Translations under genes and position numbers: made by a program
Shown here: piece by piece, positions 1 through 64,000 of the stretch
Numbering within the stretch: the stretch's first letter is position 1
Layout of the letters: every line of letters starts with the position of its first letter
Assembly (NCBI GenBank): GCA_003241475.1
Contig: QFQB01000001.1
Span: 24,997 to 88,996, forward strand
DNA: 64,000 nucleotides
DNA from: Micavibrio aeruginosavorus
GTDB taxonomy: Bacteria > Pseudomonadota > Alphaproteobacteria > Micavibrionales > Micavibrionaceae
Direction of reading: 5' to 3'
Notes under the pieces: generated by a model
What the model was told of the DNA's origin: nothing
Database searches by the model: none
Seen by the model: the letters and a program-made list of their open reading frames with translations, nothing else

Positions 1-632
1 CCCCGCACAAGCAAGAGATATTCAAGCTGTGCGAAAGCGTGGACGATACGGCGCGCAAAATCGGCGCGGTAAACACGGTTGTTGTTCGGGATGGAAAACT
101 GCACGGCACCAACACGGATGCGTTCGGATTTATCGAGAATGTCCATCGCAACACATTCGGGACGGATTTTCTGCACAAGCCCGCCGTCGTGCTCGGCGCC
201 GGCGGCGCGGCCCGCGCGGTTGTCTATGCGCTGATCGAGGCGGGCGCGAAGAAAATAATCGTGCTCAACCGCACCAAAGAAAAGGCAGAAGAAATTCGCA
301 AAGACTATCCGCTTGAAATTTTTGTCGGCGACTGGGCGGGCCGCAACGCGCTTTTGGACGGCGCCGGACTTTTGGTGAATACAACGGCGTTGGGCATGAG
401 CGGCAAAGATCCGCTGGACATTGATTTGTCCAGCTTGCCGAAAGAGGCAGTCGTGAGCGATATCGTCTATGCGCCGCTGATGACCGATCTTCTTAAGCAG
501 GCGGAGAGCAGGGGCCACCAGATTGTTACGGGCATAGGCATGTTGCTGCATCAGGCGCGCCCCGCGTTTGAAAAATGGTTTGGCGTGTTGCCGGAAGTAT
601 CAGAGGCTCTCGAGAAAAAGGTGCTGACATGA
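1..632 (+). CDS. aroE: shikimate 5-dehydrogenase AroE, C-terminal part (5' end outside window)
   Basis: Frame 3 is open from nt 3 (HKQEIFKLCESVDDTARKIGAVNTVV...), so the M at nt 39 in the ORF track is an internal GTG. GAVNT, NTD and the GAGGAARAV glycine loop are typical of AroE. Stop TGA 630-632 overlaps the coaE ATG (ATGA). Confidence 0.9.
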   Translation, partial: PHKQEIFKLCESVDDTARKIGAVNTVVVRDGKLHGTNTDAFGFIENVHRNTFGTDFLHKPAVVLGAGGAARAVVYALIEAGAKKIIVLNRTKEKAEEIRKDYPLEIFVGDWAGRNALLDGAGLLVNTTALGMSGKDPLDIDLSSLPKEAVVSDIVYAPLMTDLLKQAESRGHQIVTGIGMLLHQARPAFEKWFGVLPEVSEALEKKVLT

Positions 633-1231
633 TCGTGATCGGTCTTACCGGCTCCATCGGCATGGGAAAGTCAACAGCGGCAAAGATGCTGCAATGGCTT
701 GGCGTGCCCGTCCACGACTCCGACAAGGCCGTGCATGATGCGTTGTTGCCCCAAGGAAGCGCGTACGAACAGGTGCGCGGCCTGTTCCCGACAGCTGTGG
801 GAAAAGACGGCATTATCGACCGCAAGGCGCTGGGCGCCATCGTTTTCAAGGACAAGCCGGCGTTGAAGCAGCTGGAAGACATTCTTCATCCCGCAGCCAA
901 ATCCAGCCAGCAGAAATTCATCGCCGGACAAGAAGCGCTGGGCAAAAAGATCGTCGCGCTGGAAATACCGCTACTGTTCGAGACGAACGCGCAAGATCGC
1001 GTTCATAGCGTGATAACGGTGACATCGCCGCCGGATGTGCAACGCGCACGGGTTTTGTCGAGGCCGAATATGAGCGAAGAAAAATTCCAATCCATCCTGA
1101 CAAGTCAGATCCCGGATCAAGAAAAACAGGCGCGAAGCAATTTTGTGATCGATACCGGATCGGGATATTTGAAAACATTTTTCCAGCTCGCCAAAGCGCT
1201 ACGGATCATCAAAAGAAAGAGCAAAGCATGA
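629..1231 (+). CDS. coaE: dephospho-CoA kinase
   Basis: N-terminus MIVIGLTGSIGMGKST (P-loop) is the canonical CoaE start. ATG 629 is preferred over the ORF-track start 575 because it gives the ATGA overlap with aroE. Its stop overlaps the dnaQ ATG (1228-1231). Confidence 0.92.
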   Translation: MIVIGLTGSIGMGKSTAAKMLQWLGVPVHDSDKAVHDALLPQGSAYEQVRGLFPTAVGKDGIIDRKALGAIVFKDKPALKQLEDILHPAAKSSQQKFIAGQEALGKKIVALEIPLLFETNAQDRVHSVITVTSPPDVQRARVLSRPNMSEEKFQSILTSQIPDQEKQARSNFVIDTGSGYLKTFFQLAKALRIIKRKSKA

Positions 1232-1905
1232 GAGAGATCGTTCTCGATACCGAAACGACGGGCATGGACCCCGTCAAGGGCGATAAACTGGTGGAGATCG
1301 GTTGCGTAGAGCTGGAAAATCACCTGCCCACGGGAAAGACCTATCATGTTTATATCAATCCCGAGCGCGAGATTCCGCCCGAAGCCACGGCGGTTCACGG
1401 CATCACCGACGATTTCGTCAAAGACAAGCCGACGTTTGGCGAGATTGTCGGCGATTTCATGGATTTTATCGGCAATGACAGGCTCGTCATCCACAATGCC
1501 GAATTCGACGTAAAATTTTTGAACGCGGAATTAAAAACATTCGGTTTCCCTTCGCTCGATAGCAGACGGGTATTTGATACGCTTCGCATGGCGCGGGAAA
1601 AATTCCCCGGAAGCCCTGCAAACCTCGATGCGTTATGCCGCAGGTTTAATATCGACAACTCGGGCCGTACCTATCACGGGGCGCTACTCGACTCCCAGCT
1701 ACTGGCGGAAGTCTATCTTGAATTGCTCGGCGGACGGCAGCGCGGGCTGGGCATCAGCGAAGCATCAATAGCGGTAGAGAAAACCATTCAAGCATCGAAC
1801 AGGGAGTTTCGTGAAGCGCGCGTCTTTACGCCAAGTGAAGAAGAGCTTGCCGCGCATGAAGAAATGCTCGGAAAATTGAAAGATCCTCTTTGGAAATCGA
1901 ACTGA
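1228..1905 (+). CDS. dnaQ: DNA polymerase III epsilon subunit (3'-5' exonuclease)
   Basis: Exo motifs VLDTETTG, HNAEFD and HGALLDSQLLAEVY; 225 aa. Confidence 0.95.
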   Translation: MREIVLDTETTGMDPVKGDKLVEIGCVELENHLPTGKTYHVYINPEREIPPEATAVHGITDDFVKDKPTFGEIVGDFMDFIGNDRLVIHNAEFDVKFLNAELKTFGFPSLDSRRVFDTLRMAREKFPGSPANLDALCRRFNIDNSGRTYHGALLDSQLLAEVYLELLGGRQRGLGISEASIAVEKTIQASNREFREARVFTPSEEELAAHEEMLGKLKDPLWKSN

Positions 1906-1906
1906 T

Positions 1907-4900
1907 TTAGGGCAGTTCCACGCGGACCGGCAGCTGGTTGTCCGTAGTATCCTGTCCGTCACCGTTTTTACCGAAATTTGTTTCTCCCCAGCACCACATT
2001 CCACCATTGACACGGGTACCGCAGGTATAATCGCTACCCGCGCTGATGGCGACCCAATCCGACCACGTTCCCGTTCCTGCATCGTCCTTGACCTGAACGG
2101 GTTCTGTGCGGTTGGTCGTGGTTTGTCCGTCTCCCAGTCGCCCGTTCGCGGCATTGCCCCAGCACCACGCCGTGCCGTTCGAGCGAATTCCGCAAGCGTG
2201 GCTGTAGCCCGGGCTTATCTGCACCCAGTCATACCAGTATGTGCCAGAACCGTCTTTAACCTGTGTTGGAACATTGGAGTTCGATGTTCCGCCGTTGCCC
2301 AAACGGCCTGAGCTTCCGGTACCCCAGCACCACGCCGACCCGTCGACGCGCAAGCCGCAACTGAATTCATTTCCCGCAATGGCAGAAGTCCAATCCGCCC
2401 ATCCAGCGCCTGCAGAGCTGTTCAGTACTTGCACGGGGCGAGTTTGGTTCGTGAAATCGTTGTTGTTGCCGAGCGCGCCGCCAAAGGGCGTGCCCCAGCA
2501 CCACGCCGTGCCGTTAGTGCGCGTACCACATCCATGTGTTCCCGAAGCGGAAACCCTGACCCAGTCCGACCATCCAGGCGAAGCCGAGTCAGTGTTTACT
2601 TCCGAAGGTGTATCGTAAGTAGACCAGATGGTTCCATTGCCCAATTTTCCAAAGGAGCCAATTCCCCAACAATAAGCACGTCCATTACGTCTTAGACCGC
2701 AGGTGTGATCTTCGCCCGCATCGACCATAGTCCAGTCCGACCACGTTCCCGTTCCTGCGGTATCTTTGACCTGAACGGGACGTGTGCGATCTGTGGAAGT
2801 TTGGTCATCGCCAAGCTGACCGTTGTTGGCGCGTCCCCAGCACCACGCTGTACCATTTGCGCGAACGCCGCATGCATAATCACGTCCTGTCGAAACCGTG
2901 GACCAATCCGCCCATCCGGCAGAGGTGCTGTCAGTTTGCACAAGTGTGGGATTGAGTGAGTTTGTGGTGCTCTGGAAATTACCCAGCGCGCCGAATTCAG
3001 CCTTACCCCAACAGTAAAGTTCACCGTTTGGTTGAATGCTACAGGAAATATTTGTCAGTGCCTCGAAAGTGCCAAGATATTTTTTCCAAATGACCGATGT
3101 CGCCGTTGGCAAAGTTGTCCAAGCCGAGCCGTTGCAATACTGCCATGGCGGCGTTACCGACGTGTTATAGCGCACAGCGCCAGTATTGGCGGCGGCGCAA
3201 TCCGCATCTGTCCCGAACCGCACGGCGCCATTAACATCCACGGCGACGGCGGGCGTTTCCGTACCAATACCCATTTTGCCGTCCGTTGCGATGGCCAGAT
3301 CGGATGAGATGACGTTCATGAAATTCGTCGCCGCAGTGTTGTTGCGCCCGATCTCAAGATTGCTGTTGGCGTGGTCAATCCCGAAAGAGCGGGGAATCTG
3401 AAAACCGCTACTTTCAAAGCCGTAAAGCTGCCGCGCTTCCGCATCCGTAAAGGCTCTGTTGTAAAGTCTTACGCTATCGAGGCCGCCTTTAAAGCGTTGC
3501 GTTGGAGAGGCCGCGCCGTTCTGTCCAAAATAGAGAGAGCCGTTTGCGGTGTTATCGTACTGCACGGCAGTGGCAAGCGTTTTAGAATTGCTTAATGCGC
3601 CGTTTATGTAGATTTTCTTCAGCGAGTTGGTCGGGTTGTAGACCATGATGACATGTGTCCAACTATCGTTACTGATCCGGCTTCCGCTGGCGAGCGTATC
3701 TGTCGTACCCGTATGTCCTGTTTCAAAATTAACAACACCGCTTTGGCCCGTCATGGAGGCAGCATAGCTGTTGAAAATCGGCGAGGCGTTGCTGTTGTAG
3801 GTTTTTGCAATGATCTTTGCGCCCGCAGCTTGTGTACCTGTTGGGTTTACCCAGAACGATAGCGTGAAATCGGCAGGTTGTAACGCTACGTTGCTCGATA
3901 TCGTGATGTTGTCATCCACGCCGTCGAAAATGGCCGCACCGTCAATGCGCCCGTCACTAGGTGCCCAGAGCGTGCCGTTGTTCAATGTCCCGGTATAGCT
4001 ACCACCGTCGCTGGAGGCCGTTCCCGCGCTCTCGTCTAGCTTCCATCGTGCTACATAATCCGTGATATCCGTTGCCGTTGTGTCGGCTGTCGTCTTGAAA
4101 GTAATTTGCGACGAGGTTGTTGCGGCCGTTGTTTCCAGCAAAAGCTGGCTCGGGGCGGACGACTCCCTCACCGCTGCGCGTCCTGCTGCCGTGAATCCAA
4201 ACCCTGTAGCCGAGCCGTCCGGTGAGAGGTAATTCGCCCCGATGCCGACATTCATGCCGGGGCCGATGATGGTCGAAAATGTATCGTTCCATCCCCATAG
4301 CGGATAATTGGGTATTGATTCCACACGTGACGGTGCAGGCTGGTCTGCTGTCAGAACGGACCCGTTACCAAGCTGTCCATATGTATCATCACCCCAGCAA
4401 AGAACGCTGTTGTCTGCCTTCATCGCGCAAGAATGGCTGTTGCCTGCGGCAACGGCAACGGCCTTGCCAGCACTTCCCACTTTAAGCGGAGAGGTAAGTG
4501 GTGAGGGAGTCCCACTATTCCCGAGCTTGCCATCTGCCGTCTGCCCCCAGCAATAGACATCGCCTTCGGCTCGTAAGCCACAGGTGTGGTAGCGGCCGGG
4601 CCTGATATCAATCCACGGTCCGGGTAGGGAAACCAAAGATGGTGATTGCGCATCCGTCGTCGTGTTGTTGCCGAGCTGTCCTTGTGCACCCGCCCCCCAG
4701 CACCATGCAGATCCGTCTGCTTTTATGCCGCAGGCATGGTTTTCAAAAGCGTTGATGTTCACCCATGGCCCGAAGTCATTAACGGTTGCAGGTGCCGATA
4801 CGCTACCACTACTTCCATTGCCAAGTTTCCCGGATGTATCCGAGCCCCAGCAATAGGCGCGGCCATCCGATCTAATACCACAAGTAAATTGATAGCCCGC

Positions 4901-7900
4901 CGTTATATCCGTCCAATCAGTTGCAGTCCCGATTTGCACAGGAGCGGCTTGCGTGGCCGCCGTCGATCCGTTACCAAGTTGCCCTTGCGCTTCCGAACCC
5001 CAGCACCAGAGCGTTCCATTCGCTTTGACCCCGCAGGAATGGTCTGCGCCCGCGACTATTTTGCTCCACGGTATTCCATCGCTTACGACCATGGAAGGTG
5101 TTTCTTGCGTCGAGCTTATGGCTGTGTTGTTGCCAAGCTGGCCTGAAGAATCGCTACCCCAGCAGAAACCATTTCCATCGCCGCGTACGCCACAGCTGTG
5201 CCCCCCATAAGAAGAAATATTCGACCAGCCTGCGTAATTTGCCGCAGGTGTTTGCACAGTTGATGTTGTATTCAGTGTAATGACGACGCTTCCCGAGTTG
5301 CAATTATTTGTCATCGCGTAACGAAGGCGGAGCCTATCCGTTGAGGCAAAAGTTCCCAAATCAACAGAACCTGTAAATGTCTGCGAGGCGCCGACAAGGG
5401 ATATTGTATTGCCAAGTTGTGCTTCGGTTTGCAGTGTGCCACCTGAATTTACGCGCCCGGCATATGCGTTGACGGCGACGCAGTCGGCTGTTGCAGTATC
5501 CGTATAGTTCAATGTGGTTGTATAGGTCCGCGCTCCTTGCCCATCATCACGTCCTGGCGATCCCGCTTCGGTGTACGCATAAAATGTTGAAGTGGCGTAA
5601 GAGTTTATAGCGGTAAGCACAATACTACCCGTTGCTTGAGGTGACATCAAAAGTTGCCATCCCGCAGGGGTTAAGGCTGACGCGACAGTGGATAGATAAT
5701 AGGTATCGGTAGAAATACCGGCAACGGGGTAGGGGGCAACACTGTCCGATACCGCAGATCCATTGCCAAGTTGTCCTGTATTGTCGCGTCCCCAGCACCA
5801 AGGCTCACCTTCTTTTTTGACAATGCATGTGTGATTCTCACCTGCAACCAAAAGTCCCCGTGCCGTATCGATATAAGGGCTGGAACGGATTGGTTGGCGA
5901 ACATCGGCTTCATGCATCGAAACTTTGGAAAGTTGTACAGCTTCCGCAGGAGATAGCGCCCGGCTATAGACGCGTACATCGTCAATACCGCCGTCGAGAT
6001 CCCAGTCTGTGCTACCATTTCCGTGGCGACCAAACCAAGTGTTTGCGCCCGCGCCCGTCCAGACGACATCTGCCGTGTTTTCAACATCTGCCGCCATCAT
6101 TCCATCGACATAAACTCTGAACCGATCATTAGTGCTATCAAAAGTGCCAACAACGTAATGCCATCCCGTTCCTCTTAATTCGCGGTTTGTCGGAACCTGG
6201 TTCCAGCCTCCGCTGTGGTGATAACCCATGCGAAGCCCAAATGTCGTGTCAGCAGAGAACATCACAATATCGCCGATGGAGAACAGGCTCACGCCATTGG
6301 TGTCGTAAGAGTTTATGTTGAGCCAGAAGGCGATCGTTCCTTGGTTGCTTAAATCCAAAAGGCCGGTGGCTTGTGCGGCCGTTCTATCGTCTTTATCAAA
6401 AAGCAGGCTTCCATTTCCATGCGGACCACTGGCCCAATGCGGTTCGAACGAGGACAAGAATGTCGCGGTATGGGAACCGATGCTATCAGCAAAAGTCGTT
6501 CCTGTTTTTTCATCCATCTTCCAATGGGCAACAAGTCCATCATCAAGCGGGTCGTCTAAAGTCTGGCCGCCGGATGTCGAGGTAGGAACCTTGTAGCCTC
6601 CAGGCGGATTGGGGCTACTGCATTCATATCCGGAAAGAATGTAAAAACCGTCATTTTCTGTGGCCACATAAATATAGTTTCCATCGCCCCAAACAGCATT
6701 GGCGCTGGTTGTTCCCGACCATGTTTCCTGTAGTGCGATAGTTGTGCCGTCAAAAGTATAGGCGTTAATGCCGCCACCATTGACCGCCACAAAAATATTA
6801 ACGCCATCAGACCAGATATCATTGGCGGCAACTGCCTCGGAATCGATCATCGTCAGAACACCGCCTGTAAAGCCATAGGCGTAAAGGGTCGATCCGTTGG
6901 TTGTGAAATAATAATCTTGATTTCCTGTAACCTTGCCACCACCGTTTGTTCCTGCCGTGGCCTTGACCGTGAAGGCTGATCCATTGAATCCAAGAGCGGC
7001 AGGCGCCGCCGCACAATCGCCCAGCAATAAAGTTGTCCCATCGCCCCAAGAAGAGCATGCATTGACACCAGCATGAGTGCCCGCCAAGGTAAAGGCTGTT
7101 CCATTGAAAGAATAGGCAGAAAGTCCGCCGCCTGCCGCCGCCGCATAGACGTAATCGCCATCAGACCAGACACTGTTGACGTTGGTGGCGAAGGCCTCAT
7201 TATCAAGTTGGGTAAGATCGGACCCATTGTAAGAAAGAGCGACCAAGCGCTGGCCGCTTGTCGTTGCGCCGGCGTAAACATAGTTGTCATCGCCGCTCAA
7301 TGTGGACCAGCCTGCGCTACCGCCACCGATGGTATCTATTTCGATTAAATTCGTACCGTCATAGTTATAGATGCCGATGCCATCCGATGCGCTGGCGATG
7401 TAGATATCTTGATTGCGGGCGCCGGTACGCGTCCATATGTCCTTGATCCCTGTTGTGGGGGAAAGATTACCGACAGCGGCGAAAGGCCCACCGCGATTGG
7501 CAGTACAGTTCCCCAGTTCGGGACGGAAATCAGTCGGAGCCGCTTCGCCGCTACCTGAAATTCCAACCCAGCCGTTGCCGTTTGCGAAATCACACATCTC
7601 GATTGTCGGCGGCGTAGTTGTCGTGTTGCGTCGAAGCTGACCGTTCTTTGCCTCGGTATCGCAATCTCCGGTGGCGCCTTCAGGCGGCAGAACAATCCCC
7701 TGAGAGGTTAGGTTTACGGCGCCATCAAAGCTCGCACCACCTGTGCTTGTCGATTCAATATTTTTGTCTATTTGCGCGGAATTGGCGTCAGCGCTGTTAA
7801 TTTTCCACAAGCCTCCGCCGATACCGTTGGCTTCCGCATAGGTGTAGCTCAATACAATATCGTCGCTACCGGCTGGTTTGTTGAGCATAGGTGAATCCGG

Positions 7901-8515
7901 TACGCCATCACCATCTAAATCAACGTAATCGTTACAAGACGTTTCAAAGGTGCCATTCTTACCTGCGCTGATAACTGCGATCGCGGGCTGATCATCACGC
8001 GGCGCGCCGGTCAGCCTGTTCATAGAAGCGTCTGCAGGGACATCCGCGCATCCCGGCACTTCGTTTGCAGGAACGGAGTCGTGAATCGTGGTGACTGTGC
8101 CGGGATCCCAAACACAGTAGCCGTATTCTGTTCCCCAAGGATCGGAAACGCTTGTCCCCATCGTGTAAGGAATAAGTCCGCCGCCTGTGGGCACAGGTTT
8201 TGACCCCGGATCACGGTAAGGTAATCCTTCAACAAAGCCGTCGGAATCACAATCGCCGCCGTTCGTTTGCTGGGTGGTAGCGGATGCGATGGCCAGACGT
8301 GTTGAAGCCACAAGATTGTTTTGCGCGATAGTCGAACGGGTAATGTTGGCAGACGTTGCGCCGGGTCCTCGCAAAATCGTATTTAGTCCATAAGTAATGA
8401 CGCCCGCCATTCCGACAGCCGCGAACAGCATCAAGATAGCGTTACCGGCCTCACGACCCCGCTGTTTCTTTCTGTCTATCGCCGTGCTTACGGTCATGTT
8501 GCCATTATCATCCAT
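1907..8515 (-). CDS. giant modular surface protein 1 (pilin-like head, propeller-like repeats, 2 LamG, 2 RCC1 propellers)
   Basis: 2202-aa ORF; ATG 8513-8515 lies 1 nt from the stop of the upstream gene. Modules (aa): 1-45 basic N-terminus plus hydrophobic helix (AGNAILMLFAAVGMAGVITYG); 85-325 GspG-like head (DPWGTEYGYCVWDPG, IAVISAGKNG); 335-632 ~40-aa YVYA/AYSF-G repeats; 658-863 LamG (LVAHWKMDE...IDDVRVYSRALSPAEA); 885-1400 RCC1 x7 with a 170-aa insert; 1486-1699 LamG; 1738-1802 fibre-tip-like motif (MGIGTETPAVAVDVNG...GAVRYN..WQYCNGSAW); 1815-2202 RCC1 x7. Confidence 0.9.
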   Translation of the reverse strand: MDDNGNMTVSTAIDRKKQRGREAGNAILMLFAAVGMAGVITYGLNTILRGPGATSANITRSTIAQNNLVASTRLAIASATTQQTNGGDCDSDGFVEGLPYRDPGSKPVPTGGGLIPYTMGTSVSDPWGTEYGYCVWDPGTVTTIHDSVPANEVPGCADVPADASMNRLTGAPRDDQPAIAVISAGKNGTFETSCNDYVDLDGDGVPDSPMLNKPAGSDDIVLSYTYAEANGIGGGLWKINSADANSAQIDKNIESTSTGGASFDGAVNLTSQGIVLPPEGATGDCDTEAKNGQLRRNTTTTPPTIEMCDFANGNGWVGISGSGEAAPTDFRPELGNCTANRGGPFAAVGNLSPTTGIKDIWTRTGARNQDIYIASASDGIGIYNYDGTNLIEIDTIGGGSAGWSTLSGDDNYVYAGATTSGQRLVALSYNGSDLTQLDNEAFATNVNSVWSDGDYVYAAAAGGGLSAYSFNGTAFTLAGTHAGVNACSSWGDGTTLLLGDCAAAPAALGFNGSAFTVKATAGTNGGGKVTGNQDYYFTTNGSTLYAYGFTGGVLTMIDSEAVAANDIWSDGVNIFVAVNGGGINAYTFDGTTIALQETWSGTTSANAVWGDGNYIYVATENDGFYILSGYECSSPNPPGGYKVPTSTSGGQTLDDPLDDGLVAHWKMDEKTGTTFADSIGSHTATFLSSFEPHWASGPHGNGSLLFDKDDRTAAQATGLLDLSNQGTIAFWLNINSYDTNGVSLFSIGDIVMFSADTTFGLRMGYHHSGGWNQVPTNRELRGTGWHYVVGTFDSTNDRFRVYVDGMMAADVENTADVVWTGAGANTWFGRHGNGSTDWDLDGGIDDVRVYSRALSPAEAVQLSKVSMHEADVRQPIRSSPYIDTARGLLVAGENHTCIVKKEGEPWCWGRDNTGQLGNGSAVSDSVAPYPVAGISTDTYYLSTVASALTPAGWQLLMSPQATGSIVLTAINSYATSTFYAYTEAGSPGRDDGQGARTYTTTLNYTDTATADCVAVNAYAGRVNSGGTLQTEAQLGNTISLVGASQTFTGSVDLGTFASTDRLRLRYAMTNNCNSGSVVITLNTTSTVQTPAANYAGWSNISSYGGHSCGVRGDGNGFCWGSDSSGQLGNNTAISSTQETPSMVVSDGIPWSKIVAGADHSCGVKANGTLWCWGSEAQGQLGNGSTAATQAAPVQIGTATDWTDITAGYQFTCGIRSDGRAYCWGSDTSGKLGNGSSGSVSAPATVNDFGPWVNINAFENHACGIKADGSAWCWGAGAQGQLGNNTTTDAQSPSLVSLPGPWIDIRPGRYHTCGLRAEGDVYCWGQTADGKLGNSGTPSPLTSPLKVGSAGKAVAVAAGNSHSCAMKADNSVLCWGDDTYGQLGNGSVLTADQPAPSRVESIPNYPLWGWNDTFSTIIGPGMNVGIGANYLSPDGSATGFGFTAAGRAAVRESSAPSQLLLETTAATTSSQITFKTTADTTATDITDYVARWKLDESAGTASSDGGSYTGTLNNGTLWAPSDGRIDGAAIFDGVDDNITISSNVALQPADFTLSFWVNPTGTQAAGAKIIAKTYNSNASPIFNSYAASMTGQSGVVNFETGHTGTTDTLASGSRISNDSWTHVIMVYNPTNSLKKIYINGALSNSKTLATAVQYDNTANGSLYFGQNGAASPTQRFKGGLDSVRLYNRAFTDAEARQLYGFESSGFQIPRSFGIDHANSNLEIGRNNTAATNFMNVISSDLAIATDGKMGIGTETPAVAVDVNGAVRFGTDADCAAANTGAVRYNTSVTPPWQYCNGSAWTTLPTATSVIWKKYLGTFEALTNISCSIQPNGELYCWGKAEFGALGNFQSTTNSLNPTLVQTDSTSAGWADWSTVSTGRDYACGVRANGTAWCWGRANNGQLGDDQTSTDRTRPVQVKDTAGTGTWSDWTMVDAGEDHTCGLRRNGRAYCWGIGSFGKLGNGTIWSTYDTPSEVNTDSASPGWSDWVRVSASGTHGCGTRTNGTAWCWGTPFGGALGNNNDFTNQTRPVQVLNSSAGAGWADWTSAIAGNEFSCGLRVDGSAWCWGTGSSGRLGNGGTSNSNVPTQVKDGSGTYWYDWVQISPGYSHACGIRSNGTAWCWGNAANGRLGDGQTTTNRTEPVQVKDDAGTGTWSDWVAISAGSDYTCGTRVNGGMWCWGETNFGKNGDGQDTTDNQLPVRVELP
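1910..3073 (-). repeat. RCC1-like blade array, 7 blades, WSDW type (coding, C-terminus of giant protein 1)
   Basis: Seven ~52-aa units CG.R.NG.AWCWG....G.LG.G...RP.PVQVK....G.WSDW. On the plus strand each blade shows as ccccagcacca. Confidence 0.85.
4316..5863 (-). repeat. RCC1-like blade array, 7 blades, GPW type, with an insert after blade 1 (giant protein 1)
   Basis: PWCWGRDNTGQLGNGS (blade 1), then a non-RCC1 insert at aa 930-1095, then six blades (GFCWGSDSSGQLGNN ... VLCWGDDTYGQLGNGS). Confidence 0.8.
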
Positions 8516-8516
8516 T

Positions 8517-11500
8517 TTATAAAGTTACCCAAGCAGAACCATTGCAATATTGATAGGGTGTCGCACCACCGACATAGCGGATGGCACCCGTGCGCAAGAC
8601 GGTGCAGAGCAGGCTGTTATCGGCACCGATCTTCAGGCCGCCGTTGATTGTAAGTTTGTTTGGAATTGTACCGGAAGTCCCAACTCCAACACCTCCTGTT
8701 GTAGAAATTTCGACTTGTGGCGTAATAGCGTTCATATAGTTGGAGACGCCCGCATTATTTACGCCCAGTTCAAAGAAGGACGTTGTATAGTCAATGCCCG
8801 CGCTACGGGTCGCGCTGGCTGTTACCGTTTTCCAAGATAATTGCGCGGAAGCGTTTGTTCCCGCAGCCTGAAGCAACAATTCAGAACTTCCGGGGTTTTG
8901 CCGCAAGACAGAATTGCCGGCAGACGGGAAGGATAGGCCATTGCCCAGTGAAGAAATGGCAGTCGCATCGTAGCTGATGCCTGCAGATGTTCCCATGGAG
9001 ATATTCGATGCGCCCGCGGCGGACAAAGTCGTACCGTTGTCTGTCCATTGCCACGGTGAAATATTCGGAAAATTTTCAACTCTTGAAGGTATATGCATCG
9101 GGTCGGTCACGATCGCGGTCCCGTTGCCGAGTTCTCCGTTCGCATCCGTGCCCCAACACCACGCCGAACCGTCAGTTTTTAGGCCGCATGCTTTTTCTTT
9201 CCCTGCCACAATCGTGGCCCACGGTCCTGGATCCAGCACGCGGCTTGGAACCGGCATACTAGAGGTCAGCGTGTCTCCATTGCCGAGCTGGCCTTTGTCG
9301 TCTTCGCCCCAGCACCAAGCGGTCCCGTTCGTCTGCACGCCGCAAACGGTTCCGTCGGTCAGAGAAACGGAAACGTCGAGCCATGGCCCGGCGTTGGAAA
9401 CGGGGGCAGGAATAGAATAAAGCGTTGTGTTAATGGCGCCGTTACCGAGTTGTCCGAGTTCGTTTCGACCCCAACACCAAAGAGAGCCATCGAGCTTTAC
9501 TCCGCAAACCGATTCATAGCCGCGGCTGATCTGCACCCATGGCCCTGCGTCGGAGACTTTAAAGGGAGACACTTCATCCGTGCCGGTTGTGCTATTACCG
9601 AGCTGCCCGTAATTGTTACGCCCCCAGCACCACGCCGAACCATCCGATTTGATCCCGCACGAACCATCATAACCCGCGCTGATTTGCGTCCATGTGCTGG
9701 TTGAATCCACGGCGCTAGGCGCTTCTTGTGTGGCTGATCCAGCACCGTTGCCAAGGCGGCCGTTTGTATCTACGCCCCAGCACCAAGCGGTGCCGTCAGC
9801 CTTGATTCCGCAGGCATGTTCCGTTCCTGCTGAAACCTGTATCCATGGCCCCGTTCCGGAAAGGGAGCTTGGAGAAGTTTGGTCCGCGGTCAGCACAGCA
9901 CCGTTGCCAAGGCGCCCACCTGTGTCAGAGCCCCAACAGGAGATGGCACCGTTCGATTGTAGGCCGCAACTGAAATCGTCCCCCGTTGTTATCTGAACAT
10001 ATCCGGCCGTCCCGTTAACGCGGCTCGGTGAGGTTTTGTTGCCAGCGGCGCTACCATTGCCAAGCTGTCCATTATCGGCGGCGCCCCAACACCACGCCGT
10101 TCCATCCGGTTTGACCCCGCAACTGGAGGCTTCGCCTGTTGAAATACGGCCACGGTATTTATCAGCGGCAAGAACGGTGGCGGCCGATAGAGCGGTCGGC
10201 GTATCGCAAGCAAAACCGGTGAAGATATCGATCGGGTCGTTTTGGTATGTAACATACAGGTAACTACCGTCCGTGCGGAAGGCACGGACCTGATCTTCAA
10301 TCGGATAGGATGAAATCACTTTGAAGTTGCTACCATCAAAGCGCAAAGCCTGAATTTGTGTGCTTCCGTAGCCTGCAAAAATATTGACGCCGTCACCAAA
10401 TCCCCAACTTAGTGTTTGGCCGGAATTGTATGTGCCAGCCAGCGTGAGGGCTGTACCGTCAAAAGAATAGGCAAGCAAGTTGTTGGTTGCAATATAGATG
10501 TAATGACCATCTCCCCATGAAGCGCGCGTATCGCCGCCAGCGGGCGTGATTTGCGCGACTTGTGTGAAAGCGCTACCAGAGAAGGTCAGAACGTAAAAAC
10601 CGCCGTTACCGGCAGAGACATATATGTATGTGCCATCCGACCATATATTCGATGCCGTTCCCGCATTGTCGAAAGACCCTGCCAAGGTGAATGTGCCGCC
10701 GCTAAAGCTGTAAGCCCGGACAAAACCACTTTCGGCAACATAAACATAGCGACCGTCTCCCGTAACATCGAGGGCGGCAGAACCTGGTGCGATCTGACCT
10801 GTTTTTGTAAAGCTCGTTCCATCAAAGGAGTAAGCAAGCAGATCATCGCTTCCTTGCGCAACGAAAATGGTCGCGCCGTCGAAATATTGCCCATTGATTG
10901 TGTTGCCATCGACATCTTGCTCATTATCAAGTCGCGTCAGTGTTCCCGCGCCGCGCGCAAAAGCACTCAGGCCGTTATTGTATCCACCGACGTAGAGGTA
11001 ATCTTCGGTCATCAGCGGTGTGCGGTAATAAAATCCATTGTCGGATTGGCCGACCTTTGTGAAGGGCCCGCTACCGGCAGCCTTGCAGACATTCATTTCC
11101 TGATGAACACCCTGAGTATCGGACGCGACATCTTCTTCAATCGTTTGCCCATATGTGCCCTCGTAAAGTGCCACCATTTCATCTGCAGAGAGTGCACGAT
11201 TAAAGAAGCGGATATCGTCCATTTTGCCGTCGAATTTAAGCGAGCCGGAAACGGCGCTTCCGAACGTAAAATTATAAGGAAGGCCGGTCGCCGGTGGACC
11301 CACGGCTACACTACTTCTTTCGATCCCATCGACATAGGTGCGCAAGCGCGTTCCATCATAAGTACAGGCCACAAAATACCATTGGCCCGGTGTGACCGTA
11401 ACGCCAGATGGCCCGGTACCAAACCAATTCCCAGAAGAGGCTTCTTTTTGCTCGCATCCCAGCGGGCTTCCCCAGTCATGGCTCCAGTTAAAAGTTTTAT

Positions 11501-14375
11501 CATCGCTTCGATCATAAAGTTTGGTCGTTGTCGATGTAACGGGCGCCGTGTCGCCGTTGACCCACATGGAAATCGTATAGCGCGTTGCTTCCATAGTGAC
11601 GTCTTTTAAAACCTGTATATAGTTTGTTGCGTTCAGGTTAAGAGCAGTTCCATCCTGTCCAGGAGCAGACACGACACTACCGCCTCCCTCCCAGCTTCCA
11701 TCATTTCCACTGATTGAATCTTCAACGCTTGTTCCTGTTGTCTCGTCTAGTTTCCATCTATGGATCAGGCCGCCCGGCCCTGTTGTGGCGTTGGTTGAAA
11801 AGCGCCGCATGCAACGAATATATTGTGCGACCGGTTTTTGATCGCCCGTTGTCGATGTGGTCCCGTCCTGCATTTTTAAGCGGGCGATATTAAGCGGAGC
11901 ACCCGAGCTACCGGCTTCGGTTGAACTCGTGTAGAAAGAGCCGCTTGTCTCAAAGCCTCCAATCGCCACACGGTTCGGGTAAAAAATTGTGCTCATTTCA
12001 TTGATTGAGGGCAGGAACCAGTCTTCATAACCGCCAGAATTCAGATCACCACAAACTTGTGCGGCGCGATGTGGCTGGAACCCGGTCGTTACGCTATCGG
12101 AATCCGTCCCTTCCAGCGTTGTTGTGTTGGTCGTTCCATCGTCGTTGGTTGTTCCGCCCACATACACCGCACCGCTTGTATTCCCGAAGTTCCAAGGTCT
12201 TGTGCCGCGCGATCCTGTACAACTGGTACCGTTCCATGTCTGACCGAAATCGCAAGGCGTCGTATAATAGTAATATCCTCCGTATTCCCCCATGTAGACA
12301 TTGCCGTTGTTGCAATGATCTCCTATAGCGCTTGCGCCTGCACACAGGCCACTTTCATAAGCGAGCGCAGTGTTTTCGTCATTATAGATATCCATGACTT
12401 CTTCGGCAGAAAGACCGCGGCTGAAAATCATGACATCGTCGATGATGCCATCAAATTTCTCGTCCCCGTTACCCAGGGCGCCGAGACCCACGGCCTGGGA
12501 ATTTACGAGAGGTGTCATTTGCGACGAGGTCGTTTGTACAAGCTCGCCGTCGATATACATCTTCAAATCATTGCCGTCATATGTGCAGGTCAAAAGATAC
12601 CATGTGTCGGCAGGGAAGGCCGAACCGGCAGAAGGTGTGGCAATAAATCCTGAATCGCTACGGTATTCGCAAGCGACGGGCGTGAAGTGCGACCAGAACA
12701 TCGCATAGTTGGCCGTATTATAGGCGATGCCCTTGCCGACAATGCGTTCTACGCCGTTGTTAGGAAGTCCATGCGGTTTGATCCATGCCGATAGCGTGAA
12801 TCTTGTCAAATCGAGGTCGTTGTCGTCGGGAACGGAGACATAATTTGTTCCATTCAAATCGTAAGCGGTACCTTCGTGGCCACTTACCGAAACGACGGAA
12901 CCGCCGCCTTGCCAGCTTCCGTCATGATCGCCGATGGAATCTTCGGCGGCCGTTCCGGTCGTCTCATTCAGTTTCCAGCGACTGATGATTCCTTCGGGAG
13001 GCACGTAATTGGAAACAGATCCCCCCATCGATACGGCTTCCCAGTCGCTACCGCCGCCTGAGAAATCGCAGATGACAAGCACCGGCGGGCTAACGTCGTA
13101 ATTAATGCGAAGCTGTTGGTCCGTCGTCGCGTCGCAGGCATCAACATCGATATTGCCCGGTAGAATAAGACCGGCGTTTTCCAGCGCGAGCGGTCCCGCT
13201 AACGTCGCGCCGCCTGTAACATCGATCTCTTTTTCAATTGTGGCTGTGTCTTTAGAAACGTCCTTGATGCGCCAGAGATCGTTGCCGCTCAGACCGTTCG
13301 CCTCGTTGTAGGTATATTCCATGATAAGGTCGTCCGATCCGGCAGCACGATCGACCGGTGGGCCAGATGGCAGAGAAACCGTCGCATTTTTCTCACAAAC
13401 TGCGCGAAGGTTTGAATTGCAGTTTTCATCTATCCAGTTTCCCGAGCCATACCCGGAAGGGTGCGTGCCTGCGCAGTTTTCACCAGTTCCGCCATTTGGT
13501 TCCCCACTCTGCCAACTTGCGTAATTTCCGCCAAAAGCAGACCCATTCTGATCGCCCTGCCAGAATTGCGTTCCGGATTCCGGGCCTTGCGTCCATCGCC
13601 AAACGCCCTCAGAAGGATCATCTGTTCCTGCAATCCATGTCCAGTTAACGGTTGTAAGATTTGTGATCGCTACCTGTTCGGCCGCGGTCGTCAATGTTGC
13701 AAGATGATCGCCGCCAGCAGAAACACAAGAAGCGTTTGCGCCGGAAAAGTTTGTTGTATTGCTTGTCACAAAAAAACATTTTCCTGTAACAGGATCGTTA
13801 TAGTGATTGTCGCCAAGACCCGTACAATCTGCTGGCGTTGTTACGCCGCCACCTTGCGGGTTGCATTTTGTGCTGAATTGACGGTCTTTGCCGGCGCTGA
13901 TAACGGCAATTACGACATCTGTCGGCTGATCTGACCCTGTCAGCAGGTTTACACCCGCACCGCACGTTCCATTGCCCGGATTCCAGGCGCAGTAGCCGTA
14001 AGGCGTTCCCCACGGATCTTTTTCCGTGACGCCGATATCGTCAGGGAACCAGCCGCCGCCGTCTGGATGCGGCCCGGTAGCCGTTTTAAACGGTAGTGGT
14101 TCCATCATGTCCTGATCGTTGTTGGGCCCGAGCGTGTCTACATCGCAGCCGGCGGATTGCTGGATGGAAATCCGTCCGCCGGAATTCATCCGTTCTTCCG
14201 CAACGGATTTGCGTGTGACATCGGACATGGATGTGACAACGCCTTTGACGACATTGCCTGCGCCTACCGTGAAAACGCCGATCAGGGCGATCGAGGCGAA
14301 CAGCATGAAGAAGATATTTCCGGATTGCGATCCGGATCTTCGTCTCATCAATATGTATGGGCGCGGCATTATCAT
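8517..14375 (-). CDS. giant modular surface protein 2 (pilin-like head with inserted C-type lectin, 2 LamG, DUF1566-like, propeller-like repeats, 1 RCC1 propeller)
   Basis: 1952-aa ORF; ATG 14373-14375 overlaps the stop of the upstream gene (ATGA). Modules (aa): 1-45 anchor (SGNIFFMLFASIALIGVFTVG); 75-196 and 331-450 head (DPWGTPYGYCAWNPG, VIAVISAGKDRQF) split by a CTLD at 198-330; 463-665 LamG; 676-857 DUF1566/Lcl-like; 869-1072 LamG; 1100-1390 YVYV/AYSF-G repeats; 1405-1765 RCC1 x7; conserved linker. The protein ends with ...GAIRYVGGATPYQYCNGSAWVTL. Confidence 0.9.
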   Translation of the reverse strand: MIMPRPYILMRRRSGSQSGNIFFMLFASIALIGVFTVGAGNVVKGVVTSMSDVTRKSVAEERMNSGGRISIQQSAGCDVDTLGPNNDQDMMEPLPFKTATGPHPDGGGWFPDDIGVTEKDPWGTPYGYCAWNPGNGTCGAGVNLLTGSDQPTDVVIAVISAGKDRQFSTKCNPQGGGVTTPADCTGLGDNHYNDPVTGKCFFVTSNTTNFSGANASCVSAGGDHLATLTTAAEQVAITNLTTVNWTWIAGTDDPSEGVWRWTQGPESGTQFWQGDQNGSAFGGNYASWQSGEPNGGTGENCAGTHPSGYGSGNWIDENCNSNLRAVCEKNATVSLPSGPPVDRAAGSDDLIMEYTYNEANGLSGNDLWRIKDVSKDTATIEKEIDVTGGATLAGPLALENAGLILPGNIDVDACDATTDQQLRINYDVSPPVLVICDFSGGGSDWEAVSMGGSVSNYVPPEGIISRWKLNETTGTAAEDSIGDHDGSWQGGGSVVSVSGHEGTAYDLNGTNYVSVPDDNDLDLTRFTLSAWIKPHGLPNNGVERIVGKGIAYNTANYAMFWSHFTPVACEYRSDSGFIATPSAGSAFPADTWYLLTCTYDGNDLKMYIDGELVQTTSSQMTPLVNSQAVGLGALGNGDEKFDGIIDDVMIFSRGLSAEEVMDIYNDENTALAYESGLCAGASAIGDHCNNGNVYMGEYGGYYYYTTPCDFGQTWNGTSCTGSRGTRPWNFGNTSGAVYVGGTTNDDGTTNTTTLEGTDSDSVTTGFQPHRAAQVCGDLNSGGYEDWFLPSINEMSTIFYPNRVAIGGFETSGSFYTSSTEAGSSGAPLNIARLKMQDGTTSTTGDQKPVAQYIRCMRRFSTNATTGPGGLIHRWKLDETTGTSVEDSISGNDGSWEGGGSVVSAPGQDGTALNLNATNYIQVLKDVTMEATRYTISMWVNGDTAPVTSTTTKLYDRSDDKTFNWSHDWGSPLGCEQKEASSGNWFGTGPSGVTVTPGQWYFVACTYDGTRLRTYVDGIERSSVAVGPPATGLPYNFTFGSAVSGSLKFDGKMDDIRFFNRALSADEMVALYEGTYGQTIEEDVASDTQGVHQEMNVCKAAGSGPFTKVGQSDNGFYYRTPLMTEDYLYVGGYNNGLSAFARGAGTLTRLDNEQDVDGNTINGQYFDGATIFVAQGSDDLLAYSFDGTSFTKTGQIAPGSAALDVTGDGRYVYVAESGFVRAYSFSGGTFTLAGSFDNAGTASNIWSDGTYIYVSAGNGGFYVLTFSGSAFTQVAQITPAGGDTRASWGDGHYIYIATNNLLAYSFDGTALTLAGTYNSGQTLSWGFGDGVNIFAGYGSTQIQALRFDGSNFKVISSYPIEDQVRAFRTDGSYLYVTYQNDPIDIFTGFACDTPTALSAATVLAADKYRGRISTGEASSCGVKPDGTAWCWGAADNGQLGNGSAAGNKTSPSRVNGTAGYVQITTGDDFSCGLQSNGAISCWGSDTGGRLGNGAVLTADQTSPSSLSGTGPWIQVSAGTEHACGIKADGTAWCWGVDTNGRLGNGAGSATQEAPSAVDSTSTWTQISAGYDGSCGIKSDGSAWCWGRNNYGQLGNSTTGTDEVSPFKVSDAGPWVQISRGYESVCGVKLDGSLWCWGRNELGQLGNGAINTTLYSIPAPVSNAGPWLDVSVSLTDGTVCGVQTNGTAWCWGEDDKGQLGNGDTLTSSMPVPSRVLDPGPWATIVAGKEKACGLKTDGSAWCWGTDANGELGNGTAIVTDPMHIPSRVENFPNISPWQWTDNGTTLSAAGASNISMGTSAGISYDATAISSLGNGLSFPSAGNSVLRQNPGSSELLLQAAGTNASAQLSWKTVTASATRSAGIDYTTSFFELGVNNAGVSNYMNAITPQVEISTTGGVGVGTSGTIPNKLTINGGLKIGADNSLLCTVLRTGAIRYVGGATPYQYCNGSAWVTL
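9081..10163 (-). repeat. RCC1-like blade array, 7 blades, GPW type (giant protein 2)
   Basis: AWCWGAADNGQLGNGS, ISCWGSDTGGRLGNGA, AWCWGVDTNGRLGNGA, AWCWGRNNYGQLGNST, LWCWGRNELGQLGNGA, AWCWGEDDKGQLGNGD, AWCWGTDANGELGNGT. Confidence 0.85.
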
Positions 14376-17300
14376 TGGAACTGCACCTGCACGGGTATGG
14401 TGGACTGGCTTGTGCTGTTGTTGCCAAGGCGGCCGTTCGAGTTATTACCCCAGCACCATGTCGTGCCGCTTGAGCGAATGCCGCAAGTATGGGAATTACC
14501 GGCGATGACTTGAACCCAGTCATACCAGTAGCCAGTCCCTGCGCTGTCATAAACCTGAACTGGCAGAGATCTGTTCGTACCGGATGTACTGTCGCCCACC
14601 TGACCGTTGGCATTCAATCCCCAGCAATAGGCGCTACCATTTGCACGGATGCCGCACACCTGACCGCCGCCCGCACTAAGGCTCAACCAATCGGAGTAAG
14701 CGCTACCACCGCCGCTGTCTTTTACTTGTACCGGAAGCGATACGTTGTTTGTGGTCAGCCCGTCGCCACGCGAACCCCAGTTGTTGATGCCACCCCAGCA
14801 CCATGCCGTCCCATCTGCACGAATGCCGCAACTCATGCCTGCCCCAGCGGTAATCATTCGCCAATCGGTCCAGTTCCCGCCGCCACCGCTGTTCTTTACC
14901 TGAATGGGCAATGGGTTGTTCGTCGTAGCTGTTGTACCGTTCCCCAATTGTCCATTGGAGCCATTCCCCCAGCACCACGCCGATCCGTCAGTGCGGATAC
15001 CGCATGTTTGCTGATAATAGCCATACACGCTGGTCCAGTCCGACCATGTACCTGCACCACTACTATTTTTTACCTGTACAGGGCGAGCGTTAACGCTGGA
15101 TGTCGTGCCATTACCCATACTTCCATTCGTGTCCGTACCCCAGCACCAGAGTGTTCCGTTGCTACGCAAGCCACAGCTGTAATATCGAGCGATGCTTAGT
15201 TGCTTCCAATCAGACCAGTAACCTGCGCCGGACCCATCGCTGTTTTGAACCCTAACAGGTCTGCTTGAGGATGCTGATCCATTGTTTCCGAGCTGACTGT
15301 TCGTGCCTAGCCCCCAGCACCAAGTAGTGCCATCGGCACGAAGGCCGCACGCATGGTTGCCGCCGCTACCAACTTGTTTCCAATCCGACCATCCAGGTGT
15401 GCCTGTGCTGGTATGAACGGTAACGGCTTTGGTTGCATCGGGGGTTGTTGTTCCGTTTCCAAGTTCGCCATCTGCTGCGCGTCCCCAGCATTTTGCATAG
15501 CCATCAGACATGACGGCGCAACTGCCGTTCACTCCTGCAATATTGGCTTGGCTGTTGGTATTCATCAAGACGCTGGTTGTGGTCATCGTACCCCATGGTC
15601 TCCAGGAACCGCCACTACGGCAATATTGCCACGCGCTACCCGTCCATTGAATTGTTCCAACTTTGCCCGAAGTGCATCCACCGCCGTCATTGCCGATCTT
15701 GATCGCGCCGTTGACATCCAGTTTTGTAGCGGGCGCACCTTTTGTGCGGATGCCGACATTGCCTGTGCTACCAATTTCAAGATCAGGTTGCAGACTTGTC
15801 ACAAGGGCATCAGGGTTATTTGTCGTTCGGGAAATTTCGAACGATCCGGTATTATAATCGAGCCCTACTGAGCGGTTTGCGTAGAGTTGCGATGTGTTCT
15901 CGTAAACCTGTTGTATTTCCGAGGCGCTTAAAGCCCGGTTGTACATACGGACATCGTCCATTGCGCCATTAAACGGACTGGAGCCGTTCGATCCTGCGCC
16001 GATCCCCATATTAGAGGCAGCAGATACAGGAGTTCCGGCAGCAACACTGGAAACCTGATTTCCATCGATGTACATGCGCAAGGTGGTGCCGTCATAGGAG
16101 CAGACGATAAAATACCATTGGTTTGCGACCATATTGATCGGCATTACGGGCGAGGTTACGCGTCCTGACCCATCGTTTTGTTCACAAGTTATCGGATAAC
16201 CCCACTGGTGGCTCCAGTTGACCGAAAAGTTTTCGTTCCGGTCGAACATCTTGCTTGTAACGCTACCCGTGGTAGGCGCCGTATAGCCTTTTGCCCAGAA
16301 AGAAACCGTGTAAAGCGGCAAGTATAAGGACGCGTTATAGGTAACGAGAACAAATCCCGACGATCCGTTGAAGGATAGAGCGCCATTGTCTACACCAGTC
16401 GCAGGTGTCAGAACCCCGGACCATGCCCACCCACCGTCGGTTGTTCCGACAGAATCATCTACAAAGGTTCCATAAGTTTCATCCATCTTCCACCGATGCA
16501 CGAGGCCGCTCGTTACGTCGCCGGAAGCTGTTGCGGAAGCTACATTCAAGCGAATTTGGGATGCATAAGATGTGCCGCGGGCATCAAGAAGTAACTGGTT
16601 TGCCGTACTTTGTGTGATACTTGCCCCATCACTGCGCAGACGCAAGCCGGTCGATGTCCCATCACCGGATATATAACGCGTTGTTCCTATTATGGGGTTT
16701 AGATTCCACAAGGCGGATAAACCCGTGCTGGTTTCATTGGCATACCATGCGCTACGGGTGGGTGTGTCGAGAACCTTGCTTGGCAAAGTGGTAGATCCGA
16801 AAGATGAACCGTTTCCTAGCCGCCCGTTCGTATCCGTACCCCAGCACCATACATTTTCATTAACGTCGGTTGCGCAAGATGCGTTTATACCGGGTTGCGC
16901 GGTCATGAATTTTTGTGCACCCGTAACCCGCACAGGGATTTCTTGTGCTGCGACATTTAAACCATTGCCGATGCGGCCATTGTTACCCGCCCCCCAGCAC
17001 CACGCGCCGCCATAGATATCCGTGCCGCAATTATGCTCTACGCCAGCCGCAATAGACATGAAGGGTGCATTCGTGAAAGCCCTTACAGGAGATGTTTGGT
17101 CTTCAGTTATGTCGCTTCCATTGCCTATAAGACCATTTTCGTCTTTGCCCCAGCACCACACGCTTCCATCGTTTTTCAATCCGCAGGTAGCTTTGCCTGC
17201 AGATATTTTTGCCCATGGTCCGGGATCGTCTACTTGCGAAGGCGTATTTTGTGATGTGTTGAGAACGGCTCCATTGCCGAGCTGTCCGTTCGAATCAGAT

Positions 17301-20300
17301 CCCCAGCACCACGCAGTTCCGTCTTTTTTGATGCCGCAACTCGTGTCAGGCCCGGCAGAAATATCAATCCAAAGGTCATCGCCAGATACTTCAGCAGGCG
17401 AGGAGACGCTTCCGCCACCTGTGCCGAGTTTTCCATTCGAGTTCGATCCCCAGCACCATGCTGTACCATCGGTACGAATACCGCAGGCATGATCTGTTCC
17501 GACGGAAACTTTCGTCCACATAAGCTCATCATCCGCAACATCGACGGCAACAGGAGATGTTTGGTCGCCAGCCCCGCCAGCGCCAAGCTGTCCGTTTGAA
17601 TCAGAACCCCAGCACCACACGCTCCCGTCCGTTTTTAATCCGCAGGTCGAGGTAGAACCAAAGCCGGTAGAGATATCCAGCCAGGGTCCCGCATCACTCA
17701 CTGGACTGGGCTGTTGCTGACTACCGCTAACGGCACCGTTACCAAGTTGTCCGCTACCGTCTTCGCCCCAGCACCACGCAGTTCCGTCTTTTCGCACCAT
17801 ACAGGCATGCTTTTCGGCAGAAGCCAGTTTGACCGGCGCAATATTCGCGCTCGATAGATTTTCCTCACGTACATCAGCAAGAGCCGTTGTAAAAGAATCG
17901 CCTGCCGATACATCGACGTAGCCAAAGCCGTAAGCGCGGACAGGTATGGAACTAGTTCCTGTGTGATCGCCTTTGCCCAACTGGCCACTTGTGTTGCTTC
18001 CCCAGCACCAGATTTCGCCGCCCTTGCGCAAGCCGCAGGCATGGGTGTTGCCAACGGAGACTTTTACAAAATCCGTGATGTTGGAGACTTGTGTAGGACG
18101 AACCTGATCGCTGGTTCCGCCATTCCCGATTTGTCCGTCATCGCCATTCCCCCAGCACCAGATCGTACCAGTACCCCGCACCGCACAACCTTTGTTGCCA
18201 TTGGTGTCTATATCAACGAAATTAGGTTCATCATCATCGTAAACAGCAACGGGCGAATTCTCCTGACCGGTTGCCGTGTCGTTACCCAGGCTTCCGTCAA
18301 CGCCTTCACCCCAGCAATAAGCTTCGCCTGTTTTGGTAATTCCGCAGGCCTGGTTTCCCGCATTCCGTGAGGCCGTGATGGAGACAAAGTCCGTGATGTC
18401 AGACACGATGGCTGGCGTGCTTTGGTTTGCCGTAGATCCGTTGCCGATGACACCTTTCGATCCAGTACCCCAGCAGGCGGCTTCCCCACTTTGACGTACG
18501 CCGCAGGCAAAATTCACGCCCGTAGCGATATCAACGAAATCGGTGTAGGTAGAAACTTCTATAGGTGTAGCGCTGGTCGTAGCGCTTCCACCACCGAGAC
18601 CACCGCTACCGTTGCCCCAACAGTAAGCATGGCCGTTGCGTTTGATCGCACAAGTGCGGTTTGCACTGGCCGAAACTTTTGAAACATTCGACAATTCTTG
18701 AACCTGCACAGGAACGCTGATGCTTGCCGCAGTCGTTTCACCGTTACCAAGCTTGCCGTCTGTCTGGTCACCCCAGCACCAGACCGTTCCGCCCGCGCGA
18801 ACGCCACAAGCATGTTTGGTGCCGGCCGAAACCTGCACAAAATCATAAGCGGAGACAACCGGTTGCAGTCCGTCGTGCTCTTGGTATATCGGACCGTTAC
18901 CCGTGCGCTCATCATCATCGATTCCCCATGCCATTGCTTGCGCCGGACGTTTGGGGCGGCTGAGGCTGACATCCGAAGGGCGCGCCTCATTGTATAGATC
19001 ATTAATATCAGCCGCCGACATCGCGTAGTTATAAATGCGGACATCGTCGATCATTCCGCTCATATACGGCCCGCCTGTGCCGCCCGATCCAATAAAAACC
19101 TTGTCGTTAACAGTTTTGGAATAGGCGATAGCATCTGTAAGCGTTTTGCTGTCCGCTAATTGTCCGTTGATGTAGATTTTTTGTTGTGGCGCTGTGGCTG
19201 AAGGGCTGTAAACACCTACGACATGAACCCATTGACCGTCGCCAGCAGAGCTTGTACCGGACAAAGTGCTTGTCGCACTCGCGGTCCCAATGCCGAACGT
19301 CGGGTAGTAAGATGTTCCCGATTTTTCAAGCGTGAGCGCATAGCTGTAGTTGGGACTACATCCGCTACTACAGCTTTTTGCAACAATAGTCGTGGATGTT
19401 GCTGGTGATCCTGTGCGTTTTACCCATGCAACAACTGTTACCGCCGTTGGCTCTAGACTAGCGCTTCGTTCAACGCTGACATACTGGGAACTGGCGGACG
19501 TAAATTGAAGCGCATTGCCCAGATATCCTGTTGTCCAGGCTGGCGCGTTGACGAGTGTTCCATTGTTGTTGCCGCTGGAATCGGATGCACTTGTTCCGCC
19601 CGTTTCATCCATTTGCCAGTACGATACCAACGTTCCTGTGAGGCTTGCATTTCCGCCGCCACTTTCGCTGGATGTGCCCACGCCCGATAGCGGCGTCCAG
19701 CCCAGCGATTGATCGCAAATTTCAATTGTAGGCGGGTTTGTGCCGGTGTTACGGCGTATCTGCTTGTCATTAACCGTGGCACAAGCGCCGGTCAAAGAAT
19801 TGTCGCCGGGGTCTCCGGGCAAACGAAGGCCCCCACCAGTTAAACTGTTACCGGTAAGAACGACACCACCCGCGATGGTCCCGCCCTGCTTAACTTCGAG
19901 CCCCTTGGGTGTGACGGCGGTTCCGCTGTCGTTCGCTTTAGGCTTCCAAAGGCCCGCGCCAAGATCGTTTGCTTCTCTATAGCTGTAGGCAAGAACGATG
20001 TCGTCGCTTCCGGGCGTGCGTGTAATCAACGATGCGTTCGGTGTCAATGCGTTGAACGCAGTGCAACTTGTCTGAAATTTACGATCCTTCCCTGCACTGA
20101 TGAGTGCGATAACATATTGCTTTTGATCCGATCCGCCTTGCAGGCGCCCTGGCGTTGCGCCGCCGCAGGCCGCAACAGCATCGGAAACGGATATCGATCC
20201 GACATCCCAGGCGCAATACCCGTAGCGTGTATTCCATGGATCCTTGTCATCAGGAACAAGGCCTGTCGGAAGATAGCCGCCGCCCACAGGACTTTCTGCG

Positions 20301-20632
20301 CCGCCCGCATCCGTATAGGGAAGCGGTTCGATCGAACCGTCGCTGTCGCAATCGGAAATATCGGCGTTGGTCAGAGTGTCTTTTTGCTGTGTCGCATTGA
20401 CGATGGCGAGACGCGAAGTCGTGATGACCGTATTTTCGGCCAGCGTTTTGCGCGTGACTTCCGTCATCGTGCTCATCGGGCCGCGCAAGACGCTGTTGAA
20501 TCCGTATCCTACCGCGCCGACCATGGCGAGGGCGGCAAAAAGCGCGAAGAAAATATTCCCCGCGTTGCGTGCAGGAGGATTGGATTCGCGTACCAAAGCA
20601 TGGATGTCTTTGTGCGCGAAGTATTTTTTCAT
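14372..20632 (-). CDS. giant modular surface protein 3 (pilin-like head, 2 LamG, 3 RCC1 propellers)
   Basis: The ORF track (14372..20704) begins at a TTG. The first ATG (20630-20632, MKKYFAHKD...) leaves 24 aa before the GN-hydrophobic anchor, as in protein 1. Modules (aa numbered from 20704): 47-75 anchor (AGNIFFALFAALAMVGAVGYG); 115-345 head (DPWNTRYGYCAWDVG, VIALISAGKDRKF); 358-572 LamG; 615-945 RCC1 x6; 955-1312 RCC1 x7; linker; 1400-1602 LamG; 1638-1704 fibre-tip-like motif; 1715-2110 RCC1 x7. Confidence 0.85.
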   Translation of the reverse strand: MKKYFAHKDIHALVRESNPPARNAGNIFFALFAALAMVGAVGYGFNSVLRGPMSTMTEVTRKTLAENTVITTSRLAIVNATQQKDTLTNADISDCDSDGSIEPLPYTDAGGAESPVGGGYLPTGLVPDDKDPWNTRYGYCAWDVGSISVSDAVAACGGATPGRLQGGSDQKQYVIALISAGKDRKFQTSCTAFNALTPNASLITRTPGSDDIVLAYSYREANDLGAGLWKPKANDSGTAVTPKGLEVKQGGTIAGGVVLTGNSLTGGGLRLPGDPGDNSLTGACATVNDKQIRRNTGTNPPTIEICDQSLGWTPLSGVGTSSESGGGNASLTGTLVSYWQMDETGGTSASDSSGNNNGTLVNAPAWTTGYLGNALQFTSASSQYVSVERSASLEPTAVTVVAWVKRTGSPATSTTIVAKSCSSGCSPNYSYALTLEKSGTSYYPTFGIGTASATSTLSGTSSAGDGQWVHVVGVYSPSATAPQQKIYINGQLADSKTLTDAIAYSKTVNDKVFIGSGGTGGPYMSGMIDDVRIYNYAMSAADINDLYNEARPSDVSLSRPKRPAQAMAWGIDDDERTGNGPIYQEHDGLQPVVSAYDFVQVSAGTKHACGVRAGGTVWCWGDQTDGKLGNGETTAASISVPVQVQELSNVSKVSASANRTCAIKRNGHAYCWGNGSGGLGGGSATTSATPIEVSTYTDFVDIATGVNFACGVRQSGEAACWGTGSKGVIGNGSTANQSTPAIVSDITDFVSITASRNAGNQACGITKTGEAYCWGEGVDGSLGNDTATGQENSPVAVYDDDEPNFVDIDTNGNKGCAVRGTGTIWCWGNGDDGQIGNGGTSDQVRPTQVSNITDFVKVSVGNTHACGLRKGGEIWCWGSNTSGQLGKGDHTGTSSIPVRAYGFGYVDVSAGDSFTTALADVREENLSSANIAPVKLASAEKHACMVRKDGTAWCWGEDGSGQLGNGAVSGSQQQPSPVSDAGPWLDISTGFGSTSTCGLKTDGSVWCWGSDSNGQLGAGGAGDQTSPVAVDVADDELMWTKVSVGTDHACGIRTDGTAWCWGSNSNGKLGTGGGSVSSPAEVSGDDLWIDISAGPDTSCGIKKDGTAWCWGSDSNGQLGNGAVLNTSQNTPSQVDDPGPWAKISAGKATCGLKNDGSVWCWGKDENGLIGNGSDITEDQTSPVRAFTNAPFMSIAAGVEHNCGTDIYGGAWCWGAGNNGRIGNGLNVAAQEIPVRVTGAQKFMTAQPGINASCATDVNENVWCWGTDTNGRLGNGSSFGSTTLPSKVLDTPTRSAWYANETSTGLSALWNLNPIIGTTRYISGDGTSTGLRLRSDGASITQSTANQLLLDARGTSYASQIRLNVASATASGDVTSGLVHRWKMDETYGTFVDDSVGTTDGGWAWSGVLTPATGVDNGALSFNGSSGFVLVTYNASLYLPLYTVSFWAKGYTAPTTGSVTSKMFDRNENFSVNWSHQWGYPITCEQNDGSGRVTSPVMPINMVANQWYFIVCSYDGTTLRMYIDGNQVSSVAAGTPVSAASNMGIGAGSNGSSPFNGAMDDVRMYNRALSASEIQQVYENTSQLYANRSVGLDYNTGSFEISRTTNNPDALVTSLQPDLEIGSTGNVGIRTKGAPATKLDVNGAIKIGNDGGGCTSGKVGTIQWTGSAWQYCRSGGSWRPWGTMTTTSVLMNTNSQANIAGVNGSCAVMSDGYAKCWGRAADGELGNGTTTPDATKAVTVHTSTGTPGWSDWKQVGSGGNHACGLRADGTTWCWGLGTNSQLGNNGSASSSRPVRVQNSDGSGAGYWSDWKQLSIARYYSCGLRSNGTLWCWGTDTNGSMGNGTTSSVNARPVQVKNSSGAGTWSDWTSVYGYYQQTCGIRTDGSAWCWGNGSNGQLGNGTTATTNNPLPIQVKNSGGGGNWTDWRMITAGAGMSCGIRADGTAWCWGGINNWGSRGDGLTTNNVSLPVQVKDSGGGSAYSDWLSLSAGGGQVCGIRANGSAYCWGLNANGQVGDSTSGTNRSLPVQVYDSAGTGYWYDWVQVIAGNSHTCGIRSSGTTWCWGNNSNGRLGNNSTSQSTIPVQVQFQ
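14375..15562 (-). repeat. RCC1-like blade array, 7 blades, WSDW type (C-terminus of giant protein 3)
   Basis: AKCWGRAADGELGNG ... TWCWGNNSNGRLGNN with PVQVK(N/D) and (W/Y)SDW spacers. Codons for C-W-G checked at 15482-15490. Confidence 0.85.
16769..17842 (-). repeat. RCC1-like blade array, 7 blades, GPW type (giant protein 3)
   Basis: AWCWGEDGSGQLGNGA through VWCWGTDTNGRLGNGS, with spacers GPWLDIS and GPWAKIS. Confidence 0.85.
17870..18862 (-). repeat. RCC1-like blade array, 6 blades, TDFV type (giant protein 3)
   Basis: VWCWGDQTDGKLGNGE, AYCWGNGSGGLGGGS, AACWGTGSKGVIGNGS, AYCWGEGVDGSLGNDT, IWCWGNGDDGQIGNGG, IWCWGSNTSGQLGKGD, with spacers (I/Y)TDFV. Confidence 0.8.
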
Positions 20633-20850
20633 AAAGCGTAGCAATGACAAACCCCAGCGAGCCGCCCCCTTCAAGCCGCGAATGGTTCGGACAAAATACC
20701 CCAACCTTTATTATCCGGCCTGAACGGTTAAAAACCGCTAAAATTTTAACTATTTAAGGATTGCGGGCGCAACCCATTGTAAGAGAACAAAAATATGAAA
20801 TCATTCACAGAACGATACACAGCCCTCTCATGCTACTAGAGAAAGGGGGG

Positions 20851-20885
20851 TTCGAAAAGAGGCGTTTGTACAAAAAACGCCCCCC
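20851..20885 (-). terminator. putative intrinsic terminator downstream of secB
   Basis: Minus strand reads GGCGTTT-TTTGTAC-AAACGCC (7-bp stem, 20861-20881) followed by TCTTTTCGAA, 25 nt after the secB stop. Confidence 0.45.
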
Positions 20886-20905
20886 GCTACTGGAGAAAAG
20901 AGGCC

Positions 20906-21388
20906 TTAGGCGGCGAGGCCGTCCGCATCCTTTTTGGCCGAATTGGCATACATGGCGCGGAAATCAATTGGGGTTAGCAACAATGGCGGAAATCCGCCGT
21001 TTGAGACGGCGCTGGCCAGCATCTGGCGGGCGAAGGGAAAGAGCATCTGGGGGATATCGACGTACAAAAGGGATTTGATTTGCGGTCCGGGTATGTCTTT
21101 CACGGTCACCAACGCCGCATAAACGATCTCTGCTATGAAGAGCGGTGCGCCATCGCGCAAGGAACGAACCGTTAGTTTAAGACTGGATTCGTAAAGATCG
21201 GGATTGGATTCGTCGTTGATCTTGGCGGCGTCGAGCACAATGTTCACATCCATATCGGGACGGCCCGCACCGGCGCGCAGGGAATCCGGCGCATTGGGAT
21301 TTTCAAAGGAAAAATCCTTCACATACTGCGCATGGACTTGCACAGGCAGGACGGGCAATTCGACATCGACGCGGGTTTGTTCGGCCAT
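20906..21388 (-). CDS. secB: protein-export chaperone SecB
   Basis: 160 aa. VQVHAQYVKDFSFENPNAP and LLYVDIPQMLFPFARQMLASAVSNGGFPPLLLTPIDF are typical SecB motifs. Confidence 0.95.
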   Translation of the reverse strand: MAEQTRVDVELPVLPVQVHAQYVKDFSFENPNAPDSLRAGAGRPDMDVNIVLDAAKINDESNPDLYESSLKLTVRSLRDGAPLFIAEIVYAALVTVKDIPGPQIKSLLYVDIPQMLFPFARQMLASAVSNGGFPPLLLTPIDFRAMYANSAKKDADGLAA

Positions 21389-21540
21389 AGTTCTTCTTTC
21401 TTGATAAGTCTAATCGTTATGGAGTTAGCACGGATAGGCCCCGGAGGTCCAGTGTCGCAACAAAGGGGGATAAAGTAGGAAAAACCTGTGCAAAATAGGT
21501 TTAAAACACGAAAAATATTTGGCGGATAACTTTGTTGAAA

Positions 21541-21996
21541 TCATGTGTTTTTTGGCGGAACATCATTAGGTTTTTCAATAAATTCCACACTTTCTTCCAC
21601 ACGTACATAGCTTCCGTCGATAACATCGCTGTCGGCGCCTGCAGATGTTGCTAGGGTGCCTTCGGGGATGTACTTGCGCAGTAATTGACGTATTTGTGGA
21701 ACAAGAAGAAAGAATGCCACGATATCACTGACAAAGCCCGGCAGAATCAAAAGCGCTCCCGCCGCAAAAAGGCAGAAGCCGTCAAAAATTTCATCCACAG
21801 GTACAGTTCCGCGATTAAGGGCAGTCTGAATTTTGATGAACGTTTCGAGCCCTTGTCTGCGGACAAGCCAGCTTCCGATGATCGCGGAAATCATCCACAG
21901 CAAGAAGGTTTTCACCAGTCCGATCTTGCTGATCACAGCAAAAAACACAAAAAATTCGAGAAGAAGTAGGCCGACAGCCCCTTGCCAGAAAAACAT
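21541..21996 (-). CDS. fxsA: FxsA family membrane protein
   Basis: From ATG 21994-21996: MFFWQGAVGLLLLEFFVFFAVISKIG...LPGFVSDIVAFFLLVPQIR, the usual ~150-aa FxsA layout. The longer ORF-track start (22182) adds a non-conserved leader. Confidence 0.8.
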   Translation of the reverse strand: MFFWQGAVGLLLLEFFVFFAVISKIGLVKTFLLWMISAIIGSWLVRRQGLETFIKIQTALNRGTVPVDEIFDGFCLFAAGALLILPGFVSDIVAFFLLVPQIRQLLRKYIPEGTLATSAGADSDVIDGSYVRVEESVEFIEKPNDVPPKNT

Positions 21997-22103
21997 ACGT
22001 GGTTTCCATGTCTTGCGTGGTTGTTTTTGTGCGTAAAAATCCCAGATTATAGAGGCCTGTACGCCTGTTAAACCCCTATTAGGACAAAGCTCTTTCCTTT
22101 TCA

Positions 22104-22898
22104 TTGAGAGTCTGTGATAAAGTAAGGAGACGGGGGGCGAATGCAACCAAAAACAAGGATTTTTCAGATTTGGACGCCACATTGATTATTTATGCGCTGG
22201 TTGCTGCCGGACTGGTTTTCTGGCTTCGGAGCGTACTTGGAACCCGCCATGGCGACGAACGCGAGCGCCCGAACCCGTTTACGACACCCGTAGAGGGTAA
22301 TCCTTCTGATCCCTTGACCGATCTTTCGGGTGATAAAGTCGTCACCTTGCCGCTCGCTGATGCCGGACGGCCATCTCTGCCGCGCAATGTAACATTGTCG
22401 GGAGCCGATGCCGAGCGCGTGCTGATGGAGATTTCCCGCGTTGACCGCGATTTCGATCTCGCCCGTTTTGCTACTGGTGCACAAGATGCTTTTGTTATGA
22501 TCGTTGAAGCCTTCGCGGCGGGCGATGAAGAAACATTGAAAGAGTTTTTGGAGCCGCAGGTTTTTGCGGCGTTCCAAAACGCCATCAAGGATCGCGCGGC
22601 GCGCGGCGAAAGCATGAGCACGGAAATTCACGCGGTTCGCAAAATGGACATCATGAATGTGTCGTTCGATGGCCGCAATGCGCATGTTACGGTGCGCTTT
22701 ATCGCCGATGAAACTTGCGTCATTAAAAACCGCGAGGGCGTAATTCTATCCGGCGATCCTGACCGTATCACGGAAATGAACGATATCTGGACATTCTCGC
22801 GCAACGTCAAAAATCGTGATCCGATGTGGTACTTGCAAGAGACACGCGACGGAGATGTGCAAGAAGATCACAAGACGCCCGTTCCGGACGCAGGTTGA
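22104..22898 (+). CDS. Tim44-like domain protein
   Basis: N-terminal TM segment (IIYALVAAGLVFWLRSVLG) followed by a C-terminal Tim44-like fold (FLEPQVFAAFQNAIKDRAARG ... WTFSRNVKNRDPMWYLQET). The start is uncertain: the ORF begins at TTG 22104, and TTG 22170 preceded by AAGGA is an alternative. Confidence 0.75.
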   Translation: MRVCDKVRRRGANATKNKDFSDLDATLIIYALVAAGLVFWLRSVLGTRHGDERERPNPFTTPVEGNPSDPLTDLSGDKVVTLPLADAGRPSLPRNVTLSGADAERVLMEISRVDRDFDLARFATGAQDAFVMIVEAFAAGDEETLKEFLEPQVFAAFQNAIKDRAARGESMSTEIHAVRKMDIMNVSFDGRNAHVTVRFIADETCVIKNREGVILSGDPDRITEMNDIWTFSRNVKNRDPMWYLQETRDGDVQEDHKTPVPDAG

Positions 22899-22971
22899 TA
22901 TTCCCCCCTGTTCGTAATGCCAAAGCCATGCGATAAAGACTCATCTTCTTTTTCGCAAAAGGTCTTGTCGT

Positions 22972-24144
22972 ATGAAAAAAATTCTTATCCTTTGCCTGGT
23001 CCTTATCACGAGCGGTTGCGCTGGTACAGGCACAACGACAAGCGGCGACGATAAAGCGCCGCTGGAACTGAAACCCGCCTCCTTTTCCGATCTTCCAGGA
23101 TGGGGCAATGACAGGCTGGACGGGTTTGTCGGCGCCTATCGTACCTCTTGCGCCCGCATCTTGAAAAAATCGCCAAGCGAGAAATTCTCCTCAAATTCTG
23201 CATTCGGCACATATGGGGAATGGCAGAAGCCATGCCGAGATATAGCATCTGTTGATGCCGGATCGCCTGCGGCTGTACGTTCTTTTCTCGAACGAAACTT
23301 CAAAGTCATGCGGGCGACCGCTGCTGGAAATCCCGAAGGATTATTCACGGGGTATTATGAATCCACGCTCAACGGATCGCGTATAAAGCACGGTGCGTTC
23401 CAATATCCTTTGCTGGGCCGTCCGTCCGATCTTGTGATGGTCGAGCTGGGCGATTTCCGCGAAGAGTTGAAGGGCCAAAGGATTGCGGGCCGCGTGCTTG
23501 ATGGGAAATTGAAGCCGTATGAAAGCCGTGCGCAGATCGAGGCTGGAAAACTGCCCGCGTCGCAATATCGCCCGATTGTCTATCTGGACGATCCGCATGA
23601 CGCGTTTTTCGTGCAGGTGCAAGGATCGGGCGTCGTGCATATGGATGATGGATCAATCATGCGGGTCGGCTATGACGGACAAAACGGCCATCCGTATTAC
23701 GCGATCGGACGCGAGCTTGTGAAGCGCGGCATTTATACCAAAGACGAGGTGTCGATGGATTCTATTCGCGCGTGGCTGACGCAAAATCCAGACAAGGCCG
23801 AAGAACTGATGAACACGAACCCGTCGTTTGTATTCTTTAAAGAACAGCCCAATGACGGCGCGGGCGCAGGCCCGCAAGGCGGTGAGGGCGTGGCTTTGAC
23901 GACCAAGCGCTCGCTCGCCATCGACCGCGGCAAGCTGCCCTATGGATTTCCGGTTTATCTCGATGCCGATTATGCGGATGAAACAGGCGCGAAGTTGCAG
24001 CGTTTGATGATGGCGCAGGACACCGGCGGCGCTATTCGCGGCGCGGTGCGCGGCGATGTATTCTGGGGCGGCGGCGCGATGGCCGAAAAAATGGCAGGCC
24101 CGATGAAGGCCAAGGGCCGCTATTATTTCCTGTTGCCGAAATAA
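22972..24144 (+). CDS. mltA: membrane-bound lytic murein transglycosylase A
   Basis: Lipoprotein signal MKKILILCLVLITSGC. MltA core (YYESTLNGS, FFVQVQGSG) and C-terminal 3D domain (AQDTGGAIRGAVRGDVFWG). Confidence 0.9.
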   Translation: MKKILILCLVLITSGCAGTGTTTSGDDKAPLELKPASFSDLPGWGNDRLDGFVGAYRTSCARILKKSPSEKFSSNSAFGTYGEWQKPCRDIASVDAGSPAAVRSFLERNFKVMRATAAGNPEGLFTGYYESTLNGSRIKHGAFQYPLLGRPSDLVMVELGDFREELKGQRIAGRVLDGKLKPYESRAQIEAGKLPASQYRPIVYLDDPHDAFFVQVQGSGVVHMDDGSIMRVGYDGQNGHPYYAIGRELVKRGIYTKDEVSMDSIRAWLTQNPDKAEELMNTNPSFVFFKEQPNDGAGAGPQGGEGVALTTKRSLAIDRGKLPYGFPVYLDADYADETGAKLQRLMMAQDTGGAIRGAVRGDVFWGGGAMAEKMAGPMKAKGRYYFLLPK

Positions 24145-24154
24145 GCGAACATGT

Positions 24155-24622
24155 TTAGTCGCTGTAAGGATCTTTGCGTAGAACTTTGTGGTAATAATCG
24201 CCGATTTTCTGATAGCCGCTGTCTTCGTACAAAGCGGCAGCGCGCGTCGCGCCGATATCCGTATCCAGTTCGATCAGATAGCATCCTTCTTCGAGCGCGC
24301 GTTCTTCGGCGAATTTAATCAGCTGCGAGCCGTATCCATGACCGCGATGCGCGGCATCGACGACGACATGTTCGATATAGCTGACAAATCCATCATGCAG
24401 ATTGTGGTTCGGACAAACGCCGATCACGCCTACCAACTCGCCGTCGGCTTCGCCCATGAACATGCGGTATCCTGTGGCGCGCGCAACGAAAACGCGGTGC
24501 GCGTAAGTCTGCATATCAAGTTGCGGAAAAAGCTGACGCACGATGGGATAGGAAAGATGGTAGTCCTCATCGGATCGCGCTTCGCGGATGGAGAGGATTT
24601 TTTCAGAATTTTGGTCGGTCAT
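24155..24622 (-). CDS. GNAT family N-acetyltransferase
   Basis: 155 aa with an acetyl-CoA binding motif VVVDAAHRGHGYGSQLIKFAEERA. Confidence 0.85.
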   Translation of the reverse strand: MTDQNSEKILSIREARSDEDYHLSYPIVRQLFPQLDMQTYAHRVFVARATGYRMFMGEADGELVGVIGVCPNHNLHDGFVSYIEHVVVDAAHRGHGYGSQLIKFAEERALEEGCYLIELDTDIGATRAAALYEDSGYQKIGDYYHKVLRKDPYSD

Positions 24623-24738
24623 GACACACGCGATTTACTTTTGTTTGTTAGGGTGAGACTAACACGCCGCGGCTCATTTTGTCGCTTCGAAAGCGAAAAT
24701 ATTCAGTAACTGATTGAAAGTTATTGGATTTCAGCATT

Positions 24739-24765
24739 AAAAAACCCCGCCATGGCGGGGTTTTT
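24739..24765. terminator. bidirectional intrinsic terminator after the TpsA gene
   Basis: AAAAAA-CCCCGCC-AT-GGCGGGG-TTTTT. The GC stem is flanked by an A-run and a T-run and lies 16 nt beyond the TpsA stop (24781). Confidence 0.7.
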
Positions 24766-24780
24766 CGCGTGTTTCAGATC

Positions 24781-27700
24781 TTAGAAGCTGGTCCCGCATT
24801 GTGCGGCCTGATTCAGGTTTGCATCGAAGGAGCCGCTGTAGACAACATTGACGCTCTGGCCGCCGGCCGCCGCGTTGATGGCGTCGCCCCAGCATGCTTG
24901 CGTGTCATTGCCGCCAGCTTCGGTTTCAATCTGTGCAAGATCTTGTGCCTGTGACGCGTTTGGAGTCAGGCTACCCGTGGTCGAGCTACCGCCGGCCGCC
25001 GTTTCGATGTTGTTCAGCGATTCCGGCGTGTTGCTGTCGCCGCCCGCGTAGGTCTGAATCTGGTTCAGGATCGAAGCGGTCGATTGCGGCGTGAATGTTT
25101 GTCCCGGCAATCTTGGCAGACCGACGATGCGAACGTTGAGGCCTGTCAGGTCGCCATTGAAAGGATCATAGGTGTTGAACAGGTCTTCTTGTGCGATCGC
25201 AGGCTGTGCTTCCGGAACGAAACCAAACCAGAAGATATCGGTCGAGCTATTGTCCGGATAGTGTTGGAAGCGGTTTTCGAGGAAATCGAATTGCGCTTGC
25301 GTCAGAACGCCGCCTGTCGAAGAAGGCGCAATGCCGTCGTAGGTGGAATTCAGACCGTTCAGCCAGATTGGCGTGCCGTCATTCGTGAACGCGCCGTCAT
25401 TCAGATAAACATAGAAGTTGCGTGCTCCTGTAAAGCCCGTGAATGTCTGGCTTCCGATGGTGCCGCCGAAGTTCGTTGGCGTCGTCGGGTATGGCGTGGA
25501 GCCGAGCCCGTCATCATCAACAAGGTTGAGGTAGGAATAGTAATACTCGCCTTCACCTTCTGCGATTTTGGCGAAGGCTGGAATACCACCGCCATAGTAT
25601 GGGGAGAAACGAAGGCCAATGCGGTCTGTCGATCCTGCAGGAACGGTGAACGTATTGCCCATGTTCGTGCCCGAAGGTGCGCCAAGCGTAACGCCTGTAA
25701 AGTCGATGAGGCCGGATTCAAATTCAGCGCCGATGGCGAAGTTGCTGAAATTGTTGCGGGTCACAATTACACGGCCGTAGCCATATTCTTCATTCGGGTG
25801 GTAAGCGCCCGAGATGTAAAGGCCATGGTTGCCGGAGTTCGAAACATTTTCGTTCGAATCTACGAGGATCGAATTGGAATATTCCATATCCCATCTGTTG
25901 TTTTCGACCTGAATACCGTCGTCGAAGGATTGATCGACATCATTTTCACGGATAACAACGGAGTACGGTGTATAAGCATAACCTTCGCCCCCCGTAGCGC
26001 GCTCGTAGTAAACGTCGCCAGCATAGCCGCCGACATTGCGGACATGGATGCCGTCCGCGCCGTAATAGTCGCCGGCATAGGTTCCTTCGCCCGTTATGAC
26101 GTAGCCGGAGTTTTTCACTGTGTTGTCGTCGATCAGTGTCGAGCTGGAATTGATGACTTCAATACCATCATCGCCGGAATTGGTTACCGTGTTGCCCAGA
26201 ACGTCAACCGCATAGCCGGAGAATTCGCCATCGCCGATAGAACCGGCGCTGGCATATCCATCGGCGTAAACGTTGGCCACATGGATGCCGTCGCCATTGT
26301 TGTAGTAGTTATAGTCGCCGTCTTGTCCGTAGCCGTAGCCGTCTCCTGGATTTCCGTAGCCGGAATTGGTGATGATGTTGGCTTCCCCTTCACCGAAACC
26401 GCCGACAAGAACGCGACCCGTATCGCCGTAGTAGTAACCTTCACCTTCATAGGCGATAGACACTCTGTCGTCGTAGCCATAGTCGTAGTCCGTGTAGCCG
26501 AGAATTTCGATGCCGTCATCGAGGCTTGTGGAGATCGTATTGCCGGAGACGACGATATTATACTCGCCATTGCCGATATCGCCTTCGCGGATATCGCCGG
26601 AATAATCGCCATAGCCTTGGCTGACATTTTGAATATGGATGCCGTCCGCGCCGAATTCATCGTAATCGCCGTAAACGGTTTCGCCGTCCGTGCCCGAATT
26701 GCTGACTGTATTTTTAGCGACATAGACATAGCCTTCAACGCCGTCAACATCGATTCCGTCATCGCCGCTGATAGCGATCTGGTTGTTCGTGATGCGAACC
26801 GAGCCGTCTTCGTAGTATCCAACAACTTTTTTATAGACGACTTCATCATCGCCTTCGTCGTCACCGTAGACATACTGGCCACCGATACTGCGCACGGAAA
26901 CACCATCGCTACCGCCGTTGAATTCATCATAGCCGTCATATTCCCCCGGCTCTTCCGGAACAATCGTGCCGTATCCGGATTCGGAAATCACGTTGCCGTC
27001 GATTTCGACCCAGTGACCGTTGTGTGCTTCGATTCCGTCGTCGCCGGAACGGCTGATGACGTTTGTTCCGCCCACGAAGGCATTATTGAAGTATTCGATG
27101 TGGATGCCGTCGTAGCCAGCCAAATCAACTCTGTTGCCCGTCACATCAGCATCTTCAAATTCGCCGAGCTTGATGCCGTTTTTTCCGGTGGTGGATACAA
27201 CGTTGCTCAGAACATTCAGATAGCCATTCGAACCATTCAGGTAGATACCGTTGCCGCCCGTATCCGCCACATCGTTTTTCTCAACAACCAGATAGTCGGT
27301 GCTTTCGGAATAGATGCCATCTTCGGTAACGTTGCGGACTTTGTTGCCCCAGATGTAGTTGTCAGTGCCCGCAACGTTGCGCATGCGAACGCCGTAGCCT
27401 CCGTCGGAGATGTTGTTGCTGACCACATAGGCATGATCTCCGCCTTTGACTTCTACGCCTGCGAATTTTTCTGCAGGGAAGTAGATGCCGAAATTGGTGA
27501 TCGTGTTGCCGACGATTGTAACACCGCTCGTGCCTTGGGCAAAGATGCCCTCGCGGCCAGCATCCGTAATGGTATTGTAGTAAAGGTGGTTGTTGGTACC
27601 GCCTTCATCCTTGATGCCGTCCTTACCGACGTTGGCGATCGTGTTGCCTTGCGCCGTGCTGAAATAGCCGCCGACCATGATGTTGTCGGAGTGGTGCAGA

Positions 27701-30543
27701 TAGATACCATGACCGCTATCATGTTCGTTGACCGTAACGTGTTTGATGCGGTTGCTTTCGATGACGGCGCCATCGATGTTGTCTAGATAAATCCCGTTGC
27801 CGTGGATTTCAGTCTCATCTTCGCCGATTTCGTTGTTGAAGATTTTCAGCGTGCCGGTGGAATTGGTCAGCTGGATGCCGTTGTGGCCCGTATCCGTAAC
27901 TTTGTTGGCTTCGATGATAACGTTTTGCGCGGCATCAACCGTGATACCGTCTTGGTAGGTGTGGCTGATCGTGTTGCCCCAAATGTAGTTTTCATCGCCC
28001 AAAACATTGCTGTCGAAACGAACACCGTATTCCGAATCCGAAATTGTGTTCGATGTAACATAGATGTTCTTGCTGTTCTTGACGCGCACGCCGGCGAAGT
28101 TGCCCGGAACGAGACCAGAATTCTTAACCGTGTTGCCTATGACGTAAAGCTTGTTCGTGCCTTCGCCATAGATTCCTTCGCGGCCCGAATCTGCGATCGA
28201 GTTGTAGTACAGGCTGTTGTTTTCGCCCGCGAACACTTTGATGCCGTCGAGGCCGGAACCTGTAATAATGTTGGCGTCGAGGATCGTAAACCCGCCGACC
28301 AAAACGTTCTGGGTGTTTGAAAGATAGATGCCGTGGCCGTGATCGTATTTGTTTTCCTTGGCATTGGTAATCGTGTTGCGCTGAACGACGCCGCCCTTTG
28401 CATTGATGATATGAATGCCGTTGCCTTTGACGCCTTCGAGCGTTCCGATCTTGTTGTCGGTGATAACAGTATCGGATGCCGTTGTATCGACGAGGATGGC
28501 ATCATCGGTTGTCTTGTCGATCGTGTTGTTCGTGATCTTCAGACCCGTTGCGTCCTTGGCGTAGATGCCTTGCGCCGATGTGTTGTTGATAACGTTGTTT
28601 TTGATCGTGGTGTTGGCCGCGCCATTAACAAACACGCCATAGCCGTCTGCACCCGATGTGTTGACGATGTTAAAGCCGTCAATTGTAACATCGTTGCCTG
28701 TTACAACAAAAGCTGGTGAGTTTGGATCAACAATCGCAACGCCGCCGCCGATAAGGGTTACGGCTTTGCCGATATTGACTGTTTCATTGTATGTCCCTGC
28801 GGCAACATTCACTGTCGCGCCGCCAGCATCATCGGCCAGCCAGACGCCTTGCTGGATTTTAGCCGCATTGGAAAGAACATTGACCGTATTTGCGTTGCTG
28901 GAGATGCGCGTATCGCCCAGCGTGCTACCATCTTTTGCTTTCAGAATGGCATTCAAGTTTACGGTGTTCGCATCAACGGTCACGTTACCGTTGCCCATGG
29001 TAAGATTGCGGTTGAAGTTTACAGTGTCGGAATCAAACGTGATGCTTCCTGCTGTTGTGCCTGTGTCAACGCCAGCGATGATAAACGGGAAGTATGGAAC
29101 GACATTGACAAACGGAATGGCATAGGTGCTCAGGTCGATATTACCATCGGGAAGAGCGTTCAAAATGGCGTCTATAATGGCATTGCCGGTGTTGTAGGAG
29201 CCGGGTTTCGTGCCCACATCAATATATTCATCCGCTTGAACGATGTAGTTGGAATTCTTCATCGAGTTTGCGAGCGCTTGTGCGGACAGAACGTAGCCCA
29301 AGCCAAGCGGCTCGTGCATCAAGCCGGAATGAATAATAGCGAAGGTGGGGTCAAGAAGGACCGTACCCATTGTACCGTTTGTAGCGCTCAAATCCGTGTA
29401 GCCGGAAAAGCCCAGTGCGCCATAGCCGGAAATTTCGACAAAGCCGCCGTTGCCCGCACCCGCGCCGCCGCGGGCGAAGACGGATCCGCGGAAGTCTGCG
29501 TGGTCTTGGGCGATAACCTTGATCGTGCCGCCGTTGCCTGTGTGCGTGGCATCCGCCGAAAGCAACGCCGTGTCTGCGACGTTGATATTGTCGCCTGTTA
29601 CATCGATGGCACCGCCGCCTGTTTTTCCGTCGGCTTTAAGCGAGCCGGAAACTTTTACCGTGCCGCTGTTGCCGCCGGACAGCACGATTTTTCCGCCTTT
29701 TGTAGAAACGGACGAAACATCGATGACGCCTTCCATGTTGATGACATTGTCAACGGCGTCTTTAGCCGCCGCCGCCGTAAGAACGACATTGCCGCCTTCG
29801 GCTTTGATCGTTCCTTTGTTTTCGATCAGGGCGTTGCTGAGTTGGCCTTCAACCGCGACTTCGACGAGATTGTCGCCGTAAAGGTCAAGCGTGACTTTCT
29901 CGCCGGAGGCGGCAACGAATGTTCCCATCTTTGCGTTGATAACGCCGTCGTTTACGACATTCGGCGCAACAAAAGCGGCAAGGCCGCCTTCTGCAACGGT
30001 GATGCTTCCTTCATTGACAACGCCGCCTTCGGCGCGGCCGTTGTCTGCGAAAGGCTTGAATTCAACTGTTCCGCCGTTTTTGATGGTTTCATCATCAATG
30101 TATTTGGTCGAAGCAATAATGCTGCCGACGTTTACGACGGAGTCCCTGCCGAATATGACGCCGTCGCGGTCGAAAATGTAAATCTTGCCGTTCGCATTCA
30201 GGTTACCCATGATTTTCGTTGGGTCGGCTTCGGTGTCGTAGAGAACATATTTGGAAGAACTGGAAGGCTGCGCCACGTTGACGGTCCAGCCCGCGTTGAT
30301 GTCGCCGTCGCCGTGGACTTTCGTGAAATCCGTGTGCTGCGTGATGTTCGTTGTATTCGGCGTCGTTGTATCGATGGAGATGGAGCCTTCGCTTGCAACG
30401 TGATCCGTCCAGTTGTCTGCCAGAGCGGGAGAGGCGATGGCCATCAATCCCGTTGCCGTGAGGGCGGTTGTCGCCAGATAGCGGCGCACGCTTTTTCCAA
30501 CCAGGCCGAAGTTCGCAGCGATACCGTTTTGTGCAAGTTTCAT
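24781..30543 (-). CDS. two-partner-secretion exoprotein (TpsA / filamentous haemagglutinin-like) with parallel beta-helix repeats
   Basis: 1920 aa. Long signal peptide (...LMAIASPALA-DNW). TPS domain at aa ~45-160 (NITQHTDF..., GNLNANGKIYIFDRDGVIFG). Dozens of PbH1-type units follow (GNGIHI.N, DGI.V, N.I..SG..GI). The C-terminus carries three L(N/A)xI(Q/E)TxAGG repeats and two Cys. Confidence 0.85.
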   Translation of the reverse strand: MKLAQNGIAANFGLVGKSVRRYLATTALTATGLMAIASPALADNWTDHVASEGSISIDTTTPNTTNITQHTDFTKVHGDGDINAGWTVNVAQPSSSSKYVLYDTEADPTKIMGNLNANGKIYIFDRDGVIFGRDSVVNVGSIIASTKYIDDETIKNGGTVEFKPFADNGRAEGGVVNEGSITVAEGGLAAFVAPNVVNDGVINAKMGTFVAASGEKVTLDLYGDNLVEVAVEGQLSNALIENKGTIKAEGGNVVLTAAAAKDAVDNVINMEGVIDVSSVSTKGGKIVLSGGNSGTVKVSGSLKADGKTGGGAIDVTGDNINVADTALLSADATHTGNGGTIKVIAQDHADFRGSVFARGGAGAGNGGFVEISGYGALGFSGYTDLSATNGTMGTVLLDPTFAIIHSGLMHEPLGLGYVLSAQALANSMKNSNYIVQADEYIDVGTKPGSYNTGNAIIDAILNALPDGNIDLSTYAIPFVNVVPYFPFIIAGVDTGTTAGSITFDSDTVNFNRNLTMGNGNVTVDANTVNLNAILKAKDGSTLGDTRISSNANTVNVLSNAAKIQQGVWLADDAGGATVNVAAGTYNETVNIGKAVTLIGGGVAIVDPNSPAFVVTGNDVTIDGFNIVNTSGADGYGVFVNGAANTTIKNNVINNTSAQGIYAKDATGLKITNNTIDKTTDDAILVDTTASDTVITDNKIGTLEGVKGNGIHIINAKGGVVQRNTITNAKENKYDHGHGIYLSNTQNVLVGGFTILDANIITGSGLDGIKVFAGENNSLYYNSIADSGREGIYGEGTNKLYVIGNTVKNSGLVPGNFAGVRVKNSKNIYVTSNTISDSEYGVRFDSNVLGDENYIWGNTISHTYQDGITVDAAQNVIIEANKVTDTGHNGIQLTNSTGTLKIFNNEIGEDETEIHGNGIYLDNIDGAVIESNRIKHVTVNEHDSGHGIYLHHSDNIMVGGYFSTAQGNTIANVGKDGIKDEGGTNNHLYYNTITDAGREGIFAQGTSGVTIVGNTITNFGIYFPAEKFAGVEVKGGDHAYVVSNNISDGGYGVRMRNVAGTDNYIWGNKVRNVTEDGIYSESTDYLVVEKNDVADTGGNGIYLNGSNGYLNVLSNVVSTTGKNGIKLGEFEDADVTGNRVDLAGYDGIHIEYFNNAFVGGTNVISRSGDDGIEAHNGHWVEIDGNVISESGYGTIVPEEPGEYDGYDEFNGGSDGVSVRSIGGQYVYGDDEGDDEVVYKKVVGYYEDGSVRITNNQIAISGDDGIDVDGVEGYVYVAKNTVSNSGTDGETVYGDYDEFGADGIHIQNVSQGYGDYSGDIREGDIGNGEYNIVVSGNTISTSLDDGIEILGYTDYDYGYDDRVSIAYEGEGYYYGDTGRVLVGGFGEGEANIITNSGYGNPGDGYGYGQDGDYNYYNNGDGIHVANVYADGYASAGSIGDGEFSGYAVDVLGNTVTNSGDDGIEVINSSSTLIDDNTVKNSGYVITGEGTYAGDYYGADGIHVRNVGGYAGDVYYERATGGEGYAYTPYSVVIRENDVDQSFDDGIQVENNRWDMEYSNSILVDSNENVSNSGNHGLYISGAYHPNEEYGYGRVIVTRNNFSNFAIGAEFESGLIDFTGVTLGAPSGTNMGNTFTVPAGSTDRIGLRFSPYYGGGIPAFAKIAEGEGEYYYSYLNLVDDDGLGSTPYPTTPTNFGGTIGSQTFTGFTGARNFYVYLNDGAFTNDGTPIWLNGLNSTYDGIAPSSTGGVLTQAQFDFLENRFQHYPDNSSTDIFWFGFVPEAQPAIAQEDLFNTYDPFNGDLTGLNVRIVGLPRLPGQTFTPQSTASILNQIQTYAGGDSNTPESLNNIETAAGGSSTTGSLTPNASQAQDLAQIETEAGGNDTQACWGDAINAAAGGQSVNVVYSGSFDANLNQAAQCGTSF

Positions 30544-30928
30544 ATTGTTCTCTCCATCTCACAATAATTACGTAATCTACAAGGGTGAAAACCCGTCTGG
30601 ATTTTCCGAAAAAAATTTATGGCAATAGTTTGCGACCGCGCATCAATGCCACTTTTTGAACATGAAAACAATAGTTTTTAAGGGAATTTTAACCTTTTGC
30701 ATTGCAGTATTACATCAGTCTTTTCTAATTTATTACGGAAAAATGCGGTTTTCCTGCAACAGCCTGCTTTTTATCTCGATATATTAGAGAATGGCATATT
30801 GTCGGCGGGTACAAATTCCCGTATTTTTTCACACGGACCGACTTGTTAGGTCCTTGTATTTTCGAAATATCTGTAATAGCTCTACGTCCGTTTTATACAC
30901 ACATCCAAAATTTTAGGGGCGCTTTATA

Positions 30929-32665
30929 ATGAAAGCCATGGGTCAGTTTCGTTCTTTCTATCTTGCAGGCATCGCTACATCGGCTTTGATGCTCTTCTCG
31001 GGCGGCGCGTACGCGCAGATTGACCAGCAAACAGGTATTGCAGACCCGTCGCGCGCAGGTGATGAAGTCAAGCAACCCGAAATGCCCACGGATACAGGCC
31101 CTGTCGTCAGCGTGAAGGAAGCCAAGCCGATCAACGCGCCGGCCGGAGCGGAAAAAATCACATTCAAGTTGAACGGCATCAATGTTGAAGGCGCGACCGT
31201 TTATAGCGCCGCCGAATTGCAATCCGTTTATGCAAGCGAGATCGGCAAGACGATCAGCCTTGCGGATTTCTACACCATCGCGAACAAGCTGACGCTGAAA
31301 TACCGCAATGACGGCTACATCCTGACTCAGGTGGTTGTTCCGCCGCAGGAAATCGACGGCGGCACGCCCAAGCTTCTCGTCGTTGAAGGCTATGTCGATG
31401 CCGTGACGGTTCAAAAAGAAGATGAATCCGCGCCGATCGATATGGAGAATATCAAGCACTACGCCTCGCAGATCAGCACAGGCGGTCCTTTGAACGCCAA
31501 GGATCTGGAACGCGAACTTCTTATCATCAACGACCTGCCCGGCATCACGGCGCGTAGCATCCTGAGTCCGTCCACGACAAAAACGGGCGCCGCCGATCTT
31601 TTGATTATCCTGACCCATGATCCGGTCGATGGCATCGTCAGCTTGGATGATTACGGCTCGCGCTATCTCGGACCTATTCAGGTTGGTGCCGCGACAACGC
31701 TCAATTCCTTACTGGGGCAAAACGAAGCGATTTCCGCACAGCTCGTGATGGCGCCGCAAAGCTGGTACGAGCTCGCTTACGGTTCTGTGGGCTATGAACA
31801 GCCGATCGGCATCTACGGCACCAAAATCCACTTCAACGCCAGCGCGACGGACACCGATCCGGGCTATGATCTGGAGCAGTTCCATGTCAACGGGCGCTCT
31901 TACCTTTTGAACGTTGGCTTAACGCATCCGTTCATCCGCTCAAGAACCGAAAACCTGTATGGACGCCTGAACTTCGACTGGCGCCGCGTGAAGAGCGAAA
32001 ACAACATCGAGGACACGCGCCGCGACCGCATCAGCTCGTTGCGTCTGGGCGGCCGCTATGAGTTCATCGACACATTGGTAACGGCAGCAGCCAACACTGT
32101 GGATGTCGAGCTTTCCAAAGGCGTCAATATTTTCGGCGCAAGCGAAGAGGGCGACGAAAACATGACGCGCGATCTGGCCGATCCGGAAGCCACGAAACTG
32201 GAAGCCGAAATCCAGCGTCTGCAACGCATTACCGATAACTTCAACGTCTTGCTTGCCGCCCGCGGACAGATCGCCAGCAATGCGCTTTTGTCTTCGGAAG
32301 AATTCGGCGTCGGCGGCATCAATTCGGGCCGCGGCTACGATCCTTCGGAAATCGTGGGCGACCAAGGCGTTTCGGGCAAGGTTGAATTGCAGTGGAGAGA
32401 GCCGCTCAAGCTCGATACGAAATTCCTGGAATCCTACCAGCTGTTCTCCTTCTACGATATCGGCAAGGTCTGGAACACGGATGCCACGACATCCGGCACG
32501 AAAGACGATTCTCTAACATCCGTCGGCTTCGGGGTGCGCATGGATTTGCCGATGGATGTGGATGCCGGCTTTGCCGTGGCGTTCCCGCTGACGCGCGATG
32601 TGCAAACGCAAAGCGGCGACGGCAAGGACCCAAAATATTATTTCAACCTGAGCAAGCGCTTCTAG
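30929..32665 (+). CDS. ShlB/FhaC/HecB-family outer-membrane transporter (TpsB)
   Basis: Signal peptide ...FSGGAYA-Q. POTRA segment (ITFKLNGINVEGATVYSAAEL...LTLKYRNDGYILTQVVVPPQEIDGGTPKLLVVEGYVD) and a C-terminal beta-barrel ending in ...YYFNLSKRF. RBS AGGGG lies 8 nt upstream. Confidence 0.9.
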   Translation: MKAMGQFRSFYLAGIATSALMLFSGGAYAQIDQQTGIADPSRAGDEVKQPEMPTDTGPVVSVKEAKPINAPAGAEKITFKLNGINVEGATVYSAAELQSVYASEIGKTISLADFYTIANKLTLKYRNDGYILTQVVVPPQEIDGGTPKLLVVEGYVDAVTVQKEDESAPIDMENIKHYASQISTGGPLNAKDLERELLIINDLPGITARSILSPSTTKTGAADLLIILTHDPVDGIVSLDDYGSRYLGPIQVGAATTLNSLLGQNEAISAQLVMAPQSWYELAYGSVGYEQPIGIYGTKIHFNASATDTDPGYDLEQFHVNGRSYLLNVGLTHPFIRSRTENLYGRLNFDWRRVKSENNIEDTRRDRISSLRLGGRYEFIDTLVTAAANTVDVELSKGVNIFGASEEGDENMTRDLADPEATKLEAEIQRLQRITDNFNVLLAARGQIASNALLSSEEFGVGGINSGRGYDPSEIVGDQGVSGKVELQWREPLKLDTKFLESYQLFSFYDIGKVWNTDATTSGTKDDSLTSVGFGVRMDLPMDVDAGFAVAFPLTRDVQTQSGDGKDPKYYFNLSKRF

Positions 32666-32675
32666 GTAAAAAAAT

Positions 32676-32702
32676 CGCCCCCGAAAGGGGGCGTTTCTTT
32701 TT
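32676..32702. terminator. bidirectional intrinsic terminator between tpsB and the convergent small gene
   Basis: AAAAAAA-t-CGCCCCC-GAAA-GGGGGCG-TTTCTTTTT. 7-bp GC stem with a GAAA loop and U-tracts on both strands. Confidence 0.8.
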
Positions 32703-32712
32703 GCGCGTTATT

Positions 32713-33063
32713 CTAGTCGGCCTGTCCGACAGGCGGACCGGCTACCGGAATATCCTGCGTTGCGTCCAAAGAGGGCGTTTCGCCGGGAGCTTCTTTCAAG
32801 GCTTGAGGCGCTTCGCCCGTAAATCCGCCTTTAAAGCTATCATCTTTGTCATCCATGTCGCCTGCAGCTGTTTCAATATCGTTCAGGGCTTCGGCGGACA
32901 TGTCTTCCGGAACGGCTGCAATGGTTTCGTCGGCGTCGGCGGCATTCCGGGCGGCTACGTTTTGAGCGGCATCATCGACGCCTTTCATCATATATTGTGC
33001 GCCCGTTGCTATAACGGAAACCGCAACGACAATCATGCAGATATAAATAAAGCGTAACATCAT
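32713..33063 (-). CDS. small acidic secreted or membrane-anchored protein
   Basis: 116 aa. N-terminal hydrophobic segment MMLRFIYICMIVVAVSVIATGA, then a D/E/A-rich tail containing LNDIETAAGD, the motif repeated at the TpsA C-terminus. Confidence 0.5.
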   Translation of the reverse strand: MMLRFIYICMIVVAVSVIATGAQYMMKGVDDAAQNVAARNAADADETIAAVPEDMSAEALNDIETAAGDMDDKDDSFKGGFTGEAPQALKEAPGETPSLDATQDIPVAGPPVGQAD

Positions 33064-33094
33064 GGATCGTTCTCCTGTGTTAGGGACGATCGGA

Positions 33095-33223
33095 TCAGAA
33101 CGTATTCTGCATCCACTCGCCCATGTTTTCTATGTCGCGTCCAGCCCCGTTGGCTGTGTTGGAGCACCCCGGCAGGACACCGATTACCATAATTAAACAT
33201 AATACTGCAATTAATTTTTTCAT
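33095..33223 (-). CDS. entericidin-like small lipoprotein (42 aa, absent from the ORF track)
   Basis: Hand translation: MKKLIAVLCLIMVIGVLPGCSNTANGAGRDIENMGEWMQNTF. The lipobox LPGC and the GC(S)NTA.G.G.DI...G pattern match my memory of EcnA/EcnB. GAGG lies 8 nt upstream of the ATG, and the gene sits 31 nt upstream of the next gene. Confidence 0.7.
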   Translation of the reverse strand: MKKLIAVLCLIMVIGVLPGCSNTANGAGRDIENMGEWMQNTF

Positions 33224-33523
33224 CTATGAACCTCTATGCCGATAGTCTAGCGGCAGCGCCGCATCCCCAAAAGAGGAAAAAACACTTTACGAACAAGCAG
33301 ATCGGGTAAACACATATCTTCTTATAGGACCATGAGTTTAAGCCATGGCACGCCCCGCCCACCGGATGGTCCCGGAATGGGTGCCCCAAACATTGCTCAC
33401 CAAGACCTTGCAACAGACGGCGATAAAACTCTGGTGCGTACGAAGGGGCAGTCTTATAACTGTAGCGAAAGCGAGCGCGCCGTCTTCGGGTAGCTCGGAG
33501 AGTTTCTAAGCAAAAAGCGCGAT

Positions 33524-34768
33524 ATGGAAGACGAACAGGACGACAAGCATCAGGGCCAGTTTTCCCTTTTCGAAGGCGATCTTGTCAACCGCGCCTTCGC
33601 CAAGCTGGGCATAGGCGCAAGAAAGCCTCTGGATCTTTTGGCCCGCATTGTTCTTCTCATCGGAATAACATGGTGTCCGATGGCTGTGATGGCGTCTTTT
33701 ACGGTCATCCCTGATGCTCTTCCCGAAGACGCCAGGATTGCGATGAATTTTTTCTATGATTTCGCGGCCTACACGCAATTCTTTATCGGTTTGCCGCTGT
33801 TCATCATCGCCGAGAAGATTCTGTCCGACAACATCCTTGCCGCCGCCCGCGATTTTGAAGGATCGGGCATTGTTTCCGCGCAGGATCGACCCAAACTTCG
33901 CGCGATAGAAGACGAGGTCGCCAGATTGCGCCGCAAGGCTTCCCCTGAAATTATCTGTTTCATCATCGCTTTTGTTCTGTCCTTGATGACCATAGGGCCG
34001 GAGCTGTTCTGGCCGGGCGACGCCATGCAGACATGGCACGTGGCCAAGGACCCGGTTTCCCATGCCCGCAATTTCACCATGACGGGAGCATGGGAAACTT
34101 TTGTAGCGCTACCGATCCAGATTTTCTGGTGGGTGCGCTGGATTTGGAAGATCGGTCTTTGGTATTGGTACCTGCGCCAAGTGTCCAAATTCAAACTGGT
34201 ATTGGTGGCGTCCCATCCGGACCACACCGGCGGAATAGGGTTTCTAAGCGAAACGCAAGCCAAATTCGCTATCGTCATCCTTGCCTTCGGCGTGAGCAAC
34301 ATCGTTTCCACCATCGGGTATAAAATCGCCGTAGAGCATGCGCCGCTGGATCTTCCGCCTGTTTGGGGACCGGTCGTAGGCTTTGTCATCGGCGCGCCGC
34401 TGATCTTTCTTTCACCCCTGCTGCTGTTTACCAAACAGCTCGCCCGCACCAAAAAGCGCGCCATGGACCAGTTTCGTGAACGCGCCATGGCCGCGGCTTT
34501 GCGCGTAGAGGAGCAGTGGCTCAATTCCAGATGTGCCAACGATGAATGCGATGTAAACGCCCGCGGCGAATTGTCGCAATTGAATCTCCTGAGCGGTTTT
34601 TACGACCGCATCCACGGCATGCGTGTCATTCCATTCGATTTGCGCTCTGCGCTACAGTTGACAGGATCGGCCGTTGGCCCGATGATCCCGCTGCTTCCGT
34701 ATTTCGTGAAATTGCCGGAGCCTTGGCAAGCGATTTTGGAAGCCATGACCAAATGGCTGCCGCACTGA
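33524..34768 (+). CDS. hypothetical multi-pass membrane protein
   Basis: 414 aa with several hydrophobic segments (IVLLIGITWCPMAVMASF, FFIGLPLFIIAE, IICFIIAFVLSLMTIG, FAIVILAFGVSNIVSTIG, VVGFVIGAPLIFLSPLLLF). I recognise no family. Confidence 0.6.
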   Translation: MEDEQDDKHQGQFSLFEGDLVNRAFAKLGIGARKPLDLLARIVLLIGITWCPMAVMASFTVIPDALPEDARIAMNFFYDFAAYTQFFIGLPLFIIAEKILSDNILAAARDFEGSGIVSAQDRPKLRAIEDEVARLRRKASPEIICFIIAFVLSLMTIGPELFWPGDAMQTWHVAKDPVSHARNFTMTGAWETFVALPIQIFWWVRWIWKIGLWYWYLRQVSKFKLVLVASHPDHTGGIGFLSETQAKFAIVILAFGVSNIVSTIGYKIAVEHAPLDLPPVWGPVVGFVIGAPLIFLSPLLLFTKQLARTKKRAMDQFRERAMAAALRVEEQWLNSRCANDECDVNARGELSQLNLLSGFYDRIHGMRVIPFDLRSALQLTGSAVGPMIPLLPYFVKLPEPWQAILEAMTKWLPH

Positions 34769-34786
34769 TCTTGTGAAGGAATCCCC

Positions 34787-35953
34787 GTGACTGAATTTAT
34801 CATCCTTATGGCATCGCTGATGTCTATCGTCGCCATCTCTATCGATGCGATGATGCCCGCTCTCGGAATCATGGGCGGTGACCTGAATGTCGCCTTTCCC
34901 AATCAGGTGCAGTTCATTATTGTCTTTATTTTCGTAGGCATGGGGATCGGCGAACTGTTCTTCGGTCCGCTGTCCGATGCCATCGGACGAAAGAAAGTTT
35001 TATATTGCGGGTTTGCCATTTATATTCTGGGTAGCCTCGTTTGTTATCTCGCGCACGATATCGATATGTTGCTTGTGGGCCGCGTTATTCAGGGGATCGG
35101 CGTGTCGGCCCCCTATGTGACGGCCGTGGCCATCGTGCGCGACAAGTTTTCCGGCAATGAAATGGCCCGCATCATGTCGCTTGTGATGATGATCTTTATA
35201 CTCGTGCCGGCAATCGCGCCTATGATCGGCCAAGGGCTTTTGTTCATTGCATCATGGCGCGCACTCTTCATTCTCTACATCGTGATGGCGCTCGCTCTGT
35301 CTGTGTGGGTCTATTTCCGGCTGGAAGAAACATTGCACCCTGAAGACAAAATCCCGTTCAGCATGAAGGCCATTTTCCATGGCTTCGGAATCGTTTTTAA
35401 AACCCGCGTGACGGTTTGCTATACTCTCGCCATGGGGCTGTGTTTCGGAAGTTTCTTCGGCTACCTGAATTCCTGCCAGCAAATATTTATGGAGCGCTAT
35501 GCCGTCGGCACTGATTTTTCGCTCTATTTCGGCGGTCTCGCGCTGGTGCTCGGCGCGGCCAGTCTTTTCAACTCTCGTATCGTGAAAAAATTCACGCTTC
35601 CCGCTATTTGCGCCTGGTCCACGATGGGCATCATCGCGGCATCATCGCTCTTTCTCGTTGTGAATTTGCTGATGGATGTGCCGGTCTGGATGTTTGTTGC
35701 GTATGCAGGAGCTGTCTTTTTTGCCTTCGGTTTATTGTTCGGCAATCTTAATGCCGTCGCTATGGAACCTATGGGACATCTCGCAGGTATTGCCGCCGCT
35801 GTCACTGGGGCTATGACGTCGGCCATGTCCACGGTCGCAGGTTCGGTTATTGGCCAGATGTATGACGGTACACTGATGCCGGTGGCCGCAGGATTTCTGG
35901 TACTGAACATCTTTTCCTTGATTGCAATCAAGTTTGGCAATCTGGAGCGCTGA
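34787..35953 (+). CDS. MFS transporter, Bcr/CflA drug-resistance subfamily
   Basis: GTG start with GAAGGA 6 nt upstream. 12-TM layout, DAMMPALGIMGGDL near the N-terminus and the MFS loop GPLSDAIGRKKV. Confidence 0.85.
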   Translation: MTEFIILMASLMSIVAISIDAMMPALGIMGGDLNVAFPNQVQFIIVFIFVGMGIGELFFGPLSDAIGRKKVLYCGFAIYILGSLVCYLAHDIDMLLVGRVIQGIGVSAPYVTAVAIVRDKFSGNEMARIMSLVMMIFILVPAIAPMIGQGLLFIASWRALFILYIVMALALSVWVYFRLEETLHPEDKIPFSMKAIFHGFGIVFKTRVTVCYTLAMGLCFGSFFGYLNSCQQIFMERYAVGTDFSLYFGGLALVLGAASLFNSRIVKKFTLPAICAWSTMGIIAASSLFLVVNLLMDVPVWMFVAYAGAVFFAFGLLFGNLNAVAMEPMGHLAGIAAAVTGAMTSAMSTVAGSVIGQMYDGTLMPVAAGFLVLNIFSLIAIKFGNLER

Positions 35954-35969
35954 TATGTTTTTGGAAAAT

Positions 35970-36045
<76 letters not shown>

Positions 36046-36103
36046 ACGAATGAAGAAAGTCTGGTAGCGGGGAAAATAGGGAAGTTTCTTCATAGTATCA
36101 AGC

Positions 36104-36134
36104 AAAAAAACGGCCCCCGTTTCCGAAAGGCCGT
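36104..36134 (-). terminator. putative intrinsic terminator after mscL
   Basis: Minus strand reads ACGGCC-(13 nt)-GGCCGT followed by TTTTTTT, 22 nt after the mscL stop. The stem is short and the loop large. Confidence 0.45.
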
Positions 36135-36156
36135 CTTGTTAAGTAATTGGTAGAAT

Positions 36157-36561
36157 TTATTTTTTCAAAAGATCGCGGATTTCCGTAAGCAGCTTAATAT
36201 CAGCGGGAGCTTCTTCTGGCGTGGCTTCAACCTTTTTCTTCAGGCGGTTCACGTTTTTTACCAGAATGAACACCACGAAGGAAACGATCAGGAAGTTGAT
36301 GGCGACATTGATGAATTGACCGTAGGTCACAACGGCGGCGCCTGCGTCCTTGGCGGCCTTCAGGTTGGCATAACTCTCGCCGTTCAGGGCGATGAAATAA
36401 TCAGAGAAATCAACGCCAGCCATGATGGCACCGATGATAGGCATGACAAGGTCGCCGACCACGGAATTAACGACGGCGGTAAAAGCTGTCCCGATGATGA
36501 TACCGACGGCAAGGTCGATCACATTTCCGCGGGCGATAAATTCCTTAAATTCCTTGATCAT
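36157..36561 (-). CDS. mscL: large-conductance mechanosensitive channel
   Basis: From ATG 36559-36561: MIKEFKEFIARGNVIDLAVGIIIGTAFTAVVNSVVGDLVMPIIG, the canonical MscL N-terminus; 134 aa. Confidence 0.95.
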   Translation of the reverse strand: MIKEFKEFIARGNVIDLAVGIIIGTAFTAVVNSVVGDLVMPIIGAIMAGVDFSDYFIALNGESYANLKAAKDAGAAVVTYGQFINVAINFLIVSFVVFILVKNVNRLKKKVEATPEEAPADIKLLTEIRDLLKK

Positions 36562-36595
36562 AAGCACTGGTCCCTTGACTGTTTGATGTGAGCCT

Positions 36596-36624
36596 ACCAT
36601 AGAAGGCGGTCTTTAAACGGTCAA
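36596..36624 (-). promoter_or_regulatory. candidate sigma-70-type promoter for mscL
   Basis: Minus strand reads TTGACC-N17-TATGGT (-35 at 36619-36624, -10 at 36596-36601), about 35 nt upstream of the mscL ATG. Confidence 0.35.
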
Positions 36625-36656
36625 GATGGAGAAAAATTACTTTCGAAAAGAGATTT

Positions 36657-38129
36657 TTAAAAATAGTGGCTGGTTTGCTCGCCGGTGTGTTTGTCCCATA
36701 CCATCTTTTTTCGATAAATGGTTGATGGGGATATTTCCAGAAGCGCTGCGGCTTTGGGAATATTGCCTTCGCACAATGCAATGGCATTTTCTATGGCGGT
36801 TCGCTCCACTTTCCACAAGGGCCGTACATTGTCTTCGTCTTCTTTTAAGTGGGGAAACTGGGACTGTAAAAAGGTATTTTGTGGCTGTGAAGATTCCGTC
36901 TCACGTAGCAAATTCATGGGAAGCATGGGAGCCGTCACATAGCGGCCTTCGTGAAGAACGGCAATTCCTCGTACAATATTCTGAAGCTGGCGCACATTTC
37001 CCGGCCAGGAGAAATTGGTCAGCACGTTTTCTGCATCTTGCGCAAAAGATTTGAAAGATTTTCCCTCTTCACGTGCGTACTGTTTCAAGAAATAATCGGC
37101 TAGATCGATAATATCGGTTTTGCGCACCCGCAATGGGGGCATATGGATCGGGATAACATGCAGGCGGTAATACAAGTCTTGCCGTAAATTTCCGGCACGG
37201 ATTTCAGCGATAGGATCGCGGTTCGTGGCACAAACAATACGGACGTTTGCGCGTTCCATCTTGCCGCCACCGACTTTTCGATAAGTTAAGTTTTGTAAAA
37301 AGCGGAGCAGTTTTGTCTGCATTTCCGGTGCCATTTCAGCGATCTCATCTAAGAACAATGTTCCGCCGTTTGCTTGTCCGACAGCGCCCTCACGTTCTGT
37401 GAAGGCGCCCGTGAAGGCACCTTTCATATGACCGAAAAGTTCAGATTCAAGTAACTCGCGCGGGATGGCGGCGCAGTTGATGGCGATGAAAGGTTCATTT
37501 GCGCGACGGGAATAACGGTGGATCGCCTCGGCGCAGATTTCCTTGCCTGTTCCAGATTCTCCCGTGATAAAAACGGTGGCGCTGGACTTCGCGGCGCTTT
37601 CGATCACGTCATAGACAAGTTGCATCGGCGGAGAGATGCCAATGAAACCACCAAAGCCTGTGCGGGTTGGCGCGACAGCGCCTTTGTTTTCAGTTTCAGG
37701 TGCTTTCGCATCAAGATCTTCTTCCGCGAGGCTGATTTCCGCTTTTGTTGCAAGTCCTGTCGCATCAAGAGCGCGGGAAACGCTCTCGGTCAAACGTTCA
37801 AGCGAGAAGGGTTTGACAATGAAGTCCGTCGCCCCAAGGCGCATAGCTTCCACCGCCATGTGGATCGAGCCATGTCCTGTGATGATGATGACGGGAGCAT
37901 CAAACGCGCGCTCCTTCAACCTAGCAAGCATTTGAAGGCCGTCCATATCGGGGAGTTTGACGTCGAGAATGAGAAGATCTGGTGCGAAGGAATCTGTTTC
38001 GAGTATGTGAAAACATTCAGTCCCCGAATAGGCGATCGTAACCTGATATCCCTCAGCTCCGAGCGCCAGCGCATACATTTCGGCTAGGGCTTTTGTATCA
38101 TCGACCAGAACGATATGTCGTTTGTCCAT
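36657..38129 (-). CDS. NtrC-family sigma-54-dependent response regulator
   Basis: From ATG 38127-38129 (MDKRHIVLVDD). Receiver domain with LILDVKLPDMDG; AAA+ sigma-54 interaction domain (GESGTGKE, ESELFGHMKGAFTGA, LFLDEIAEM, RIVCATNRD, FREDLYYRL-like LRQDLYYRL); C-terminal Fis-type HTH (GNIPKAAALLEISPSTIYRK). Confidence 0.9.
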   Translation of the reverse strand: MDKRHIVLVDDTKALAEMYALALGAEGYQVTIAYSGTECFHILETDSFAPDLLILDVKLPDMDGLQMLARLKERAFDAPVIIITGHGSIHMAVEAMRLGATDFIVKPFSLERLTESVSRALDATGLATKAEISLAEEDLDAKAPETENKGAVAPTRTGFGGFIGISPPMQLVYDVIESAAKSSATVFITGESGTGKEICAEAIHRYSRRANEPFIAINCAAIPRELLESELFGHMKGAFTGAFTEREGAVGQANGGTLFLDEIAEMAPEMQTKLLRFLQNLTYRKVGGGKMERANVRIVCATNRDPIAEIRAGNLRQDLYYRLHVIPIHMPPLRVRKTDIIDLADYFLKQYAREEGKSFKSFAQDAENVLTNFSWPGNVRQLQNIVRGIAVLHEGRYVTAPMLPMNLLRETESSQPQNTFLQSQFPHLKEDEDNVRPLWKVERTAIENAIALCEGNIPKAAALLEISPSTIYRKKMVWDKHTGEQTSHYF

Positions 38130-38230
38130 GTATAAGTTCTTCTCCTGACGAATAAACCGGCCCCGCAGATACAACTTATGATTTTATTATGCGCGTTGCA
38201 TCCGTTATCTCAAATTTAATACAAATGTAT

Positions 38231-38277
38231 ATCCAAAAGATTAAAGCCCCGCAGATATTCCTATCCAACGGGGCTTT
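38231..38277 (-). terminator. hairpin downstream of the BI-1 gene (possible terminator)
   Basis: AAAGCCCCG-(17 nt)-CGGGGCTTT (38243-38277). On the minus strand it is followed by AATCTTTTGG. The 9-bp stem is solid but the loop is long and the U-tract weak. Confidence 0.4.
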
Positions 38278-38323
38278 GATAAATATGCACGTATGCAGTT
38301 TTTAGTTGTGCGCCGCAAAATTC

Positions 38324-39049
38324 CTAGTTGCGGTTGCCCAGCAGGTGAAGAATATACTGGAACATTGCGATGAAGCTGACGTACAGGTTCAAGGCGGCAC
38401 TCCAGGCGGCACGAGAGTTCGCGTCCACACCATACGAGGCACGGTACATTTCCTTCGTGGTCTGGGTTTGGTAGGCCGTCATGCCCGAGAAGGCCAGAAG
38501 ACCGATGCCCGAAATAATGGTTTGCATCATCGACGTTTGAACGCCGAACATTGCTGTAATCATCGTGCCGATGGACAAAATAAACACGCCCATGATCGCC
38601 ATGACGGAAAAGGTGCCGAGCGCATCGAGATTTTTCTTGGTCGTATAGCCAAAGATGCTAAGGCCTGCGAACAACGCTGTCGCCATAAAGAAGGCTTGGG
38701 CAATGCTCGGAAGTTTATAAAGCACAAAAATGCTGGCGAAGCTGATCCCGTACAGGATCGACAGAACGCCGAAAGAAAGCATCAGCTGTTTCGGCGCCAT
38801 GCGTTCGGGGCGAAAGCCGAACCACAAAACGGCCAGCGGCGCGAAGACCACGATGTACATTTGCGGGCCACCCAGGAAGAAATTCAAAAGCGCAGGGCTG
38901 TTGCCGACAATCCATGCCGTGACGGCGGTCAAAAGAACGCCTACCGTCATGCGGTTATAGACGCTCTGCATGTGGTTTTTCAGGCCGACATCCACATTCG
39001 CGCCAGCGCGCGTTACGGAAGATTGATAGCCGAAATTGTCAGGTTGCAT
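38324..39049 (-). CDS. BAX inhibitor-1 / YccA family membrane protein
   Basis: 241 aa with seven hydrophobic segments. The N-terminal LKNHMQSVYNRMTVGVLLTAV and the C-terminal ...ALNLYVSFIAMFQYILHLLGNRN are typical of the family. Confidence 0.85.
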   Translation of the reverse strand: MQPDNFGYQSSVTRAGANVDVGLKNHMQSVYNRMTVGVLLTAVTAWIVGNSPALLNFFLGGPQMYIVVFAPLAVLWFGFRPERMAPKQLMLSFGVLSILYGISFASIFVLYKLPSIAQAFFMATALFAGLSIFGYTTKKNLDALGTFSVMAIMGVFILSIGTMITAMFGVQTSMMQTIISGIGLLAFSGMTAYQTQTTKEMYRASYGVDANSRAAWSAALNLYVSFIAMFQYILHLLGNRN

Positions 39050-39258
39050 GGTTTCTCTTCTCCATTGTTAAAACCGTGTCTTTGGTACGGTTATATATAA
39101 AGTGATTTTACCAGATTTCAAAGCCCCATGCGCGAAAATCGTAAAAACCCTTTAAAAACAGGCTTAAATCCGATTCTTGTACGCAACGGGCGGATTTTCT
39201 GATATAAATCGAATTAACGATAAAACTACATAAAAAGACTACAAAACAGGGAGAGTAA

Positions 39259-39897
39259 ATGACTTTAAGCCTCAAGGGCCGCTTTGCAAAAGCGGTCGCC
39301 GGGGTTGCTATTGCTATGAGCCTAGCAGCCTGCCAATCCACCGCCGATATCAATGCAAAACCCGATATCATCAATGGTATGACCGAAGATGCGATTGCTC
39401 TATGCGATCAACAAAAGAGTGCTTCGGATGAGATGCCTTATGAAACGCGTCTTCGCAATGTGCTGTCGGAAGTGTCGCCTTCCACGCTACGGTATTTCAA
39501 GGAAAACAAGATTACTATCTGTCTTGATAAAAGACTGGGTTCCTTGCAAACCTCGGGAATGGAAAGTACGCCGATCGCAATCTACTATCCGTCACAAAAA
39601 AATCCTGTTCTGACCCTTCGCGACAACGGCAAGAATACGGAAGTCAGCCGTTTCATGAGCTGGGATGCCAGTACATTTTCTTCAACAACGACAAGCAAAT
39701 TTACAGGAGCCTATGGTGGATTTTGGGGGACCGAAACACCCGCGGCCAAAACTGGCGAGCGCATGATTTCCTATCGCGGCGGATGCGGCAAAGGCTGCAC
39801 CACCAGCCATTGGGTCAAGGAAAGCAACTGGCGCATGTTCGGCGGGGGTTTTCAGCACGCTTCCGTGGACAGGCCGCCTATCCTATCGGTGAATTAG
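39259..39897 (+). CDS. hypothetical lipoprotein
   Basis: Signal and lipobox AIAMSLAACQ; 212 aa; no recognisable family. Its stop overlaps the convergent htpX-like stop. Confidence 0.6.
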   Translation: MTLSLKGRFAKAVAGVAIAMSLAACQSTADINAKPDIINGMTEDAIALCDQQKSASDEMPYETRLRNVLSEVSPSTLRYFKENKITICLDKRLGSLQTSGMESTPIAIYYPSQKNPVLTLRDNGKNTEVSRFMSWDASTFSSTTTSKFTGAYGGFWGTETPAAKTGERMISYRGGCGKGCTTSHWVKESNWRMFGGGFQHASVDRPPILSVN

Positions 39898-41018
39898 GCC
39901 CACGGATTTCCCGTACGCCGGGATTTATAGCGCGTCCGCGTCGCCCAATTGTCCCGCGGCGGCGCGGGACGGCCGAAGGCATCATTTTCTTCGGCCCGCA
40001 ATTTCGGACGCAGATCGGGAACGGGCAGACCGGAGTAATCGGCGATGGCCTTGAGCCGCGATTGAATGGGCGGATGCGTGGCAAACAATCCCATAAACGC
40101 GCGCGGGTTTTCAAAGCACATGGCGCGGATATCATCGGGCGCCATGGGGATTTCGGAAGTACCGGAGATGCGGATCAATGCGCGCATCATCGCTTCGGGA
40201 TTTTTGGTGATTTTTATCGCACCGGCATCAGCCATATATTCGCGGTTTCGTGAGATGGCAAAACGCGCCAGCAAAGTCGCCATATAGCCGAGCCATAAAA
40301 GCGCCGCCAACGAAAACAAAAGCATCATCCCGCCGCCGCGTTGCCTGCCGTCGCCGGATCTCGGAAAATATAGTCCGTATCGTATATTGCTCCATACAAG
40401 TTGCGCCGATATTCCAAACATGCCCGTAAAGACAACACACACCATCATCAGGCGAACATCGCGGTTCAGAATATGTGTGAGCTCGTGCGCCAGAACGCCT
40501 TCTAGCTCATCCTTTGCAAGAGATTGTAACAATCCGCGCGTAACAGTGATGCAATAGCTGTCTTCATTGATGCCGCTGGCAAAGGCATTACGCGCATGCG
40601 TTTCGACGATTTCAATACGTGGCATGGACGTGCCGGAGGCTATGCAGAGATTTTCGACAAGATTATAAAGTTCCGGTTCGTCCTTGCGGTTGATGCTGTG
40701 CGATTTTGCCATGGCGCGGATCATCATGCCTTGAAAAAAATAGGCAATCACGAACCACACGGCCACAATGGTCAGTACGGTAGGCCAGTATTGCTGAGTG
40801 ACGAAAGAGGCGTATTGAACCGCGCTCTGCCATGTCGATTGCACATGGTCATCGGCATATCCAAGGGCGTGACCGCTTAAAAAGCCGTAGACCATGACAG
40901 CGGCAAACAAGACGGCGCCGAGTATGAAAGGATAAAGGGCTAGAACAACTAATGATTTTATATTGTTGTTCCAGATGGAGGTCTGAAGGCCTGTAACAGG
41001 CGCGGTTTGTTCGTTCAT
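39894..41018 (-). CDS. htpX: M48-family zinc metalloprotease (HtpX-like)
   Basis: Four TM segments, HELTHILNRD (HExxH) and downstream NREYMADAGA. Sits immediately downstream of lemA, a common pairing. Confidence 0.8.
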   Translation of the reverse strand: MNEQTAPVTGLQTSIWNNNIKSLVVLALYPFILGAVLFAAVMVYGFLSGHALGYADDHVQSTWQSAVQYASFVTQQYWPTVLTIVAVWFVIAYFFQGMMIRAMAKSHSINRKDEPELYNLVENLCIASGTSMPRIEIVETHARNAFASGINEDSYCITVTRGLLQSLAKDELEGVLAHELTHILNRDVRLMMVCVVFTGMFGISAQLVWSNIRYGLYFPRSGDGRQRGGGMMLLFSLAALLWLGYMATLLARFAISRNREYMADAGAIKITKNPEAMMRALIRISGTSEIPMAPDDIRAMCFENPRAFMGLFATHPPIQSRLKAIADYSGLPVPDLRPKLRAEENDAFGRPAPPRDNWATRTRYKSRRTGNPWA

Positions 41019-41021
41019 TCC

Positions 41022-41585
41022 TTAAAATTTCACTTCAGGCGCCTTTTCCAGCGTTGCGCGGTCGATTGAAGAATCCTCATAAAACAATTCCGGCTTGAAG
41101 TTTTTGCAGCCGGCAACCATGCTCGCCGGGAATTGTTGTATCATTGTATTGTATTCGGATGTTGCATTGTTGAAAAAACGGCGCGCGGCGGCGATTTTAT
41201 TTTCAACATCGGCCAACTCGTCCATCAACTGCCGGAAATGAATATCAGCTTTCAACGCAGGATAATTTTCGGCCACGGAATAAAGGTCCACAAGAGCGCT
41301 CCCTAAACGTTGTTCTGCGCCAAGACGCGCGCGGTCAACGCCGGACTTTCCGGTTACGCCAGCCCTGGCCTGTGTAACGCTATCCAGAACGTCTTTTTCG
41401 TGGGTGGCATAACCTTTGACAGATTCTACAAGCTGAGGGACCAAGTCATAACGTTGCTTAAGTTGCACATCTATGTCCGCAAAGGCGTTTTTGCGGTTTT
41501 GCTGCAGATAGACCATGCGGTTGAACAGGCCGATGCAATACAGCAAAACAAGAAGCGGCAAACCGATGACAAGAAGAAATTCCAT
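41022..41585 (-). CDS. lemA: LemA family protein
   Basis: From ATG 41583-41585: MEFLLVIGLPLLVLLYCIGLFNRMVYLQQNRKNAFADIDVQLKQRYDLVPQLVESVKGYATHEKDVL, the canonical LemA signature. The ORF-track start 41816 adds 77 non-conserved aa. Confidence 0.88.
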   Translation of the reverse strand: MEFLLVIGLPLLVLLYCIGLFNRMVYLQQNRKNAFADIDVQLKQRYDLVPQLVESVKGYATHEKDVLDSVTQARAGVTGKSGVDRARLGAEQRLGSALVDLYSVAENYPALKADIHFRQLMDELADVENKIAAARRFFNNATSEYNTMIQQFPASMVAGCKNFKPELFYEDSSIDRATLEKAPEVKF

Positions 41586-41691
41586 AGAAATGCTCCATAA
41601 GGGACGATGGTTTTCGGGGGGCATAGTAGCAGAATTCGGCCCGGCGCAATAGGCAATTGAAGCCTTTTGATAAGTGCTTATACTATGAGGG

Positions 41692-42918
41692 ATGAGCGTA
41701 GCAACATCGACCCATTTCACCTGCGCATCGGCCAGCGGCGAAAACTGGCGGGATATTTGCAAGATTGTGCTGGAGCAACTTGAATCCGTGCGCACAGACG
41801 GGTTTCGTCCCAACATCGGCTTTCTTTATATGACGGACGATCTCGCGGCCGATGCGTCAAGCATTCTGACATTGGTTCGTTCCGTTACCGGCGTACGGCA
41901 TTGGTCGGGTTGCGCGGCGCTGGGGATATGTGGTGTGGGTGTGGAATATATCGACAAGTCCGCGATCAGCATCATGATCGGACAAATAGAGAGCGAGGAT
42001 TTCAGGGAGTTTCATGTTGCAACTCCCCGTTTTAAAAATTTGCAACAATCTTTAGAACCTTGGCTGAACAAGCACGACCCTATGCTGGTTTATCTCCATG
42101 CAGATCCCGCACAGGAAAGCCATCCGATGCAGACAATAGAAGAGGTGGAAGCTCTGACAGGCGGGTTTATGGTAGGCGGATTTGCTTCCTCTCGTACGCA
42201 GACGGCTTTGGTTTCAGGTGACATCATGAATGCAGGAGCAAGCGGATTTGTCTTCTCGCAGGCCGCTACTGTTGCCACTGCGCTTTCGCAAGGATGCATT
42301 CCAATGGGCCCTTTGCGTGAAATTTCGGCTATGGGTGAGCATGTGGTTTCTTATCTTGAGGGAAGATCAGCGTTCGAAGTGTTCAGCGACGATATGAAGG
42401 CTATGAGCGAGAAGCGTCTTGGTTATTCTGCGGATGATGTTTTGCTACACGGGGAGGGTGCCGTACCGCAAAATTTGCTACAACTTTTGAACGGTGAAAC
42501 GCATGTGGCTTTTCCCGTTGCGGGCACGGACGTTGGCGATTTCATGGTGCGCAATATTATGGCCATCGACCCCGAACAAGGTATCATTGCCGTTGGTGAG
42601 ACGATCGAGAACGGACAAAAAATGATGTTCGTTTACCGCGACGACGAAACGGTGCGAACGGATTTAGCGGCTACGCTTGTCGCTTTGAGAGCTCGTGTGC
42701 TGCACGAGCATGGCCGGTTTTCTCCCAAAGCTGCGCTTTATGTTTCCTGCGTTGCCCGCACGGCTACGGATTTCGAAAAAAACGGGCAAAGCGGCGGCGA
42801 GATGAAGATGATCCGCGAAATTCTGGGAGATATTCCGATCGCTGGGTTTTATGCCAATGGCGAGATTTCCGGCGGACGCCTTTATAGCTATACAGGAATA
42901 CTGACTCTTTTTCTGTAA
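41692..42918 (+). CDS. FIST-domain sensory protein
   Basis: 408 aa. N-terminal ...PNIGFLYMTDDLAADASSIL..., GCAALGICG, and C-terminal GFYANGEISGGRLYSYTGILTLF resemble FIST_N/FIST_C as I remember them. Confidence 0.65.
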   Translation: MSVATSTHFTCASASGENWRDICKIVLEQLESVRTDGFRPNIGFLYMTDDLAADASSILTLVRSVTGVRHWSGCAALGICGVGVEYIDKSAISIMIGQIESEDFREFHVATPRFKNLQQSLEPWLNKHDPMLVYLHADPAQESHPMQTIEEVEALTGGFMVGGFASSRTQTALVSGDIMNAGASGFVFSQAATVATALSQGCIPMGPLREISAMGEHVVSYLEGRSAFEVFSDDMKAMSEKRLGYSADDVLLHGEGAVPQNLLQLLNGETHVAFPVAGTDVGDFMVRNIMAIDPEQGIIAVGETIENGQKMMFVYRDDETVRTDLAATLVALRARVLHEHGRFSPKAALYVSCVARTATDFEKNGQSGGEMKMIREILGDIPIAGFYANGEISGGRLYSYTGILTLFL

Positions 42919-43006
42919 AGACAAGAGGGCAAGGCTAACTTTGATCTTTGCGCGTTCCTTGTCGTACGATAGATTGACACATCTGTTTCAATAAAGGATC
43001 GGTCCG

Positions 43007-43879
43007 ATGCGCCTTTTCAAGATTTTATCCCTGCTTACCCTTACACTTGTTTTAGCGGCGCCCGCTTATGCGCAAAGCAAAAAGACGCAAGGCATACCGG
43101 ACGTCCCTGATGCCTTGCAATCGCTGGCGGATCGGGGGGCGCAATTCCGCTATTTGGGCAACGAGCATGGCATGGACGGCTGGATCGCCATTTATCAGGG
43201 ACAGGAGCAATATTATTATATCACCCAAGATAAAAAGGCTTTTGTCACCGGACTGATGTTTGCCGATGACGGTCGTCCAATCACGATCGATCAGGTTAAA
43301 ACGTTGCAGGCGGCTGGTGGCGATGTGTTGGATCTTTTGGCTGAAGACAAGACGCCGGAAGAAACGTCGACCCCAACGTCCGTGGTTGAATCTGCCGCCA
43401 TGAAAACGCCGGCCGAGCGGATGTTCGGCGATGTCGAGGCCAGCAACTGGATTCGTCTTGGCTCCGAAGACGCGCCCGCGATCTACAGCTTCGTCGATCC
43501 GAACTGTCCGCACTGCCATGACTTCCTGAACGATATTCGCCAAAAAGACTACCTCGCAAAAAATGTTTTGCAGGTCCGCATCATTCCTGTCGGTTTCCAG
43601 ACAGGCTCGCTGGCGCAGGCCTCTTTCCTGCTCGCCTCGCCGGACGCGCAAGAGCGTTATTTCAAATATCTGGACGGAGACAAGGATCAGCTTCCGGCCA
43701 AGAGCGATATCTCGACGCAGGCGGTCCAGAAAAACATGGCCTTGATGCAGGCCTGGAAATTTAACGTTACGCCATTGACCGTCTACCGCTCAAAATCCGG
43801 TGAGATCAAGATTGTCCGCGGCCGCGCCAAAGACCTGAACGCGATCATCTCCGACCTGCAGGCGCCCAAGGCCCCGTAG
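43007..43879 (+). CDS. periplasmic thiol:disulfide interchange protein (DsbC/DsbG or conjugative TrbB-like)
   Basis: Signal peptide ...VLAAPAYA-Q, an N-terminal dimerisation-like domain and a thioredoxin fold with DPNCPHCHDF (CxxC). Confidence 0.7.
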   Translation: MRLFKILSLLTLTLVLAAPAYAQSKKTQGIPDVPDALQSLADRGAQFRYLGNEHGMDGWIAIYQGQEQYYYITQDKKAFVTGLMFADDGRPITIDQVKTLQAAGGDVLDLLAEDKTPEETSTPTSVVESAAMKTPAERMFGDVEASNWIRLGSEDAPAIYSFVDPNCPHCHDFLNDIRQKDYLAKNVLQVRIIPVGFQTGSLAQASFLLASPDAQERYFKYLDGDKDQLPAKSDISTQAVQKNMALMQAWKFNVTPLTVYRSKSGEIKIVRGRAKDLNAIISDLQAPKAP

Positions 43880-44003
43880 AATCGGCGGAAAATCGGGGAT
43901 TTTCCATTTAATCCTTGGGTTTAGCGGTATCCCGCGCTAAACTGGCGTTAACGATTTTCCGGTTAGAGTACGTTAAAAGTTCAAGAACGGTTTTCTTACA
44001 TCC

Positions 44004-44933
44004 ATGGCTATGACCCCGCGCACATCCTTCATTCTCCAGCTGTTGCAAAAACTGGGCGCCCCGCTTATGGGCGCGGTGAATGCGCATGCGGCTGCGGATT
44101 CCGCCGGCGAAAAAGAAGCGCAAGCCATGGCCCAGCTTTTGTCCGAAAGCGTGAAGGTCGGCATTTCCCTCTCCCAAGCCATGAATCTTAAAACGGATGA
44201 CGGCGATGCGGATGCGATCCGGGTCGCGCTGGCAACCCTTGCCGGCGGTCTCGTCGCGGAATCCTACAAGCAGACGGGCCGCGTTCCGGGCGACGCCGAA
44301 GGCCGCCGCATTTTGAAGGCGCTGGAATCCGTTATCGTCTTTTCCGACAATTTCGCTCCTGCCGCCGAGCATGCGCAGAGATTACAGACGCTGGAGGGCG
44401 CGCCGCCGTTCTTCGATCCTGTCCAGACCAGCATTTACACTTTGCATGCCCTGCTTCCCGCCATCGGCGCGATTTCCGAATTTTCTTTTGGGCAGAGCGA
44501 GACGCGTCTTGTTCAGGAGGTTTCCGAACGCCTAGGCGCGAAAGCCAAAGAACTGTCGCAAACGCTTGGCGGCGGCGCCAATGCCATGAGCGAAATGATA
44601 ATTCTGCAGGCTTTGGGGCAGGTCTATGCAGACGTTCACAAGGCTGAAACCAAAAACCTTAAAGCCAAAGGCGACGAGGCGACAGCCTCCATGGAGGCCG
44701 TCTGGGCTTCTTTCGCACGTCAGGTAACCATGCTTGAAGTCGTTATGGGCTCCATGGGCGCTTCGGGTACAGGTTCCGGCTCGGGCGGCGGGGCTAAGCC
44801 CGCCGTAAACCAGCCCGCCGCTGTTGAAGCGCCAGTTGCTCCTACCCCTCCAGCCGCACCCCCTGCTTCTACCGCGCCCGCCTCCGCGCCGCCTGCGGGC
44901 GGCAATCCGATGTCGTTCTTTAAAAAGAAATAA
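44004..44933 (+). CDS. hypothetical protein with a Pro/Ala-rich C-terminus
   Basis: 309 aa with no signal peptide. Helical-looking body and a tail AVEAPVAPTPPAAPPASTAPASAPPAGGNPMSFFKKK. Confidence 0.5.
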   Translation: MAMTPRTSFILQLLQKLGAPLMGAVNAHAAADSAGEKEAQAMAQLLSESVKVGISLSQAMNLKTDDGDADAIRVALATLAGGLVAESYKQTGRVPGDAEGRRILKALESVIVFSDNFAPAAEHAQRLQTLEGAPPFFDPVQTSIYTLHALLPAIGAISEFSFGQSETRLVQEVSERLGAKAKELSQTLGGGANAMSEMIILQALGQVYADVHKAETKNLKAKGDEATASMEAVWASFARQVTMLEVVMGSMGASGTGSGSGGGAKPAVNQPAAVEAPVAPTPPAAPPASTAPASAPPAGGNPMSFFKKK

Positions 44934-45044
44934 TAGAGCGTCCCAATCGCGCTTTTGATTTTCCACAAGAATCTGCTATCGTTTGATTTCCTTGCGCCGT
45001 TCGGCCACAATAGTTTCTTAACCTTTTCATGACGTAAATATTAG

Positions 45045-45464
45045 ATGACCAAAATCCTTGCAGCCTGCCTGATGTTAGCCGCACAGACATACTCTGTGCC
45101 GCCGGCTGTGCTCGTAGGAATTCACCAAGTAGAAGGCGGAAAAGTGGGGCAGGCCGTCGGCCCGAACGACAACGGCACCTACGATCTCGGTCCCATGCAG
45201 ATCAACACATTGTGGATCCCCGAACTGGCCAGCAAATGGGGCGTGACCGAAGGCACCGCCTATCGCTGGGTCCGCGACGATCCTTGCACCAACATGGGCG
45301 TTTCCGCGTGGATTTTGCGCACGCACATGAACGAAACCGGCTCGCTCTCTCAGGCCATCGCCCATTATCATTCCAGAACCCCCCAATACGGCCATCCCTA
45401 CAAGGGCAAGGTCGTGGCCGCGATGCGGGCCAAGGGTTTGCTTCGCGACGCCAATACGCGCTAA
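45045..45464 (+). CDS. small lytic transglycosylase (SLT domain, VirB1/TrbN-like)
   Basis: 139 aa. Signal-like N-terminus, catalytic region GIHQVEGGKVGQAVGPNDNGTYDLGPMQINTLW, and AIAHYHS. Directly precedes dotD. Confidence 0.75.
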   Translation: MTKILAACLMLAAQTYSVPPAVLVGIHQVEGGKVGQAVGPNDNGTYDLGPMQINTLWIPELASKWGVTEGTAYRWVRDDPCTNMGVSAWILRTHMNETGSLSQAIAHYHSRTPQYGHPYKGKVVAAMRAKGLLRDANTR

Positions 45465-45603
45465 GATAAAAACATCAATTCCGCACTTTCTGTAATCGAT
45501 CAGAACCCGAATAAGGCACTGGATTACTTTATGGATTGTCTTGTCCCGTTCTTGACGAGCGGCTAAAGTATTAACTGCATATAGAACCGAGTCGAAAACC
45601 TTC

Positions 45604-46119
45604 ATGATCCACACCAAGAAAATCAGACGTTTCCTGCCGTGTGCGGCTGTTTTGGGCAGCGCATTGCTTTTGTTGTCCGCTTGCCAGCTGCCGGAAAGAA
45701 AAGCGCAGGTCGTGACCTCGCCCGACAAGGTTTCCTTAATGATGGCCGAAGCCGCCGACAAAGCCTCTACGTCTTTGGAGGCTTTGGCCGCCATCGAACA
45801 GCAAAAGTCTCCCGGCGTTGCCGTGCAGCCGATCAGCAATGCGCCTGAAGAGCTGGCGCGCGCCATCACCATCACATGGGTTGGCCCGCCCGAACAGATT
45901 CTGCGCAAGCTTGCGGATCGCGCCAGCTATAACTTCGTCACGCTCGGAAATCGTCCGCCCGTGCCGCTCGTCATCAATGTCGATGTGCAAAACCAGCCTG
46001 TTATCGAGGTCTTGCGCGATGTCGGCCTGCAACTCGGCGTGCGTGGCGACGTAAAGGTGGATGCCGACAAGAAAATTATCGAACTGCATTACGCGCCGGT
46101 AACGGGCGTGGGAGGCTAG
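45604..46119 (+). CDS. dotD: type IVB secretion lipoprotein DotD/TraH
   Basis: 171 aa. Lipobox LLLLSACQ. C-terminal N0-like domain ITITWVGPPEQILRKLADRASYNFVTLGNRPPVPLVINVDVQNQPVIEVLRDVGLQLG...IELHY matches my memory of DotD. Position upstream of dotC-dotB. Confidence 0.75.
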   Translation: MIHTKKIRRFLPCAAVLGSALLLLSACQLPERKAQVVTSPDKVSLMMAEAADKASTSLEALAAIEQQKSPGVAVQPISNAPEELARAITITWVGPPEQILRKLADRASYNFVTLGNRPPVPLVINVDVQNQPVIEVLRDVGLQLGVRGDVKVDADKKIIELHYAPVTGVGG

Positions 46120-46123
46120 GCTG

Positions 46124-46969
46124 ATGCGCTTTGGCTTCACCACATTCGCAACAATCGGCCTTTCTGTTTTGATGCTTTCCGGCGTCGCTTTTGCGGCCCC
46201 GAACAGCCTGAACGAACTTCCGCCGCCGCCGAGCAAGCAAGAGCTGCAAGCCATCCGCAAGGAAAAGCAGGATGCAGGCGAAGAAGGTAAATCCGCTCTT
46301 CCCATTGATATCCGCAATGACGCAATGAAAGAGTCCGCCTTGTCTTACGGCGCCCGCGGCGGCTTGAATTGGCGCACTTATTACATTCGTCAGGAAATGG
46401 AATCCCGCGCCCGCTACATGGACAAGGTGTTCGATTTTCACCAGCTTTTGATCGCCGCGCCGTCAGGCCTTTTGATCGAGCCTCCTGTCATCGGCGAGAG
46501 CGCGGACGCCATGATTATCGATCAAGGCGGCCTTGAAGCCGCTGTCGCAGACCGCGTTTACAACATTGGACGCAATGCCCGCATCGTTTCCGCCGCGCGC
46601 ACATGGCGCATGTATCTGGAGCGCCAATGGGGCGAGGTCAGCCCGCCACCGGATATTCTTCTTCCTGTAAACAAGGAAGAGCAGAAGAAATGGGATGCTT
46701 GGTTCGACAAAGGCTGGGAAGCCGGTGTCGCGCAGGCCGACGAGATTTTTCAGGCCGACCTCAACAAGCTGTCTTCCGATTATCAAGGAATGGTTCGCTA
46801 CCGCACCTTGCTCGCGCAAGGGATGGTATCCCCTCCCTATGCCTTGCAGGTTGATCGTGGTGTGACGGGCGGCGGTAACGAAATGCGCGTCGGCGATCGC
46901 AATGTCTCCATCACCGGCCTGCCTTCACTTCAGACAGGAACGCAGGAATGGTTGCCCGCAAACCGATAA
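46124..46969 (+). CDS. dotC: type IVB secretion outer-membrane component DotC/TraI
   Basis: 281 aa with a signal peptide. IRNDAMKESALSYGARGGLNWRTYYIRQEME...DKVFDFHQLLI...LIEPPVIGES resembles DotC. RBS GGGAGG. Lies between dotD and dotB. Confidence 0.75.
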   Translation: MRFGFTTFATIGLSVLMLSGVAFAAPNSLNELPPPPSKQELQAIRKEKQDAGEEGKSALPIDIRNDAMKESALSYGARGGLNWRTYYIRQEMESRARYMDKVFDFHQLLIAAPSGLLIEPPVIGESADAMIIDQGGLEAAVADRVYNIGRNARIVSAARTWRMYLERQWGEVSPPPDILLPVNKEEQKKWDAWFDKGWEAGVAQADEIFQADLNKLSSDYQGMVRYRTLLAQGMVSPPYALQVDRGVTGGGNEMRVGDRNVSITGLPSLQTGTQEWLPANR

Positions 46970-48117
46970 GCCTTCTTAAAGGCAAGGACAATATCGCGGA
47001 AACGTGGGCGGAAGAACCGCCGCGCTTTACCGACGATCATATCGACGCATTTCTTTTATGGTGCGTTAAGAAAAACTCTTCGGATGTTACCATCCAGACG
47101 GACCGTCCTGTTTACAACGAAATTTACGGCACGCTCTATCCGGCGACGTATCGTCCCGTCGATGCGGCGGATATGAACGTATTTCTGACCAAGATTTACG
47201 GCCCTGAAGCGGGTGCGCGTCTTGCGTCTGGAACGGATCTCGACTTATCTTACGAAATTCGCCCTGACCGCTATACCCGCATCCGTTTCCGCGTAAACGT
47301 CACGCCCGTTCTGTCGCGTGGCCGCGATTCCGCGCAGATCACAATGCGCGTTCTTCCCAACGAACCGCCGACAATGGTGGATTTGAACGTAGAGCAAGAC
47401 GTCATCAACAGCTGGGCACCGCGTCAGGGAATGGTGATTATCACAGGGCCGACGGGTTCGGGTAAAACGACATTGCTCGCCGCCGGCATCCGCATGCTGA
47501 TGGAGCGCAAGCGCGGATGCGGCAAGGTTGTCTGCTATGAAGCGCCGATCGAATATGTGTATGACGCAATCAAATCCCCGCGCTCGTTGATCTCCCAGAC
47601 GGAAATTCCGCGCCACTTGCCGGATTTCGCCCGTGGCGTGCGCAACGCCCTGCGTCGCAAACCCAATATCATTCTGGTAGGCGAAGCCCGCGACCGCGAA
47701 ACCATTTCCGCCGCGATCGAAGCCTCGCAAACAGGCCACTTGGTCTACACAACAACGCACACCACGGGTGTTGCGGCGACCATCCAGCGTATGGTGGCGA
47801 CGTTCGAACCGAACGAGCGCTCCGAGCGCGCTTATGCCTTGATGGAAACGGTGCGCCTTGTCGTTACCCAGACATTGGTCCCCAAAATTTCGGGCGGGCG
47901 TATGGGTTGCCGCGAATGGATGCGTTTTACGGATGAGGTCCGGGACAAATTGCTCGGCATGGATTTCAAGGAATGGCCCAATGAAATCCAGCGCATGATC
48001 CAGTTTTACGGGCAGCCGATGGCCAAATCTGCCGGTATTGCCTTTGATGCGGGTCTGATTGACCGCCGCACTTACATTACGCTCTCTTCAAGCACGGGTG
48101 CTGGGGGAGGAGACTAA
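46948..48117 (+). CDS. dotB: type IVB secretion ATPase DotB/TraJ (PilT-like)
   Basis: EPPRFTDDHID near the N-terminus, Walker A GPTGSGKTT, SQTEIPRHLPDFARGVRNALRRKPNIILVGEARDRETISAAIEASQTGHLVYTTTHT. These match long stretches of Legionella DotB as I recall it. Overlaps dotC by 22 nt. Confidence 0.92.
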   Translation: MVARKPISLLKGKDNIAETWAEEPPRFTDDHIDAFLLWCVKKNSSDVTIQTDRPVYNEIYGTLYPATYRPVDAADMNVFLTKIYGPEAGARLASGTDLDLSYEIRPDRYTRIRFRVNVTPVLSRGRDSAQITMRVLPNEPPTMVDLNVEQDVINSWAPRQGMVIITGPTGSGKTTLLAAGIRMLMERKRGCGKVVCYEAPIEYVYDAIKSPRSLISQTEIPRHLPDFARGVRNALRRKPNIILVGEARDRETISAAIEASQTGHLVYTTTHTTGVAATIQRMVATFEPNERSERAYALMETVRLVVTQTLVPKISGGRMGCREWMRFTDEVRDKLLGMDFKEWPNEIQRMIQFYGQPMAKSAGIAFDAGLIDRRTYITLSSSTGAGGGD

Positions 48118-48416
48118 TGGGTCAGAAAGAAGATACGGAAGAGGAACGGGCGAACTGGCACTGGCGCAATTCCATGCGGCCTGTCCGGTTTTTCGGACTG
48201 GACGCGCGTGCGGCTATCCCCTTCTTCGTTCTTTTGTTCCATGCGCGGCTGGTCACATTTGTCCTGACCCTCATGTTGACGATGGTTTTTGTCGTCCTTG
48301 AGCGGCGGGGTTTAAGCTTCAGTGCGGCCTTGCGGGCTTTCCGCGCTTGGCTTTTGGGGCAAAAACGCCCGGCGTGGATCAGCTTCCACCGCAAGAGAAT
48401 GCGGGATTTCGGCTAG
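48117..48416 (+). CDS. icmT: type IVB secretion inner-membrane protein IcmT/TraK
   Basis: 99 aa. NWHWRNSMRPVRFFGLDARAAIPFFVLLFHARLVTF fits the IcmT pattern HWR.S.R..FF.LDARA..P. TAATG overlap with dotB. Confidence 0.8.
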   Translation: MGQKEDTEEERANWHWRNSMRPVRFFGLDARAAIPFFVLLFHARLVTFVLTLMLTMVFVVLERRGLSFSAALRAFRAWLLGQKRPAWISFHRKRMRDFG

Positions 48417-48524
48417 GATCAAAGGCTTGGAGCCCGCGATTCATTCTTGTTATTTTACGAGGGTTTCAGTATTTTCGGGGTTCACGTAAAAAATTAACGG
48501 CTCACGCGAAAAGGTTTTTCGTCC

Positions 48525-49544
48525 ATGGCGGCAACTCAGTTCAAGAAACAGGCTCTTTTTCTTTTCGGCGCGGCCATCATGGGATGGTCCATGCCTGCCC
48601 ATGCAGGATTTGAATTCACGCCGCCGCCAAGTGTAGCGCCAGCCGAAGAAACTGCTCAACAGGCTACCGATGCCCCTATGCCGATCGTGTCCACCGAAGC
48701 CGTAACCGCCGAACCATTGCCGGCTCCCGATCACGTGTTGTCCTTGCCTGTCAGCTACCGCCAAACCGAAAAAGCCTATCCTGCTCCTGCCAACGAGCCG
48801 ATGGACACACAGGCGCTTTTAAACGCCACGGAAAACAACCAGATGGTAACACTGCCGGGATCGCCGCGTCCGAACAAAGCCGCGCCGTCCTCCGGACAAC
48901 TGGTCATCAACCCATATCCGCTGGATAGCGGAGAAGCCGTTCACGGCGGCGGCATGGGCCGTCTTGCGATCGAGCAGGGCATGATGGAACAATCGGGGAA
49001 ATTGCACCCTGTTCAGGTACCGGGCAACGGCCGGCCCACAGGCATGATCGCCCGCGCGAAAATCTCTTCGCGTCTTGATTCTGGCGAGCAACAATATCTG
49101 AGCCGCGAAGACCGTGAAGATGGTGCAACATTCGCGATCGCTTCTTCCATGACGCCCATTCCCGGTGGCGAAGGCGAGCCTTTATCTGGCATCGAAGCCA
49201 TGCCGCTAAAGCCGCGCGGACCTTCTGCCGCGCCCACCGCAATGCCGCGCCCTGCTGTTCCGCAAGGCTATCCGCAACCCGCGGCGGCTCCCGTTTTCGG
49301 CACCAATGCAGGTTATGCCGAAGCTGTCGGTTTCGGCCGCGATCTTCCTCTTGCGTTGGCTTTAAGTCAGGTTGTCCCGCCGGAATACAGCTACGCGTTC
49401 GGTCAGGATATCAATGTCGGCACGATGGTATCCTGGCAGGGCGGACGTCCATGGCCTGATGTATTGAACGAGATGCTCGCCCAAAACGGGTTGCGCGCCA
49501 ATATCAACGGCAAGCAAGTCACCATCGTTCCGCTTCGTGGATAA
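48525..49544 (+). CDS. secreted Pro-rich protein with a TcpQ/PilL-like C-terminal domain
   Basis: Signal peptide ...MGWSMPAHA-G, a long P/A-rich linker, and a C-terminal GFGRDLPLALALSQVVPPEYSYAFGQDINVGTMVSWQGGRPWPDVLNEMLAQNGLRANINGKQVTIVP. This resembles the TcpQ domain of PilL-type proteins, recalled from memory. Confidence 0.5.
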   Translation: MAATQFKKQALFLFGAAIMGWSMPAHAGFEFTPPPSVAPAEETAQQATDAPMPIVSTEAVTAEPLPAPDHVLSLPVSYRQTEKAYPAPANEPMDTQALLNATENNQMVTLPGSPRPNKAAPSSGQLVINPYPLDSGEAVHGGGMGRLAIEQGMMEQSGKLHPVQVPGNGRPTGMIARAKISSRLDSGEQQYLSREDREDGATFAIASSMTPIPGGEGEPLSGIEAMPLKPRGPSAAPTAMPRPAVPQGYPQPAAAPVFGTNAGYAEAVGFGRDLPLALALSQVVPPEYSYAFGQDINVGTMVSWQGGRPWPDVLNEMLAQNGLRANINGKQVTIVPLRG

Positions 49545-49553
49545 TTCGGCCGA

Positions 49554-50681
49554 TTAGTTTAGATAATTCGCCAGAGTCAGCTGGGACAGCAACGCCGTTA
49601 CCTGAAACGACGCCTGAAGTTGCGTTTGTATCTGCAACAGTTTCGCGGATGCTTCCGTGATATCGACATCCTCCACTTCGCCGATGACGTCCTTATAGGC
49701 GTTGATTTGATCGGTATGCGATGCCTGAACGTTTGAAATCTGCGCTTGTACCTGCGAAAGTTTGAACTGAACCTGTTCGATCCCGTCGAGTGCGTTGTTC
49801 AATCCGGAGATGATGTTATTTAATACGGCGTAGAAATTTTCCTGTTTTTCTTCCGGTGGGTTTGGTGGCGTGTCACCGGCAATTGTCGTCGCCATCGGAT
49901 CGTTCAGAGCACCTGGTGCATATTCCACAGGCGGCAAAGCCTGCAAAACACCTAGTAATTTTACGATATCTTTCATCGATGTTTTATTGGCCAGAACCGT
50001 ATAATCAAACTCGGAGCTATCGCTGACGCGCACGGTCGTTTTTCCAGCCGTATTATTGGTCAACGCGTTGGAGAACCCAAGTACGGTGTCGGATGTCGCG
50101 TTGAACGAGGCGATAAACTGGTCGGTGGTGATTGTGCCGTCGCCCCAGTCTCCGATCATGCCGGAGGCGACGAGAGGCGGCTGCGTCAAATCGGAAGAAT
50201 CCGGAATAAACTCGCCGAGCGCGCTTTGAAAAAGGCCAGTATCACTAATAGGGGCCTGCGCGGTGTCGCCGCCGGCGAAAAGATAACGCTCGCCATCCGT
50301 CTGGTTGATGTTGTCCAGAATGAAGTTATAGACGTTTTTCGTCAGCTGCTTGATGCTCTCGAGATCGGGATAATCCCCCTCCTGAACGGCTGTCGTGAGG
50401 CCGCTGACGATCGTTCCAACCTGCGTTTTGATTTCGGAAACGGATGTGAGCATCAATTTGATGCGGCGGTCCGCGTTGGTAATGTTGTTGGAATAGGTTT
50501 CAAGCGAGTTTACCCCGGCGCGCGCGCGCGTTGTGCGGATGATATCGCTACCAAGACCGGACAGAGTTTGCGTCTTTTTACCCGAAGAAATCTGCGTGGA
50601 GAGATCGCCCAAAGTGGATTGCTGGGTTTTCAGACGCGAAATCTGGTCAAGATACTGTCCAAGGGTTGAAATATTGGCCAT
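49554..50681 (-). CDS. flgL: flagellar hook-associated protein 3 (hook-filament junction)
   Basis: 375 aa. Flagellin-type N-terminus (ISRLKTQQSTLGDLSTQISSGKK) and C-terminus (DVDITEASAKLLQIQTQLQASFQVTALLSQLTLANYLN). Follows flgK by 17 nt. Confidence 0.85.
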   Translation of the reverse strand: MANISTLGQYLDQISRLKTQQSTLGDLSTQISSGKKTQTLSGLGSDIIRTTRARAGVNSLETYSNNITNADRRIKLMLTSVSEIKTQVGTIVSGLTTAVQEGDYPDLESIKQLTKNVYNFILDNINQTDGERYLFAGGDTAQAPISDTGLFQSALGEFIPDSSDLTQPPLVASGMIGDWGDGTITTDQFIASFNATSDTVLGFSNALTNNTAGKTTVRVSDSSEFDYTVLANKTSMKDIVKLLGVLQALPPVEYAPGALNDPMATTIAGDTPPNPPEEKQENFYAVLNNIISGLNNALDGIEQVQFKLSQVQAQISNVQASHTDQINAYKDVIGEVEDVDITEASAKLLQIQTQLQASFQVTALLSQLTLANYLN

Positions 50682-50698
50682 GTGACTCTCCTGTTACC

Positions 50699-53146
50699 TT
50701 AGATCGAATTTAAAAGTTCCTGAAACATTTCATCCGCCGCGGTAACGGCGCGCGCGGCGGCGGCATAAGCGGTCTGGATAACGATCAGGGTTGAAAGTTC
50801 TTCGTCAATGTTCACTCCCGTTTCATTCAGGAAACGCTCGGACAAAAGATCGTGGAGCGATGTGGCATCTCCTTGCGCAGAAGCATTCTCGATGACGTCC
50901 TGCGCTTGGGCGTTCACCATCTTCTGGCCAAAATCGATAATGGAACCATCGGTCAGAATATCGCTGTTCATATTGGCTTCGGGACCAAGGAAATTGCGTC
51001 GGAATCCCACATAAACGCCCGATCCCGCGTAAGTCTCGGACTGATAGGCGACATTCTGGATGGGAGAGCTTTCCAAAACGCTCGTACCATTAACGGTATA
51101 GCTACCAAAGAGAGCGCTGACGAGACCGACGCCTGCAGGCAGCGCAGCCAATACAGGGTTAACGGCACCTGTTGTCGTGCCGGGACCGGAGATAATGCGA
51201 ATATCTCCACCGAAGTTAGGACCGCCGTTTGTATCGTCCATTCCCGGGCGTAAAGAAATAGTGCCCGCCACGGCATCATAATCTACATAAAGGCCCGGAA
51301 CGCCGGTCTGGGTAAGGGGGTTGAATTCTAGTTTTGCAACAAGGTCTGTAACTGTTTCACCCGGTTCGACAGTAATGCGGTACAGTTCGCCCGTCCCGAC
51401 CTGAATATCAAAATAGGGATCTTCTGTCGTATAACTTGCTTCGGTAAAGCCGAGCGCTCCGAACCCTGTTGCGGTCATCGCATTGGTAAAGCCTGTTGCA
51501 GAAAGCTGGACGTTGGCTCTGGATTGTATCGAAAGTTGCCCATTGGTATTTTTGGTCGCCGTCGTGGTCAGACCAGCGGGTAGTGCGGCGGCGGTGATTT
51601 GTGAGTTGATTTCCGCGATAATTTGATCGAGTGCATTGTTGACCCCAGGCGATCCAATAGGAAAGTTTGTGCCTGCGTCACTCAAATCTATGTCGAAGTT
51701 GACAGGACCAAGGCCAAGGCGCGGCTCTTCAAGCGTTATGCGGAAGCTGTCATCGTTGGGCCAGTTCGGAAAAAACTCCTGCAATTGGTCGGCGATATCG
51801 TTGCCACCTGCGGCAGCATCATCAATTTGCGCAAAAGAGGCAAGGTCAATTCCGCCTACGACATTGTTTCTTGAATAAAGGCCAAGCCATTGCTGAAGGT
51901 CAGTTGCGGGGGCAGTTAGGTTGAGATCGGTTGTTCCCGTTGCTTGCTGGTAATTGGTTTCACCAAAGCCGAATTCTATGACCCGGCGAATGACCTCGTT
52001 GGATGCCGTGGGTATTGAGACATCAGAATTATACGTTCCTTGTTGAATCAAAGACACGTCGTTTACTATGTTCTGGTTGACGCGGATGATTGTGGCAAAA
52101 CCGACGTAAGCAACCGGCGTTGGTGGATTAGTCGAAAGATCCGGCGGCGCATCGGAGGGTACGGCACCAGTCTGGTCGGTGAACAAGCGCAAGCCTTGTG
52201 CGTCCATACGCACAGCAAGCTTGTGCGCCACTTCGTCCGCTTGTGCCTGATACTGGACAAGAGTGTTATCCCGTAAGTCTATCAAGGCTCCGAGCTTTCC
52301 GCTTACGTTCGTCGGTGTGATATCAACGGCGCGCGGGTTTTTGGCTGGGTCGCCGCCTACATAAATTCCGGCAACACTTCCAGGGTAAGTCGTTGACGGG
52401 CCGATAACGGACGGATTAAAGAATACTTCTGTCGGGCGCTCGTCCGTCAATTGTACGCCTGTAACTGTCTGGATAACCAGAACACCGTCGCCGCGTGAAA
52501 AAGAGGTTATGCCGATCAATCCCGACAGTTCCTTGATGGCCTCATCGCGATGGTCTTCAAGACCTGCTGTTGAGCGGCTCAGGTTGGCCGCGCCCTTAAT
52601 CTGACTGTTCAGATTGGCGATAGATTCCAAAAGCGTATTAATCCGATTTACCGTTTCCTCCATTTCGTCCTGTGCGTTGTTACGCTGGTCTGTTATAAGT
52701 TTTCCGAAATCGTTGAGCTTTTGTGCGACGGTTTGGGCTTGCGCCAGTGTGGCTTGTTGCAAAAACCCGTCGGAGGGCGAATCCGACAAAGCGGAAAAAG
52801 AATCCTTCAAATCGGCAATTTCTGCCGCGATCGAAGATTCCTTGTTGGTTACGCCGTGGAATTTTTCGATAGTATCGAGATAGGTGGCCTTCGTGCTCAA
52901 TTCAGAGACCGAACTGACTTGCGTCCATAATTCTTTTTCAAGATTCATGTCCACCTTGCGGATCATGGTCTCACTTTGAACGCCGATAATATCTCCAGTT
53001 GAATCAATAACTTGTGTCGTCTGTGGTAGAATTTTCCGTGTATAGCCGGGGGTGGTGGCATTCGACACGTTGTTCGAAATGACCGTTAACTGTTGCTGGG
53101 CAACGCGGAGCCCCGAGAGGGCGGCATTAAGTGCCTGAAACGACAT
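50699..53146 (-). CDS. flgK: flagellar hook-associated protein 1 (hook-filament junction)
   Basis: MSFQALNAALSGLRVAQQQLTVISNNVSNATTPGYTRK at the N-terminus and GVNIDEELSTLIVIQTAYAAAARAVTAADEMFQELL at the C-terminus. 815 aa with a large central insert. Confidence 0.92.
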   Translation of the reverse strand: MSFQALNAALSGLRVAQQQLTVISNNVSNATTPGYTRKILPQTTQVIDSTGDIIGVQSETMIRKVDMNLEKELWTQVSSVSELSTKATYLDTIEKFHGVTNKESSIAAEIADLKDSFSALSDSPSDGFLQQATLAQAQTVAQKLNDFGKLITDQRNNAQDEMEETVNRINTLLESIANLNSQIKGAANLSRSTAGLEDHRDEAIKELSGLIGITSFSRGDGVLVIQTVTGVQLTDERPTEVFFNPSVIGPSTTYPGSVAGIYVGGDPAKNPRAVDITPTNVSGKLGALIDLRDNTLVQYQAQADEVAHKLAVRMDAQGLRLFTDQTGAVPSDAPPDLSTNPPTPVAYVGFATIIRVNQNIVNDVSLIQQGTYNSDVSIPTASNEVIRRVIEFGFGETNYQQATGTTDLNLTAPATDLQQWLGLYSRNNVVGGIDLASFAQIDDAAAGGNDIADQLQEFFPNWPNDDSFRITLEEPRLGLGPVNFDIDLSDAGTNFPIGSPGVNNALDQIIAEINSQITAAALPAGLTTTATKNTNGQLSIQSRANVQLSATGFTNAMTATGFGALGFTEASYTTEDPYFDIQVGTGELYRITVEPGETVTDLVAKLEFNPLTQTGVPGLYVDYDAVAGTISLRPGMDDTNGGPNFGGDIRIISGPGTTTGAVNPVLAALPAGVGLVSALFGSYTVNGTSVLESSPIQNVAYQSETYAGSGVYVGFRRNFLGPEANMNSDILTDGSIIDFGQKMVNAQAQDVIENASAQGDATSLHDLLSERFLNETGVNIDEELSTLIVIQTAYAAAARAVTAADEMFQELLNSI

Positions 53147-53221
53147 ATTTCTCTTACCGTGTCCTTACATACAATCTGTCCAGCGCCTTAAGATGGCGCA
53201 TTTACATCTCGGATAGGACAT

Positions 53222-53237
53222 TGCAAGGATGGTGCCA
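53222..53237 (-). promoter_or_regulatory. sigma-54 (RpoN) -24/-12 promoter for flgK-flgL
   Basis: Minus strand reads TGGCAC-CATCC-TTGCA, an exact GG-N10-GC match to the consensus TGGCAC-N5-TTGCA. It lies 76-91 nt upstream of the flgK ATG and 12 nt after the stop of the preceding gene. Confidence 0.7.
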
Positions 53238-53249
53238 GAAATACGGTGA

Positions 53250-55043
53250 TTAGTTCTGGGTCTGGGCTTGTGAACCCGTCGATTCCGCCATGGACTGGTC
53301 GGTGGCGTTGTAAACGTCTTCGGCGCGGTCGCGCAGGCGAACTTCCAGAATCATGGATAACAGCATTTCCCGTCGTTGCAGGGCGGCCTGAATATCGCGG
53401 TCTTGCATCAATTTCACGGCCTGCATGGAGGCGCGCATGCGCTGGATGTTGGCGGGCTTGTCATAGAGGTTGGTGTAGAAATTGGGGTTTTGGTAGATTT
53501 TACGCGTCAATACTTCCATTTGTGCATAATAGCTGGGATTTTCACCGAGGTATTTTGTGATTTCCTCTTCTTCCGCAACGCCAAGCTCGCGGATGAGAGC
53601 TTTAAGATAGGGCGCGTTTCCTTGACCGGCCTCGCTATTGGGCGTTGCAGTTTTTAGGGCGATCAGGTTGGCAATGGAGTTGCGTGCAATCCCCCGCATA
53701 GCGGTGATAGAGCGCAGATTCATGTAATGCGTTTGGAACTTTACCATGTCAGTGGCCGAAGCCGGCGGACGTTTTGGCGGATTGTGGGCAAAAAGATAAT
53801 CAACAAGTGCGAAGACTGTTTCCTCATCTTCGGTTGTAACATCGTCTGTAAGGTCGATCGCAAGAGACAAAGGCTGATCAAGCGTTTGTGTGTAATTTAT
53901 ATCGCTATTGCGTAAGTTTTCGGGGCCAGGCTCCGTGCATATTGTTGCCATGCCGGTTGCATTGTCGCCTGGATCGCAAAAACGCTCCCGGTATTGCGTC
54001 CAGCGGGAAAGATTGTCGGAATCCGGATTGCTGGCTAGGCTCTCGCCGCTTGCCATCTCTCTCTGAAGCAGTTGATTTGCGACAGACGCATGCGTTACTT
54101 TTGCCAAGCGGTCGGTCGAGGCAAGATCACGAGCAAAAGTCCCGAACGTGCACATCTGTTCGCTTGGATGATAATCTTTGTGCGCTTCGGCGACTTTGAG
54201 CTGGAATAGGCGTTGCGTTTCCAATTGGTGCTTCGCGTCCAGCATCATGCCGATAGCTTCAACTTGCGCGATCATATTGACCGTGAATTGTTCGGCCATC
54301 AGCGCCAGAGCGGGGAGCCACCAATCGCGCAAAGGATTGGCAGGTCCGTCAAGAACGAGACCGCCGCTACCTGCAATGAAATCCATTTGCGCCTGCGTTG
54401 CGGTTTGGCTACTGATGCCGACGGCATTGTTGGGAACCGGCGTACAGTTTCCCGGCACGGGAAGATCTTTGTGCGCGCAAACATAGTAGGATGCTTGCGT
54501 ATTTCCATCGTTGTCGCCGTGTCCGTTGGCAAGGATCGCCGCACATTGTTTGGGGCCGCCCAAGTGGACGGCGGCAATGAGGCCCGACATGGTCACGTGG
54601 CAGCTTAGAGGGGTTTGACCTGTCTTGGTCCCAGTTACCCATGCTCCGCCGTTGGCAAGCAACTTCTGGCAGGAGCTGTTGTTTTCTATAAGCTTCTGGT
54701 TTTCGGCTGTAAGCGCATCCATCGTACATTCCTGCACGGCCTTGCAATTTTCATTGTGGAGCCATGCTTGAAGGTCCAAACAACTGCTTCCGTTGCATGA
54801 GGGATATTTCCGGATAAAATATTCACGGTTGTATTTGGTAAACTGATATCGGCCTGCGGTTCCTGATGCAGAATTATAAGAGGAATAATTGCCTGTTCCT
54901 GCAGACTCCGTGCTGTGCAATGAATTTTTGATAGCCGTGTAATCGCACGAGGCTGTGCCGACGTTTGTTTGCGCATGCGCCGTGCCTGTTAGCGCAACAA
55001 GCGAAAGGACAAGGGCCAATGTGAGCGCAATCAAGCGGTTCAT
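53250..55043 (-). CDS. secreted protein, paralogue A of a T4BSS-embedded family (N-terminal SLT/lysozyme-like domain)
   Basis: ATG 55041-55043 (MNRLIALTLALVLSLVALTGTAHA-Q) gives an ATGA overlap with the upstream gene; the ORF-track start 55073 is less likely. The N-terminal ~170 aa carry TESAGTGNYSSYNSASGTAGRYQF. The C-terminal ~350 aa are shared with paralogues B and C (MLDAKHQLETQRLFQ, AHKDYHPSEQMCTFGT, NPSYYAQMEVLTRKIYQNPNFYTNLYDKPANIQR). Confidence 0.8.
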   Translation of the reverse strand: MNRLIALTLALVLSLVALTGTAHAQTNVGTASCDYTAIKNSLHSTESAGTGNYSSYNSASGTAGRYQFTKYNREYFIRKYPSCNGSSCLDLQAWLHNENCKAVQECTMDALTAENQKLIENNSSCQKLLANGGAWVTGTKTGQTPLSCHVTMSGLIAAVHLGGPKQCAAILANGHGDNDGNTQASYYVCAHKDLPVPGNCTPVPNNAVGISSQTATQAQMDFIAGSGGLVLDGPANPLRDWWLPALALMAEQFTVNMIAQVEAIGMMLDAKHQLETQRLFQLKVAEAHKDYHPSEQMCTFGTFARDLASTDRLAKVTHASVANQLLQREMASGESLASNPDSDNLSRWTQYRERFCDPGDNATGMATICTEPGPENLRNSDINYTQTLDQPLSLAIDLTDDVTTEDEETVFALVDYLFAHNPPKRPPASATDMVKFQTHYMNLRSITAMRGIARNSIANLIALKTATPNSEAGQGNAPYLKALIRELGVAEEEEITKYLGENPSYYAQMEVLTRKIYQNPNFYTNLYDKPANIQRMRASMQAVKLMQDRDIQAALQRREMLLSMILEVRLRDRAEDVYNATDQSMAESTGSQAQTQN

Positions 55044-55594
55044 GCCGCCCCGCGATCTTGAATCGTGTGACACATGCCTAAAATTTCAGTACGGCCTAAA
55101 ATTTCAACGCAAGCTTCCACCGGCCCCATGGGAAGCGGGGCTTCAAGTTCAAGCCGTCCGCTCCAGTCAAAAGACATAAGGGTATAAGCTTTTTCGCCGT
55201 TCAGGGTAAGGCTTACGGAATCCTCCATTTTAAAGCCGTCGACTAGAACGGTCAGGGCGGGCGTCTGATCGGTTACTGTGAGAATGATATCGCGGTAATC
55301 GCCGGCCGGAAGCTGTATGGCAGAGGAAAGTCTGTATGGGAAGGATGGCGCAGGGAGTGCATCGATATTACCGCTTTGCAAAGCAGTTGCGCGCCCTTTT
55401 TCCGTCAATATGGTTTCAATCCGGCTTTGAGGCGGGACATCGGAAAATGTAAGAAAAGGCGTTTTCTGAACGGAATTTCGTACTACCGCTGTAAATGTGA
55501 AAATCCCGCTACCGCAGAACAACAGCGCCAAAAATAGGGAGATGGCTACGTTGCGGGATTTTTTTGTAAAAGTGGGCAGGTTCATCCGGACCAC
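55040..55594 (-). CDS. small membrane-anchored hypothetical protein
   Basis: 184 aa (GTG 55594 or ATG 55585). One N-terminal TM segment (VAISLFLALLFCGSGIFTFTAV). Sits 3 nt after the stop of paralogue B, and its stop overlaps the ATG of paralogue A. Confidence 0.6.
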   Translation of the reverse strand: MVRMNLPTFTKKSRNVAISLFLALLFCGSGIFTFTAVVRNSVQKTPFLTFSDVPPQSRIETILTEKGRATALQSGNIDALPAPSFPYRLSSAIQLPAGDYRDIILTVTDQTPALTVLVDGFKMEDSVSLTLNGEKAYTLMSFDWSGRLELEAPLPMGPVEACVEILGRTEILGMCHTIQDRGAA

Positions 55595-55597
55595 CCT

Positions 55598-56944
55598 CTA
55601 TTCCAGCGTGACAAGTTCGCCGTCTTCGTTCAACTGGCGGATTTCATTCGACAAGGCATCTTGCTGTTCCATCAATGCGGTTTCCAGCATGACCGATAAA
55701 GTTGCCTCGCTTCGAAGAACGCTACGATACATATCCCGACGTTGCATAAGTTCGATGGCCTGCATGGCGACGGTTTTGCGCTCTACGTTTGCTGGTTTGT
55801 CGTAGAGTTCTGTGTAGAAGTTCGGGTTTTGATACAGTTTTTTAGTCAGAATCTCCATTTGAGCAAAGTAGCTTGGACGATCTCCAAGGAGCTTTTCGAT
55901 CTCCACGTCGCTCTGCACGCCCATTTCCTTCATGATGGCATACAGATAAGGCTCAACTTCTTTTTCACCCTGCGATTTCATTGAAGCGATAGCCGCAAAA
56001 GAGTTGCTTGCGACAGATCGTTTTGCGGCAATGGCGCGGATCGCCATATAGTTTCTTGCCAGATCCGTAGGTTCTCCTGCCTGATTGGTCAAAAATTTCA
56101 GAGCAACGCTCGGGGCCACCCTATGTGCATAGAGATTGGAGGCCAGGGCAAAAAGGTCTTCTTCGTTTGCTGAAATCGTTTGCGCGTGAAGGTTTGCATC
56201 GTGATCCGGGTCGCCCTCCGCCGTAAGATCGAGTTTCAACGTAAGCGGTTCGTCGACAAGATTGGTATAGCTAATGTCATTATTGATACGTGTGCTATCG
56301 ACCGATCCCGCCGGGCATAACGGTTGCAGACCATTTCCGTTATCTGATGTGCTGCAATAAATCTCGCGGTATTGGTTGATACGGCTCAGGGTATCGGCTG
56401 CTTGGCTGCCGCCCGCAAGAGTATCGCCTGAGAGCAATTCACGTTGTATCACTCTGTTCGAAAAGGCCATGGCCGAAAGGTCTGTGTTGCGGTCGGAAGC
56501 GGCAAGAGAACGGGTGATCGTACCGAAGGTGCACATGCCCTCGCTGGGGTGATAGTCCTTGTGCGCGCGCGCCATTAATTCCTGAAAGAGCCTTTGAGTT
56601 TCAAGCTGGTGTTTCGCGTCGAGAAAGCTCCCTATGATCATGACCTGCTGCATGGCTGTTGTCGTCAGCTGTTCGGTCATCAGCATCAGTGCTGGCAGGA
56701 TATTTTGTTCGAAGAAAGTTTTTATCAGCCATTCGCGGTGGTTGGTGAATTCGTCATGAACATGCTGGATCGTTCCTTCGGTCTGTTGCTGGGAAATAGT
56801 CGTACAGTTTCCATCGCAAGCGCTGACTTCGCCGCAGCAAAACTGCGCCTTGGCGCTATTGGCGCCGCCGCCTATCAGGAATGCTACGAGCGCAAGCGCA
56901 AGCGCTGTTTTTTTAAGGATTGATGCGGTTGCGGTATTTTTCAT
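55598..56944 (-). CDS. secreted protein, paralogue B of a T4BSS-embedded family
   Basis: 448 aa. Signal peptide ...GGGANSAKA-Q, Cys cluster FCCGEVSACDGNC, then the shared domain (FLDAKHQLETQRLFQ, AHKDYHPSEGMCTFGT, YCSTSDNGNGLQPLC, RPSYFAQMEILTKKLYQNPNFYTELYDKPANVER). TAATG overlap with paralogue C. Confidence 0.8.
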   Translation of the reverse strand: MKNTATASILKKTALALALVAFLIGGGANSAKAQFCCGEVSACDGNCTTISQQQTEGTIQHVHDEFTNHREWLIKTFFEQNILPALMLMTEQLTTTAMQQVMIIGSFLDAKHQLETQRLFQELMARAHKDYHPSEGMCTFGTITRSLAASDRNTDLSAMAFSNRVIQRELLSGDTLAGGSQAADTLSRINQYREIYCSTSDNGNGLQPLCPAGSVDSTRINNDISYTNLVDEPLTLKLDLTAEGDPDHDANLHAQTISANEEDLFALASNLYAHRVAPSVALKFLTNQAGEPTDLARNYMAIRAIAAKRSVASNSFAAIASMKSQGEKEVEPYLYAIMKEMGVQSDVEIEKLLGDRPSYFAQMEILTKKLYQNPNFYTELYDKPANVERKTVAMQAIELMQRRDMYRSVLRSEATLSVMLETALMEQQDALSNEIRQLNEDGELVTLE

Positions 56945-58989
56945 TAGTTTTTACCTCCCGCAGGATCCATGTTGCCTATGATGTTTTCTATCTTGCCCTG
57001 CTCTTTCTGGAGCATGGTTTCCAGCAAGACGGAAAGGACGGCCTCGCTACGCAACAAACTGTTGTATAGGTCACGGTCCTGCATCAGGCCGATGGCCTGT
57101 AGCGCAGCCCCTTTACGCTCGATGTTGGCGGGTTTGTCGTAAAGGTCTGTGTAGAATACAGGGTTTTGGTATAACTTTTTGGTCAACACTTCCATTTGTG
57201 CGAAATAGCTGGGGTTCGCGCCGAGAAGCTTTTCGATTTCCGCATCATCGGCAACGCCGAGTTCCTTAATGATGGCTTTTGTATAAGGTGCGGAACCGGG
57301 AACATTTCCGGCGGCGCGCATAGCCGTCAAGGCGGCAAAGGAGTTTTGCGCAACAGAGCGTTTTGCGAAAATCGCGCGCTGATCGAGATATTTTTCCTGA
57401 GCGCTCAAGCGGATTCTTTCTTCTTCTTCGCCGTCGGCATAGCCAAACAGCGAAGGAGATATTTTTGTCGGCATTTCATGCGAATACAGGTTTGCAGCCA
57501 ATGCAAAAACATCCGTTTCATCCGCGGTTGCTGCGGGATCAAGCTGGAAGTCCATATCGAGCGTCAGGCGGGATTCGATGTTGCGGGTGTAGTCGACATC
57601 GATATTCCGCCGTGCCGGCGTAACAGCGGCAGGGCAGATAGTGCCAAGTCCGTTGCCGTTGTCTGCCTGATCGCAATAAGTAGATATAAATTGCGCCATG
57701 CGTCCGCGCAGATCGCTGTCTTCGAATTCATAGGAGATGTTTTGCCCCGATGCGGTTTGCCTTTGCATCATGCGGTTGGCATACGCAATCTGAGCGAGAT
57801 TCGAGCGGCGATCGGATTCTGCAAGCGAGCGCACAGCCGTGCCGATTGTACACATACCCTCGCTGGGGTGGTAATCTTTGTGGGCTTCTGCAGTGAGCGT
57901 CTGGAACAAGCGCTGGGTTTCCAGCTGGTGCTTCGCATCGAGGAACGTGCCAATAACCTCAACCTGATAGATGCCGGCAACTGTGAGCTGTTCGGCCATC
58001 AGCATCAATGCGGGCAGGAGGTGTTCGATAAAGAAGGTGGTTAGCAACCAGCGTCTGTGCACTTCGAACTGGTCCGTTACATCGGTGCGGATCTGGACAT
58101 GGTGTTGGGGAATGGAAACCATGCAAATTGTGCAAGCGCAGTTTCCGATAGAGCCAAGACCCAGCGCTGCAAATGCCTGCGACCCGAGGCCGTTGAAAAG
58201 ACCACCCGCCAGCGCGCTGGTTAGGTCGCCGCCAAGCAGGGCGCCAAGAGCATTGTCCACAAGGCCGCCAGCGAGAGCATTCAATCCGCCGATCAAACCC
58301 TCTTGCAAGCCAGCGAGGCCGAGAAGGTCTGCAAGACCTGGAACAGCGGCGGCGATAGTATTCACCAATGCTTCGATTGATTGGTCGTTCAAAAGATTGT
58401 TCATCGCGTTGACATCAAAATTGGAACCAAGCGCGGCTTGTAGAACTTGGTCAATAGCCGTTGCGGCCTTTTCGGGCGAAAGCGAGCTGAGGGCGTTTTT
58501 CAGGCTGGGATCCGATAAAGCTTGTTGCAGGCCTGCGGCAGTTGTTATCTGCCCTAAATTTTTATTGGAAGAGATCGCATTTGCCACATTCGCGTCGACA
58601 GTCCCGGCGAACATCCCGTCCACCAGCGCTGCGGCGGTTTGAGTGCTGGCACCGTTCGCGGACAGGTTGGTAAGAACGCTATTCCATTGCTGTGCCGATG
58701 CGCCTGAGGGATTTGCGGAAAAAAGTGTATTGGCAATGGCCGAAGTATCCGCGCCGCTTTGCAACAACTGCGTTACATTGGTTCCTAGAGCTCCCGGGTT
58801 TTGTAAAAGCGTCTCGGCCGTAACGCCCGTGGCAGATGTTTGGGCGTATGCTGGTTTTAACAAGGCGTTCGCAGGCATGCCTGACACAAATGTCAAAAAC
58901 ATGCATGAGCCTAGTCCAAGCCTGCGTAGTAACCCGTTTCTCACCGATGCCCTCTCCAGCAAAATCCCCGCGCCGCGATGGTAACCCAT
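56944..58989 (-). CDS. secreted protein, paralogue C of a T4BSS-embedded family (N-terminal A/L/G/N-rich low-complexity region)
   Basis: The ORF-track start 59052 is a TTG; ATG 58987-58989 (MGYHRGAG...) with AAGGGA upstream is preferred. Signal peptide ends ...KPAYA-Q. About 230 aa of low complexity follow (GLIGGLNALAGGLVDNALGALLGGDL), then the Cys cluster GNCACTIC and the shared domain. Confidence 0.8.
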   Translation of the reverse strand: MGYHRGAGILLERASVRNGLLRRLGLGSCMFLTFVSGMPANALLKPAYAQTSATGVTAETLLQNPGALGTNVTQLLQSGADTSAIANTLFSANPSGASAQQWNSVLTNLSANGASTQTAAALVDGMFAGTVDANVANAISSNKNLGQITTAAGLQQALSDPSLKNALSSLSPEKAATAIDQVLQAALGSNFDVNAMNNLLNDQSIEALVNTIAAAVPGLADLLGLAGLQEGLIGGLNALAGGLVDNALGALLGGDLTSALAGGLFNGLGSQAFAALGLGSIGNCACTICMVSIPQHHVQIRTDVTDQFEVHRRWLLTTFFIEHLLPALMLMAEQLTVAGIYQVEVIGTFLDAKHQLETQRLFQTLTAEAHKDYHPSEGMCTIGTAVRSLAESDRRSNLAQIAYANRMMQRQTASGQNISYEFEDSDLRGRMAQFISTYCDQADNGNGLGTICPAAVTPARRNIDVDYTRNIESRLTLDMDFQLDPAATADETDVFALAANLYSHEMPTKISPSLFGYADGEEEERIRLSAQEKYLDQRAIFAKRSVAQNSFAALTAMRAAGNVPGSAPYTKAIIKELGVADDAEIEKLLGANPSYFAQMEVLTKKLYQNPVFYTDLYDKPANIERKGAALQAIGLMQDRDLYNSLLRSEAVLSVLLETMLQKEQGKIENIIGNMDPAGGKN

Positions 58990-59231
58990 AATCCCTTGAA
59001 AAAACGAAGTTTCTTCAGGGCTTAGGAAAATTCTACCACAGTTTAAAACCAAAACGCACGTTTGTCTCCCCCGCTTTGAGCGGGTTTTTCATTTTCGGGG
59101 GGACAACTTGCAAGTCGGAAATTGTTCTTTGTGGATGAATATGTTCCAATAGGGAGAGATTTGGCTTTTTGCAGGCCCGATCTGCTACATGACGTAATCA
59201 ACTTTCATCCAGCTGAATCTTTCGGATATCC

Positions 59232-59966
59232 ATGGCAGACGACATAGAAGACAAGGCACAAAACCCTCGCAACTCCAGGCCGCCTGCGCGTCCGGGCGCG
59301 AAACGCCCCCAGAAATCCGCGATGAGCAAGTCCGAGGCGATGGATACAAGCGGCCTTGGCCGCGTTGTTGTCCGTAACGAATTCTACCGTGACGGCTATA
59401 GGCTAGCGCTCCGAGTGGCGGTCATCCAGTGTTTTGTCATTTTTGGCCTTATTGGCGCGATGTTCTTCATTATATATGTTCATCAGCCTGAAAACCGCTA
59501 TTTCGCGACAACCGAGGACGGCCGTTTGATCCCGATGGTCCCGCTCACCCAGCCGAACCTGTCCACGCCGGCCTTGCTATCATGGGTGGCGCAGGCGGCC
59601 TCCGAGACTATGTCGTTCTCATTCAGCAACTACCGCCGCAACCTCCAAGAAGCATCGCGCAATTTCACACGTTCGGGATGGGAGAGCTTTTCGGCGGCGC
59701 TTCAACAGGCGCGAATCATCGAGTCGATCGAGGCGAATACGCAAGAATTGAGCGCCGTCCCGCGGGGTGCGCCGATCCTGAAGTCCGAGGGTATCGTGGC
59801 AGGGCAGTATCAATGGGTCGTTCAGATCCCTATGATACTTAGCTTCGTGTCTGGATCGAAGTCCCGGGCGGAAAACTGGCTGGTCACAATCGTTATCGTG
59901 CGCGTTCCAAGGCTTGAAAGCCCGAACGGTGTGGGGATTGCGCAATGGATTGCCGTGCCGGGTTAA
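59232..59966 (+). CDS. icmL: type IVB secretion inner-membrane protein IcmL/DotI
   Basis: 244 aa. VVVRNEFYRDGYRLALRVAVIQCFVIFGLIGAMFFI (the NxFYRDGY-plus-TM hallmark) and a periplasmic domain with PALLSWVAQAASETMSFSFSNYRRNL. Followed by icmK. Confidence 0.85.
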   Translation: MADDIEDKAQNPRNSRPPARPGAKRPQKSAMSKSEAMDTSGLGRVVVRNEFYRDGYRLALRVAVIQCFVIFGLIGAMFFIIYVHQPENRYFATTEDGRLIPMVPLTQPNLSTPALLSWVAQAASETMSFSFSNYRRNLQEASRNFTRSGWESFSAALQQARIIESIEANTQELSAVPRGAPILKSEGIVAGQYQWVVQIPMILSFVSGSKSRAENWLVTIVIVRVPRLESPNGVGIAQWIAVPG

Positions 59967-60014
59967 CGGGTGCGCTTTGGCCTGCCTGATGTTGCAAAGT
60001 TTGGTATAAAGATT

Positions 60015-61478
60015 ATGACGAGACGAAAAATTTCAATTTCTTTCAGCCGCCGGAGTAAAGCCGCTCTTGCCGCGACCTTGGTTTGCGGCGTAGCGTTGAT
60101 CGCATTGTCGTTGCCGGTGGTGGCTCAAGAGGCTGAGCAACAACTTCCAGATGCGCTGGTGGATCAGCAAATTCCCAATGCCTTTCCGCAAAGCGGCGAG
60201 GCAACGACACAACAAAATACTGATTCGGCCCCAGCGGCAAAAGCGCCAGCGAAAGCGACACCTTCTTCGAAGGCTGTATCCGAGATGGAAAGCAGCGAGC
60301 AAACACAAACTGCGCCAGCTGTGGATAATGCGCCTGCGCAACCCGAGCAGGCCAAATTGGTTCCGTCGCGCGCTATGGGGGCGGCGGCACAAAAGGTTCA
60401 AAGCGGTGGGGCGGCGGCCCCAAGTGCCGATCCGTCCGCAGAAGGGGTTGATCTTTCGCACGATGTTGCGCCTGCTTTGCCCGATATGCTTGATCGGTAT
60501 GCGACTCCTCAAACGGAAGGTGGCGCTCCGGAACAGCAAAATGGCGAAGCGTTGCCAGAAGTGTCCGACCGCACCATGGTTGAATTACAGGCCAGCGGGT
60601 TTGAGAATGCTGGGGCTCAGCGGGTTAAGGTCCCTGTAGATGGTTTCGGCGGCGGCAAAACGCCAGAGGAGATGCAAGAAGAGATCCGTAGCGAGGCTTT
60701 CGATGCGGCGATTACCGGCTTGTTCCCACTTAGTCCCGATCAGATTCAAGGGCTTCTTAAACGCTACGACGGCACGCAAAAAGCTGCCAGCGAACCGACA
60801 TATGCCACGCCGAAGCCGGAAATCAGCGTGCAGAACGTTTCGCTGGATCCCGGCGTTGCGCCGCCTACCATCAAAACGGCTGTCGGCAATGTCACGACGC
60901 TCAACATGCTTGATGCGACAGGCGCTCCTTGGCCTGTGCAGGATGTAACATGGGCTGGGGATTTTGAAATCGTTGAGCCGGAAGAGGGCGGGCATATCGT
61001 GCGGATCACGCCGATGAGCCATTTTGCCCGCGGGAACATCGTTATCCGTCTTCTGACGCTCAAAACGCCTTTGACCCTGACGCTGGAAACCAGCCGCGAT
61101 GTTGTGCAGTACCGCGTCGATGCGCGCATCCCCGAATATGGACCGTTTGCCAATGCGCCTCTTATGCAGGGCGCAAAGTCGACTTTGGTGGCGGGATCAC
61201 CCGATCTGACGTCGCTCTTGGACGGCGTTATGCCGGGCGGCATGACCAAATTGAGCGTGAACGGCGTCGATGGCCGCACCACGGCTTATGAAATGAACGG
61301 CACCACTTATGTTCGCACGCCGCTGACGCTATTGTCGCCTGCGTGGATGAGTTCCGTCTCGTCTGCCGATGGCATGAATGTATATGCCCTGAACAACGCC
61401 CCAGTCTTGTTGCTGTCCGACGGCGGCGAGTTCATGCGGGCCACTTTGAAGGAAAAAGAGGATCTTCTCGATGAGTAA
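60015..61478 (+). CDS. icmK: type IVB secretion outer-membrane core protein IcmK/DotH
   Basis: ATG 60015 (MTRRKISISF...SLPVVAQ-E signal) is preferred over the ORF-track GTG 59970. A/P/Q-rich N-terminal extension. Conserved C-terminal half: LSPDQIQGLLKRY, PKPEISVQNVSLDPGVAPPTIKTAVGNVTTLNMLDATGAPWPV, GNIVIRLLTLKTPLTLTL, VQYRVDARIPEYGP. Confidence 0.85.
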   Translation: MTRRKISISFSRRSKAALAATLVCGVALIALSLPVVAQEAEQQLPDALVDQQIPNAFPQSGEATTQQNTDSAPAAKAPAKATPSSKAVSEMESSEQTQTAPAVDNAPAQPEQAKLVPSRAMGAAAQKVQSGGAAAPSADPSAEGVDLSHDVAPALPDMLDRYATPQTEGGAPEQQNGEALPEVSDRTMVELQASGFENAGAQRVKVPVDGFGGGKTPEEMQEEIRSEAFDAAITGLFPLSPDQIQGLLKRYDGTQKAASEPTYATPKPEISVQNVSLDPGVAPPTIKTAVGNVTTLNMLDATGAPWPVQDVTWAGDFEIVEPEEGGHIVRITPMSHFARGNIVIRLLTLKTPLTLTLETSRDVVQYRVDARIPEYGPFANAPLMQGAKSTLVAGSPDLTSLLDGVMPGGMTKLSVNGVDGRTTAYEMNGTTYVRTPLTLLSPAWMSSVSSADGMNVYALNNAPVLLLSDGGEFMRATLKEKEDLLDE

Positions 61479-62760
61479 CGACGATCTCGACAATGATCTG
61501 GATGTTGAGAACTTCGACGATGGCGAAGGTTTTGACGATTTCAGCAAAAAGGGTTCGCTCGGCGACATGTGGCGAAACAACCCGATGGTCAAAATCGGGG
61601 TTATTCTGGCCGCGTTCGCCATCATTGTCGGCGCTATCATCCTGTTTGGCGGCTCTGCCGAGAAAAAGCAGCGGTCATCCGTGGCGGGCGCATCCGATAT
61701 AACAGAGGCGCCAGGTAGTAGCGAAGTGTCCGCGACCATGAAGGAAGCCATCGACACCAAAAACCTTGAAAATGCCGAAAACGCCCTTCGCACCAGCGGC
61801 TCTGCCGTACCTATTCCTGTCGAGCCGCCCAAAGGCGTTATTCCCGTGCCTGTCGAGGAGATGAGTGGCGAAGATCCGCTTGAGCGCTGGCGCCGGATGC
61901 AAGAAGAGCGCGTCCGCCAGCAGGAAATGCTGGCGCAAGCCAAACCGCAAACGGCTCCGGTGGCGCCGCCCGTCGATACAAAAACACCGGCTGTCAATGC
62001 CATGTCGCAGGCGATGGTGACGCAAATGCAGTCGATTTTGCAAAACCAGAAAATTCCCGAGCCGCGATTCAAGAAAATCACGGGCGTGACATTCGTCGAA
62101 GATTCCGAACGCAAGAAAATGGAAAAACTGGCCGCCGCCCAGCGCGAGATGCAGCAAATGCAGGCCGCGGCGATGGTGGACGAACAAGTTGAAAATATCA
62201 TTATTCCGGCAGGCACGATTGAATACGGTCAGCTTTTGATCGAGGCGAACACGGATGCGCCCGGTCCTGTTCTGGCGCAGATCGTCTCCGGTCCCTTGAA
62301 AGGTTCGCGCGTTTTGGGTTCCTTCAAATCCACGGACCAATATCTGACGCTGGAATTCTCCCAGCTTGTTCTGGACGGCATCAGCTATCCTATTCAGGCT
62401 ATAGCGATCGACCCTGATACGACGATGCCGGGCATGATCACGGAGATCGACCATCGTTATTTCAAGCGTGTTATTTTGCCTGCCGCAGCAGCTTTTGTTT
62501 CGGGCTTCGCCGATGCGGTGTCCGAATCCGGCACGACCAGCGTTTACATTTCGGATAGCTCTGTTACGCAGTCCACATCCGATAAGGACAGCAAACAAGA
62601 AGTAGCTTCGGGGATCAGCGAGGCCGGCGATGAGCTAAGCGATATTATGGATGAAGAGGCCGATCGTACCCAGCCGATGCTACGGGTTGCCGCTGGAACG
62701 CCTATGGGCGTTTTGTTTACCCAGCCGGTGACGGACACAAACCTTGCATCAACGCGCTAA
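61471..62760 (+). CDS. icmE: type IVB secretion core protein IcmE/DotG (VirB10/TrbI-like C-terminus)
   Basis: 429 aa. Acidic N-terminus, TM segment (VKIGVILAAFAIIVGAIILFGG), Pro-rich linker, and a TrbI/VirB10-type domain IIIPAGTIEYGQLLIEANTDAPGPVLAQIVSGPLKGSRVLGSF...LVLDGISYPIQAIAIDPDT. 8-nt overlap with icmK. Confidence 0.8.
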   Translation: MSNDDLDNDLDVENFDDGEGFDDFSKKGSLGDMWRNNPMVKIGVILAAFAIIVGAIILFGGSAEKKQRSSVAGASDITEAPGSSEVSATMKEAIDTKNLENAENALRTSGSAVPIPVEPPKGVIPVPVEEMSGEDPLERWRRMQEERVRQQEMLAQAKPQTAPVAPPVDTKTPAVNAMSQAMVTQMQSILQNQKIPEPRFKKITGVTFVEDSERKKMEKLAAAQREMQQMQAAAMVDEQVENIIIPAGTIEYGQLLIEANTDAPGPVLAQIVSGPLKGSRVLGSFKSTDQYLTLEFSQLVLDGISYPIQAIAIDPDTTMPGMITEIDHRYFKRVILPAAAAFVSGFADAVSESGTTSVYISDSSVTQSTSDKDSKQEVASGISEAGDELSDIMDEEADRTQPMLRVAAGTPMGVLFTQPVTDTNLASTR

Positions 62761-62820
62761 ATTCCCTATTTGTAAGGGCTAGGGGTCCATAGATCGCTTT
62801 GAGGAAAACGGGCGCAAAAC

Positions 62821-64000
62821 ATGACGAACAAGAATAAAAATCAAGGTTCCGGCGAATTCGAAGATGATTTCGAAGATATCGAGGATTTTTCCGATGCGGA
62901 TTTTGACGCTTCGGCCTATGAAGACGTCGATTATGACGATCTCCCCGGTGAAGAGGGCGACGATTTCGAAGGCGATGACTTTGAGGGCGACGAATGGGGC
63001 GACGAAGAAGAGGGCTCAACCGACAAGAAGGGCAAAAAGAAGAAGGAAAAAAGCGGCGGCGGTCTTTCTTTTAATGCCATGATGATTATCGGCGCAGTCG
63101 TCGTCGGCGGCGGCGTCATGGCTCTGAACATCATGAATCAAACGGCGGCCGTGAAGGCTGAAGAAAAACCGATCTGGCGCTCCATGCTGAATATCAGCGG
63201 CGTCATGGATGGAATGCTTTTCGGCGATGCGGAGGAAGGACCTTCCGCAGAAGAAATTGCCAAGCAAGAAGCCGCGCAACAGGAGGGCTTCCTCAATAAC
63301 CCCGAATTGGCAGTTCCGCCGCCTGTGGAAACAACGCAAAATACGCCGCCGCAGCCGATGCCGATCGCACCTGACAGCGGCGCTGTTCCCGGCGAACAGT
63401 TGACGCCGATGCCGACACCGTCTGCCGAAGCGCCGCGCGGTCCGGATGAAACGCCTCCTGTATTGGTGGAAGCAACCCCTCCCGTTGTTCCCGATACGCC
63501 GATTACGCCGGATGCGCCCGTCGAGGCTACAGAAAGTGCGCCGTCTGCCGAAGACATTTTGAAAAAGGCGATCGCAAACCGCGAACAAAAAGGACAGGCC
63601 GAAGAAAGGGCGCCTGAAACATCAGCTGAAGCGTCTAAGCCCGTTATAGAAGCCAAACCGGTTGAATTGGCTTTGGAAGAAAAGACGGAAGAGCCAACAC
63701 CAATCGTTACGTCCACACCAACGGTTTCACCACAAGAGGTTGAGGCCAACAAGCAGGCTGTGTCCTCATTGGAAACCAAACTGGACTCTTTGCTCAAACG
63801 TATGGATCAGATCGAAAGCGATCTGGGCGCCGTAAAGCAGGGTAGTGGTACGAGCACGCAGGAACTGGAGCAAACAGTGGCGGCGCTTCGTGCGGAAATC
63901 GATACGCTCAAAAAACGCCCCGCGCAGGTTGAAAAAGTTGTCGAGAAGATTGTCGAAAAAAAATCGGCGCCGATTGCTGATGCGGCGGAAGCTGACGAGG
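62821..64000 (+). CDS. icmG: IcmG/DotF-like bitopic membrane protein (3' end outside window)
   Basis: Not in the ORF track because it has no stop. Hand translation from ATG 62821 stays open to nt 64000. Very acidic N-terminus (EFEDDFEDIEDFSDADFD), one TM segment (MMIIGAVVVGGGVMALNIM), a Pro-rich periplasmic region, then coiled-coil-like LETKLDSLLKRMDQIESDL. The call rests on position after icmE and on topology only. Confidence 0.5.
   Translation, partial: MTNKNKNQGSGEFEDDFEDIEDFSDADFDASAYEDVDYDDLPGEEGDDFEGDDFEGDEWGDEEEGSTDKKGKKKKEKSGGGLSFNAMMIIGAVVVGGGVMALNIMNQTAAVKAEEKPIWRSMLNISGVMDGMLFGDAEEGPSAEEIAKQEAAQQEGFLNNPELAVPPPVETTQNTPPQPMPIAPDSGAVPGEQLTPMPTPSAEAPRGPDETPPVLVEATPPVVPDTPITPDAPVEATESAPSAEDILKKAIANREQKGQAEERAPETSAEASKPVIEAKPVELALEEKTEEPTPIVTSTPTVSPQEVEANKQAVSSLETKLDSLLKRMDQIESDLGAVKQGSGTSTQELEQTVAALRAEIDTLKKRPAQVEKVVEKIVEKKSAPIADAAEADE

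Follow-up and report, generated by a model that had tools for sequence, protein, structure and literature searches.

Three minus-strand ORFs, designated g3, g2 and g1, fill positions 1907-20704 of the window, the 64,000-nucleotide stretch of DNA analysed here, and are flanked by the housekeeping genes secB and dnaQ. In the source 'Micavibrio aeruginosavorus' MAG their products are annotated solely as hypothetical. As summarized in Table 1, the three-ORF layout described in a first-pass annotation of this DNA was confirmed, including the ATGA overlap between g3 and g2 and the 1-nt gap between g2 and g1. This start/stop coupling would supply the three subunits in similar amounts, presumably through co-translation. 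With respect to g3, the ATG at 20632 (MKKYF...) is more likely to be the start, giving a leader of 24 aa, while the TTG at 20704 is merely the start of the longest ORF. The operon promoter is likely located in the spacer between secB and g3.

Table 1. Features of the three-gene operon (positions in the window; residues of the respective protein)
Feature	Position	Strand	Details
secB-g3 spacer	20705-20905	-	201 nt; terminator-like hairpin after secB at 20897-20880
g3	14372-20704	-	2110 aa counted from TTG; order: Head, LamG, RCC1x6, RCC1x7, PreLink, LamG, LinkTip, RCC1x7
g3 head	19655-20596	-	aa 37-350; Gly-ending leader, hydrophobic helix, faintly GspG-like beta domain, Cys hairpin
g3 LamG-a	18977-19639	-	aa 356-576
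g3 RCC1 array, 6 blades	17918-18844	-	aa 621-929
g3 RCC1 propeller, 7 blades	16757-17839	-	aa 956-1316
g3 PreLink and LinkTip, flanking LamG-b	15593-16777	-	PreLink aa 1310-1398; LinkTip aa 1604-1704, nt 15593-15895
g3 LamG-b	15884-16513	-	aa 1398-1607
g3 C-terminal RCC1 propeller, 7 blades	14375-15556	-	aa 1717-2110; period 57-58 aa
g3 stop/g2 start, ATGA overlap	14372-14375	-	ATGATG junction also in orthologous loci L008 and L012
g2 (PZQ49099.1)	8517-14375	-	1952 aa; order: Head with C-type lectin inserted, LamG, Lcl_C-like, LamG, LVIVD-like propeller, RCC1x7, PreLink, LinkTip (C-terminus)
g2 head, N-terminal part	13815-14369	-	aa 3-187
g2 C-type lectin, inserted inside head	13389-13754	-	aa 208-329; PF00059, E=1.7e-10, 42 bits vs cutoff 22.6
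g2 head, C-terminal part	13017-13427	-	aa 317-453
g2 LamG-a	12366-12998	-	aa 460-670
g2 Lcl_C (DUF1566)-like domain	11805-12083	-	aa 765-857; under Pfam gathering score
g2 LamG-b	11151-11777	-	aa 867-1075
g2 second-type (LVIVD/PQQ-like) propeller	10182-11108	-	aa 1090-1398
g2 RCC1 propeller, 7 blades	9063-10157	-	aa 1407-1771
g2 PreLink and LinkTip	8520-9083	-	PreLink aa 1765-1862; LinkTip aa 1850-1952
g2 stop TAA, 1 base, g1 ATG	8513-8519	-	
g1 (PZQ49098.1)	1907-8515	-	2202 aa; order: Head, LVIVD-like propeller, LamG, RCC1 blade 1, insert, RCC1x6, PreLink, LamG, LinkTip, RCC1x7
g1 head	7541-8497	-	aa 7-325; AF2: helix 26-82, strands 132-137, 177-183, 220-225
g1 second-type (LVIVD-like) propeller	6596-7528	-	aa 330-640
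g1 LamG-a	5915-6544	-	aa 658-867
g1 RCC1 propeller	4307-5860	-	blade 1 aa 886-936; six more blades aa 1096-1403
g1 insert, within RCC1 propeller after blade 1	5231-5707	-	159 aa; aa 937-1095
g1 PreLink	4061-4327	-	
g1 LamG-b	3407-4066	-	aa 1484-1703
g1 LinkTip	3110-3412	-	aa 1702-1802
g1 C-terminal RCC1 propeller, 7 blades	1910-3079	-	aa 1813-2202

Domain assignments that had been made by eye were all reproduced in profile searches. Pfam placed two Laminin_G_3 stretches in each protein, in agreement with the six LamG/ConA-like folds reported originally, and returned RCC1/WD40_RLD matches with E values down to 2.5e-150. The six RCC1 arrays, credited with about 41 blades by hand count, contain exactly 41 xxCWG blades by regular-expression count over the three proteins (6+7+7 in g3; 7 in g2; 1+6, split by the insert, and 7 in g1). 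Of the three proteins, just g1 and g2 contain the second propeller-like repeat, for which the LVIVD/PQQ matches in the profile search were weak.

The conserved linker and Cys motif, corresponding to PreLink and LinkTip, was found in all three proteins. LinkTip of g3 combines a tail-fibre/MAT-type rung motif with a Cys hairpin. Its description as fibre-tip-like is supported by matches of the LinkTip profile, the best solved-structure relatives of which are MAT fibre proteins of Bdellovibrio (8OND, E=3e-4; also 8ON4, 8OML and 8OL4), and which also matches PHROG tail-fibre families. LinkTip would be a short tail-fibre/MAT-type beta-helix segment that interrupts the string of bead-like modules, probably driving trimer formation.

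The claim that the three proteins permute one module set proved overstated. Over their C-terminal ~1100 aa, g1 and g3 run colinearly (37% identity over 1181 aa), the linker module forms the end of g2, and some parts occur in a single protein: CTLD and Lcl_C in g2, the insert in g1. Identity between module repeats at the DNA level, blade copies included, is just 60-79%, and a comparison of the DNA of the operon modules revealed no inverted repeats. These DNA-level results indicate that the modules are old paralogues, rather than products of recent or active cassette shuffling.

An N-terminal anchor and head common to all three proteins had likewise been proposed, and the heads are indeed alike, with pairwise identities of 34-42%; each protein in addition carries its own N-terminal signature, conserved between species. 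The head module (~300 aa) opens with a short basic leader ending in [QE]-x-G, the terminal Gly of which is invariant, followed by a ~20-residue hydrophobic segment that extends into a ~57-residue helix. Next comes a small Cys-rich three-stranded domain with the motifs GGG-L-P...DPWGxxYGYC and h-I-S-A-G-x-D, and the module closes with a predicted disulfide hairpin. The head also holds a DxDxDG-like loop (GDCDxDGxxEP) and four conserved cysteines, and Gly occupies its position 14 in 175 of the 210 sequences. AF2 predicted a continuous helix (residues 26-82) and then three strands for the full head (pLDDT 76), while a truncated model reached a pLDDT of 83 and a pTM of 0.79.

The head faintly resembles GspG, a feature missed in the first-pass annotation and one that suggests a route for export and presentation. 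The [QE]-x-G leader ending is also seen in GspG and PilA. Using hhalign, the head profile aligned with four GspG sequences (XcpT among them, verified against PDB 2KEP) with a probability of 86.9%, and the alignment was colinear, taking in the leader Gly and TM helix as well as the motifs GY-LP-DPWGxxYxY and hhSxGxDG. The globular part of the head alone scored 29.5, compared to a maximum of 17.5 among 40 column shuffles, and a GspG HMM gave a median of 4.5 bits on 174 real heads, compared to -0.8 for reversed or shuffled decoys. Pilin models of Pfam and NCBIfam (N_methyl, T2SSG, TadE) matched no head even at E<=10, an HMM-versus-sequence search of PDB sequences with the head profile found no pilin, and Foldseek searches of PDB and BFVD with two confident head models returned nothing. 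No canonical GFTLIE pilin is present in the window or in related loci. Every head-family member examined lacks Glu5, which is characteristic of assembling pilins; tip subunits such as GspK are also without it. To our knowledge, no pilin shown to be assembled approaches 2000 aa in size. We read the head as a putative type IV pilin or pseudopilin module that has diverged strongly and lost Glu5, its likeness to GspG leaning largely on short motifs and one profile-profile comparison.

The head family comprises 1135 clusters at 50% identity, with proteins of 240-6785 aa, and the head is always N-terminal among the cluster representatives. No Pfam or NCBIfam model covers it, and no description of it was found in the literature; in this respect the view that the proteins belong to no characterised family holds, but their layout recurs and is not a one-off. 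The same three-gene operon is present in at least 4 other Micavibrio MAGs, with the architectures and the dnaQ flank likewise kept, and the tight junctions are retained at the conserved loci of these bacteria (L001, L002, L003/L008 and L012). Such orthologous operons with conserved architectures are evidence for functional, conserved genes. Between orthologues, conservation is highest in Head (52-63%) and LinkTip (44-59%); the LamG domains (28-44%) and propellers (34-49%) change more quickly, and CTLD, Lcl_C, Prop2 and the insert are present in some orthologues and missing from others. C-terminal modules vary in the family as well (RCC1 in 10, LamG in 8, S74 in 6 and Lcl_C in 4 of 35 representatives), the S74 trimerisation chaperone being the terminal module of many members. 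Judged from these comparisons, the head behaves as a constant carrier and the C-terminal modules appear to be the variable part. No pilus/T2SS genes or prepilin peptidase adjoin the operon, and none belongs to the conserved neighbourhood of 77 related loci, which consists of housekeeping genes. The head family extends to non-predatory Alphaproteobacteria such as Stella, Hyphomicrobium and Methylobacterium; thus, the 'prey contact' proposed originally is plausible for Micavibrio, but is no family-wide property.

We propose that the products of the operon are three paralogous fibre or adhesin proteins of the epibiotic-predator Micavibrio lineage, located outside the cytoplasm and binding carbohydrates multivalently, each on a pilin-like carrier, an interpretation to which we give an even chance of being correct. 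The adhesin or fibre reading of the first-pass annotation is the best one in view of domain content, conserved cysteines and analogy, and we infer the surface exposure, oligomeric state and glycan or prey binding of the proteins. Each protein contains 40-52 cysteines, which together with the C-type lectin fold argues for an oxidising, extracytoplasmic location. The head would enter the inner membrane via Sec, and a type IV filament or T2SS-like machine would then lift it out of the membrane, such that the protein would be positioned at the far end of a short filament. The remaining ~1700 aa would form a string of ligand-binding beads, consisting of LamG, C-type lectin and Lcl_C-like domains together with RCC1 and LVIVD-like propellers. 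The three proteins may serve as alternative adhesins, or as one heterotrimeric tip resembling the three-minor-pilin 'Tips' of the Myxococcus Kil pilus, and these surface fibres would probably be used for gripping other cells. The proposed fibres are comparable to modular pilins, for which the trimeric CofB tip and the grafting of PF13385 and S74 modules are described (PMC8179133), to the Kil 'Tips', given the three-gene minor-pilin 'Tip' clusters of a predator located apart from the machinery (PMC12075869), and to MAT adhesins as a fibre precedent (PMC10769870). M. aeruginosavorus has T4P genes and a T2SS in which GspC/G/H/K are not annotated, and older evidence implicates carbohydrate receptors in the contact of Micavibrio with its prey (PMC3189940). 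Genes for TpsB, the T4BSS and the flagellum do lie in the same window.

The same adhesin fibres could instead start with an ordinary Sec signal-anchor or uncleaved signal, in which case the head would be a novel Ca/Cys-rich docking domain fixing the fibre to the envelope, and export would follow another route. That no pilin model or structure was detected for the head, that Glu5 is absent, that the operon has no link to assembly machinery, and that the head contains the DxDxDG-like loop and four conserved cysteines are all consistent with this alternative. So is the precedent of the Bdellovibrio MAT fibres, the constant N-terminal domain of which has no PDB homologue, binds an unknown surface element and is proposed to dock the fibre on the envelope (PMC10769870). 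We nevertheless regard a docking domain as unlikely, albeit well short of negligible, in light of the invariant Gly at the leader/helix boundary in its [QE]-x-G context, the TM segment predicted to begin a single 57-residue helix packing on the domain, and the colinear hhalign to GspG that exceeds all shuffles. Moreover, an inner-membrane anchor could not by itself bring a lectin array of 2000 aa to the exterior of a diderm cell.

A role for the proteins in the Dot/Icm-type T4BSS, whether as accessory parts or as substrates for delivery into a target cell or onto its surface, is quite improbable. Legionella has known RCC1-repeat effectors, the window contains dotD-dotC-dotB (45.6-48.1 kb) and dotI-dotH-dotG-like genes (59.2-62.8 kb), a DotI/IcmL-like gene adjoins head-family genes in 19 of 77 loci, and head genes of free-living Alphaproteobacteria lie in a mobile-element context (ArdC, resolvase). 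However, the dot genes are 25 kb from the operon, which lies amid housekeeping genes, and the DotI-like neighbour forms part of a single syntenic block that also includes ubiB and acs, so that this linkage may be phylogenetic inertia. The proteins also possess an N-terminal membrane/secretory segment, and their many cysteines, disulfide-dependent C-type lectin, LamG and tail-fibre motifs are traits of Sec-exported extracellular proteins rather than cytosolic effectors. The PHROG matches of LinkTip, together with the S74, Gp34_trimer, T7-tail-fibre and Shufflon_N-type shaft motifs of family members, would suit domesticated or remnant phage tail-fibre or tailocin receptor-binding proteins rather than cellular adhesins, but we judge such an identity very improbable: no phage structural, lysis or integrase genes surround the operon, its secB-dnaQ chromosomal position is kept between species, the head has no PHROG match, S74 was not found in the g1, g2 and g3 proteins, and these proteins, unlike virion fibres, have an N-terminal transmembrane segment. 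Lastly, the source is a MAG and repeat-rich genes mis-assemble easily, yet the idea that the ORFs are decaying, silent or mis-assembled repeats of a metagenome bin is scarcely credible. All three ORFs, ~6 kb each, are uninterrupted, collapse or chimerism is unlikely at the DNA identity seen between blade copies (60-79%), orthologues of the same architecture occur in independent assemblies, and part of g1 was recovered together with dnaQ on independent ENA and Logan contigs.

An ORF scan, the junction sequences and the blade count bore out the first-pass annotation's observation of an operon of three tightly packed minus-strand ORFs, here called g3, g2 and g1. Read along the coding strand, the g3/g2 junction is CAATGATAATG, in which stop and start overlap as ATGA, and the g2/g1 junction is TAA-A-ATG. 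No clear Shine-Dalgarno sequence was found upstream of the g2 and g1 starts, which fits termination-reinitiation, and we infer that g1-g3 are coupled in this manner. The operon sits in housekeeping surroundings (aroE-coaE-dnaQ / g1-g2-g3 / secB-fxsA-tim44-mltA), with dnaQ on one side and secB on the other. The convergent dnaQ ends at 1905 and g1 at 1907, leaving a single base between the stops and therefore no terminator space on either strand; at the other end, a 201-nt spacer separates secB from g3, with a weak terminator-like hairpin downstream of secB. A MAG named Micavibrio aeruginosavorus contains identical copies of the g1, g2 and secB products (PZQ49098.1, PZQ49099.1 and PZQ49101.1, respectively), the first two annotated as hypothetical.

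Features of the operon, of the remainder of the window and of selected related loci (coordinates refer to the window unless a locus is named; module orders from module HMMs)
Feature	Coordinates	Strand	Length	Content or position
g3 (ORF scan)	14372-20704	minus	2110 aa	Head, LamG, RCC1x6, RCC1x7, PreLink, LamG, LinkTip, RCC1x7
g2 (ORF scan)	8517-14375	minus	1952 aa	Head (C-type lectin inserted), LamG, Lcl_C-like, LamG, second-type propeller, RCC1x7, PreLink, LinkTip
g1 (ORF scan)	1907-8515	minus	2202 aa	Head, second-type propeller, LamG, RCC1 blade 1, 159-aa insert, RCC1x6, PreLink, LamG, LinkTip, RCC1x7
g2 C-type lectin	13389-13754			aa 208-329, inside Head, between predicted strands two and three
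g1 insert	5231-5707		159 aa	aa 937-1095, between blades 1 and 2 of first propeller
Beta-helix protein	24781-30543	minus	1920 aa	right-handed beta-helix (Beta_helix/NosD)
TpsB/ShlB-type transporter	30929-32665	plus		divergent from the beta-helix gene
T4BSS, piece one	45045-48117			SLT, dotD, dotC/traI, dotB
ORF	53250-55073	minus	607 aa	between flgK and the dotI cluster
ORF	55598-56944	minus	448 aa	between flgK and the dotI cluster
ORF	56944-59052	minus	702 aa	between flgK and the dotI cluster
T4BSS, piece two	59232-62760			dotI/icmL (E=1.7e-60), dotH/icmK (E=2.8e-80), TrbI/dotG-like gene
Convergent dnaQ/g1 stops	L003:17863/17865			one base between stops, as in the window
DotI/IcmL-like gene (example)	L039:7061-7762			divergent to head gene
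Recombinase-flanked locus	L044:7581-9974; same in L046			Hyphomicrobium
hix-like sites	L044/L046:8214-8231, 8362-8379		18 nt each	130 nt apart, between recombinase and operon

The domain reading made by eye was also correct, as Pfam and the custom module HMMs used to map module order recovered RCC1, LamG, Lectin_C and a sub-threshold Lcl_C. A regular expression counted exactly 41 xxCWG blades (6+7+7 in g3, 7 in g2, and 1+6 and 7 in g1); these belong to RCC1-like propellers of mostly seven blades of ~51-58 aa (PF00415/PF13540/PF25390), and RCC1/WD40_RLD matches in Pfam ranged from E 2.5e-150 to 5e-60. Each protein contains two stretches of Laminin_G_3 (PF13385) at 147-165 bits against a cutoff of 27.6. 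In g2, Lectin_C (PF00059) exceeded its gathering score (42 bits vs 22.6), and Lcl_C/DUF1566 (PF07603) fell below it (25.6-30.4 bits vs 34.9). The second-type propeller gave weak LVIVD/PQQ matches in Pfam, and a head-family member from elsewhere matched LVIVD at 3e-26. There are 40-52 cysteines per protein. The 159-aa insert of g1 matched no family.

The three genes are paralogues of 35-42% identity, and the claim that they reshuffle one set of modules goes too far. Active shuffling was rejected: g1 and g3 are simply colinear over their C-terminal halves, DNA repeats between modules are 60-79% identical and inverted repeats are absent from 1907-20704, indicating that the modules are ancient and ruling out ongoing cassette exchange. 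No site-specific recombinase lies near the operon, and the variation in g1-g3 is the product of paralogy, not of DNA inversion as in the PilV shufflon.

A genome scan with the head alignment returned 194 stretches, mostly from Micavibrio or uncultured alphaproteobacterial MAGs, with a minority from Stella, Hyphomicrobium, Methylobacterium, Nitratireductor and Rhizobiaceae. Among 77 related loci (L001-L077) searched with the module HMMs, g3-, g2- and g1-like genes recur in the same order and with the same architectures in L001, L002, L003/L008 and L012; their junctions either overlap as ATGATG or leave a few bases between genes, and the dnaQ flank is present in L003 too. The g1, g2 and g3 lineages each retain their own N-terminal signature across species. 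Identity between orthologues was 52-63% for Head (the shared N-terminal module of ~300 aa), 44-59% for LinkTip (a ~100-aa tail-fibre-like segment), 28-44% for LamG and 34-49% for the propellers, and the C-type lectin, Lcl_C, second propeller and g1 insert were gained or lost. By sequence, this is the pattern of a conserved scaffold, presumably for assembly or anchoring, that carries faster-evolving, putatively ligand-binding parts, and it excludes the reading of these genes as pseudogenes; the orthologues in other loci, together with independent contigs, likewise exclude an assembly artefact. A search for contigs reaching past the window gave short ones only. The g1 insert is kept in L001 (34%) and L003 (42%) and absent from L002 and L004, and in the L001 orthologue of g2 a C-type-lectin-like segment is found close to the C-terminus (at about residue 1687) rather than inside Head.

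With the g1 head as query, a word-indexed search turned up 33 relatives, all unnamed, and an exhaustive search by profile yielded 1135 representative clusters (defined at 50% identity), 716 of them at E<=1e-30. Head is always N-terminal in these proteins, which span 240-6785 aa, and no Pfam, NCBIfam or PHROG model matches it. C-terminal domains in 35 representatives were RCC1 (10), LamG (8), Peptidase_S74 (6), Lcl_C (4), Gly_rich (3), FG-GAP (2), CTLD (2) and Gp34_trimer (1). By an S74 HMM, about 20 of the 98 ORFs from the loci and about 35 of the 170 representatives end in this domain; S74 is absent from g1-g3. Head genes often stand in tandem, in twos or threes, among the loci, and in the triplets of L057 and L069 all three genes end in S74. 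The largest member seen is P0155 (6785 aa). In seven loci (L026, L043, L047, L056, L060, L061 and L068), head genes of >3600 aa extend past the fetched DNA and carry none of the window modules except occasional LinkTip repeats.

Several features of Head resemble those of pilins. Across 210 unique members the leader is basic (median 17 aa, net charge +2) and ends in [QE]-[SRA]-G; its Gly directly precedes the hydrophobic segment and is invariant in all three head alignments (A1, A2 and A3). The consensus after the Gly is N-[IV]-F-F-[ATMV]-L-F-[GA]-A-V-A-[LM]-V-G, followed by [KR]-G-P at positions 25-27. For the g1 Head, AF2 predicted a continuous helix at 26-82 (pLDDT 74-95 beyond residue 30), in keeping with a pilin alpha1 helix of ~50 residues whose N-terminal half is ~20 hydrophobic residues, then three strands (YGYCVW, AIAVISA and IVLSYT), a short helix and a Cys-hairpin mini-domain, with a mean pLDDT of 76 for the full head and, for a truncated model, pLDDT 83 and pTM 0.79. 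Comparison by hhalign of the head profile with four GspG pseudopilins gave a probability of 86.9%, with a colinear alignment of the leader Gly, the hydrophobic helix, GG-[YL]-[IL]-x-x-LP-x-DPWG-x-x-Y-x-Y and h-h-S-x-G-x-DG. Of the GspG sequences used, XcpT matches PDB 2KEP residue-for-residue, and PulG and EpsG are consistent with PDB chains from the same search. With the helix removed, the globular part scored 29.5, a value that 40 column shuffles never approached (highest 17.5), and a reversed template gave 0.7% probability. A GspG HMM placed all 174 heads above decoys (median 4.5 bits vs -0.8).

Standard signatures of pilins were not recovered. Position 5 is A, T, M, V, I or L and never Glu in all 210 sequences; Glu5 is likewise missing from the tip pseudopilin GspK. 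Neither g1-g3 nor the heads matched N_methyl (PF07963/IPR012902/TIGR02532) in Pfam or NCBIfam, nor did they contain a TadE-like domain (PF07811) or a G/xxxxE[FY] site. T2SSG (PF08334) and other pilin families gave no Pfam match at E<=10, a threshold at which 20 isolated heads returned noise only. PDB sequence searches with the A1 and A2 profiles retrieved nothing relevant, and Foldseek returned no matches for the full head against PDB or for the truncated head against PDB and BFVD. Prepilin peptidase and assembly machinery were found neither near the operon in the window nor among the conserved neighbors of the 77 loci, whose clustering, aimed at pilus or secretion genes, yielded only housekeeping synteny and a DotI-like gene; a regular expression for canonical G-F-T-L-I-E pilins found none in the window or loci.

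Taken together, the leader, the predicted fold and the GspG alignment make a pilin- or pseudopilin-like carrier the leading, albeit unproven, reading of Head. It is quite possible that Head is instead a non-pilin signal-anchor joined to a novel docking domain, as the missing Glu5 and N_methyl motif would allow; the colinear match to GspG favors the pilin-like reading. Other accounts concern the proteins as a whole. That g1-g3 are substrates of the T4BSS encoded in the window is unlikely, given their N-terminal membrane- or export-type segment, their numerous cysteines and their lectin folds. An origin as phage remnants, for which the tail-fibre likeness of LinkTip might speak, is also unlikely because the chromosomal site is conserved and the N-terminus is transmembrane. 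The adhesin or fibre role proposed in the first-pass annotation stands as the best available interpretation, and it too is unproven. Its further remark that it knew of no characterised family so arranged proved right for Head, which no model covers; the operon itself is not unique to the window.

A fibre-like element is present in LinkTip. The best relatives of its profile in PDB were 8OND (Bd2133; E=3.1e-4), 8ON4 (0.01), 8OML (0.012) and 8OL4, all four being Bdellovibrio MAT fibre structures, and among PHROGs it matched tail-fibre families at about 1.6e-4. The MAT match follows the rung motif G-x-VGIGT-x-x-P-x-x-KL-x-V-x-G (also with a KLDVNG ending), and the likeness to the trimeric beta-helix repeats of MAT fibres is confined to this one ~100-aa segment per protein. 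A Cys hairpin, C...G-x-[IL]-R-[YR]-N...C-x-G-x-x-W, ends both Head and LinkTip. Since MAT and tail fibres are trimeric and S74 is a trimerisation chaperone, it is reasonable to suppose that g1-g3 form trimers, whether homo- or heterotrimeric.

We compared g1-g3 with known surface systems. Modular type IV pilins (S. sanguinis PilB/PilC; CofB/TcpB) likewise combine a Gly-ended leader, a hydrophobic helix and a small beta domain with grafted modules, among the commonest of which are PF13385 and S74 (Raynaud et al. 2021, PMC8179133); a tip location has been proposed for these pilins, and CofB is trimeric (PMC8179133). In contrast to them, Head has neither the IPR012902/N_methyl motif nor Glu5, no pilin model recognises it, g1-g3 are 2-4 times longer than the largest cited (860 aa, PMC8179133), RCC1 propellers are not among the listed grafts, and no machinery lies near the operon. 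The Kil (Tad) pilus of Myxococcus xanthus bears four interchangeable Tips, each a disulfide-rich heterotrimer encoded by a three-gene minor-pilin cluster, with a variable distal domain that tunes prey range and three alpha1 helices as its base (PMC12075869). The Kil Tips KilL/M/N (Herrou et al. 2025, PMC12075869) and g1-g3 have in common a predator host, three-gene clusters mostly away from machinery, many predicted disulfides and a variable distal domain; g1-g3 are three adjacent, probably coupled genes, each with a lineage-specific conserved N-terminus, whose products may form a heterotrimer. The Kil proteins differ in size from one another, are homologues of TadE, TadF and TadG and have G/xxxxE-type sites; g1-g3 are mutual paralogues of ~2000 aa whose Head is GspG-like rather than TadE-like.

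The 21 MAT (mosaic adhesive trimer) fibres of Bdellovibrio bacteriovorus each join a constant N-domain to mosaic tips (Caulton et al. 2024, PMC10769870), and one of these fibres binds glycans (PMC10769870). Like g1-g3, these form a predator-encoded multigene family with a constant N-terminal module and mosaic adhesive C-termini, and, like the head family, they include S74 and non-S74 subtypes (PMC10769870). MAT proteins have a cleavable signal peptide, a beta-rich N-domain of ~130 aa and a length that is mostly trimeric fibre, while g1-g3 have a helix-anchored head, a beta-helix of only ~100 aa and a bulk of globular lectins and propellers; on that account, Head probably differs in kind from the MAT N-domain. 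In R64 PilV, the shufflon tip adhesin of the IncI thin pilus, a pilin N-terminus with the canonical W-A-S-L-E prepilin site bears a shaft resembling a tail fibre and C-termini that vary and bind receptors. The shaft of some head-family members matches Shufflon_N, and a recombinase is adjacent in some Alphaproteobacteria. Shufflon_N matches in two family members were rejected as a link between Head and PilV because the phmmer match (PilV 91-322 vs P0114, a family representative, 683-917) sits in the shaft, outside Head, and hhalign of Head against PilV gave no match. The large T4P tip adhesins PilY1/PilC join a seven-bladed beta-propeller to variable N-terminal adhesive modules, but PilY1, which docks on minor pilins, is itself no pilin, and its propeller type (IPR008707), distinct from RCC1, was not found in g1-g3. 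TafC of haloarchaeal Tat-fimbriae (NF052521; PMC11821415) was rejected as a relative: scores were 78-92 bits where a full-length equivalog needs 410, and the alignment covered the LamG-like part only. Thus, g1-g3 fall by sequence outside the defined pilins (N_methyl, Glu5) and the Tad minor pilins and share a short fibre segment with MAT; by analogy, they may nonetheless work like modular pilins, Kil Tips and MAT fibres.

A more specific proposal, which we consider improbable, is that the head family is a Glu5-less branch of type IV filament tip carriers and that the Micavibrio trio forms a heterotrimeric head recognising prey glycans. The coupled operon would supply the three giant paralogues in fixed proportion; their alpha1 helices and the tail-fibre-like LinkTip would join them into a multi-lectin, multi-propeller "grappling head", which would be seated on a pilus or on a GspG-less T2SS-like machine and would recognise glycans of the prey surface. 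M. aeruginosavorus ARL-13 carries T4P genes along with a T2SS in which GspC/G/H/K are not annotated, and older work implicated carbohydrate receptors in Micavibrio prey attachment (PMC3189940). Among the table rows listed for ARL-13 RNA-seq, a search for orthologues of g1-g3 met only smaller, unrelated RCC1 genes, GMV_129 and GMV_1467, which were higher in attack phase.

On how epibiotic predators recognise and hold prey, reviews offer only "T4P genes" and the old carbohydrate-receptor hints, and in the library searched we found no paper linking Micavibrio with these proteins. What is new here is a widespread, unannotated, pilin-like head family and, in a lineage of epibiotic predators, a conserved operon of three paralogues. 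The operon provides concrete candidates: conserved, presumably co-expressed proteins with up to three propellers and up to four lectin-type domains each (two LamG in every protein, plus the C-type lectin and Lcl_C-like domains in g2). The constant module of this large family, with >1000 clusters and no domain-database description, could represent a novel type of pilin-like carrier. In that case, modular-pilin surveys based on the N_methyl signature overlook a whole class, and the "interchangeable tip" principle of Myxococcus and the Bdellovibrio MAT fibres would reach a third, unrelated predator lineage. Strains of M. aeruginosavorus are cultivable, making the hypothesis directly testable.

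Elsewhere the window encodes a sigma-54 activator, flgK and flgL, none of which adjoins the operon; nor do the beta-helix/TpsB and dot genes. The Dot/Icm-type T4BSS lies in two pieces, and the ARL-13 genome paper reported a type IV secretion system to be absent from M. aeruginosavorus. The beta-helix protein has no Pfam match to the TPS secretion domain (Haemagg_act), and its pairing with TpsB as a classical two-partner system is tentative. No Pfam family matched the three sizeable ORFs that separate flgK from the dotI cluster.

Two further gene neighborhoods were observed among the loci. At 19 of 77 (L024-L026, L038-L040, L043, L047, L049, L051, L053, L056, L059, L061, L067, L068, L074, L076 and L077), a divergent DotI/IcmL-like gene (233 aa; PF11393, E=3.5e-9) adjoins a single giant head gene, together with ubiB and acs. 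In free-living Alphaproteobacteria (L044, L046, L065, L050, L041 and L029), the neighbors of the head gene are a serine recombinase of the Hin/Gin type, an mTERF-like ORF and ArdC. The interval between the palindromic hix-like sites of the Hyphomicrobium loci is a candidate invertible promoter for phase-variable fibre expression.

Follow-up and report, generated by a model that had tools for sequence, protein, structure and literature searches.

Three tandem giant proteins begin with a common head

Three tandem giant open reading frames (ORFs) lie on the minus strand at positions 1907-20632 of the window, the whole 64,000-nucleotide stretch of DNA analyzed here, in a Micavibrio-like predatory bacterium. 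A reading of the sequence alone had proposed that the N-terminal regions of their products, here called heads, are GspG-type pilin or pseudopilin domains with a noncanonical leader.

Protein A (14372..20632; 2,086 aa from ATG 20632) consists of the head, a Cys mini-module, LamG, RCC1 propellers, LamG, a Cys mini-module, and RCC1. Protein B (8517..14375; 1,952 aa) has a head with a lectin insert, two LamG domains, an Lcl_C-like domain, RCC1, and a C-terminal Cys mini-module, and protein C (1907..8515; 2,202 aa) has the head, a Cys mini-module, a repeat region, LamG, RCC1, LamG, a Cys mini-module, and RCC1. The B start overlaps the A stop in ATGA, and the C start follows the B stop by 2 nt. The longest A ORF reaches upstream to TTG 20704, and a clear Shine-Dalgarno sequence is absent at both candidate starts; ATG 20632 appears likelier because the leader is then 25 aa long, as in homologues. 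The secB-A intergenic region spans 20633..20905, and since a terminator-like hairpin (20897-20880) lies on the 3' side of secB, the three genes probably form a single operon with its own promoter. The Cys-bridged mini-module of A, CATVNDKQIRRNTGTNPPTIEICDQSLGW, is about 30 aa long (19697..19783) and has a second copy at aa 1653-1680. Its first copy is the end of the region that the sequence-only reading had called the head.

The heads of A, B, and C show 42 to 46% pairwise identity and a common layout, all on the minus strand: a basic leader up to an invariant Gly, 24 hydrophobic residues, K/R-G-P, a long helix, and a globule. The three-element N terminus described earlier was found in the translated ORFs with every element in its place. 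In A, the hydrophilic and basic leader (aa 1-25; 20558..20632) ends in ARNAG, with G25 as position -1, and the hydrophobic tract N26-L49, NIFFALFAALAMVGAVGYGFNSVL (+1 to +24; 20486..20557), with Gly at +14 and no Glu at +5, is followed by R50-G51-P52. The B leader (aa 1-19; 14319-14375) ends in SQSG and its tract covers aa 20-43 (14247-14318), with SGNIFFMLFA at the junction; the C leader (8444-8515) ends in REAG, followed by its tract (8372-8443), with AGNAILMLFA at the junction. AF2 predicted one helix of about 60 residues and then a beta-rich globule (trimmed head model, pLDDT 82.8, pTM 0.79). The predicted A helix (aa 27-86; 20375..20554) covers the tract and its amphipathic continuation, and the A globule (aa 87-235; 19928..20374) has a pLDDT of 85 to 96 over most of its length.

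The globule contains Cys residues, DPWxxxYGYC, and ISAGK(D/N). In A, these motifs are DPWNTRYGYCAWDVG (aa 131-145; 20198-20242) and VIALISAGKD (aa 174-183; 20084-20113), and the globule also holds a DxDxDG loop (DCDSDG), GSDDIVLAYSYREAN, and LWKPK. The B motifs, DPWGTPYGYCAWNPG (13974-14018) and VIAVISAGKD (13884-13913), lie upstream of a C-type lectin domain (Pfam Lectin_C; aa 208-329; 13389..13754) inserted in a head loop between the FSTKC strand and GSDDLIMEYTYNEAN. The B head does resume after this insert, as had been proposed, from GSDDLIMEYTYNEAN (13296-13340) to LWRIK (13254..13388). The C head (aa 1-243; 7787..8515) has DPWGTEYGYCVWDPG (8099-8143) and AIAVISAGKN (7955-7984), so the earlier pattern (V/I)IA(V/L)ISAGK(D/N) fits A and B and is off in C by its first residue, a trivial deviation. 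In the alignment of the heads, numerous Cys, Asp, Gly, Pro, and Trp residues are invariant.

The head defines a family with exchangeable cargo

An exhaustive HMMER profile search returned 1,046 cluster representatives at an E value of ≤1e-3 and 682 at ≤1e-30. E values were as low as 1e-99, and the likeness of the A, B, and C heads is therefore far beyond chance. The head was N-terminal in the best 150 of the 1,046 representatives, in proteins of 217 to 3,280 aa. Scanning genomes turned up 194 relatives, in Micavibrio metagenome-assembled genomes (MAGs), Hyphomicrobium, Methylobacterium, Stappia, Nitratireductor, and Stella, and heads from different alphaproteobacterial orders are 35 to 60% identical while joined to unrelated cargo. 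This head of about 235 residues defines a large alphaproteobacterial family, which so far lacks annotation. The family also occurs in nonpredatory Alphaproteobacteria.

The cargo includes S74 tail-fiber ends, PilV tip-adhesin domains, lectins, LamG, and RCC1. Among 52 midsize members, Peptidase_S74 formed the C-terminal end of 16, and a Shufflon_N (PilV) domain occurred in 5; other trimeric tail-fiber modules were Gp34_trimer, BclA_C, and C1q. Over its last 160 aa, P0020 matches PilV, the tip adhesin of IncI pili, in 2,619 plasmids. A cargo-free member fit to be a major subunit was not found, and the short matches look like fragments. In Alphaproteobacteria, this one head type is joined to hundreds of distinct adhesin cargoes. 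That the heads make up a large modular family whose commonest cargo is trimeric and tail-fiber-like lay outside the view of the sequence-only reading.

The head N terminus resembles a prepilin signal

Position statistics came from 63 distinct heads, numbered from the start of the tract (+1) with the invariant Gly at -1. Before the Gly, -3 was Q/E in 50 and -2 was S/R/A in 57; after it, +1 was N in 55 and S in 8. Within the tract, +14 was Gly in 59 heads, +17 was Gly in 51, and +19 was A/G/T/S in 59, and the tract was followed by K/R at +25 (59 heads), Gly at +26 (62), and Pro at +27 (58). The absence of Glu at +5, noted earlier for the three proteins, extended to all 63. Counting back 25 residues from K/R-G-P reached a Gly in about 44 of 45 anchorable family members, independently of the Gly alignment, and rows anchored in this way had no indels in the tract. 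The leader measured to the nearest Met was mostly 5 to 30 aa in the distinct heads. Conservation of the hydrophobic block was 0.59, compared to 0.61 to 0.71 for the best globular blocks, a degree that, judged from the alignment, is unlike ordinary signal peptides. These sequence features support a class III (prepilin) signal layout for the head N termini. In the same alignment, +14 to +19 (G-x-x-G-x-[AGST]) also suit a signal peptidase I site, and cleavage after the conserved Gly is therefore one reading among others. The pLDDT drops to about 59 at +17 to +26.

The head is built like a pilin yet fails formal pilin tests

Aligning the head profile with the GspG profile in hhalign gave a P value of 2.4e-4 over DPW..Y.Y and ISAGxD, with a score of 31.8 compared to a mean of 12.8 (standard deviation, 2.6; maximum, 24.8) for 200 column shuffles. 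From these profiles, the DPWxxxYxY likeness to GspG is statistically real. The label "GspG-type" was nevertheless an overstatement: the match exceeds all 200 shuffles, but the alignable stretch covers 10 to 34 columns, down to 10 with the deeper alignment, and the T2SSG model does not match. The N_methyl, T2SSG, TadE, and Tad models of Pfam and NCBIfam had no match to the heads even at an E value of ≤10. A head profile search retrieved no pilin among PDB sequences, and hhalign found no match between the head and the PilV pilin module. AF2 predicted a helix followed by beta strands. In Foldseek, the trimmed model had no pilin among the 17 matches listed at an E value of ≤10, and both head models had no match of any kind at an E value of <1 and no pilin at ≤10. 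The head has the build of a type IV pilin but fails these tests; the pilin reading is only partly supported.

Pilus machinery near the head genes

Canonical prepilin, Flp, and TadE signals were absent from the window and from 1.18 Mb of flanks at 81 related loci, and neither the window nor those loci had a consistently linked GspE/PilB-type ATPase beside the head genes. This flank search was directed at pilin signals and GspE/PilB-type ATPases. Recurrent neighbor clusters are, as far as annotated, housekeeping genes. The claim that the window has no pilus assembly gene holds for these signals and for the ORFs in the Pfam scan (37 of 41 of at least 90 aa, leaving out 32713-33063, 48117-48416, 62717-63019, and 63138-63797), except that a GspE/PilB-superfamily ATPase is encoded at 46948-48117. 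Its context is Dot/Icm-type (type IVB secretion), with TraI/DotC, DotI, DotH, and a TrbI/DotG-like protein. For M. aeruginosavorus ARL-13, reported machinery comprises pil genes at dispersed sites, eight proteins with a prepilin signal, Flp, and a type II secretion system (T2SS) without annotated GspC/G/H/K.

Comparison with known systems

The precedents invoked earlier proved sound: tip subunits without Glu5 are established (PMC10191384), and modular pilins bearing lectin and S74 modules are known (PMC8179133). The modules that Raynaud et al. list for canonical modular pilins include the InterPro peptidase-activity entry IPR030392. Like Streptococcus sanguinis PilB/PilC, enterotoxigenic Escherichia coli (ETEC) CofB, Vibrio cholerae TcpB, and IncI R64 PilV, the heads are small N-terminal carriers with a short leader up to a Gly, about 21 to 24 hydrophobic residues, and a long helix, followed by bulky adhesin modules (ConA-like lectin, S74, and others). 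We take IPR030392 in the list to be the S74 domain. PilV's own domain occurs in some head family members, and their trimeric cargo recalls the trimeric CofB (PMC8179133). Unlike these pilins, the heads lack Glu5, have Asn/Ser at +1, match no N_methyl or IPR012902-type model, have a globule of about 150 residues without a Foldseek match to solved pilins, and are not linked to pilus genes; their cargo reaches 2,000 to 3,000 aa, compared to 860 aa for the largest modular pilin in the list of Raynaud et al.

The leader terminus (Q/E)(R/S)G and L/V-G14-V-L within the tract resemble PulG/GspG sequences taken from the PDB. GspG likewise has DPWxxxYxY directly before a beta strand, followed by a hydrophobic strand with S-x-G-x-D at its end. 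Like the heads, the GspK cap lacks Glu5 and has a domain inserted in its pilin module, as the lectin is in the B head loop. Unlike GspG, the heads have no match to PF08334 (10 to 34 columns align), an alpha-beta loop of about 50 residues, about 28 residues inserted between the two strands, and, elsewhere in the domain, additional strands, four conserved Cys residues, and a DxDxDG loop, and their genes lack the gsp operon context of T2SS pseudopilins.

Tad pili and CpaA/TadV peptidases occur widely in Alphaproteobacteria, the hosts of the head family, and TadG-like N termini also have basic residues, then G-(N/S), and then hydrophobic residues. In contrast to Tad pseudopilins and TadG-like proteins (PF07811, PF13400), the heads have no hidden Markov model (HMM) match at an E value of ≤10, lack the Glu at +5 of TadE/TadF, and have no TadE-type signal in the window or the 81 loci.

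The mosaic adhesive trimeric (MAT) fibers of the predator Bdellovibrio bacteriovorus are alike in architecture: they are encoded by several genes, their invariant N-terminal domain lacks a PDB homologue, and their C-terminal adhesive tips, many with a terminal S74 chaperone, are exchangeable. In MAT proteins, an ordinary signal peptide precedes a beta-rich domain about 130 aa long, whereas the heads combine a conserved 24-residue hydrophobic helix bounded by Gly with a long helix and a different domain of about 150 aa, in a family present in nonpredators too.

Possible roles of the head

We tentatively read the head as most likely a divergent, Glu5-less type IV pilin-like module carrying adhesin cargo. 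The class III-like signal, the helix-then-beta fold, the GspG motif, the cargo in common with PilV, and the machinery reported for ARL-13 support this reading. The basic leader would hold the N terminus in the cytoplasm while the 24-residue helix enters the inner membrane, leaving the remainder outside, and a prepilin-type peptidase would cleave after the invariant Gly. Lacking Glu5, the subunit could sit only at the far end of a type IV filament, whether a type IV pilus (T4P), T2SS pseudopilus, or Tad pilus, by analogy with the GspK/PilK caps, CofB/TcpB, and R64 PilV. A trimer at the tip is conceivable because most family cargoes are trimeric fiber modules. The displayed LamG, C-type lectin, and RCC1 propellers, and the tail-fiber tips of relatives, may bind glycans or proteins of prey or other surfaces, with specificity diversified by tandem paralogues and free cargo swapping; the cargo domains are observed matches, and the variable architectures are the observed basis for the swapping. 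Against this reading, the pilin models and structure searches gave no match, no candidate for a cargo-free major subunit was found, about 2,000 aa of folded cargo would need to pass through a secretin, +14 to +19 suit a signal peptidase I c-region, and +1 is Asn/Ser.

A serious rival, possible if somewhat doubtful, is a conserved Sec signal peptide with a cell surface anchor domain as in MAT fibers, without a pilus. The tract would be the h-region, signal peptidase I would cut after G17-x-[AGST]19, and the helix-plus-beta head would bind an envelope component and hold a mostly trimeric fiber on the predator surface. The residues at +14 (Gly, a helix breaker, at -6), +17 (Gly, -3), and +19 (-1) follow the -3/-1 rule, and the AF2 confidence dip falls at +17 to +26, but the predicted helix runs unbroken through the putative site. 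The mostly trimeric tail-fiber cargo (S74, Gp34_trimer, BclA_C, C1q) and the order of signal peptide, conserved N domain without a PDB homologue, and variable tips, some bearing S74 and some not, match the MAT proteins of a predator; the Foldseek result without pilins and the 81 loci without canonical pilin signals or a consistently linked pilus-type ATPase also suit this rival. However, the h-region would be unusually conserved, with a length fixed across members of <50% identity, the invariant Gly and the conserved Q/E and S/R before the tract serve nothing in a Sec signal, and outer membrane crossing is left without explanation.

An uncleaved signal anchor is unlikely. Three tracts would bundle in the inner membrane via small-xx-small stripes (G8, A11, G14, G17), with the long helix as a stalk, and the tethered fiber would act in the periplasm or at a specialized contact site. 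The 24-residue length of the tract is usual for a transmembrane helix, basic residues lie on its N-terminal side, small residues recur at every third tract position, the amphipathic helix has heptad-like spacing (read by eye from the A sequence), and the cargo is trimeric. Yet the lectin, LamG, RCC1, PilV-like, and tail-fiber cargo is typical of extracellularly exposed proteins, prey beyond the outer membrane would be out of reach, and the conserved -1 Gly and short leader have no explanation here.

It is very improbable that the heads are mere conserved 5' ends of recently duplicated paralogues with only export in common and DPW as a chance echo: A, B, and C are tandem paralogues and the alignable GspG stretch is very short, but this explanation is largely refuted by the breadth of the family (1,046 representatives and 194 genome relatives), with its 35 to 60% identity across orders despite unrelated cargo, its many invariant residues, and a confident AF2 fold.

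A constant head on three giant adhesins

Genes A (14372 to 20632 or to 20704), B (8517 to 14375), and C (1907 to 8515) are very long open reading frames (ORFs) of the minus strand. They are arranged head to tail, with the stop of A overlapped by the start of B and only 2 nt between the stop of B and the start of C, and a terminator-like hairpin lies 3' of secB, the gene upstream of A. Because of these tight junctions and the hairpin, the three genes probably form a single operon with its own promoter. The flanking genes, secB-fxsA-Tim44-mltA and dnaQ-coaE-aroE, make up a housekeeping neighborhood. Exact look-up identified B as PZQ49099.1 and C as PZQ49098.1, with annotations as hypothetical, LamG, or lectin proteins. 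The Pfam domains in the giants are LamG, RCC1 propellers, a C-type lectin, and an Lcl_C-like region, while the first 235 to 330 residues had no Pfam or NCBIfam match.

The heads, the N-terminal modules of about 235 residues, show 42 to 46% pairwise identity among A, B, and C. All of the head motifs listed in the sequence-only reading were found in place in the three translated ORFs. That reading also held that the head of B resumes past a lectin insert, and this is borne out: the C-type lectin of B is inserted in a head loop, after which the head sequence picks up again. Past each head is a Cys-bridged mini-module of about 30 aa (minus strand, 19697 to 19783, 13041 to 13136, and 7568 to 7663), with a second copy near each C terminus (A, aa 1653 to 1680; B, aa 1924 to 1949; C, aa 1773 to 1799). 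Its pattern is C-x5-9-G-x-(I/L)-(R/Y)-(R/Y)-N-x5-9-(E/Q)-(I/Y)-C-(D/N)-G-x-W, for which we know of no family name. Three proteins without a head, encoded downstream of the head gene in the related locus L001, carry the same mini-module after their signal peptide.

The head family and its cargo

A word-indexed search recovered 7 and later 22 relatives of the head. With a profile built from 9 sequences, an exhaustive HMMER run returned 1046 cluster representatives at an E value of ≤1e-3 and 682 at ≤1e-30, and scanning a single genome of each species yielded 194 relatives. The hosts include many Micavibrio metagenome-assembled genomes, Hyphomicrobium, Methylobacterium, Stappia, Nitratireductor, Stella, and others. 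Among the 1046, the head was N-terminal in all of the 150 best matches that were listed, in proteins of 217 to 3280 aa.

The cargo, the part of the protein C-terminal to the head, is strongly variable. Among 52 mid-size members, the Peptidase_S74 tail-fiber chaperone forms the C-terminal end in 16; Lcl_C is present in 6, Shufflon_N (PilV) in 5, and RCC1 in 3, and Gly_rich_2, LamG, Gp34_trimer, BclA_C, and C1q also occur. PHROGs confirmed the presence of tail-fiber-like cargo and contained no match for the head itself. In one family member (P0020), the C-terminal 160 aa match PilV, annotated as the pilus tip adhesin of IncI-type plasmids, in 2619 records. From this breadth and variability, we conclude that the window giants are large lectin/propeller variants of a constant-head family with swappable, mostly trimeric cargo. 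We looked for a cargo-free head that might serve as a major subunit, but no member was convincing: the short matches (217 to 301 aa) stop abruptly and look like contig-end fragments. A 207-aa protein in locus L059 (1309 to 1932, minus strand), divergent from the head gene, has a head-related N terminus, QRG/NVLFLILIAVALFAALSYAV; it is a lone example with no counterpart in the window or the other loci and therefore does not argue for a matching major subunit.

One head-family gene (L003, 8446 to 9618) shares its plasmid-like contig with genes for a relaxase, ParA, an EcoRII-type restriction enzyme, a DNA methylase, and Vsr, so the family can be mobile. Its called start is too far downstream, and the frame extends upstream through ...CRG/SVFFALFGAV. 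In Alphaproteobacteria other than Micavibrio, the immediate upstream neighbor of the head gene is a divergently transcribed gene for a serine recombinase of about 190 to 260 aa. The recombinase-head intergenic region (L027, 9589 to 9740; L072, 9628 to 9785; L020, 8256 to 8421; also L025, L034, and L075) carries inverted repeats 124 to 130 nt apart in three loci, an arrangement that looks like an invertible promoter acting as an on/off switch for the adhesin.

The signal-like N terminus of the head

We numbered the N terminus from the first residue after the conserved Gly, which is thus -1. A logo of 63 distinct heads showed Q/E at -3 in 50 and S/R/A at -2 in 57. Position +1 is Asn in 55 heads and Ser in the other 8, and at +5 one of the residues A, M, T, L, and I occurs in 60 heads and Glu in none; the sequence-only reading had likewise noted the missing Glu. 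Within the hydrophobic tract, Gly is found at +14 (59/63) and +17 (51/63), and the tract is followed by K/R at +25 (59/63), Gly at +26 (62/63), and Pro at +27 (58/63). Gly is present at -1 in 63/63 heads, but the search pattern itself required it. Because that Gly was built into the first pattern, we re-anchored 52 further family members on K/R-G-P as an independent test, stepping back a fixed distance. Of the 45 members in which this anchor could be placed, about 44 had Gly at -1, and in the anchored rows the tract is a fixed, indel-free 24 residues. The leader, measured from the nearest Met, is mostly 5 to 30 aa long. In conservation the hydrophobic tract equals the best blocks of the globule: pairwise column identity is 0.59 in the tract, compared with 0.61 in DCDxDG, 0.71 in DPW..YGYC, and 0.65 in ISAG.

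By the textbook definition (PMC8179133), a class III signal has a hydrophilic leader with Gly as its last residue, then about 21 hydrophobic residues, within a long alpha-1 helix. The heads fit this layout with a short hydrophilic leader that ends in Gly, a 24-residue hydrophobic tract, and a long predicted helix. Moreover, the leader end (Q/E)(S/R)G and the tract center V/L-G14-V-L resemble GspG/PulG sequences from the PDB. The heads lack the Glu at +5 of type IV pilins, which among known filaments is absent only from cap subunits. Tip subunits had been cited as precedent for this lack, correctly so for the cap subunits of type IV filaments (PMC10191384).

Comparison with pilin, GspG, and Tad families

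No head matched the prepilin N-terminal methylation models PF07963 and TIGR02532 in Pfam-A plus NCBIfam at an E value of ≤10, and the T2SSG model PF08334 was unmatched by the heads in the Pfam search. The G-N/S start prompted us to consider a TadG/TadE-like N terminus, but none of nine heads matched the Tad models PF07811 and PF13400 at an E value of ≤10. Searching PDB sequences with the head profile returned no pilin and no GspG, only spurious membrane-protein matches.

The heads do carry a counterpart of the GspG signature of DPWGxxYxY plus a strand-loop with a hydrophobic-S-x-G-x-D-G pattern. When we aligned the head and GspG profiles with hhalign, 34 columns covering DPW..Y.Y and the ISAGxD strand gave a P value of 2.4e-4, and the score of 31.8 exceeded those of all 200 column shuffles (mean, 12.8; standard deviation, 2.6; maximum, 24.8). 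This alignment shrank to 10 columns with a deeper, 25-sequence alignment. The earlier description of the head as GspG type thus holds for a short DPW/ISAGxD motif but not for PF08334, the PDB profile search, or Foldseek. The pilin module of genuine PilV showed no similarity to the head in hhalign, and it is the adhesin domain that PilV, a true tip pilin, has in common with some head-family members. Canonical modular pilins are also known to carry lectin modules, as the head proteins do, and a peptidase entry, IPR030392, which we take to be S74.

Predicted fold

AlphaFold2 (AF2) with the 25-sequence alignment predicted a single helix (residues 27 to 86) followed by five or six strands (138 to 144, 164 to 166, 173 to 179, 188 to 190, 203 to 205, and 212 to 217) and a short helix. 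The pLDDT was 85 to 96 in the globule and only about 59 across +17 to +26. A trimmed model of residues 47 to 235 had a pLDDT of 82.8 and a pTM of 0.79. In GspG crystal structures, a strand begins directly past DPWxxxY, and in the head model strand onset is likewise immediately past DPWxxxY.

The sequence-only reading had proposed a pilin or pseudopilin fold, to be checked with Foldseek, and that match did not appear. Neither the 335-aa model nor the trimmed 189-aa model had any PDB match at an E value of <1 or any pilin at ≤10, and the trimmed model had no match in BFVD below an E value of 1. By these models, the head is a confidently predicted domain without a detectable structural relative, which makes it a sensible choice for structural work and for a new Pfam entry.

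What kind of carrier is the head?

The most fitting description of the head is that of a new carrier, so far without annotation, that combines a class III-like signal with a short GspG-like motif. On present evidence, it acts as a modular tip pilin would, with membership in any pilin family not demonstrable. The pilin-head interpretation therefore survives in part: the class III-like signal, the GspG-like motif, and the PilV-type cargo speak for it, but the family, PDB, and Foldseek tests do not. That every profile and fold test failed speaks against the head being simply a member of a known pilin family. We tentatively lean toward a divergent, Glu5-less pilin-like carrier, to which we give somewhat less than an even chance.

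The chief rival, which we take seriously but rate somewhat lower, is a conserved Sec signal followed by an anchor domain. The G14...G17-x-[AGST]19 arrangement is compatible with signal peptidase I under the helix-breaker and -3/-1 rules, and AF2 confidence falls at this point. The trimeric tail-fiber cargo would also suit a surface fiber like the mosaic adhesive trimeric (MAT) fibers of Bdellovibrio, which have a signal peptide, a conserved N-domain without a PDB homologue, and variable tips that may or may not include S74 (PMC10769870). The head family has the same architecture of a conserved N-domain, a trimeric fiber, and a variable tip (S74 in 16/52 members; Gp34_trimer, BclA_C, or C1q in others), a likeness we treat as analogy only. 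This cargo fits a CofB/TcpB/PilV-like trimeric tip subunit or a MAT-type fiber equally well. A plain signal peptide, however, accounts poorly for the fixed length and high conservation of the tract, for the invariant Gly with conserved neighbors that precedes it, and for the predicted helix, which runs on through it. We consider an uncleaved membrane tether improbable and leave what weight remains to other readings.

A more specific proposal, which we regard as doubtful, is that the head represents a type IV filament subunit of a new class, with a non-canonical Gly/Asn signal, forming a trimeric pilus or pseudopilus cap that carries swappable tips and giant lectin/RCC1 adhesins. If so, a class III signal lacking Glu5 has been overlooked by current pilin detectors, the Micavibrio heads would belong to the prey-recognition apparatus of an epibiotic predator, and they might act as the cap for a T2SS-like machine without annotated GspK/GspG. 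More generally, were the head pilin type, the modular pilin catalogue, built as it is on the canonical N-terminal motif, would be missing at least a thousand protein clusters. Known cargo size would grow more than twofold, from 860 aa to 2000 to 3000 aa, and how such a cargo passes a secretin would become the question. Under either leading reading, the head family comprises candidate prey-recognition adhesins of Micavibrio-type predators and would be the second independent case, after Bdellovibrio MAT fibers, of a constant anchor with swappable tips.

Genomic neighborhood and machinery

Regular expressions for canonical prepilin, Flp, and TadE signals found none, either across the window or in the 1.18 Mb surrounding head genes in 81 loci, and a Walker A expression found no GspE-type ATPase consistently adjoining head genes in related loci. 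The claim that the window contains no pilus assembly gene thus stands for these signals, but the window does hold a DotB/TraJ-like ATPase. M. aeruginosavorus ARL-13 has reported pil genes, eight prepilin-signal proteins, and Flp, and its T2SS was reported without annotated GspC/G/H/K.

Clustering of the 81 loci showed that recurrent neighbors are housekeeping genes (secB, fxsA, Tim44, mltA, and dnaQ; ubiB and gapR; an ABC-F gene), and head genes occupy a few conserved insertion sites (secB/dnaQ, downstream of ubiB, and near the ABC-F gene). A possible head-DotI linkage proved to be only synteny with a solitary DotI-like gene in the ubiB/gapR neighborhood, with no secretion cluster.

The window has type IVB secretion genes (Dot/Icm or IncI-like) at 46124 to 48416 (plus strand; TraI/DotC-like, the DotB/TraJ-like ATPase, and a 99-aa ORF) and at 59232 to 62760 (plus strand; DotI/IcmL, DotH/IcmK, and TrbI/DotG-like). 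The ARL-13 genome paper reported no type IV secretion system. Upstream of dotI-dotH-dotG and divergent from it, 53250 to 59052 (minus strand) encodes three paralogues of 607, 448, and 702 aa, with a 184-aa ORF in between. These have hydrophobic, signal-like N termini and no Pfam match, and they share LPALMLMAEQLT...LDAKHQLETQRLFQ...AHKDYHPSE.MCTFGT. A 414-aa ORF at 33524 to 34768 likewise had no Pfam match.

A two-partner secretion pair adjoins the giant-gene locus (24781 to 30543, minus strand, and 30929 to 32665, plus strand) and is kept in the closest relatives, L004 to L008. The TpsA-like partner, of 1920 aa with beta-helix repeats, was assigned by visual inspection of its sequence together with the identity of its TpsB partner, a ShlB/FhaC-type transporter. 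In the secB locus, a Wzy_C (O-antigen-ligase-like) gene lies a few kilobases from the head genes (L001, 5171 to 6406; L002, 4863 to 6116); the PilO/PglL-type pilin glycosylases are members of the Wzy_C family.

Follow-up and report, generated by a model that had tools for sequence, protein, structure and literature searches.

Organization of the locus

Positions 45045 to 64000 of the window (the whole 64,000-nucleotide stretch analysed) carry type IVB secretion system (T4BSS) core genes in two arms, with flgL, flgK and a four-gene operon between them on the opposite strand. The source is a Micavibrio-like alphaproteobacterium, and the window encodes the greater part of the core structure of its chromosomal type IVB (I-type, Dot/Icm-like) system. 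The initial annotation had recognized a Dot/Icm- or IncI-like locus in an alphaproteobacterial chromosome, and this is borne out: all of the genes it named lie at the coordinates given, far above chance. The left arm and the genes leading into it are:

43007..43879, +, DsbG/DsbC-like periplasmic thiol:disulfide isomerase, CPHC motif (Pfam Thioredoxin_2/4)
44004..44933, +, conserved locus-linked protein, 309 aa, neighbour of the Dsb gene here and in relative L053
45045..45464, +, lytic transglycosylase, SLT (Pfam SLT, 4.3e-8)
45604..46119, +, DotD/TraH lipoprotein (Pfam DotD, 5.8e-33)
46124..46969, +, DotC/TraI (Pfam T4SS_TraI, 2.6e-78)
46948..48117, +, DotB/TraJ PilT-like ATPase (TIGR02524, 2e-117; Pfam T2SSE, 1e-38)
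48117..48416, +, IcmT/TraK (NF038220, 9e-26)
48525..49544, +, PilL-like protein, 339 aa, with signal peptide, Pro-rich linker and C-terminal STN-like domain

The DsbG-like protein scores 120.6 bits against the NCBIfam DsbG model, below the cut-off of 124, and matches by BLASTP (5e-7) a thioredoxin-fold protein encoded beside icmL on Aminobacter plasmid pSR4. Its gene also adjoins the locus in L053, which is rearranged, and it is likely an accessory of the secretion system. The 309-aa protein matched nothing in Pfam or NCBIfam. The SLT gene is kept 5' of dotD in the related loci L019, L022, L046, L057, L066 and L080, and tblastn with DotC matched 3694 plasmids annotated TraI/DotC. The PilL-like gene, which was missing from the initial gene list, is kept 3' of icmT in most relatives; its Pfam STN match (5.6e-5) falls below the cut-off, and its family aligns with IncI PilL by hhalign (94%, E 8.5e-8).

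The right arm comprises:

59232..59966, +, DotI/IcmL (TraM) (Pfam T4BSS_DotI_IcmL, 1.7e-60)
59970..61478, +, DotH/IcmK (TraN) (Pfam T4BSS_DotH_IcmK, 2.8e-80)
61471..62760, +, DotG/IcmE (TraO), short form, 429 aa (TrbI, 2.1e-11; NF033900, 2.5e-47)
62821..64000, +, IcmG/DotF-like protein in the TraP position, truncated by the end of the window, with acidic N-terminus, one TM segment and Pro-rich periplasmic part

DotG lacks the pentapeptide-repeat region; only Legionella, Coxiella and Rickettsiella have the long forms. The ORF beginning at 62821 had no profile matches, and its assignment draws on its position and topology and on its resemblance to a syntenic gene in relatives, which encodes 515-533 aa; comparison with TraP by hhalign (E 0.004) does not demonstrate homology. 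The initial prediction that this arm continues past nucleotide 64000 is supported by related genomes, where the rest of IcmG is followed by IcmD-like genes, IcmJ/DotN (NF038221) and DotO/IcmB, a TraU/DotO homolog of about 1000 aa with a Walker-A motif. DotO and IcmJ were seen in relatives alone, the window ending before them. An IcmC/TraQ-like gene is also present in the lineage.

Housekeeping genes surround the locus, both in the window (CoaE, DnaQ-like, SecB, MltA) and in relatives (UbiH-like, P-II, YidC, Def, Fmt).

The genes between the two arms

The following minus-strand genes separate icmT and the PilL-like gene from icmL:

49554..50681, -, FlgL, hook-associated protein 3 (Flagellin_N/C)
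50699..53146, -, FlgK, hook-associated protein 1 (FlgK_D1, 9e-36; Flg_bb_rod; Flg_bbr_C)
53250..55073, -, IcmX/TraW-like paralog 3, 607 aa, sharing a C-terminal domain of about 400 aa ("last" positional ortholog)
55040..55594, -, membrane-anchored protein, 184 aa, in a TraX-like position after a TraW-like gene
55598..56944, -, IcmX/TraW-like paralog 2, 448 aa, signal peptide and core domain alone
56944..59052, -, IcmX/TraW-like paralog 1, up to 702 aa, same C-terminal domain ("first" positional ortholog)

In about 60 of the 75 related loci FlgL is found at this place too, and in M. aeruginosavorus ARL-13 the one FlgK listed (GMV2433) is encoded well away from the flagellar clusters. We regard both as genes embedded in the locus and do not assign them to the T4BSS.

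The arms had been described as lying 10.6 kb apart, with flgL-flgK and a four-gene operon between them. The operon is not foreign to the system: of its four ORFs (53250-59052), three are paralogs of one family (702, 448 and 607 aa) and, by hhalign and by AlphaFold/Foldseek, TraW/IcmX homologs, that is, T4BSS components; the TraW link is drawn from sequence profiles and the IcmX link from a predicted structure. Most of the "spacer" operon consists of unannotated copies of a central channel/tip protein. None of the three products matched Pfam or NCBIfam. Paralog 2 aligns with the TraW family at 96% (E 4.9e-9), and the whole family (265 sequences) at 96.9% (E 1.5e-10) over about 290 columns, compared with E 0.52 for a reversed control; the TraW-like templates adjoin DotA/TraY on plasmids. 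The TraW profile fails to reach IcmX by sequence. The AlphaFold model of paralog 2 (pLDDT 80.7) has long N- and C-terminal helices and an extended middle domain, an IcmX-like plan, and Legionella IcmX (9ngy) was its sole significant Foldseek match in the PDB (E 4.9e-4; next 0.34), with TM-scores of only 0.32-0.34.

The N-terminal extensions are variable and reach about 1000 aa in other family members. That of paralog 1 is rich in Gly, Ala, Leu and Asn, and the true start of this protein is probably an internal Met. Paralog 3 has a conserved Cys-rich N-terminal domain (alignment A3), with a TES...GKYQF motif; a faint resemblance to lytic transglycosylase/lysozyme was not significant (E 1.5) and gained no support on further search. 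The 184-aa gene is confined to closer relatives. Its product had no profile matches, and homology to TraX is unsupported (hhalign E 0.014).

Nearest neighbours across loci hold the same first, middle or last position for 240 of the 265 sequences, and identity is about 50% within one locus and about 70% between loci. These observations argue that the three paralogs are ancient and ordered.

Conservation and relation to known systems

The layout is conserved in about 75 related species of the predatory Micavibrio group, as judged from 75 loci of species-representative genomes, with protein identity as low as 41%. Every core ORF is intact and keeps its syntenic place; each locus has 3-5 IcmX-like genes, whose order and copy positions between icmT and icmL are fixed in every relative, and then IcmD-like genes, IcmJ and DotO. 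Retention of layout and position to such low identity points to vertical descent over a long time and not to a mobile element, and the locus indeed looks vertically inherited.

The initial annotation saw a hybrid gene order, with an IncI-like left arm and a Legionella-like right arm. Comparison with IncI1/IncK plasmids (R64-like tra, MPF_I) upholds the first part, the left arm being in traH-I-J-K order. The second is not distinctive, since icmL-K-E-G-(C/D)-J-B, although common to this locus and Legionella/Coxiella, is also IncI traM-N-O-P-Q-R-T-U. From end to end the locus is colinear with one plasmid, E. coli pG5295-2 (NZ_CP038347.1), whose order is traH(DotD)-traI(DotC)-traJ(DotB)-traK(IcmT), a foreign insert, traM(DotI)-traN(DotH)-traO(DotG)-traP-traQ/R-traT(IcmJ)-traU(DotO). 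The arrangement dotD-dotC-dotB-icmT plus icmL-icmK-icmE-icmG is the ancestral IncI order and not a hybrid, and even the insert has a counterpart in the foreign genes between traK and traL. Both systems have TraW and PilL homologs and a DotG of 429 aa. Unlike IncI, the Micavibrio locus is chromosomal and vertically inherited and has flgK and flgL embedded; no relaxase/nikAB was found, nor, nearby, TrbA/TrbC (DotM/DotL) or TraY (DotA). Its 3-5 TraW homologs carry N-terminal extensions and lie on the opposite strand between traK and traM, whereas IncI TraW follows traU. Legionella-type models give DotB and DotG higher scores than IncI models do (DotB, 392 bits with TIGR02524 and 243 with TraJ; DotG, 161.6 with NF033900 and 83.1 with TraO).

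With the Dot/Icm systems of Legionella pneumophila and Coxiella burnetii (pT4SSi) the locus has in common DotB, C, D, G, H, I and IcmT, together with IcmJ and DotO of its relatives, an IcmX-like fold, the absence of a relaxase at the locus, and genes split over more than one place. It differs in its repeat-less DotG, multiplied IcmX, and dotDCB adjoining icmT, which is the IncI arrangement. The host differs too: it belongs to a lineage of bacterial predators and is not known to parasitize eukaryotic cells from within.

Among plasmids, the nearest homologs of DotO (40-45%) and DotC (43%) are encoded by T4BSS-like conjugation modules in alphaproteobacteria (Aminobacter pSR4, Martelella, Bosea pBSY19_1, Methylorubrum AM1 megaplasmid), which also have a thioredoxin-fold gene beside icmL and small IcmC/IcmD-like genes homologous to p129 (E 4e-10). 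The TraW-like proteins of these plasmids link our family to IncI TraW, but are encoded by a single gene beside DotA/TraY, and relaxase and T4CP are present. The VirB5/VirB6 (TrwJ/TrwI) central stalk of type IVA systems, a different T4SS class, is a functional analogy alone.

Probable function

As first reported, scanned window ORFs gave no matches to relaxase, T4CP, DotO, DotA, DotM or IcmJ. Relaxase, DotL/IcmO, DotM/IcmP and DotA/TraY are likewise missing from about 1.6 Mb of related loci, DotA, DotL and DotM from the 10 kb beyond DotO in one relative, and IcmS/W/Q/R, DotU/IcmF, DotK and DotJ from the locus. A search seeded with alphaproteobacterial IcmO gave no match traceable to Micavibrionales among the 120 listed. 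Because DotA/TraY, DotL/IcmO and DotM/IcmP are missing from the searched loci, a complete, functional machine is not demonstrated. Genes missing from one locus may still lie elsewhere in the genome, however, since Legionella Dot/Icm genes occupy two chromosomal loci.

Taken as a whole, the data are best explained by a chromosomal T4BSS core in IncI order, with TraW/IcmX paralogs, that delivers proteins in cell-cell contact; we put the probability of this reading at roughly three in four. Between conjugation and effector translocation, left undecided in the initial annotation, we favour protein delivery into target cells, possibly prey: the setting is chromosomal with housekeeping flanks, no relaxase is nearby, and synteny holds in about 75 species. 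Most likely, then, this is a domesticated protein-delivery machine for contact with prey or host cells, and not one of active conjugation. The bacteria-killing X-T4SSs of the Xanthomonadales, again a functional analogy, are cited as showing toxin delivery into bacteria by a T4SS; the analysis identified no X-Tfe-like effectors.

A conjugative or mobilizing I-type system still capable of DNA transfer, for example an ICE or plasmid integrated in the chromosome, would account for the IncI gene order and for the nearest plasmid homologs of DotO and DotC lying on relaxase-bearing alphaproteobacterial plasmids. The PilL-like gene and the PilV-like (Shufflon_N) genes of some relatives recall the IncI thin-pilus module, and T4CP and relaxase could sit elsewhere in the genome. 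Such a system is improbable, given the housekeeping flanks and long vertical inheritance. Moreover, the scanned window ORFs and the flanks of the 75 related loci yielded no gene for a relaxase, T4CP, integrase, partition or replication, the sole tRNA gene is 9 kb upstream with no integrase match among scanned neighbouring ORFs, and tblastn of 72,556 plasmids gave no match to the IcmX-like family.

It is also unlikely that the locus is a decaying T4BSS remnant lacking a secretion channel, or a set of parts co-opted for another role such as adhesion or envelope anchoring, as the lack of DotA, DotL and DotM near the locus in any relative might suggest. The 2011 genome analysis of cultured ARL-13, too, reported no type IV secretion system. 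A degenerate remnant had been envisaged if downstream sequence lacked DotO/DotL/DotA equivalents; with respect to DotO this does not apply, as syntenic relatives encode it, and maintenance of the layout through IcmD-like genes, IcmJ and DotO in about 75 species argues against decay. DotB, DotO, DotC, DotH and DotI keep strong profile scores, and the IcmX-like family (1205 representatives at 50% clustering) has many invariant residues. IcmJ/DotN, a partner of DotL-DotM in Legionella, is conserved.

That the three paralogs are secreted substrates, toxins or adhesins with an IcmX/TraW-like helical fold, and not channel or tip subunits, is very unlikely: the variable extensions, the Cys-rich domain, the lack of a DotA partner gene beside them and the release of Legionella IcmX into culture supernatant would fit, but TraW homology covers nearly the whole domain, gene positions are fixed, the proteins have Sec signal peptides instead of T4SS C-terminal signals, and the lysozyme idea found no support.

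For a protein-delivery machine, Legionella provides a model, in which IcmX, the VirB5 equivalent, forms with DotA a pentameric central protochannel and tip. By analogy, DotB and DotO would energize the machine, and the IcmX-like proteins would lie on the central axis and be pushed outward upon target-cell contact. These Sec-exported, Cys-rich proteins would probably be oxidized by the DsbG-like isomerase encoded close by. That there are 3-5 paralogs, conserved in position but differing in their N-terminal extensions, suggests a mixed (hetero-oligomeric) tip or alternative tips.

Gene content and order of the locus

ORF listing and profile scans recovered every gene named in the initial annotation at the position it had been given. 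Its placing of the locus among the type IVB systems, which include the IncI-type conjugation machines and the effector injectors of intracellular pathogens (Legionella, Coxiella), was also right. The outer-membrane core is present as DotC, DotD and DotH (Pfam matches), and so are DotG with its TrbI domain, DotI, the ATPase DotB and IcmT (Pfam and NCBIfam).

Features of the type IVB locus (window coordinates; E-values refer to the profile named)
43007-43879, DsbG-like isomerase
45045-45464, + strand, SLT (left arm)
45604-46119, + strand, DotD (left arm; Pfam DotD 5.8e-33)
46124-46969, + strand, DotC/TraI (left arm; Pfam T4SS_TraI 2.6e-78)
46948-48117, + strand, DotB (left arm; TIGR02524 2.3e-117)
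48117-48416, + strand, IcmT/TraK (left arm; NF038220 9e-26)
48525-49544, PilL-like protein, 339 aa, after icmT (signal peptide and C-terminal STN-like domain)
49554-50681, - strand, FlgL
50699-53146, - strand, FlgK
53250-59052, - strand, four tightly packed ORFs of 607, 184, 448 and 702 aa
59232-59966, + strand, DotI/IcmL (right arm; Pfam DotI_IcmL 1.7e-60)
59970-61478, + strand, DotH/IcmK (right arm; Pfam DotH_IcmK 2.8e-80)
61471-62760, + strand, DotG/IcmE (right arm; VirB10-like TrbI domain 2.1e-11; NF033900 2.5e-47)
from 62821 past the window end, + strand, ORF at the icmG position (acidic N-terminus, one TM segment)

In the IncI reference plasmid, E. coli pG5295-2 (NZ_CP038347.1), traH (DotD), traI (DotC) and traJ (DotB) are followed by a 96-aa gene at the position of traK (IcmT), a phospholipase-D nuclease and a 1255-aa protein, and then by traL, traM (DotI/IcmL), traN (DotH), traO (DotG), traP, traQ, traR, traS, traT, traU (DotO), traV, traW, traX and traY (DotA). 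Both arms of the window locus are colinear with this single system, and the gap that separates them, between traK and traL/M, has its counterpart on the plasmid. In Legionella the dot/icm genes lie at two loci, with dotDCB and icmT in separate ones, and a hybrid of the IncI and Legionella orders had originally been proposed. No hybrid is necessary, because IncI and Legionella share the order of the right arm; the arrangement is plainly of the IncI type. Against profile models, the window's DotB scores 392 bits for the Legionella type versus 243 for IncI, and its DotG 162 versus 83. In length this DotG is of the short TraO-like form, whereas the long repeat-bearing DotG is particular to Legionella, Coxiella and Rickettsiella.

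The 339-aa gene after icmT had been overlooked. Its family aligns with PilL, a lipoprotein of the IncI thin pilus (hhalign 94%, E 8.5e-8). Homology of the icmG-position ORF to TraP was unsupported by hhalign. The DsbG-like isomerase encoded ahead of the left arm resembles the thioredoxin-fold protein whose gene adjoins icmL on the Aminobacter plasmid pSR4, and in L053, a rearranged relative, its gene remains adjacent to the locus; the isomerase may serve to oxidise the Cys-rich IcmX-like proteins described below. Directly before the Dsb gene and the left arm lie genes for a sigma-54-dependent response regulator, an M48 peptidase, LemA and a FIST-domain protein (36657-38174 on the - strand, and 39894-42918). 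Promoter and terminator scans returned fewer sites than, or no more than, shuffled sequence.

The spacer operon and the TraW/IcmX family

The 702-, 448- and 607-aa proteins of the operon between the arms (paralogs 1, 2 and 3) have in common a C-terminal domain of about 400 aa, with 40-49% identity and many invariant residues, and by inspection all three begin with a signal-like sequence. The 448-aa protein had no match in Pfam, NCBIfam or PDB sequence searches, even at E 10, and the 702- and 607-aa proteins likewise had none; nor did tblastn find the family on plasmids. Weak but colinear similarity to the 448-aa protein was found in a single IncI TraW (E 0.015). With a TraW profile we detected a 371-aa protein on pSR4 (E 4.6e-5), and similar TraW-like proteins on Martelella and Cupriavidus plasmids adjoin DotA/TraY. 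When 14 of these TraW-like sequences were used as the template, the operon family aligned with them over 285 columns (hhalign 96.9%, E 1.5e-10), versus E 0.52 for the reversed-template control, and a second run gave 96% and E 4.9e-9 over 291 columns.

Structural comparison leads to IcmX. An early AlphaFold model of the 448-aa protein built from 29 sequences had a pLDDT of 65 and matched IcmX weakly (E 0.26); from 92 sequences the pLDDT was 80.7. Helices occupy residues 39-129, 136-168, 293-321 and 383-435 of the model and the middle is loop-rich, a plan of long N- and C-terminal helices around a middle domain that is also the one described for IcmX. The sole significant Foldseek match in the PDB was the IcmX chain of 9ngy, the in-situ DotA-IcmX protochannel (E 4.9e-4, probability 1.00), the next match being at E 0.34. 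The link to IcmX is structural and positional, since TM-scores are modest, at 0.32-0.34, and a PDB search by sequence with the TraW profile fails to reach IcmX. Significance was attained only with the 14-member TraW alignment, which contains alphaproteobacterial bridging sequences, and with the deeper AlphaFold alignment. Profile and structure, as two independent lines, identify three of the four spacer genes as homologs of TraW/IcmX. The operon between the two arms belongs to the machine.

Plasmid TraW-like genes are followed by TraX and TraY/DotA, but the Micavibrio paralogs do not adjoin DotA/TraY. An alignment of the family showed no relation to DotA/TraY itself (hhalign against IncI TraY, E 0.39). 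The 184-aa gene comes after the 448-aa paralog, which is the position of traX after traW; hhalign support for its being a TraX homolog is lacking.

The family comprises 1205 representatives at 50% clustering, many with long N-terminal extensions. Sources that name its members call them hypothetical, and in one case an uncharacterised membrane protein; the homology thus assigns a function to a large set of hypothetical proteins for which Pfam and NCBIfam have no model. Among 265 members taken from the related loci, paralogs of one locus are about 50% identical, whereas the best counterpart from a different locus reaches about 70%. In 240 of the 265 cases, the closest counterpart from a different locus also sits in the matching slot (first, middle or last). 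These patterns indicate that the duplications are old and that their order has been maintained. Counting truncated loci too, there are three copies in 36 loci, four in 14 and five in 17.

The last, 607-aa paralog carries in addition a conserved Cys-rich N-terminal domain (54354-55000, - strand), kept in about 20 species with invariant Cys residues and the motif TES...GKYQF...SGLLAAxHLGG. It has no significant match to families or structures. A lysozyme or transglycosylase was considered, but the PDB profile comparison with phiKZ gp144 gave E 1.5, and hhalign against SLT and the IncI transglycosylase was negative.

Conservation and chromosomal setting

A conservation scan of the family alignment against one genome per bacterial species returned 229 stretches. 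The 75 loci retained from these all come from Micavibrio-like MAGs. Homologs are numerous (844 clusters for DotG and 1559 for the 448-aa protein), and those that are named come from Micavibrio or from unclassified alphaproteobacterial MAGs. Proteins of the window itself had no database entry or occurred only on metagenome contigs of 1.7-2.6 kb. Two long metagenome contigs, with DotG 75% and 65% identical to that of the window, have the same layout. On both, icmG is followed by one or two small membrane proteins of 129 aa, by IcmJ/DotN (NF038221, 7.7e-27), and by a protein of about 1000 aa with a central Walker A motif, whose TraU/IcmB matches extend to 3785 plasmids, the best being on alphaproteobacterial megaplasmids (40-45% identity). 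Beyond this DotO/IcmB-like protein come a 192-245-aa protein and housekeeping genes (UbiH-like, P-II). The DotO-like gene follows icmJ in every syntenic relative with enough sequence, and the window ends before it. The right arm therefore does continue, as had been supposed, and the locus as a remnant with no DotO downstream is at odds with its presence in relatives.

Mapping by local tblastn showed that in nearly all loci dotD-dotC-dotB-icmT-(pilL-like) faces flgL-flgK and then three to five IcmX-like genes, after which icmL-icmK-icmE-icmG, one to five of the 129-aa genes, icmJ and dotO run divergently. This arrangement is kept down to 41% protein identity. Among the exceptions, one locus (L058) lacks flgKL at the site, and L053 has the Dsb gene and a 309-aa gene in place of the left arm. 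The flanks are housekeeping genes, both in the window (CoaE, a DnaQ-like exonuclease, SecB, MltA) and in relatives (YidC, EngB, RmuC, Def, Fmt, TruA). The position is the same in about 75 species, the ORFs that were scanned include no integrase, and the sole tRNA gene is a tRNA-Ala (35970-36045). The conserved arrangement and the housekeeping flanks argue for an old, vertically inherited chromosomal locus, not a mobile element, and the system appears to be a core, order-wide chromosomal feature of the Micavibrio-type lineage.

The flagellar genes flgL and flgK (49554-53146, - strand; related loci L010-L084) lie inside the locus in about 60 of the 75 related species and share the orientation of the IcmX-like operon. 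Between the 607-aa gene and flgK there are 103 nt, without a terminator-like site. The one FlgK listed for M. aeruginosavorus ARL-13 (GMV2433) maps at a distance from that genome's other flagellar clusters.

Small accessory genes vary among the relatives. The 129-aa family matches two small pSR4 proteins encoded between the icmL and dotO blocks (E 3.9e-10 and 5e-6), and its members are membrane proteins of the IcmD/IcmC (TraR/TraQ) class. One to five of these IcmD/TraR-like genes stand in tandem between icmG and icmJ (L004, 13412-14219, and related loci), and each product resembles a pilin in topology, with a signal peptide followed by two hydrophobic helices. An IcmD-like half is also fused to a TraQ/IcmC-like half (NF033883, 2.9e-9) in a protein of 317-323 aa (L003, 19897-20850, - strand; L101, 9863-10834; L104, 3297-4139; L105, 10001-10882). 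In distant relatives the fusion gene stands where it is expected, between icmG and icmJ; in the clade of the window it has shifted past the UbiH-like and P-II genes, along with a 233-aa unknown. Two distant relatives (L025, 18442-21257, - strand; L072, 13546-16651, - strand) have two or more PilV-like genes (Shufflon_N, E 1e-5 to 1e-7, one match above the Pfam cut-off) after the PilL-position gene next to flgL, a hint of an IncI-type thin-pilus module.

The absence of relaxase, T4CP, DotO, DotA, DotM and IcmJ matches noted originally holds for the scanned ORFs of the 64-kb window. Searches of all related loci by tblastn with a Ti-type relaxase and T4CP were also negative, though a relaxase may lie farther off in the genome. 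Neither DotL/IcmO nor DotM/IcmP had a tblastn match in the window or in about 1.6 Mb of related loci, and an IncI TraY query gave none for DotA, a poorly conserved protein. In one relative, the 10 kb beyond DotO likewise contain no DotA, DotL, DotM or relaxase, only the 233-aa unknown, the IcmD/TraQ fusion gene and housekeeping genes. IcmS-IcmW(-LvgA), IcmQ-IcmR and DotU-IcmF had no match among ORFs scanned with Pfam and NCBIfam, a scan that covered small ORFs incompletely, and these genes may be located elsewhere. DotN belongs in Legionella to the coupling complex with DotL and DotM, so the conservation of IcmJ/DotN in the relatives argues that DotL and DotM exist elsewhere in the genome. A Bosea IcmO-like query gave 3209 matches, none of the 120 listed being tied to Micavibrionales; one IcmO-like match that was inspected had an ICE-like context. 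Many metagenomic IcmO/DotL-like coupling proteins (P0410, P0435, P0438, P0456, P0472 and others) are about 1200 aa long and have a match to LAGLIDADG_3 (PF14528), which suggests intein-containing type IVB coupling proteins.

Possible function, and other putative surface or secretion genes

Beyond what was observed directly (the parts list, the TraW/IcmX homology of the paralogs and the synteny), a working scheme can be drawn from Legionella. [quoted passage not shown] IcmX-type proteins would assemble into a central pentamer, a plug or channel displaced outward when a target is touched; IcmX has recently been shown to form the central protochannel and to be pushed in the direction of the target membrane. 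Several conserved paralogs with differing N-terminal extensions suggest that such a tip could be mixed or exchangeable.

Because the locus is chromosomal, has no nearby relaxase and is conserved in a lineage whose cultured members are epibiotic predators, its role would most likely be contact-dependent protein delivery. Prey bacteria would be the obvious target, in a lineage whose cultured members feed on bacteria from outside; eukaryotic cells are a possible alternative. Our specific proposal, to which we give a probability of only about 0.3, is that the system is the device with which epibiotic predators of the Micavibrio type feed on or kill prey by contact, in which an expanded set of paralogs of IcmX (the VirB5 equivalent) and small IcmD-like membrane proteins form mixed or interchangeable tips that pierce the envelopes of bacterial prey. 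If correct, no earlier type IVB system is directed at bacteria instead of eukaryotic hosts or conjugation recipients. The machine is a concrete candidate for the mechanism by which Micavibrio attaches to and drains its prey. The interest of the locus lies in this possible link to bacterial predation and in an IcmX subunit multiplied three- to five-fold, each copy with its own N-terminal extension; the copies are natural variants with which to study how the IcmX/DotA channel is built, for example as a homo- or hetero-pentamer.

None of the papers searched describes the locus, how widely it is conserved or its multiplied IcmX. The genome paper on M. aeruginosavorus ARL-13 (2011; PMC3189940) reported no evidence for either a type III or a type IV system, a statement that, as regards type IV, our results suggest merits re-examination. 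A survey from 2022 (PMC9418006) remarks in passing that TXSScan calls a relaxase-less pT4SSi in seven marine Micavibrionales genomes, and NCBI and JGI label some of the locus genes DotG/IcmE.

Other large proteins are encoded elsewhere in the window. Three tandem giant ORFs (1907-20704, - strand; 2202, 1952 and 2110 aa) contain RCC1 repeats or RCC1-like propellers and LamG (Laminin_G_3) domains, one of them also C-type lectin and Lcl_C domains; they may be adhesins of the cell surface or be secreted. Some Legionella effectors, too, have RCC1-type repeats. Further on, a 1920-aa right-handed beta-helix protein (24781-30543, - strand) adjoins a ShlB/FhaC-type POTRA transporter (30929-32665, + strand), which together look like a two-partner secretion pair.
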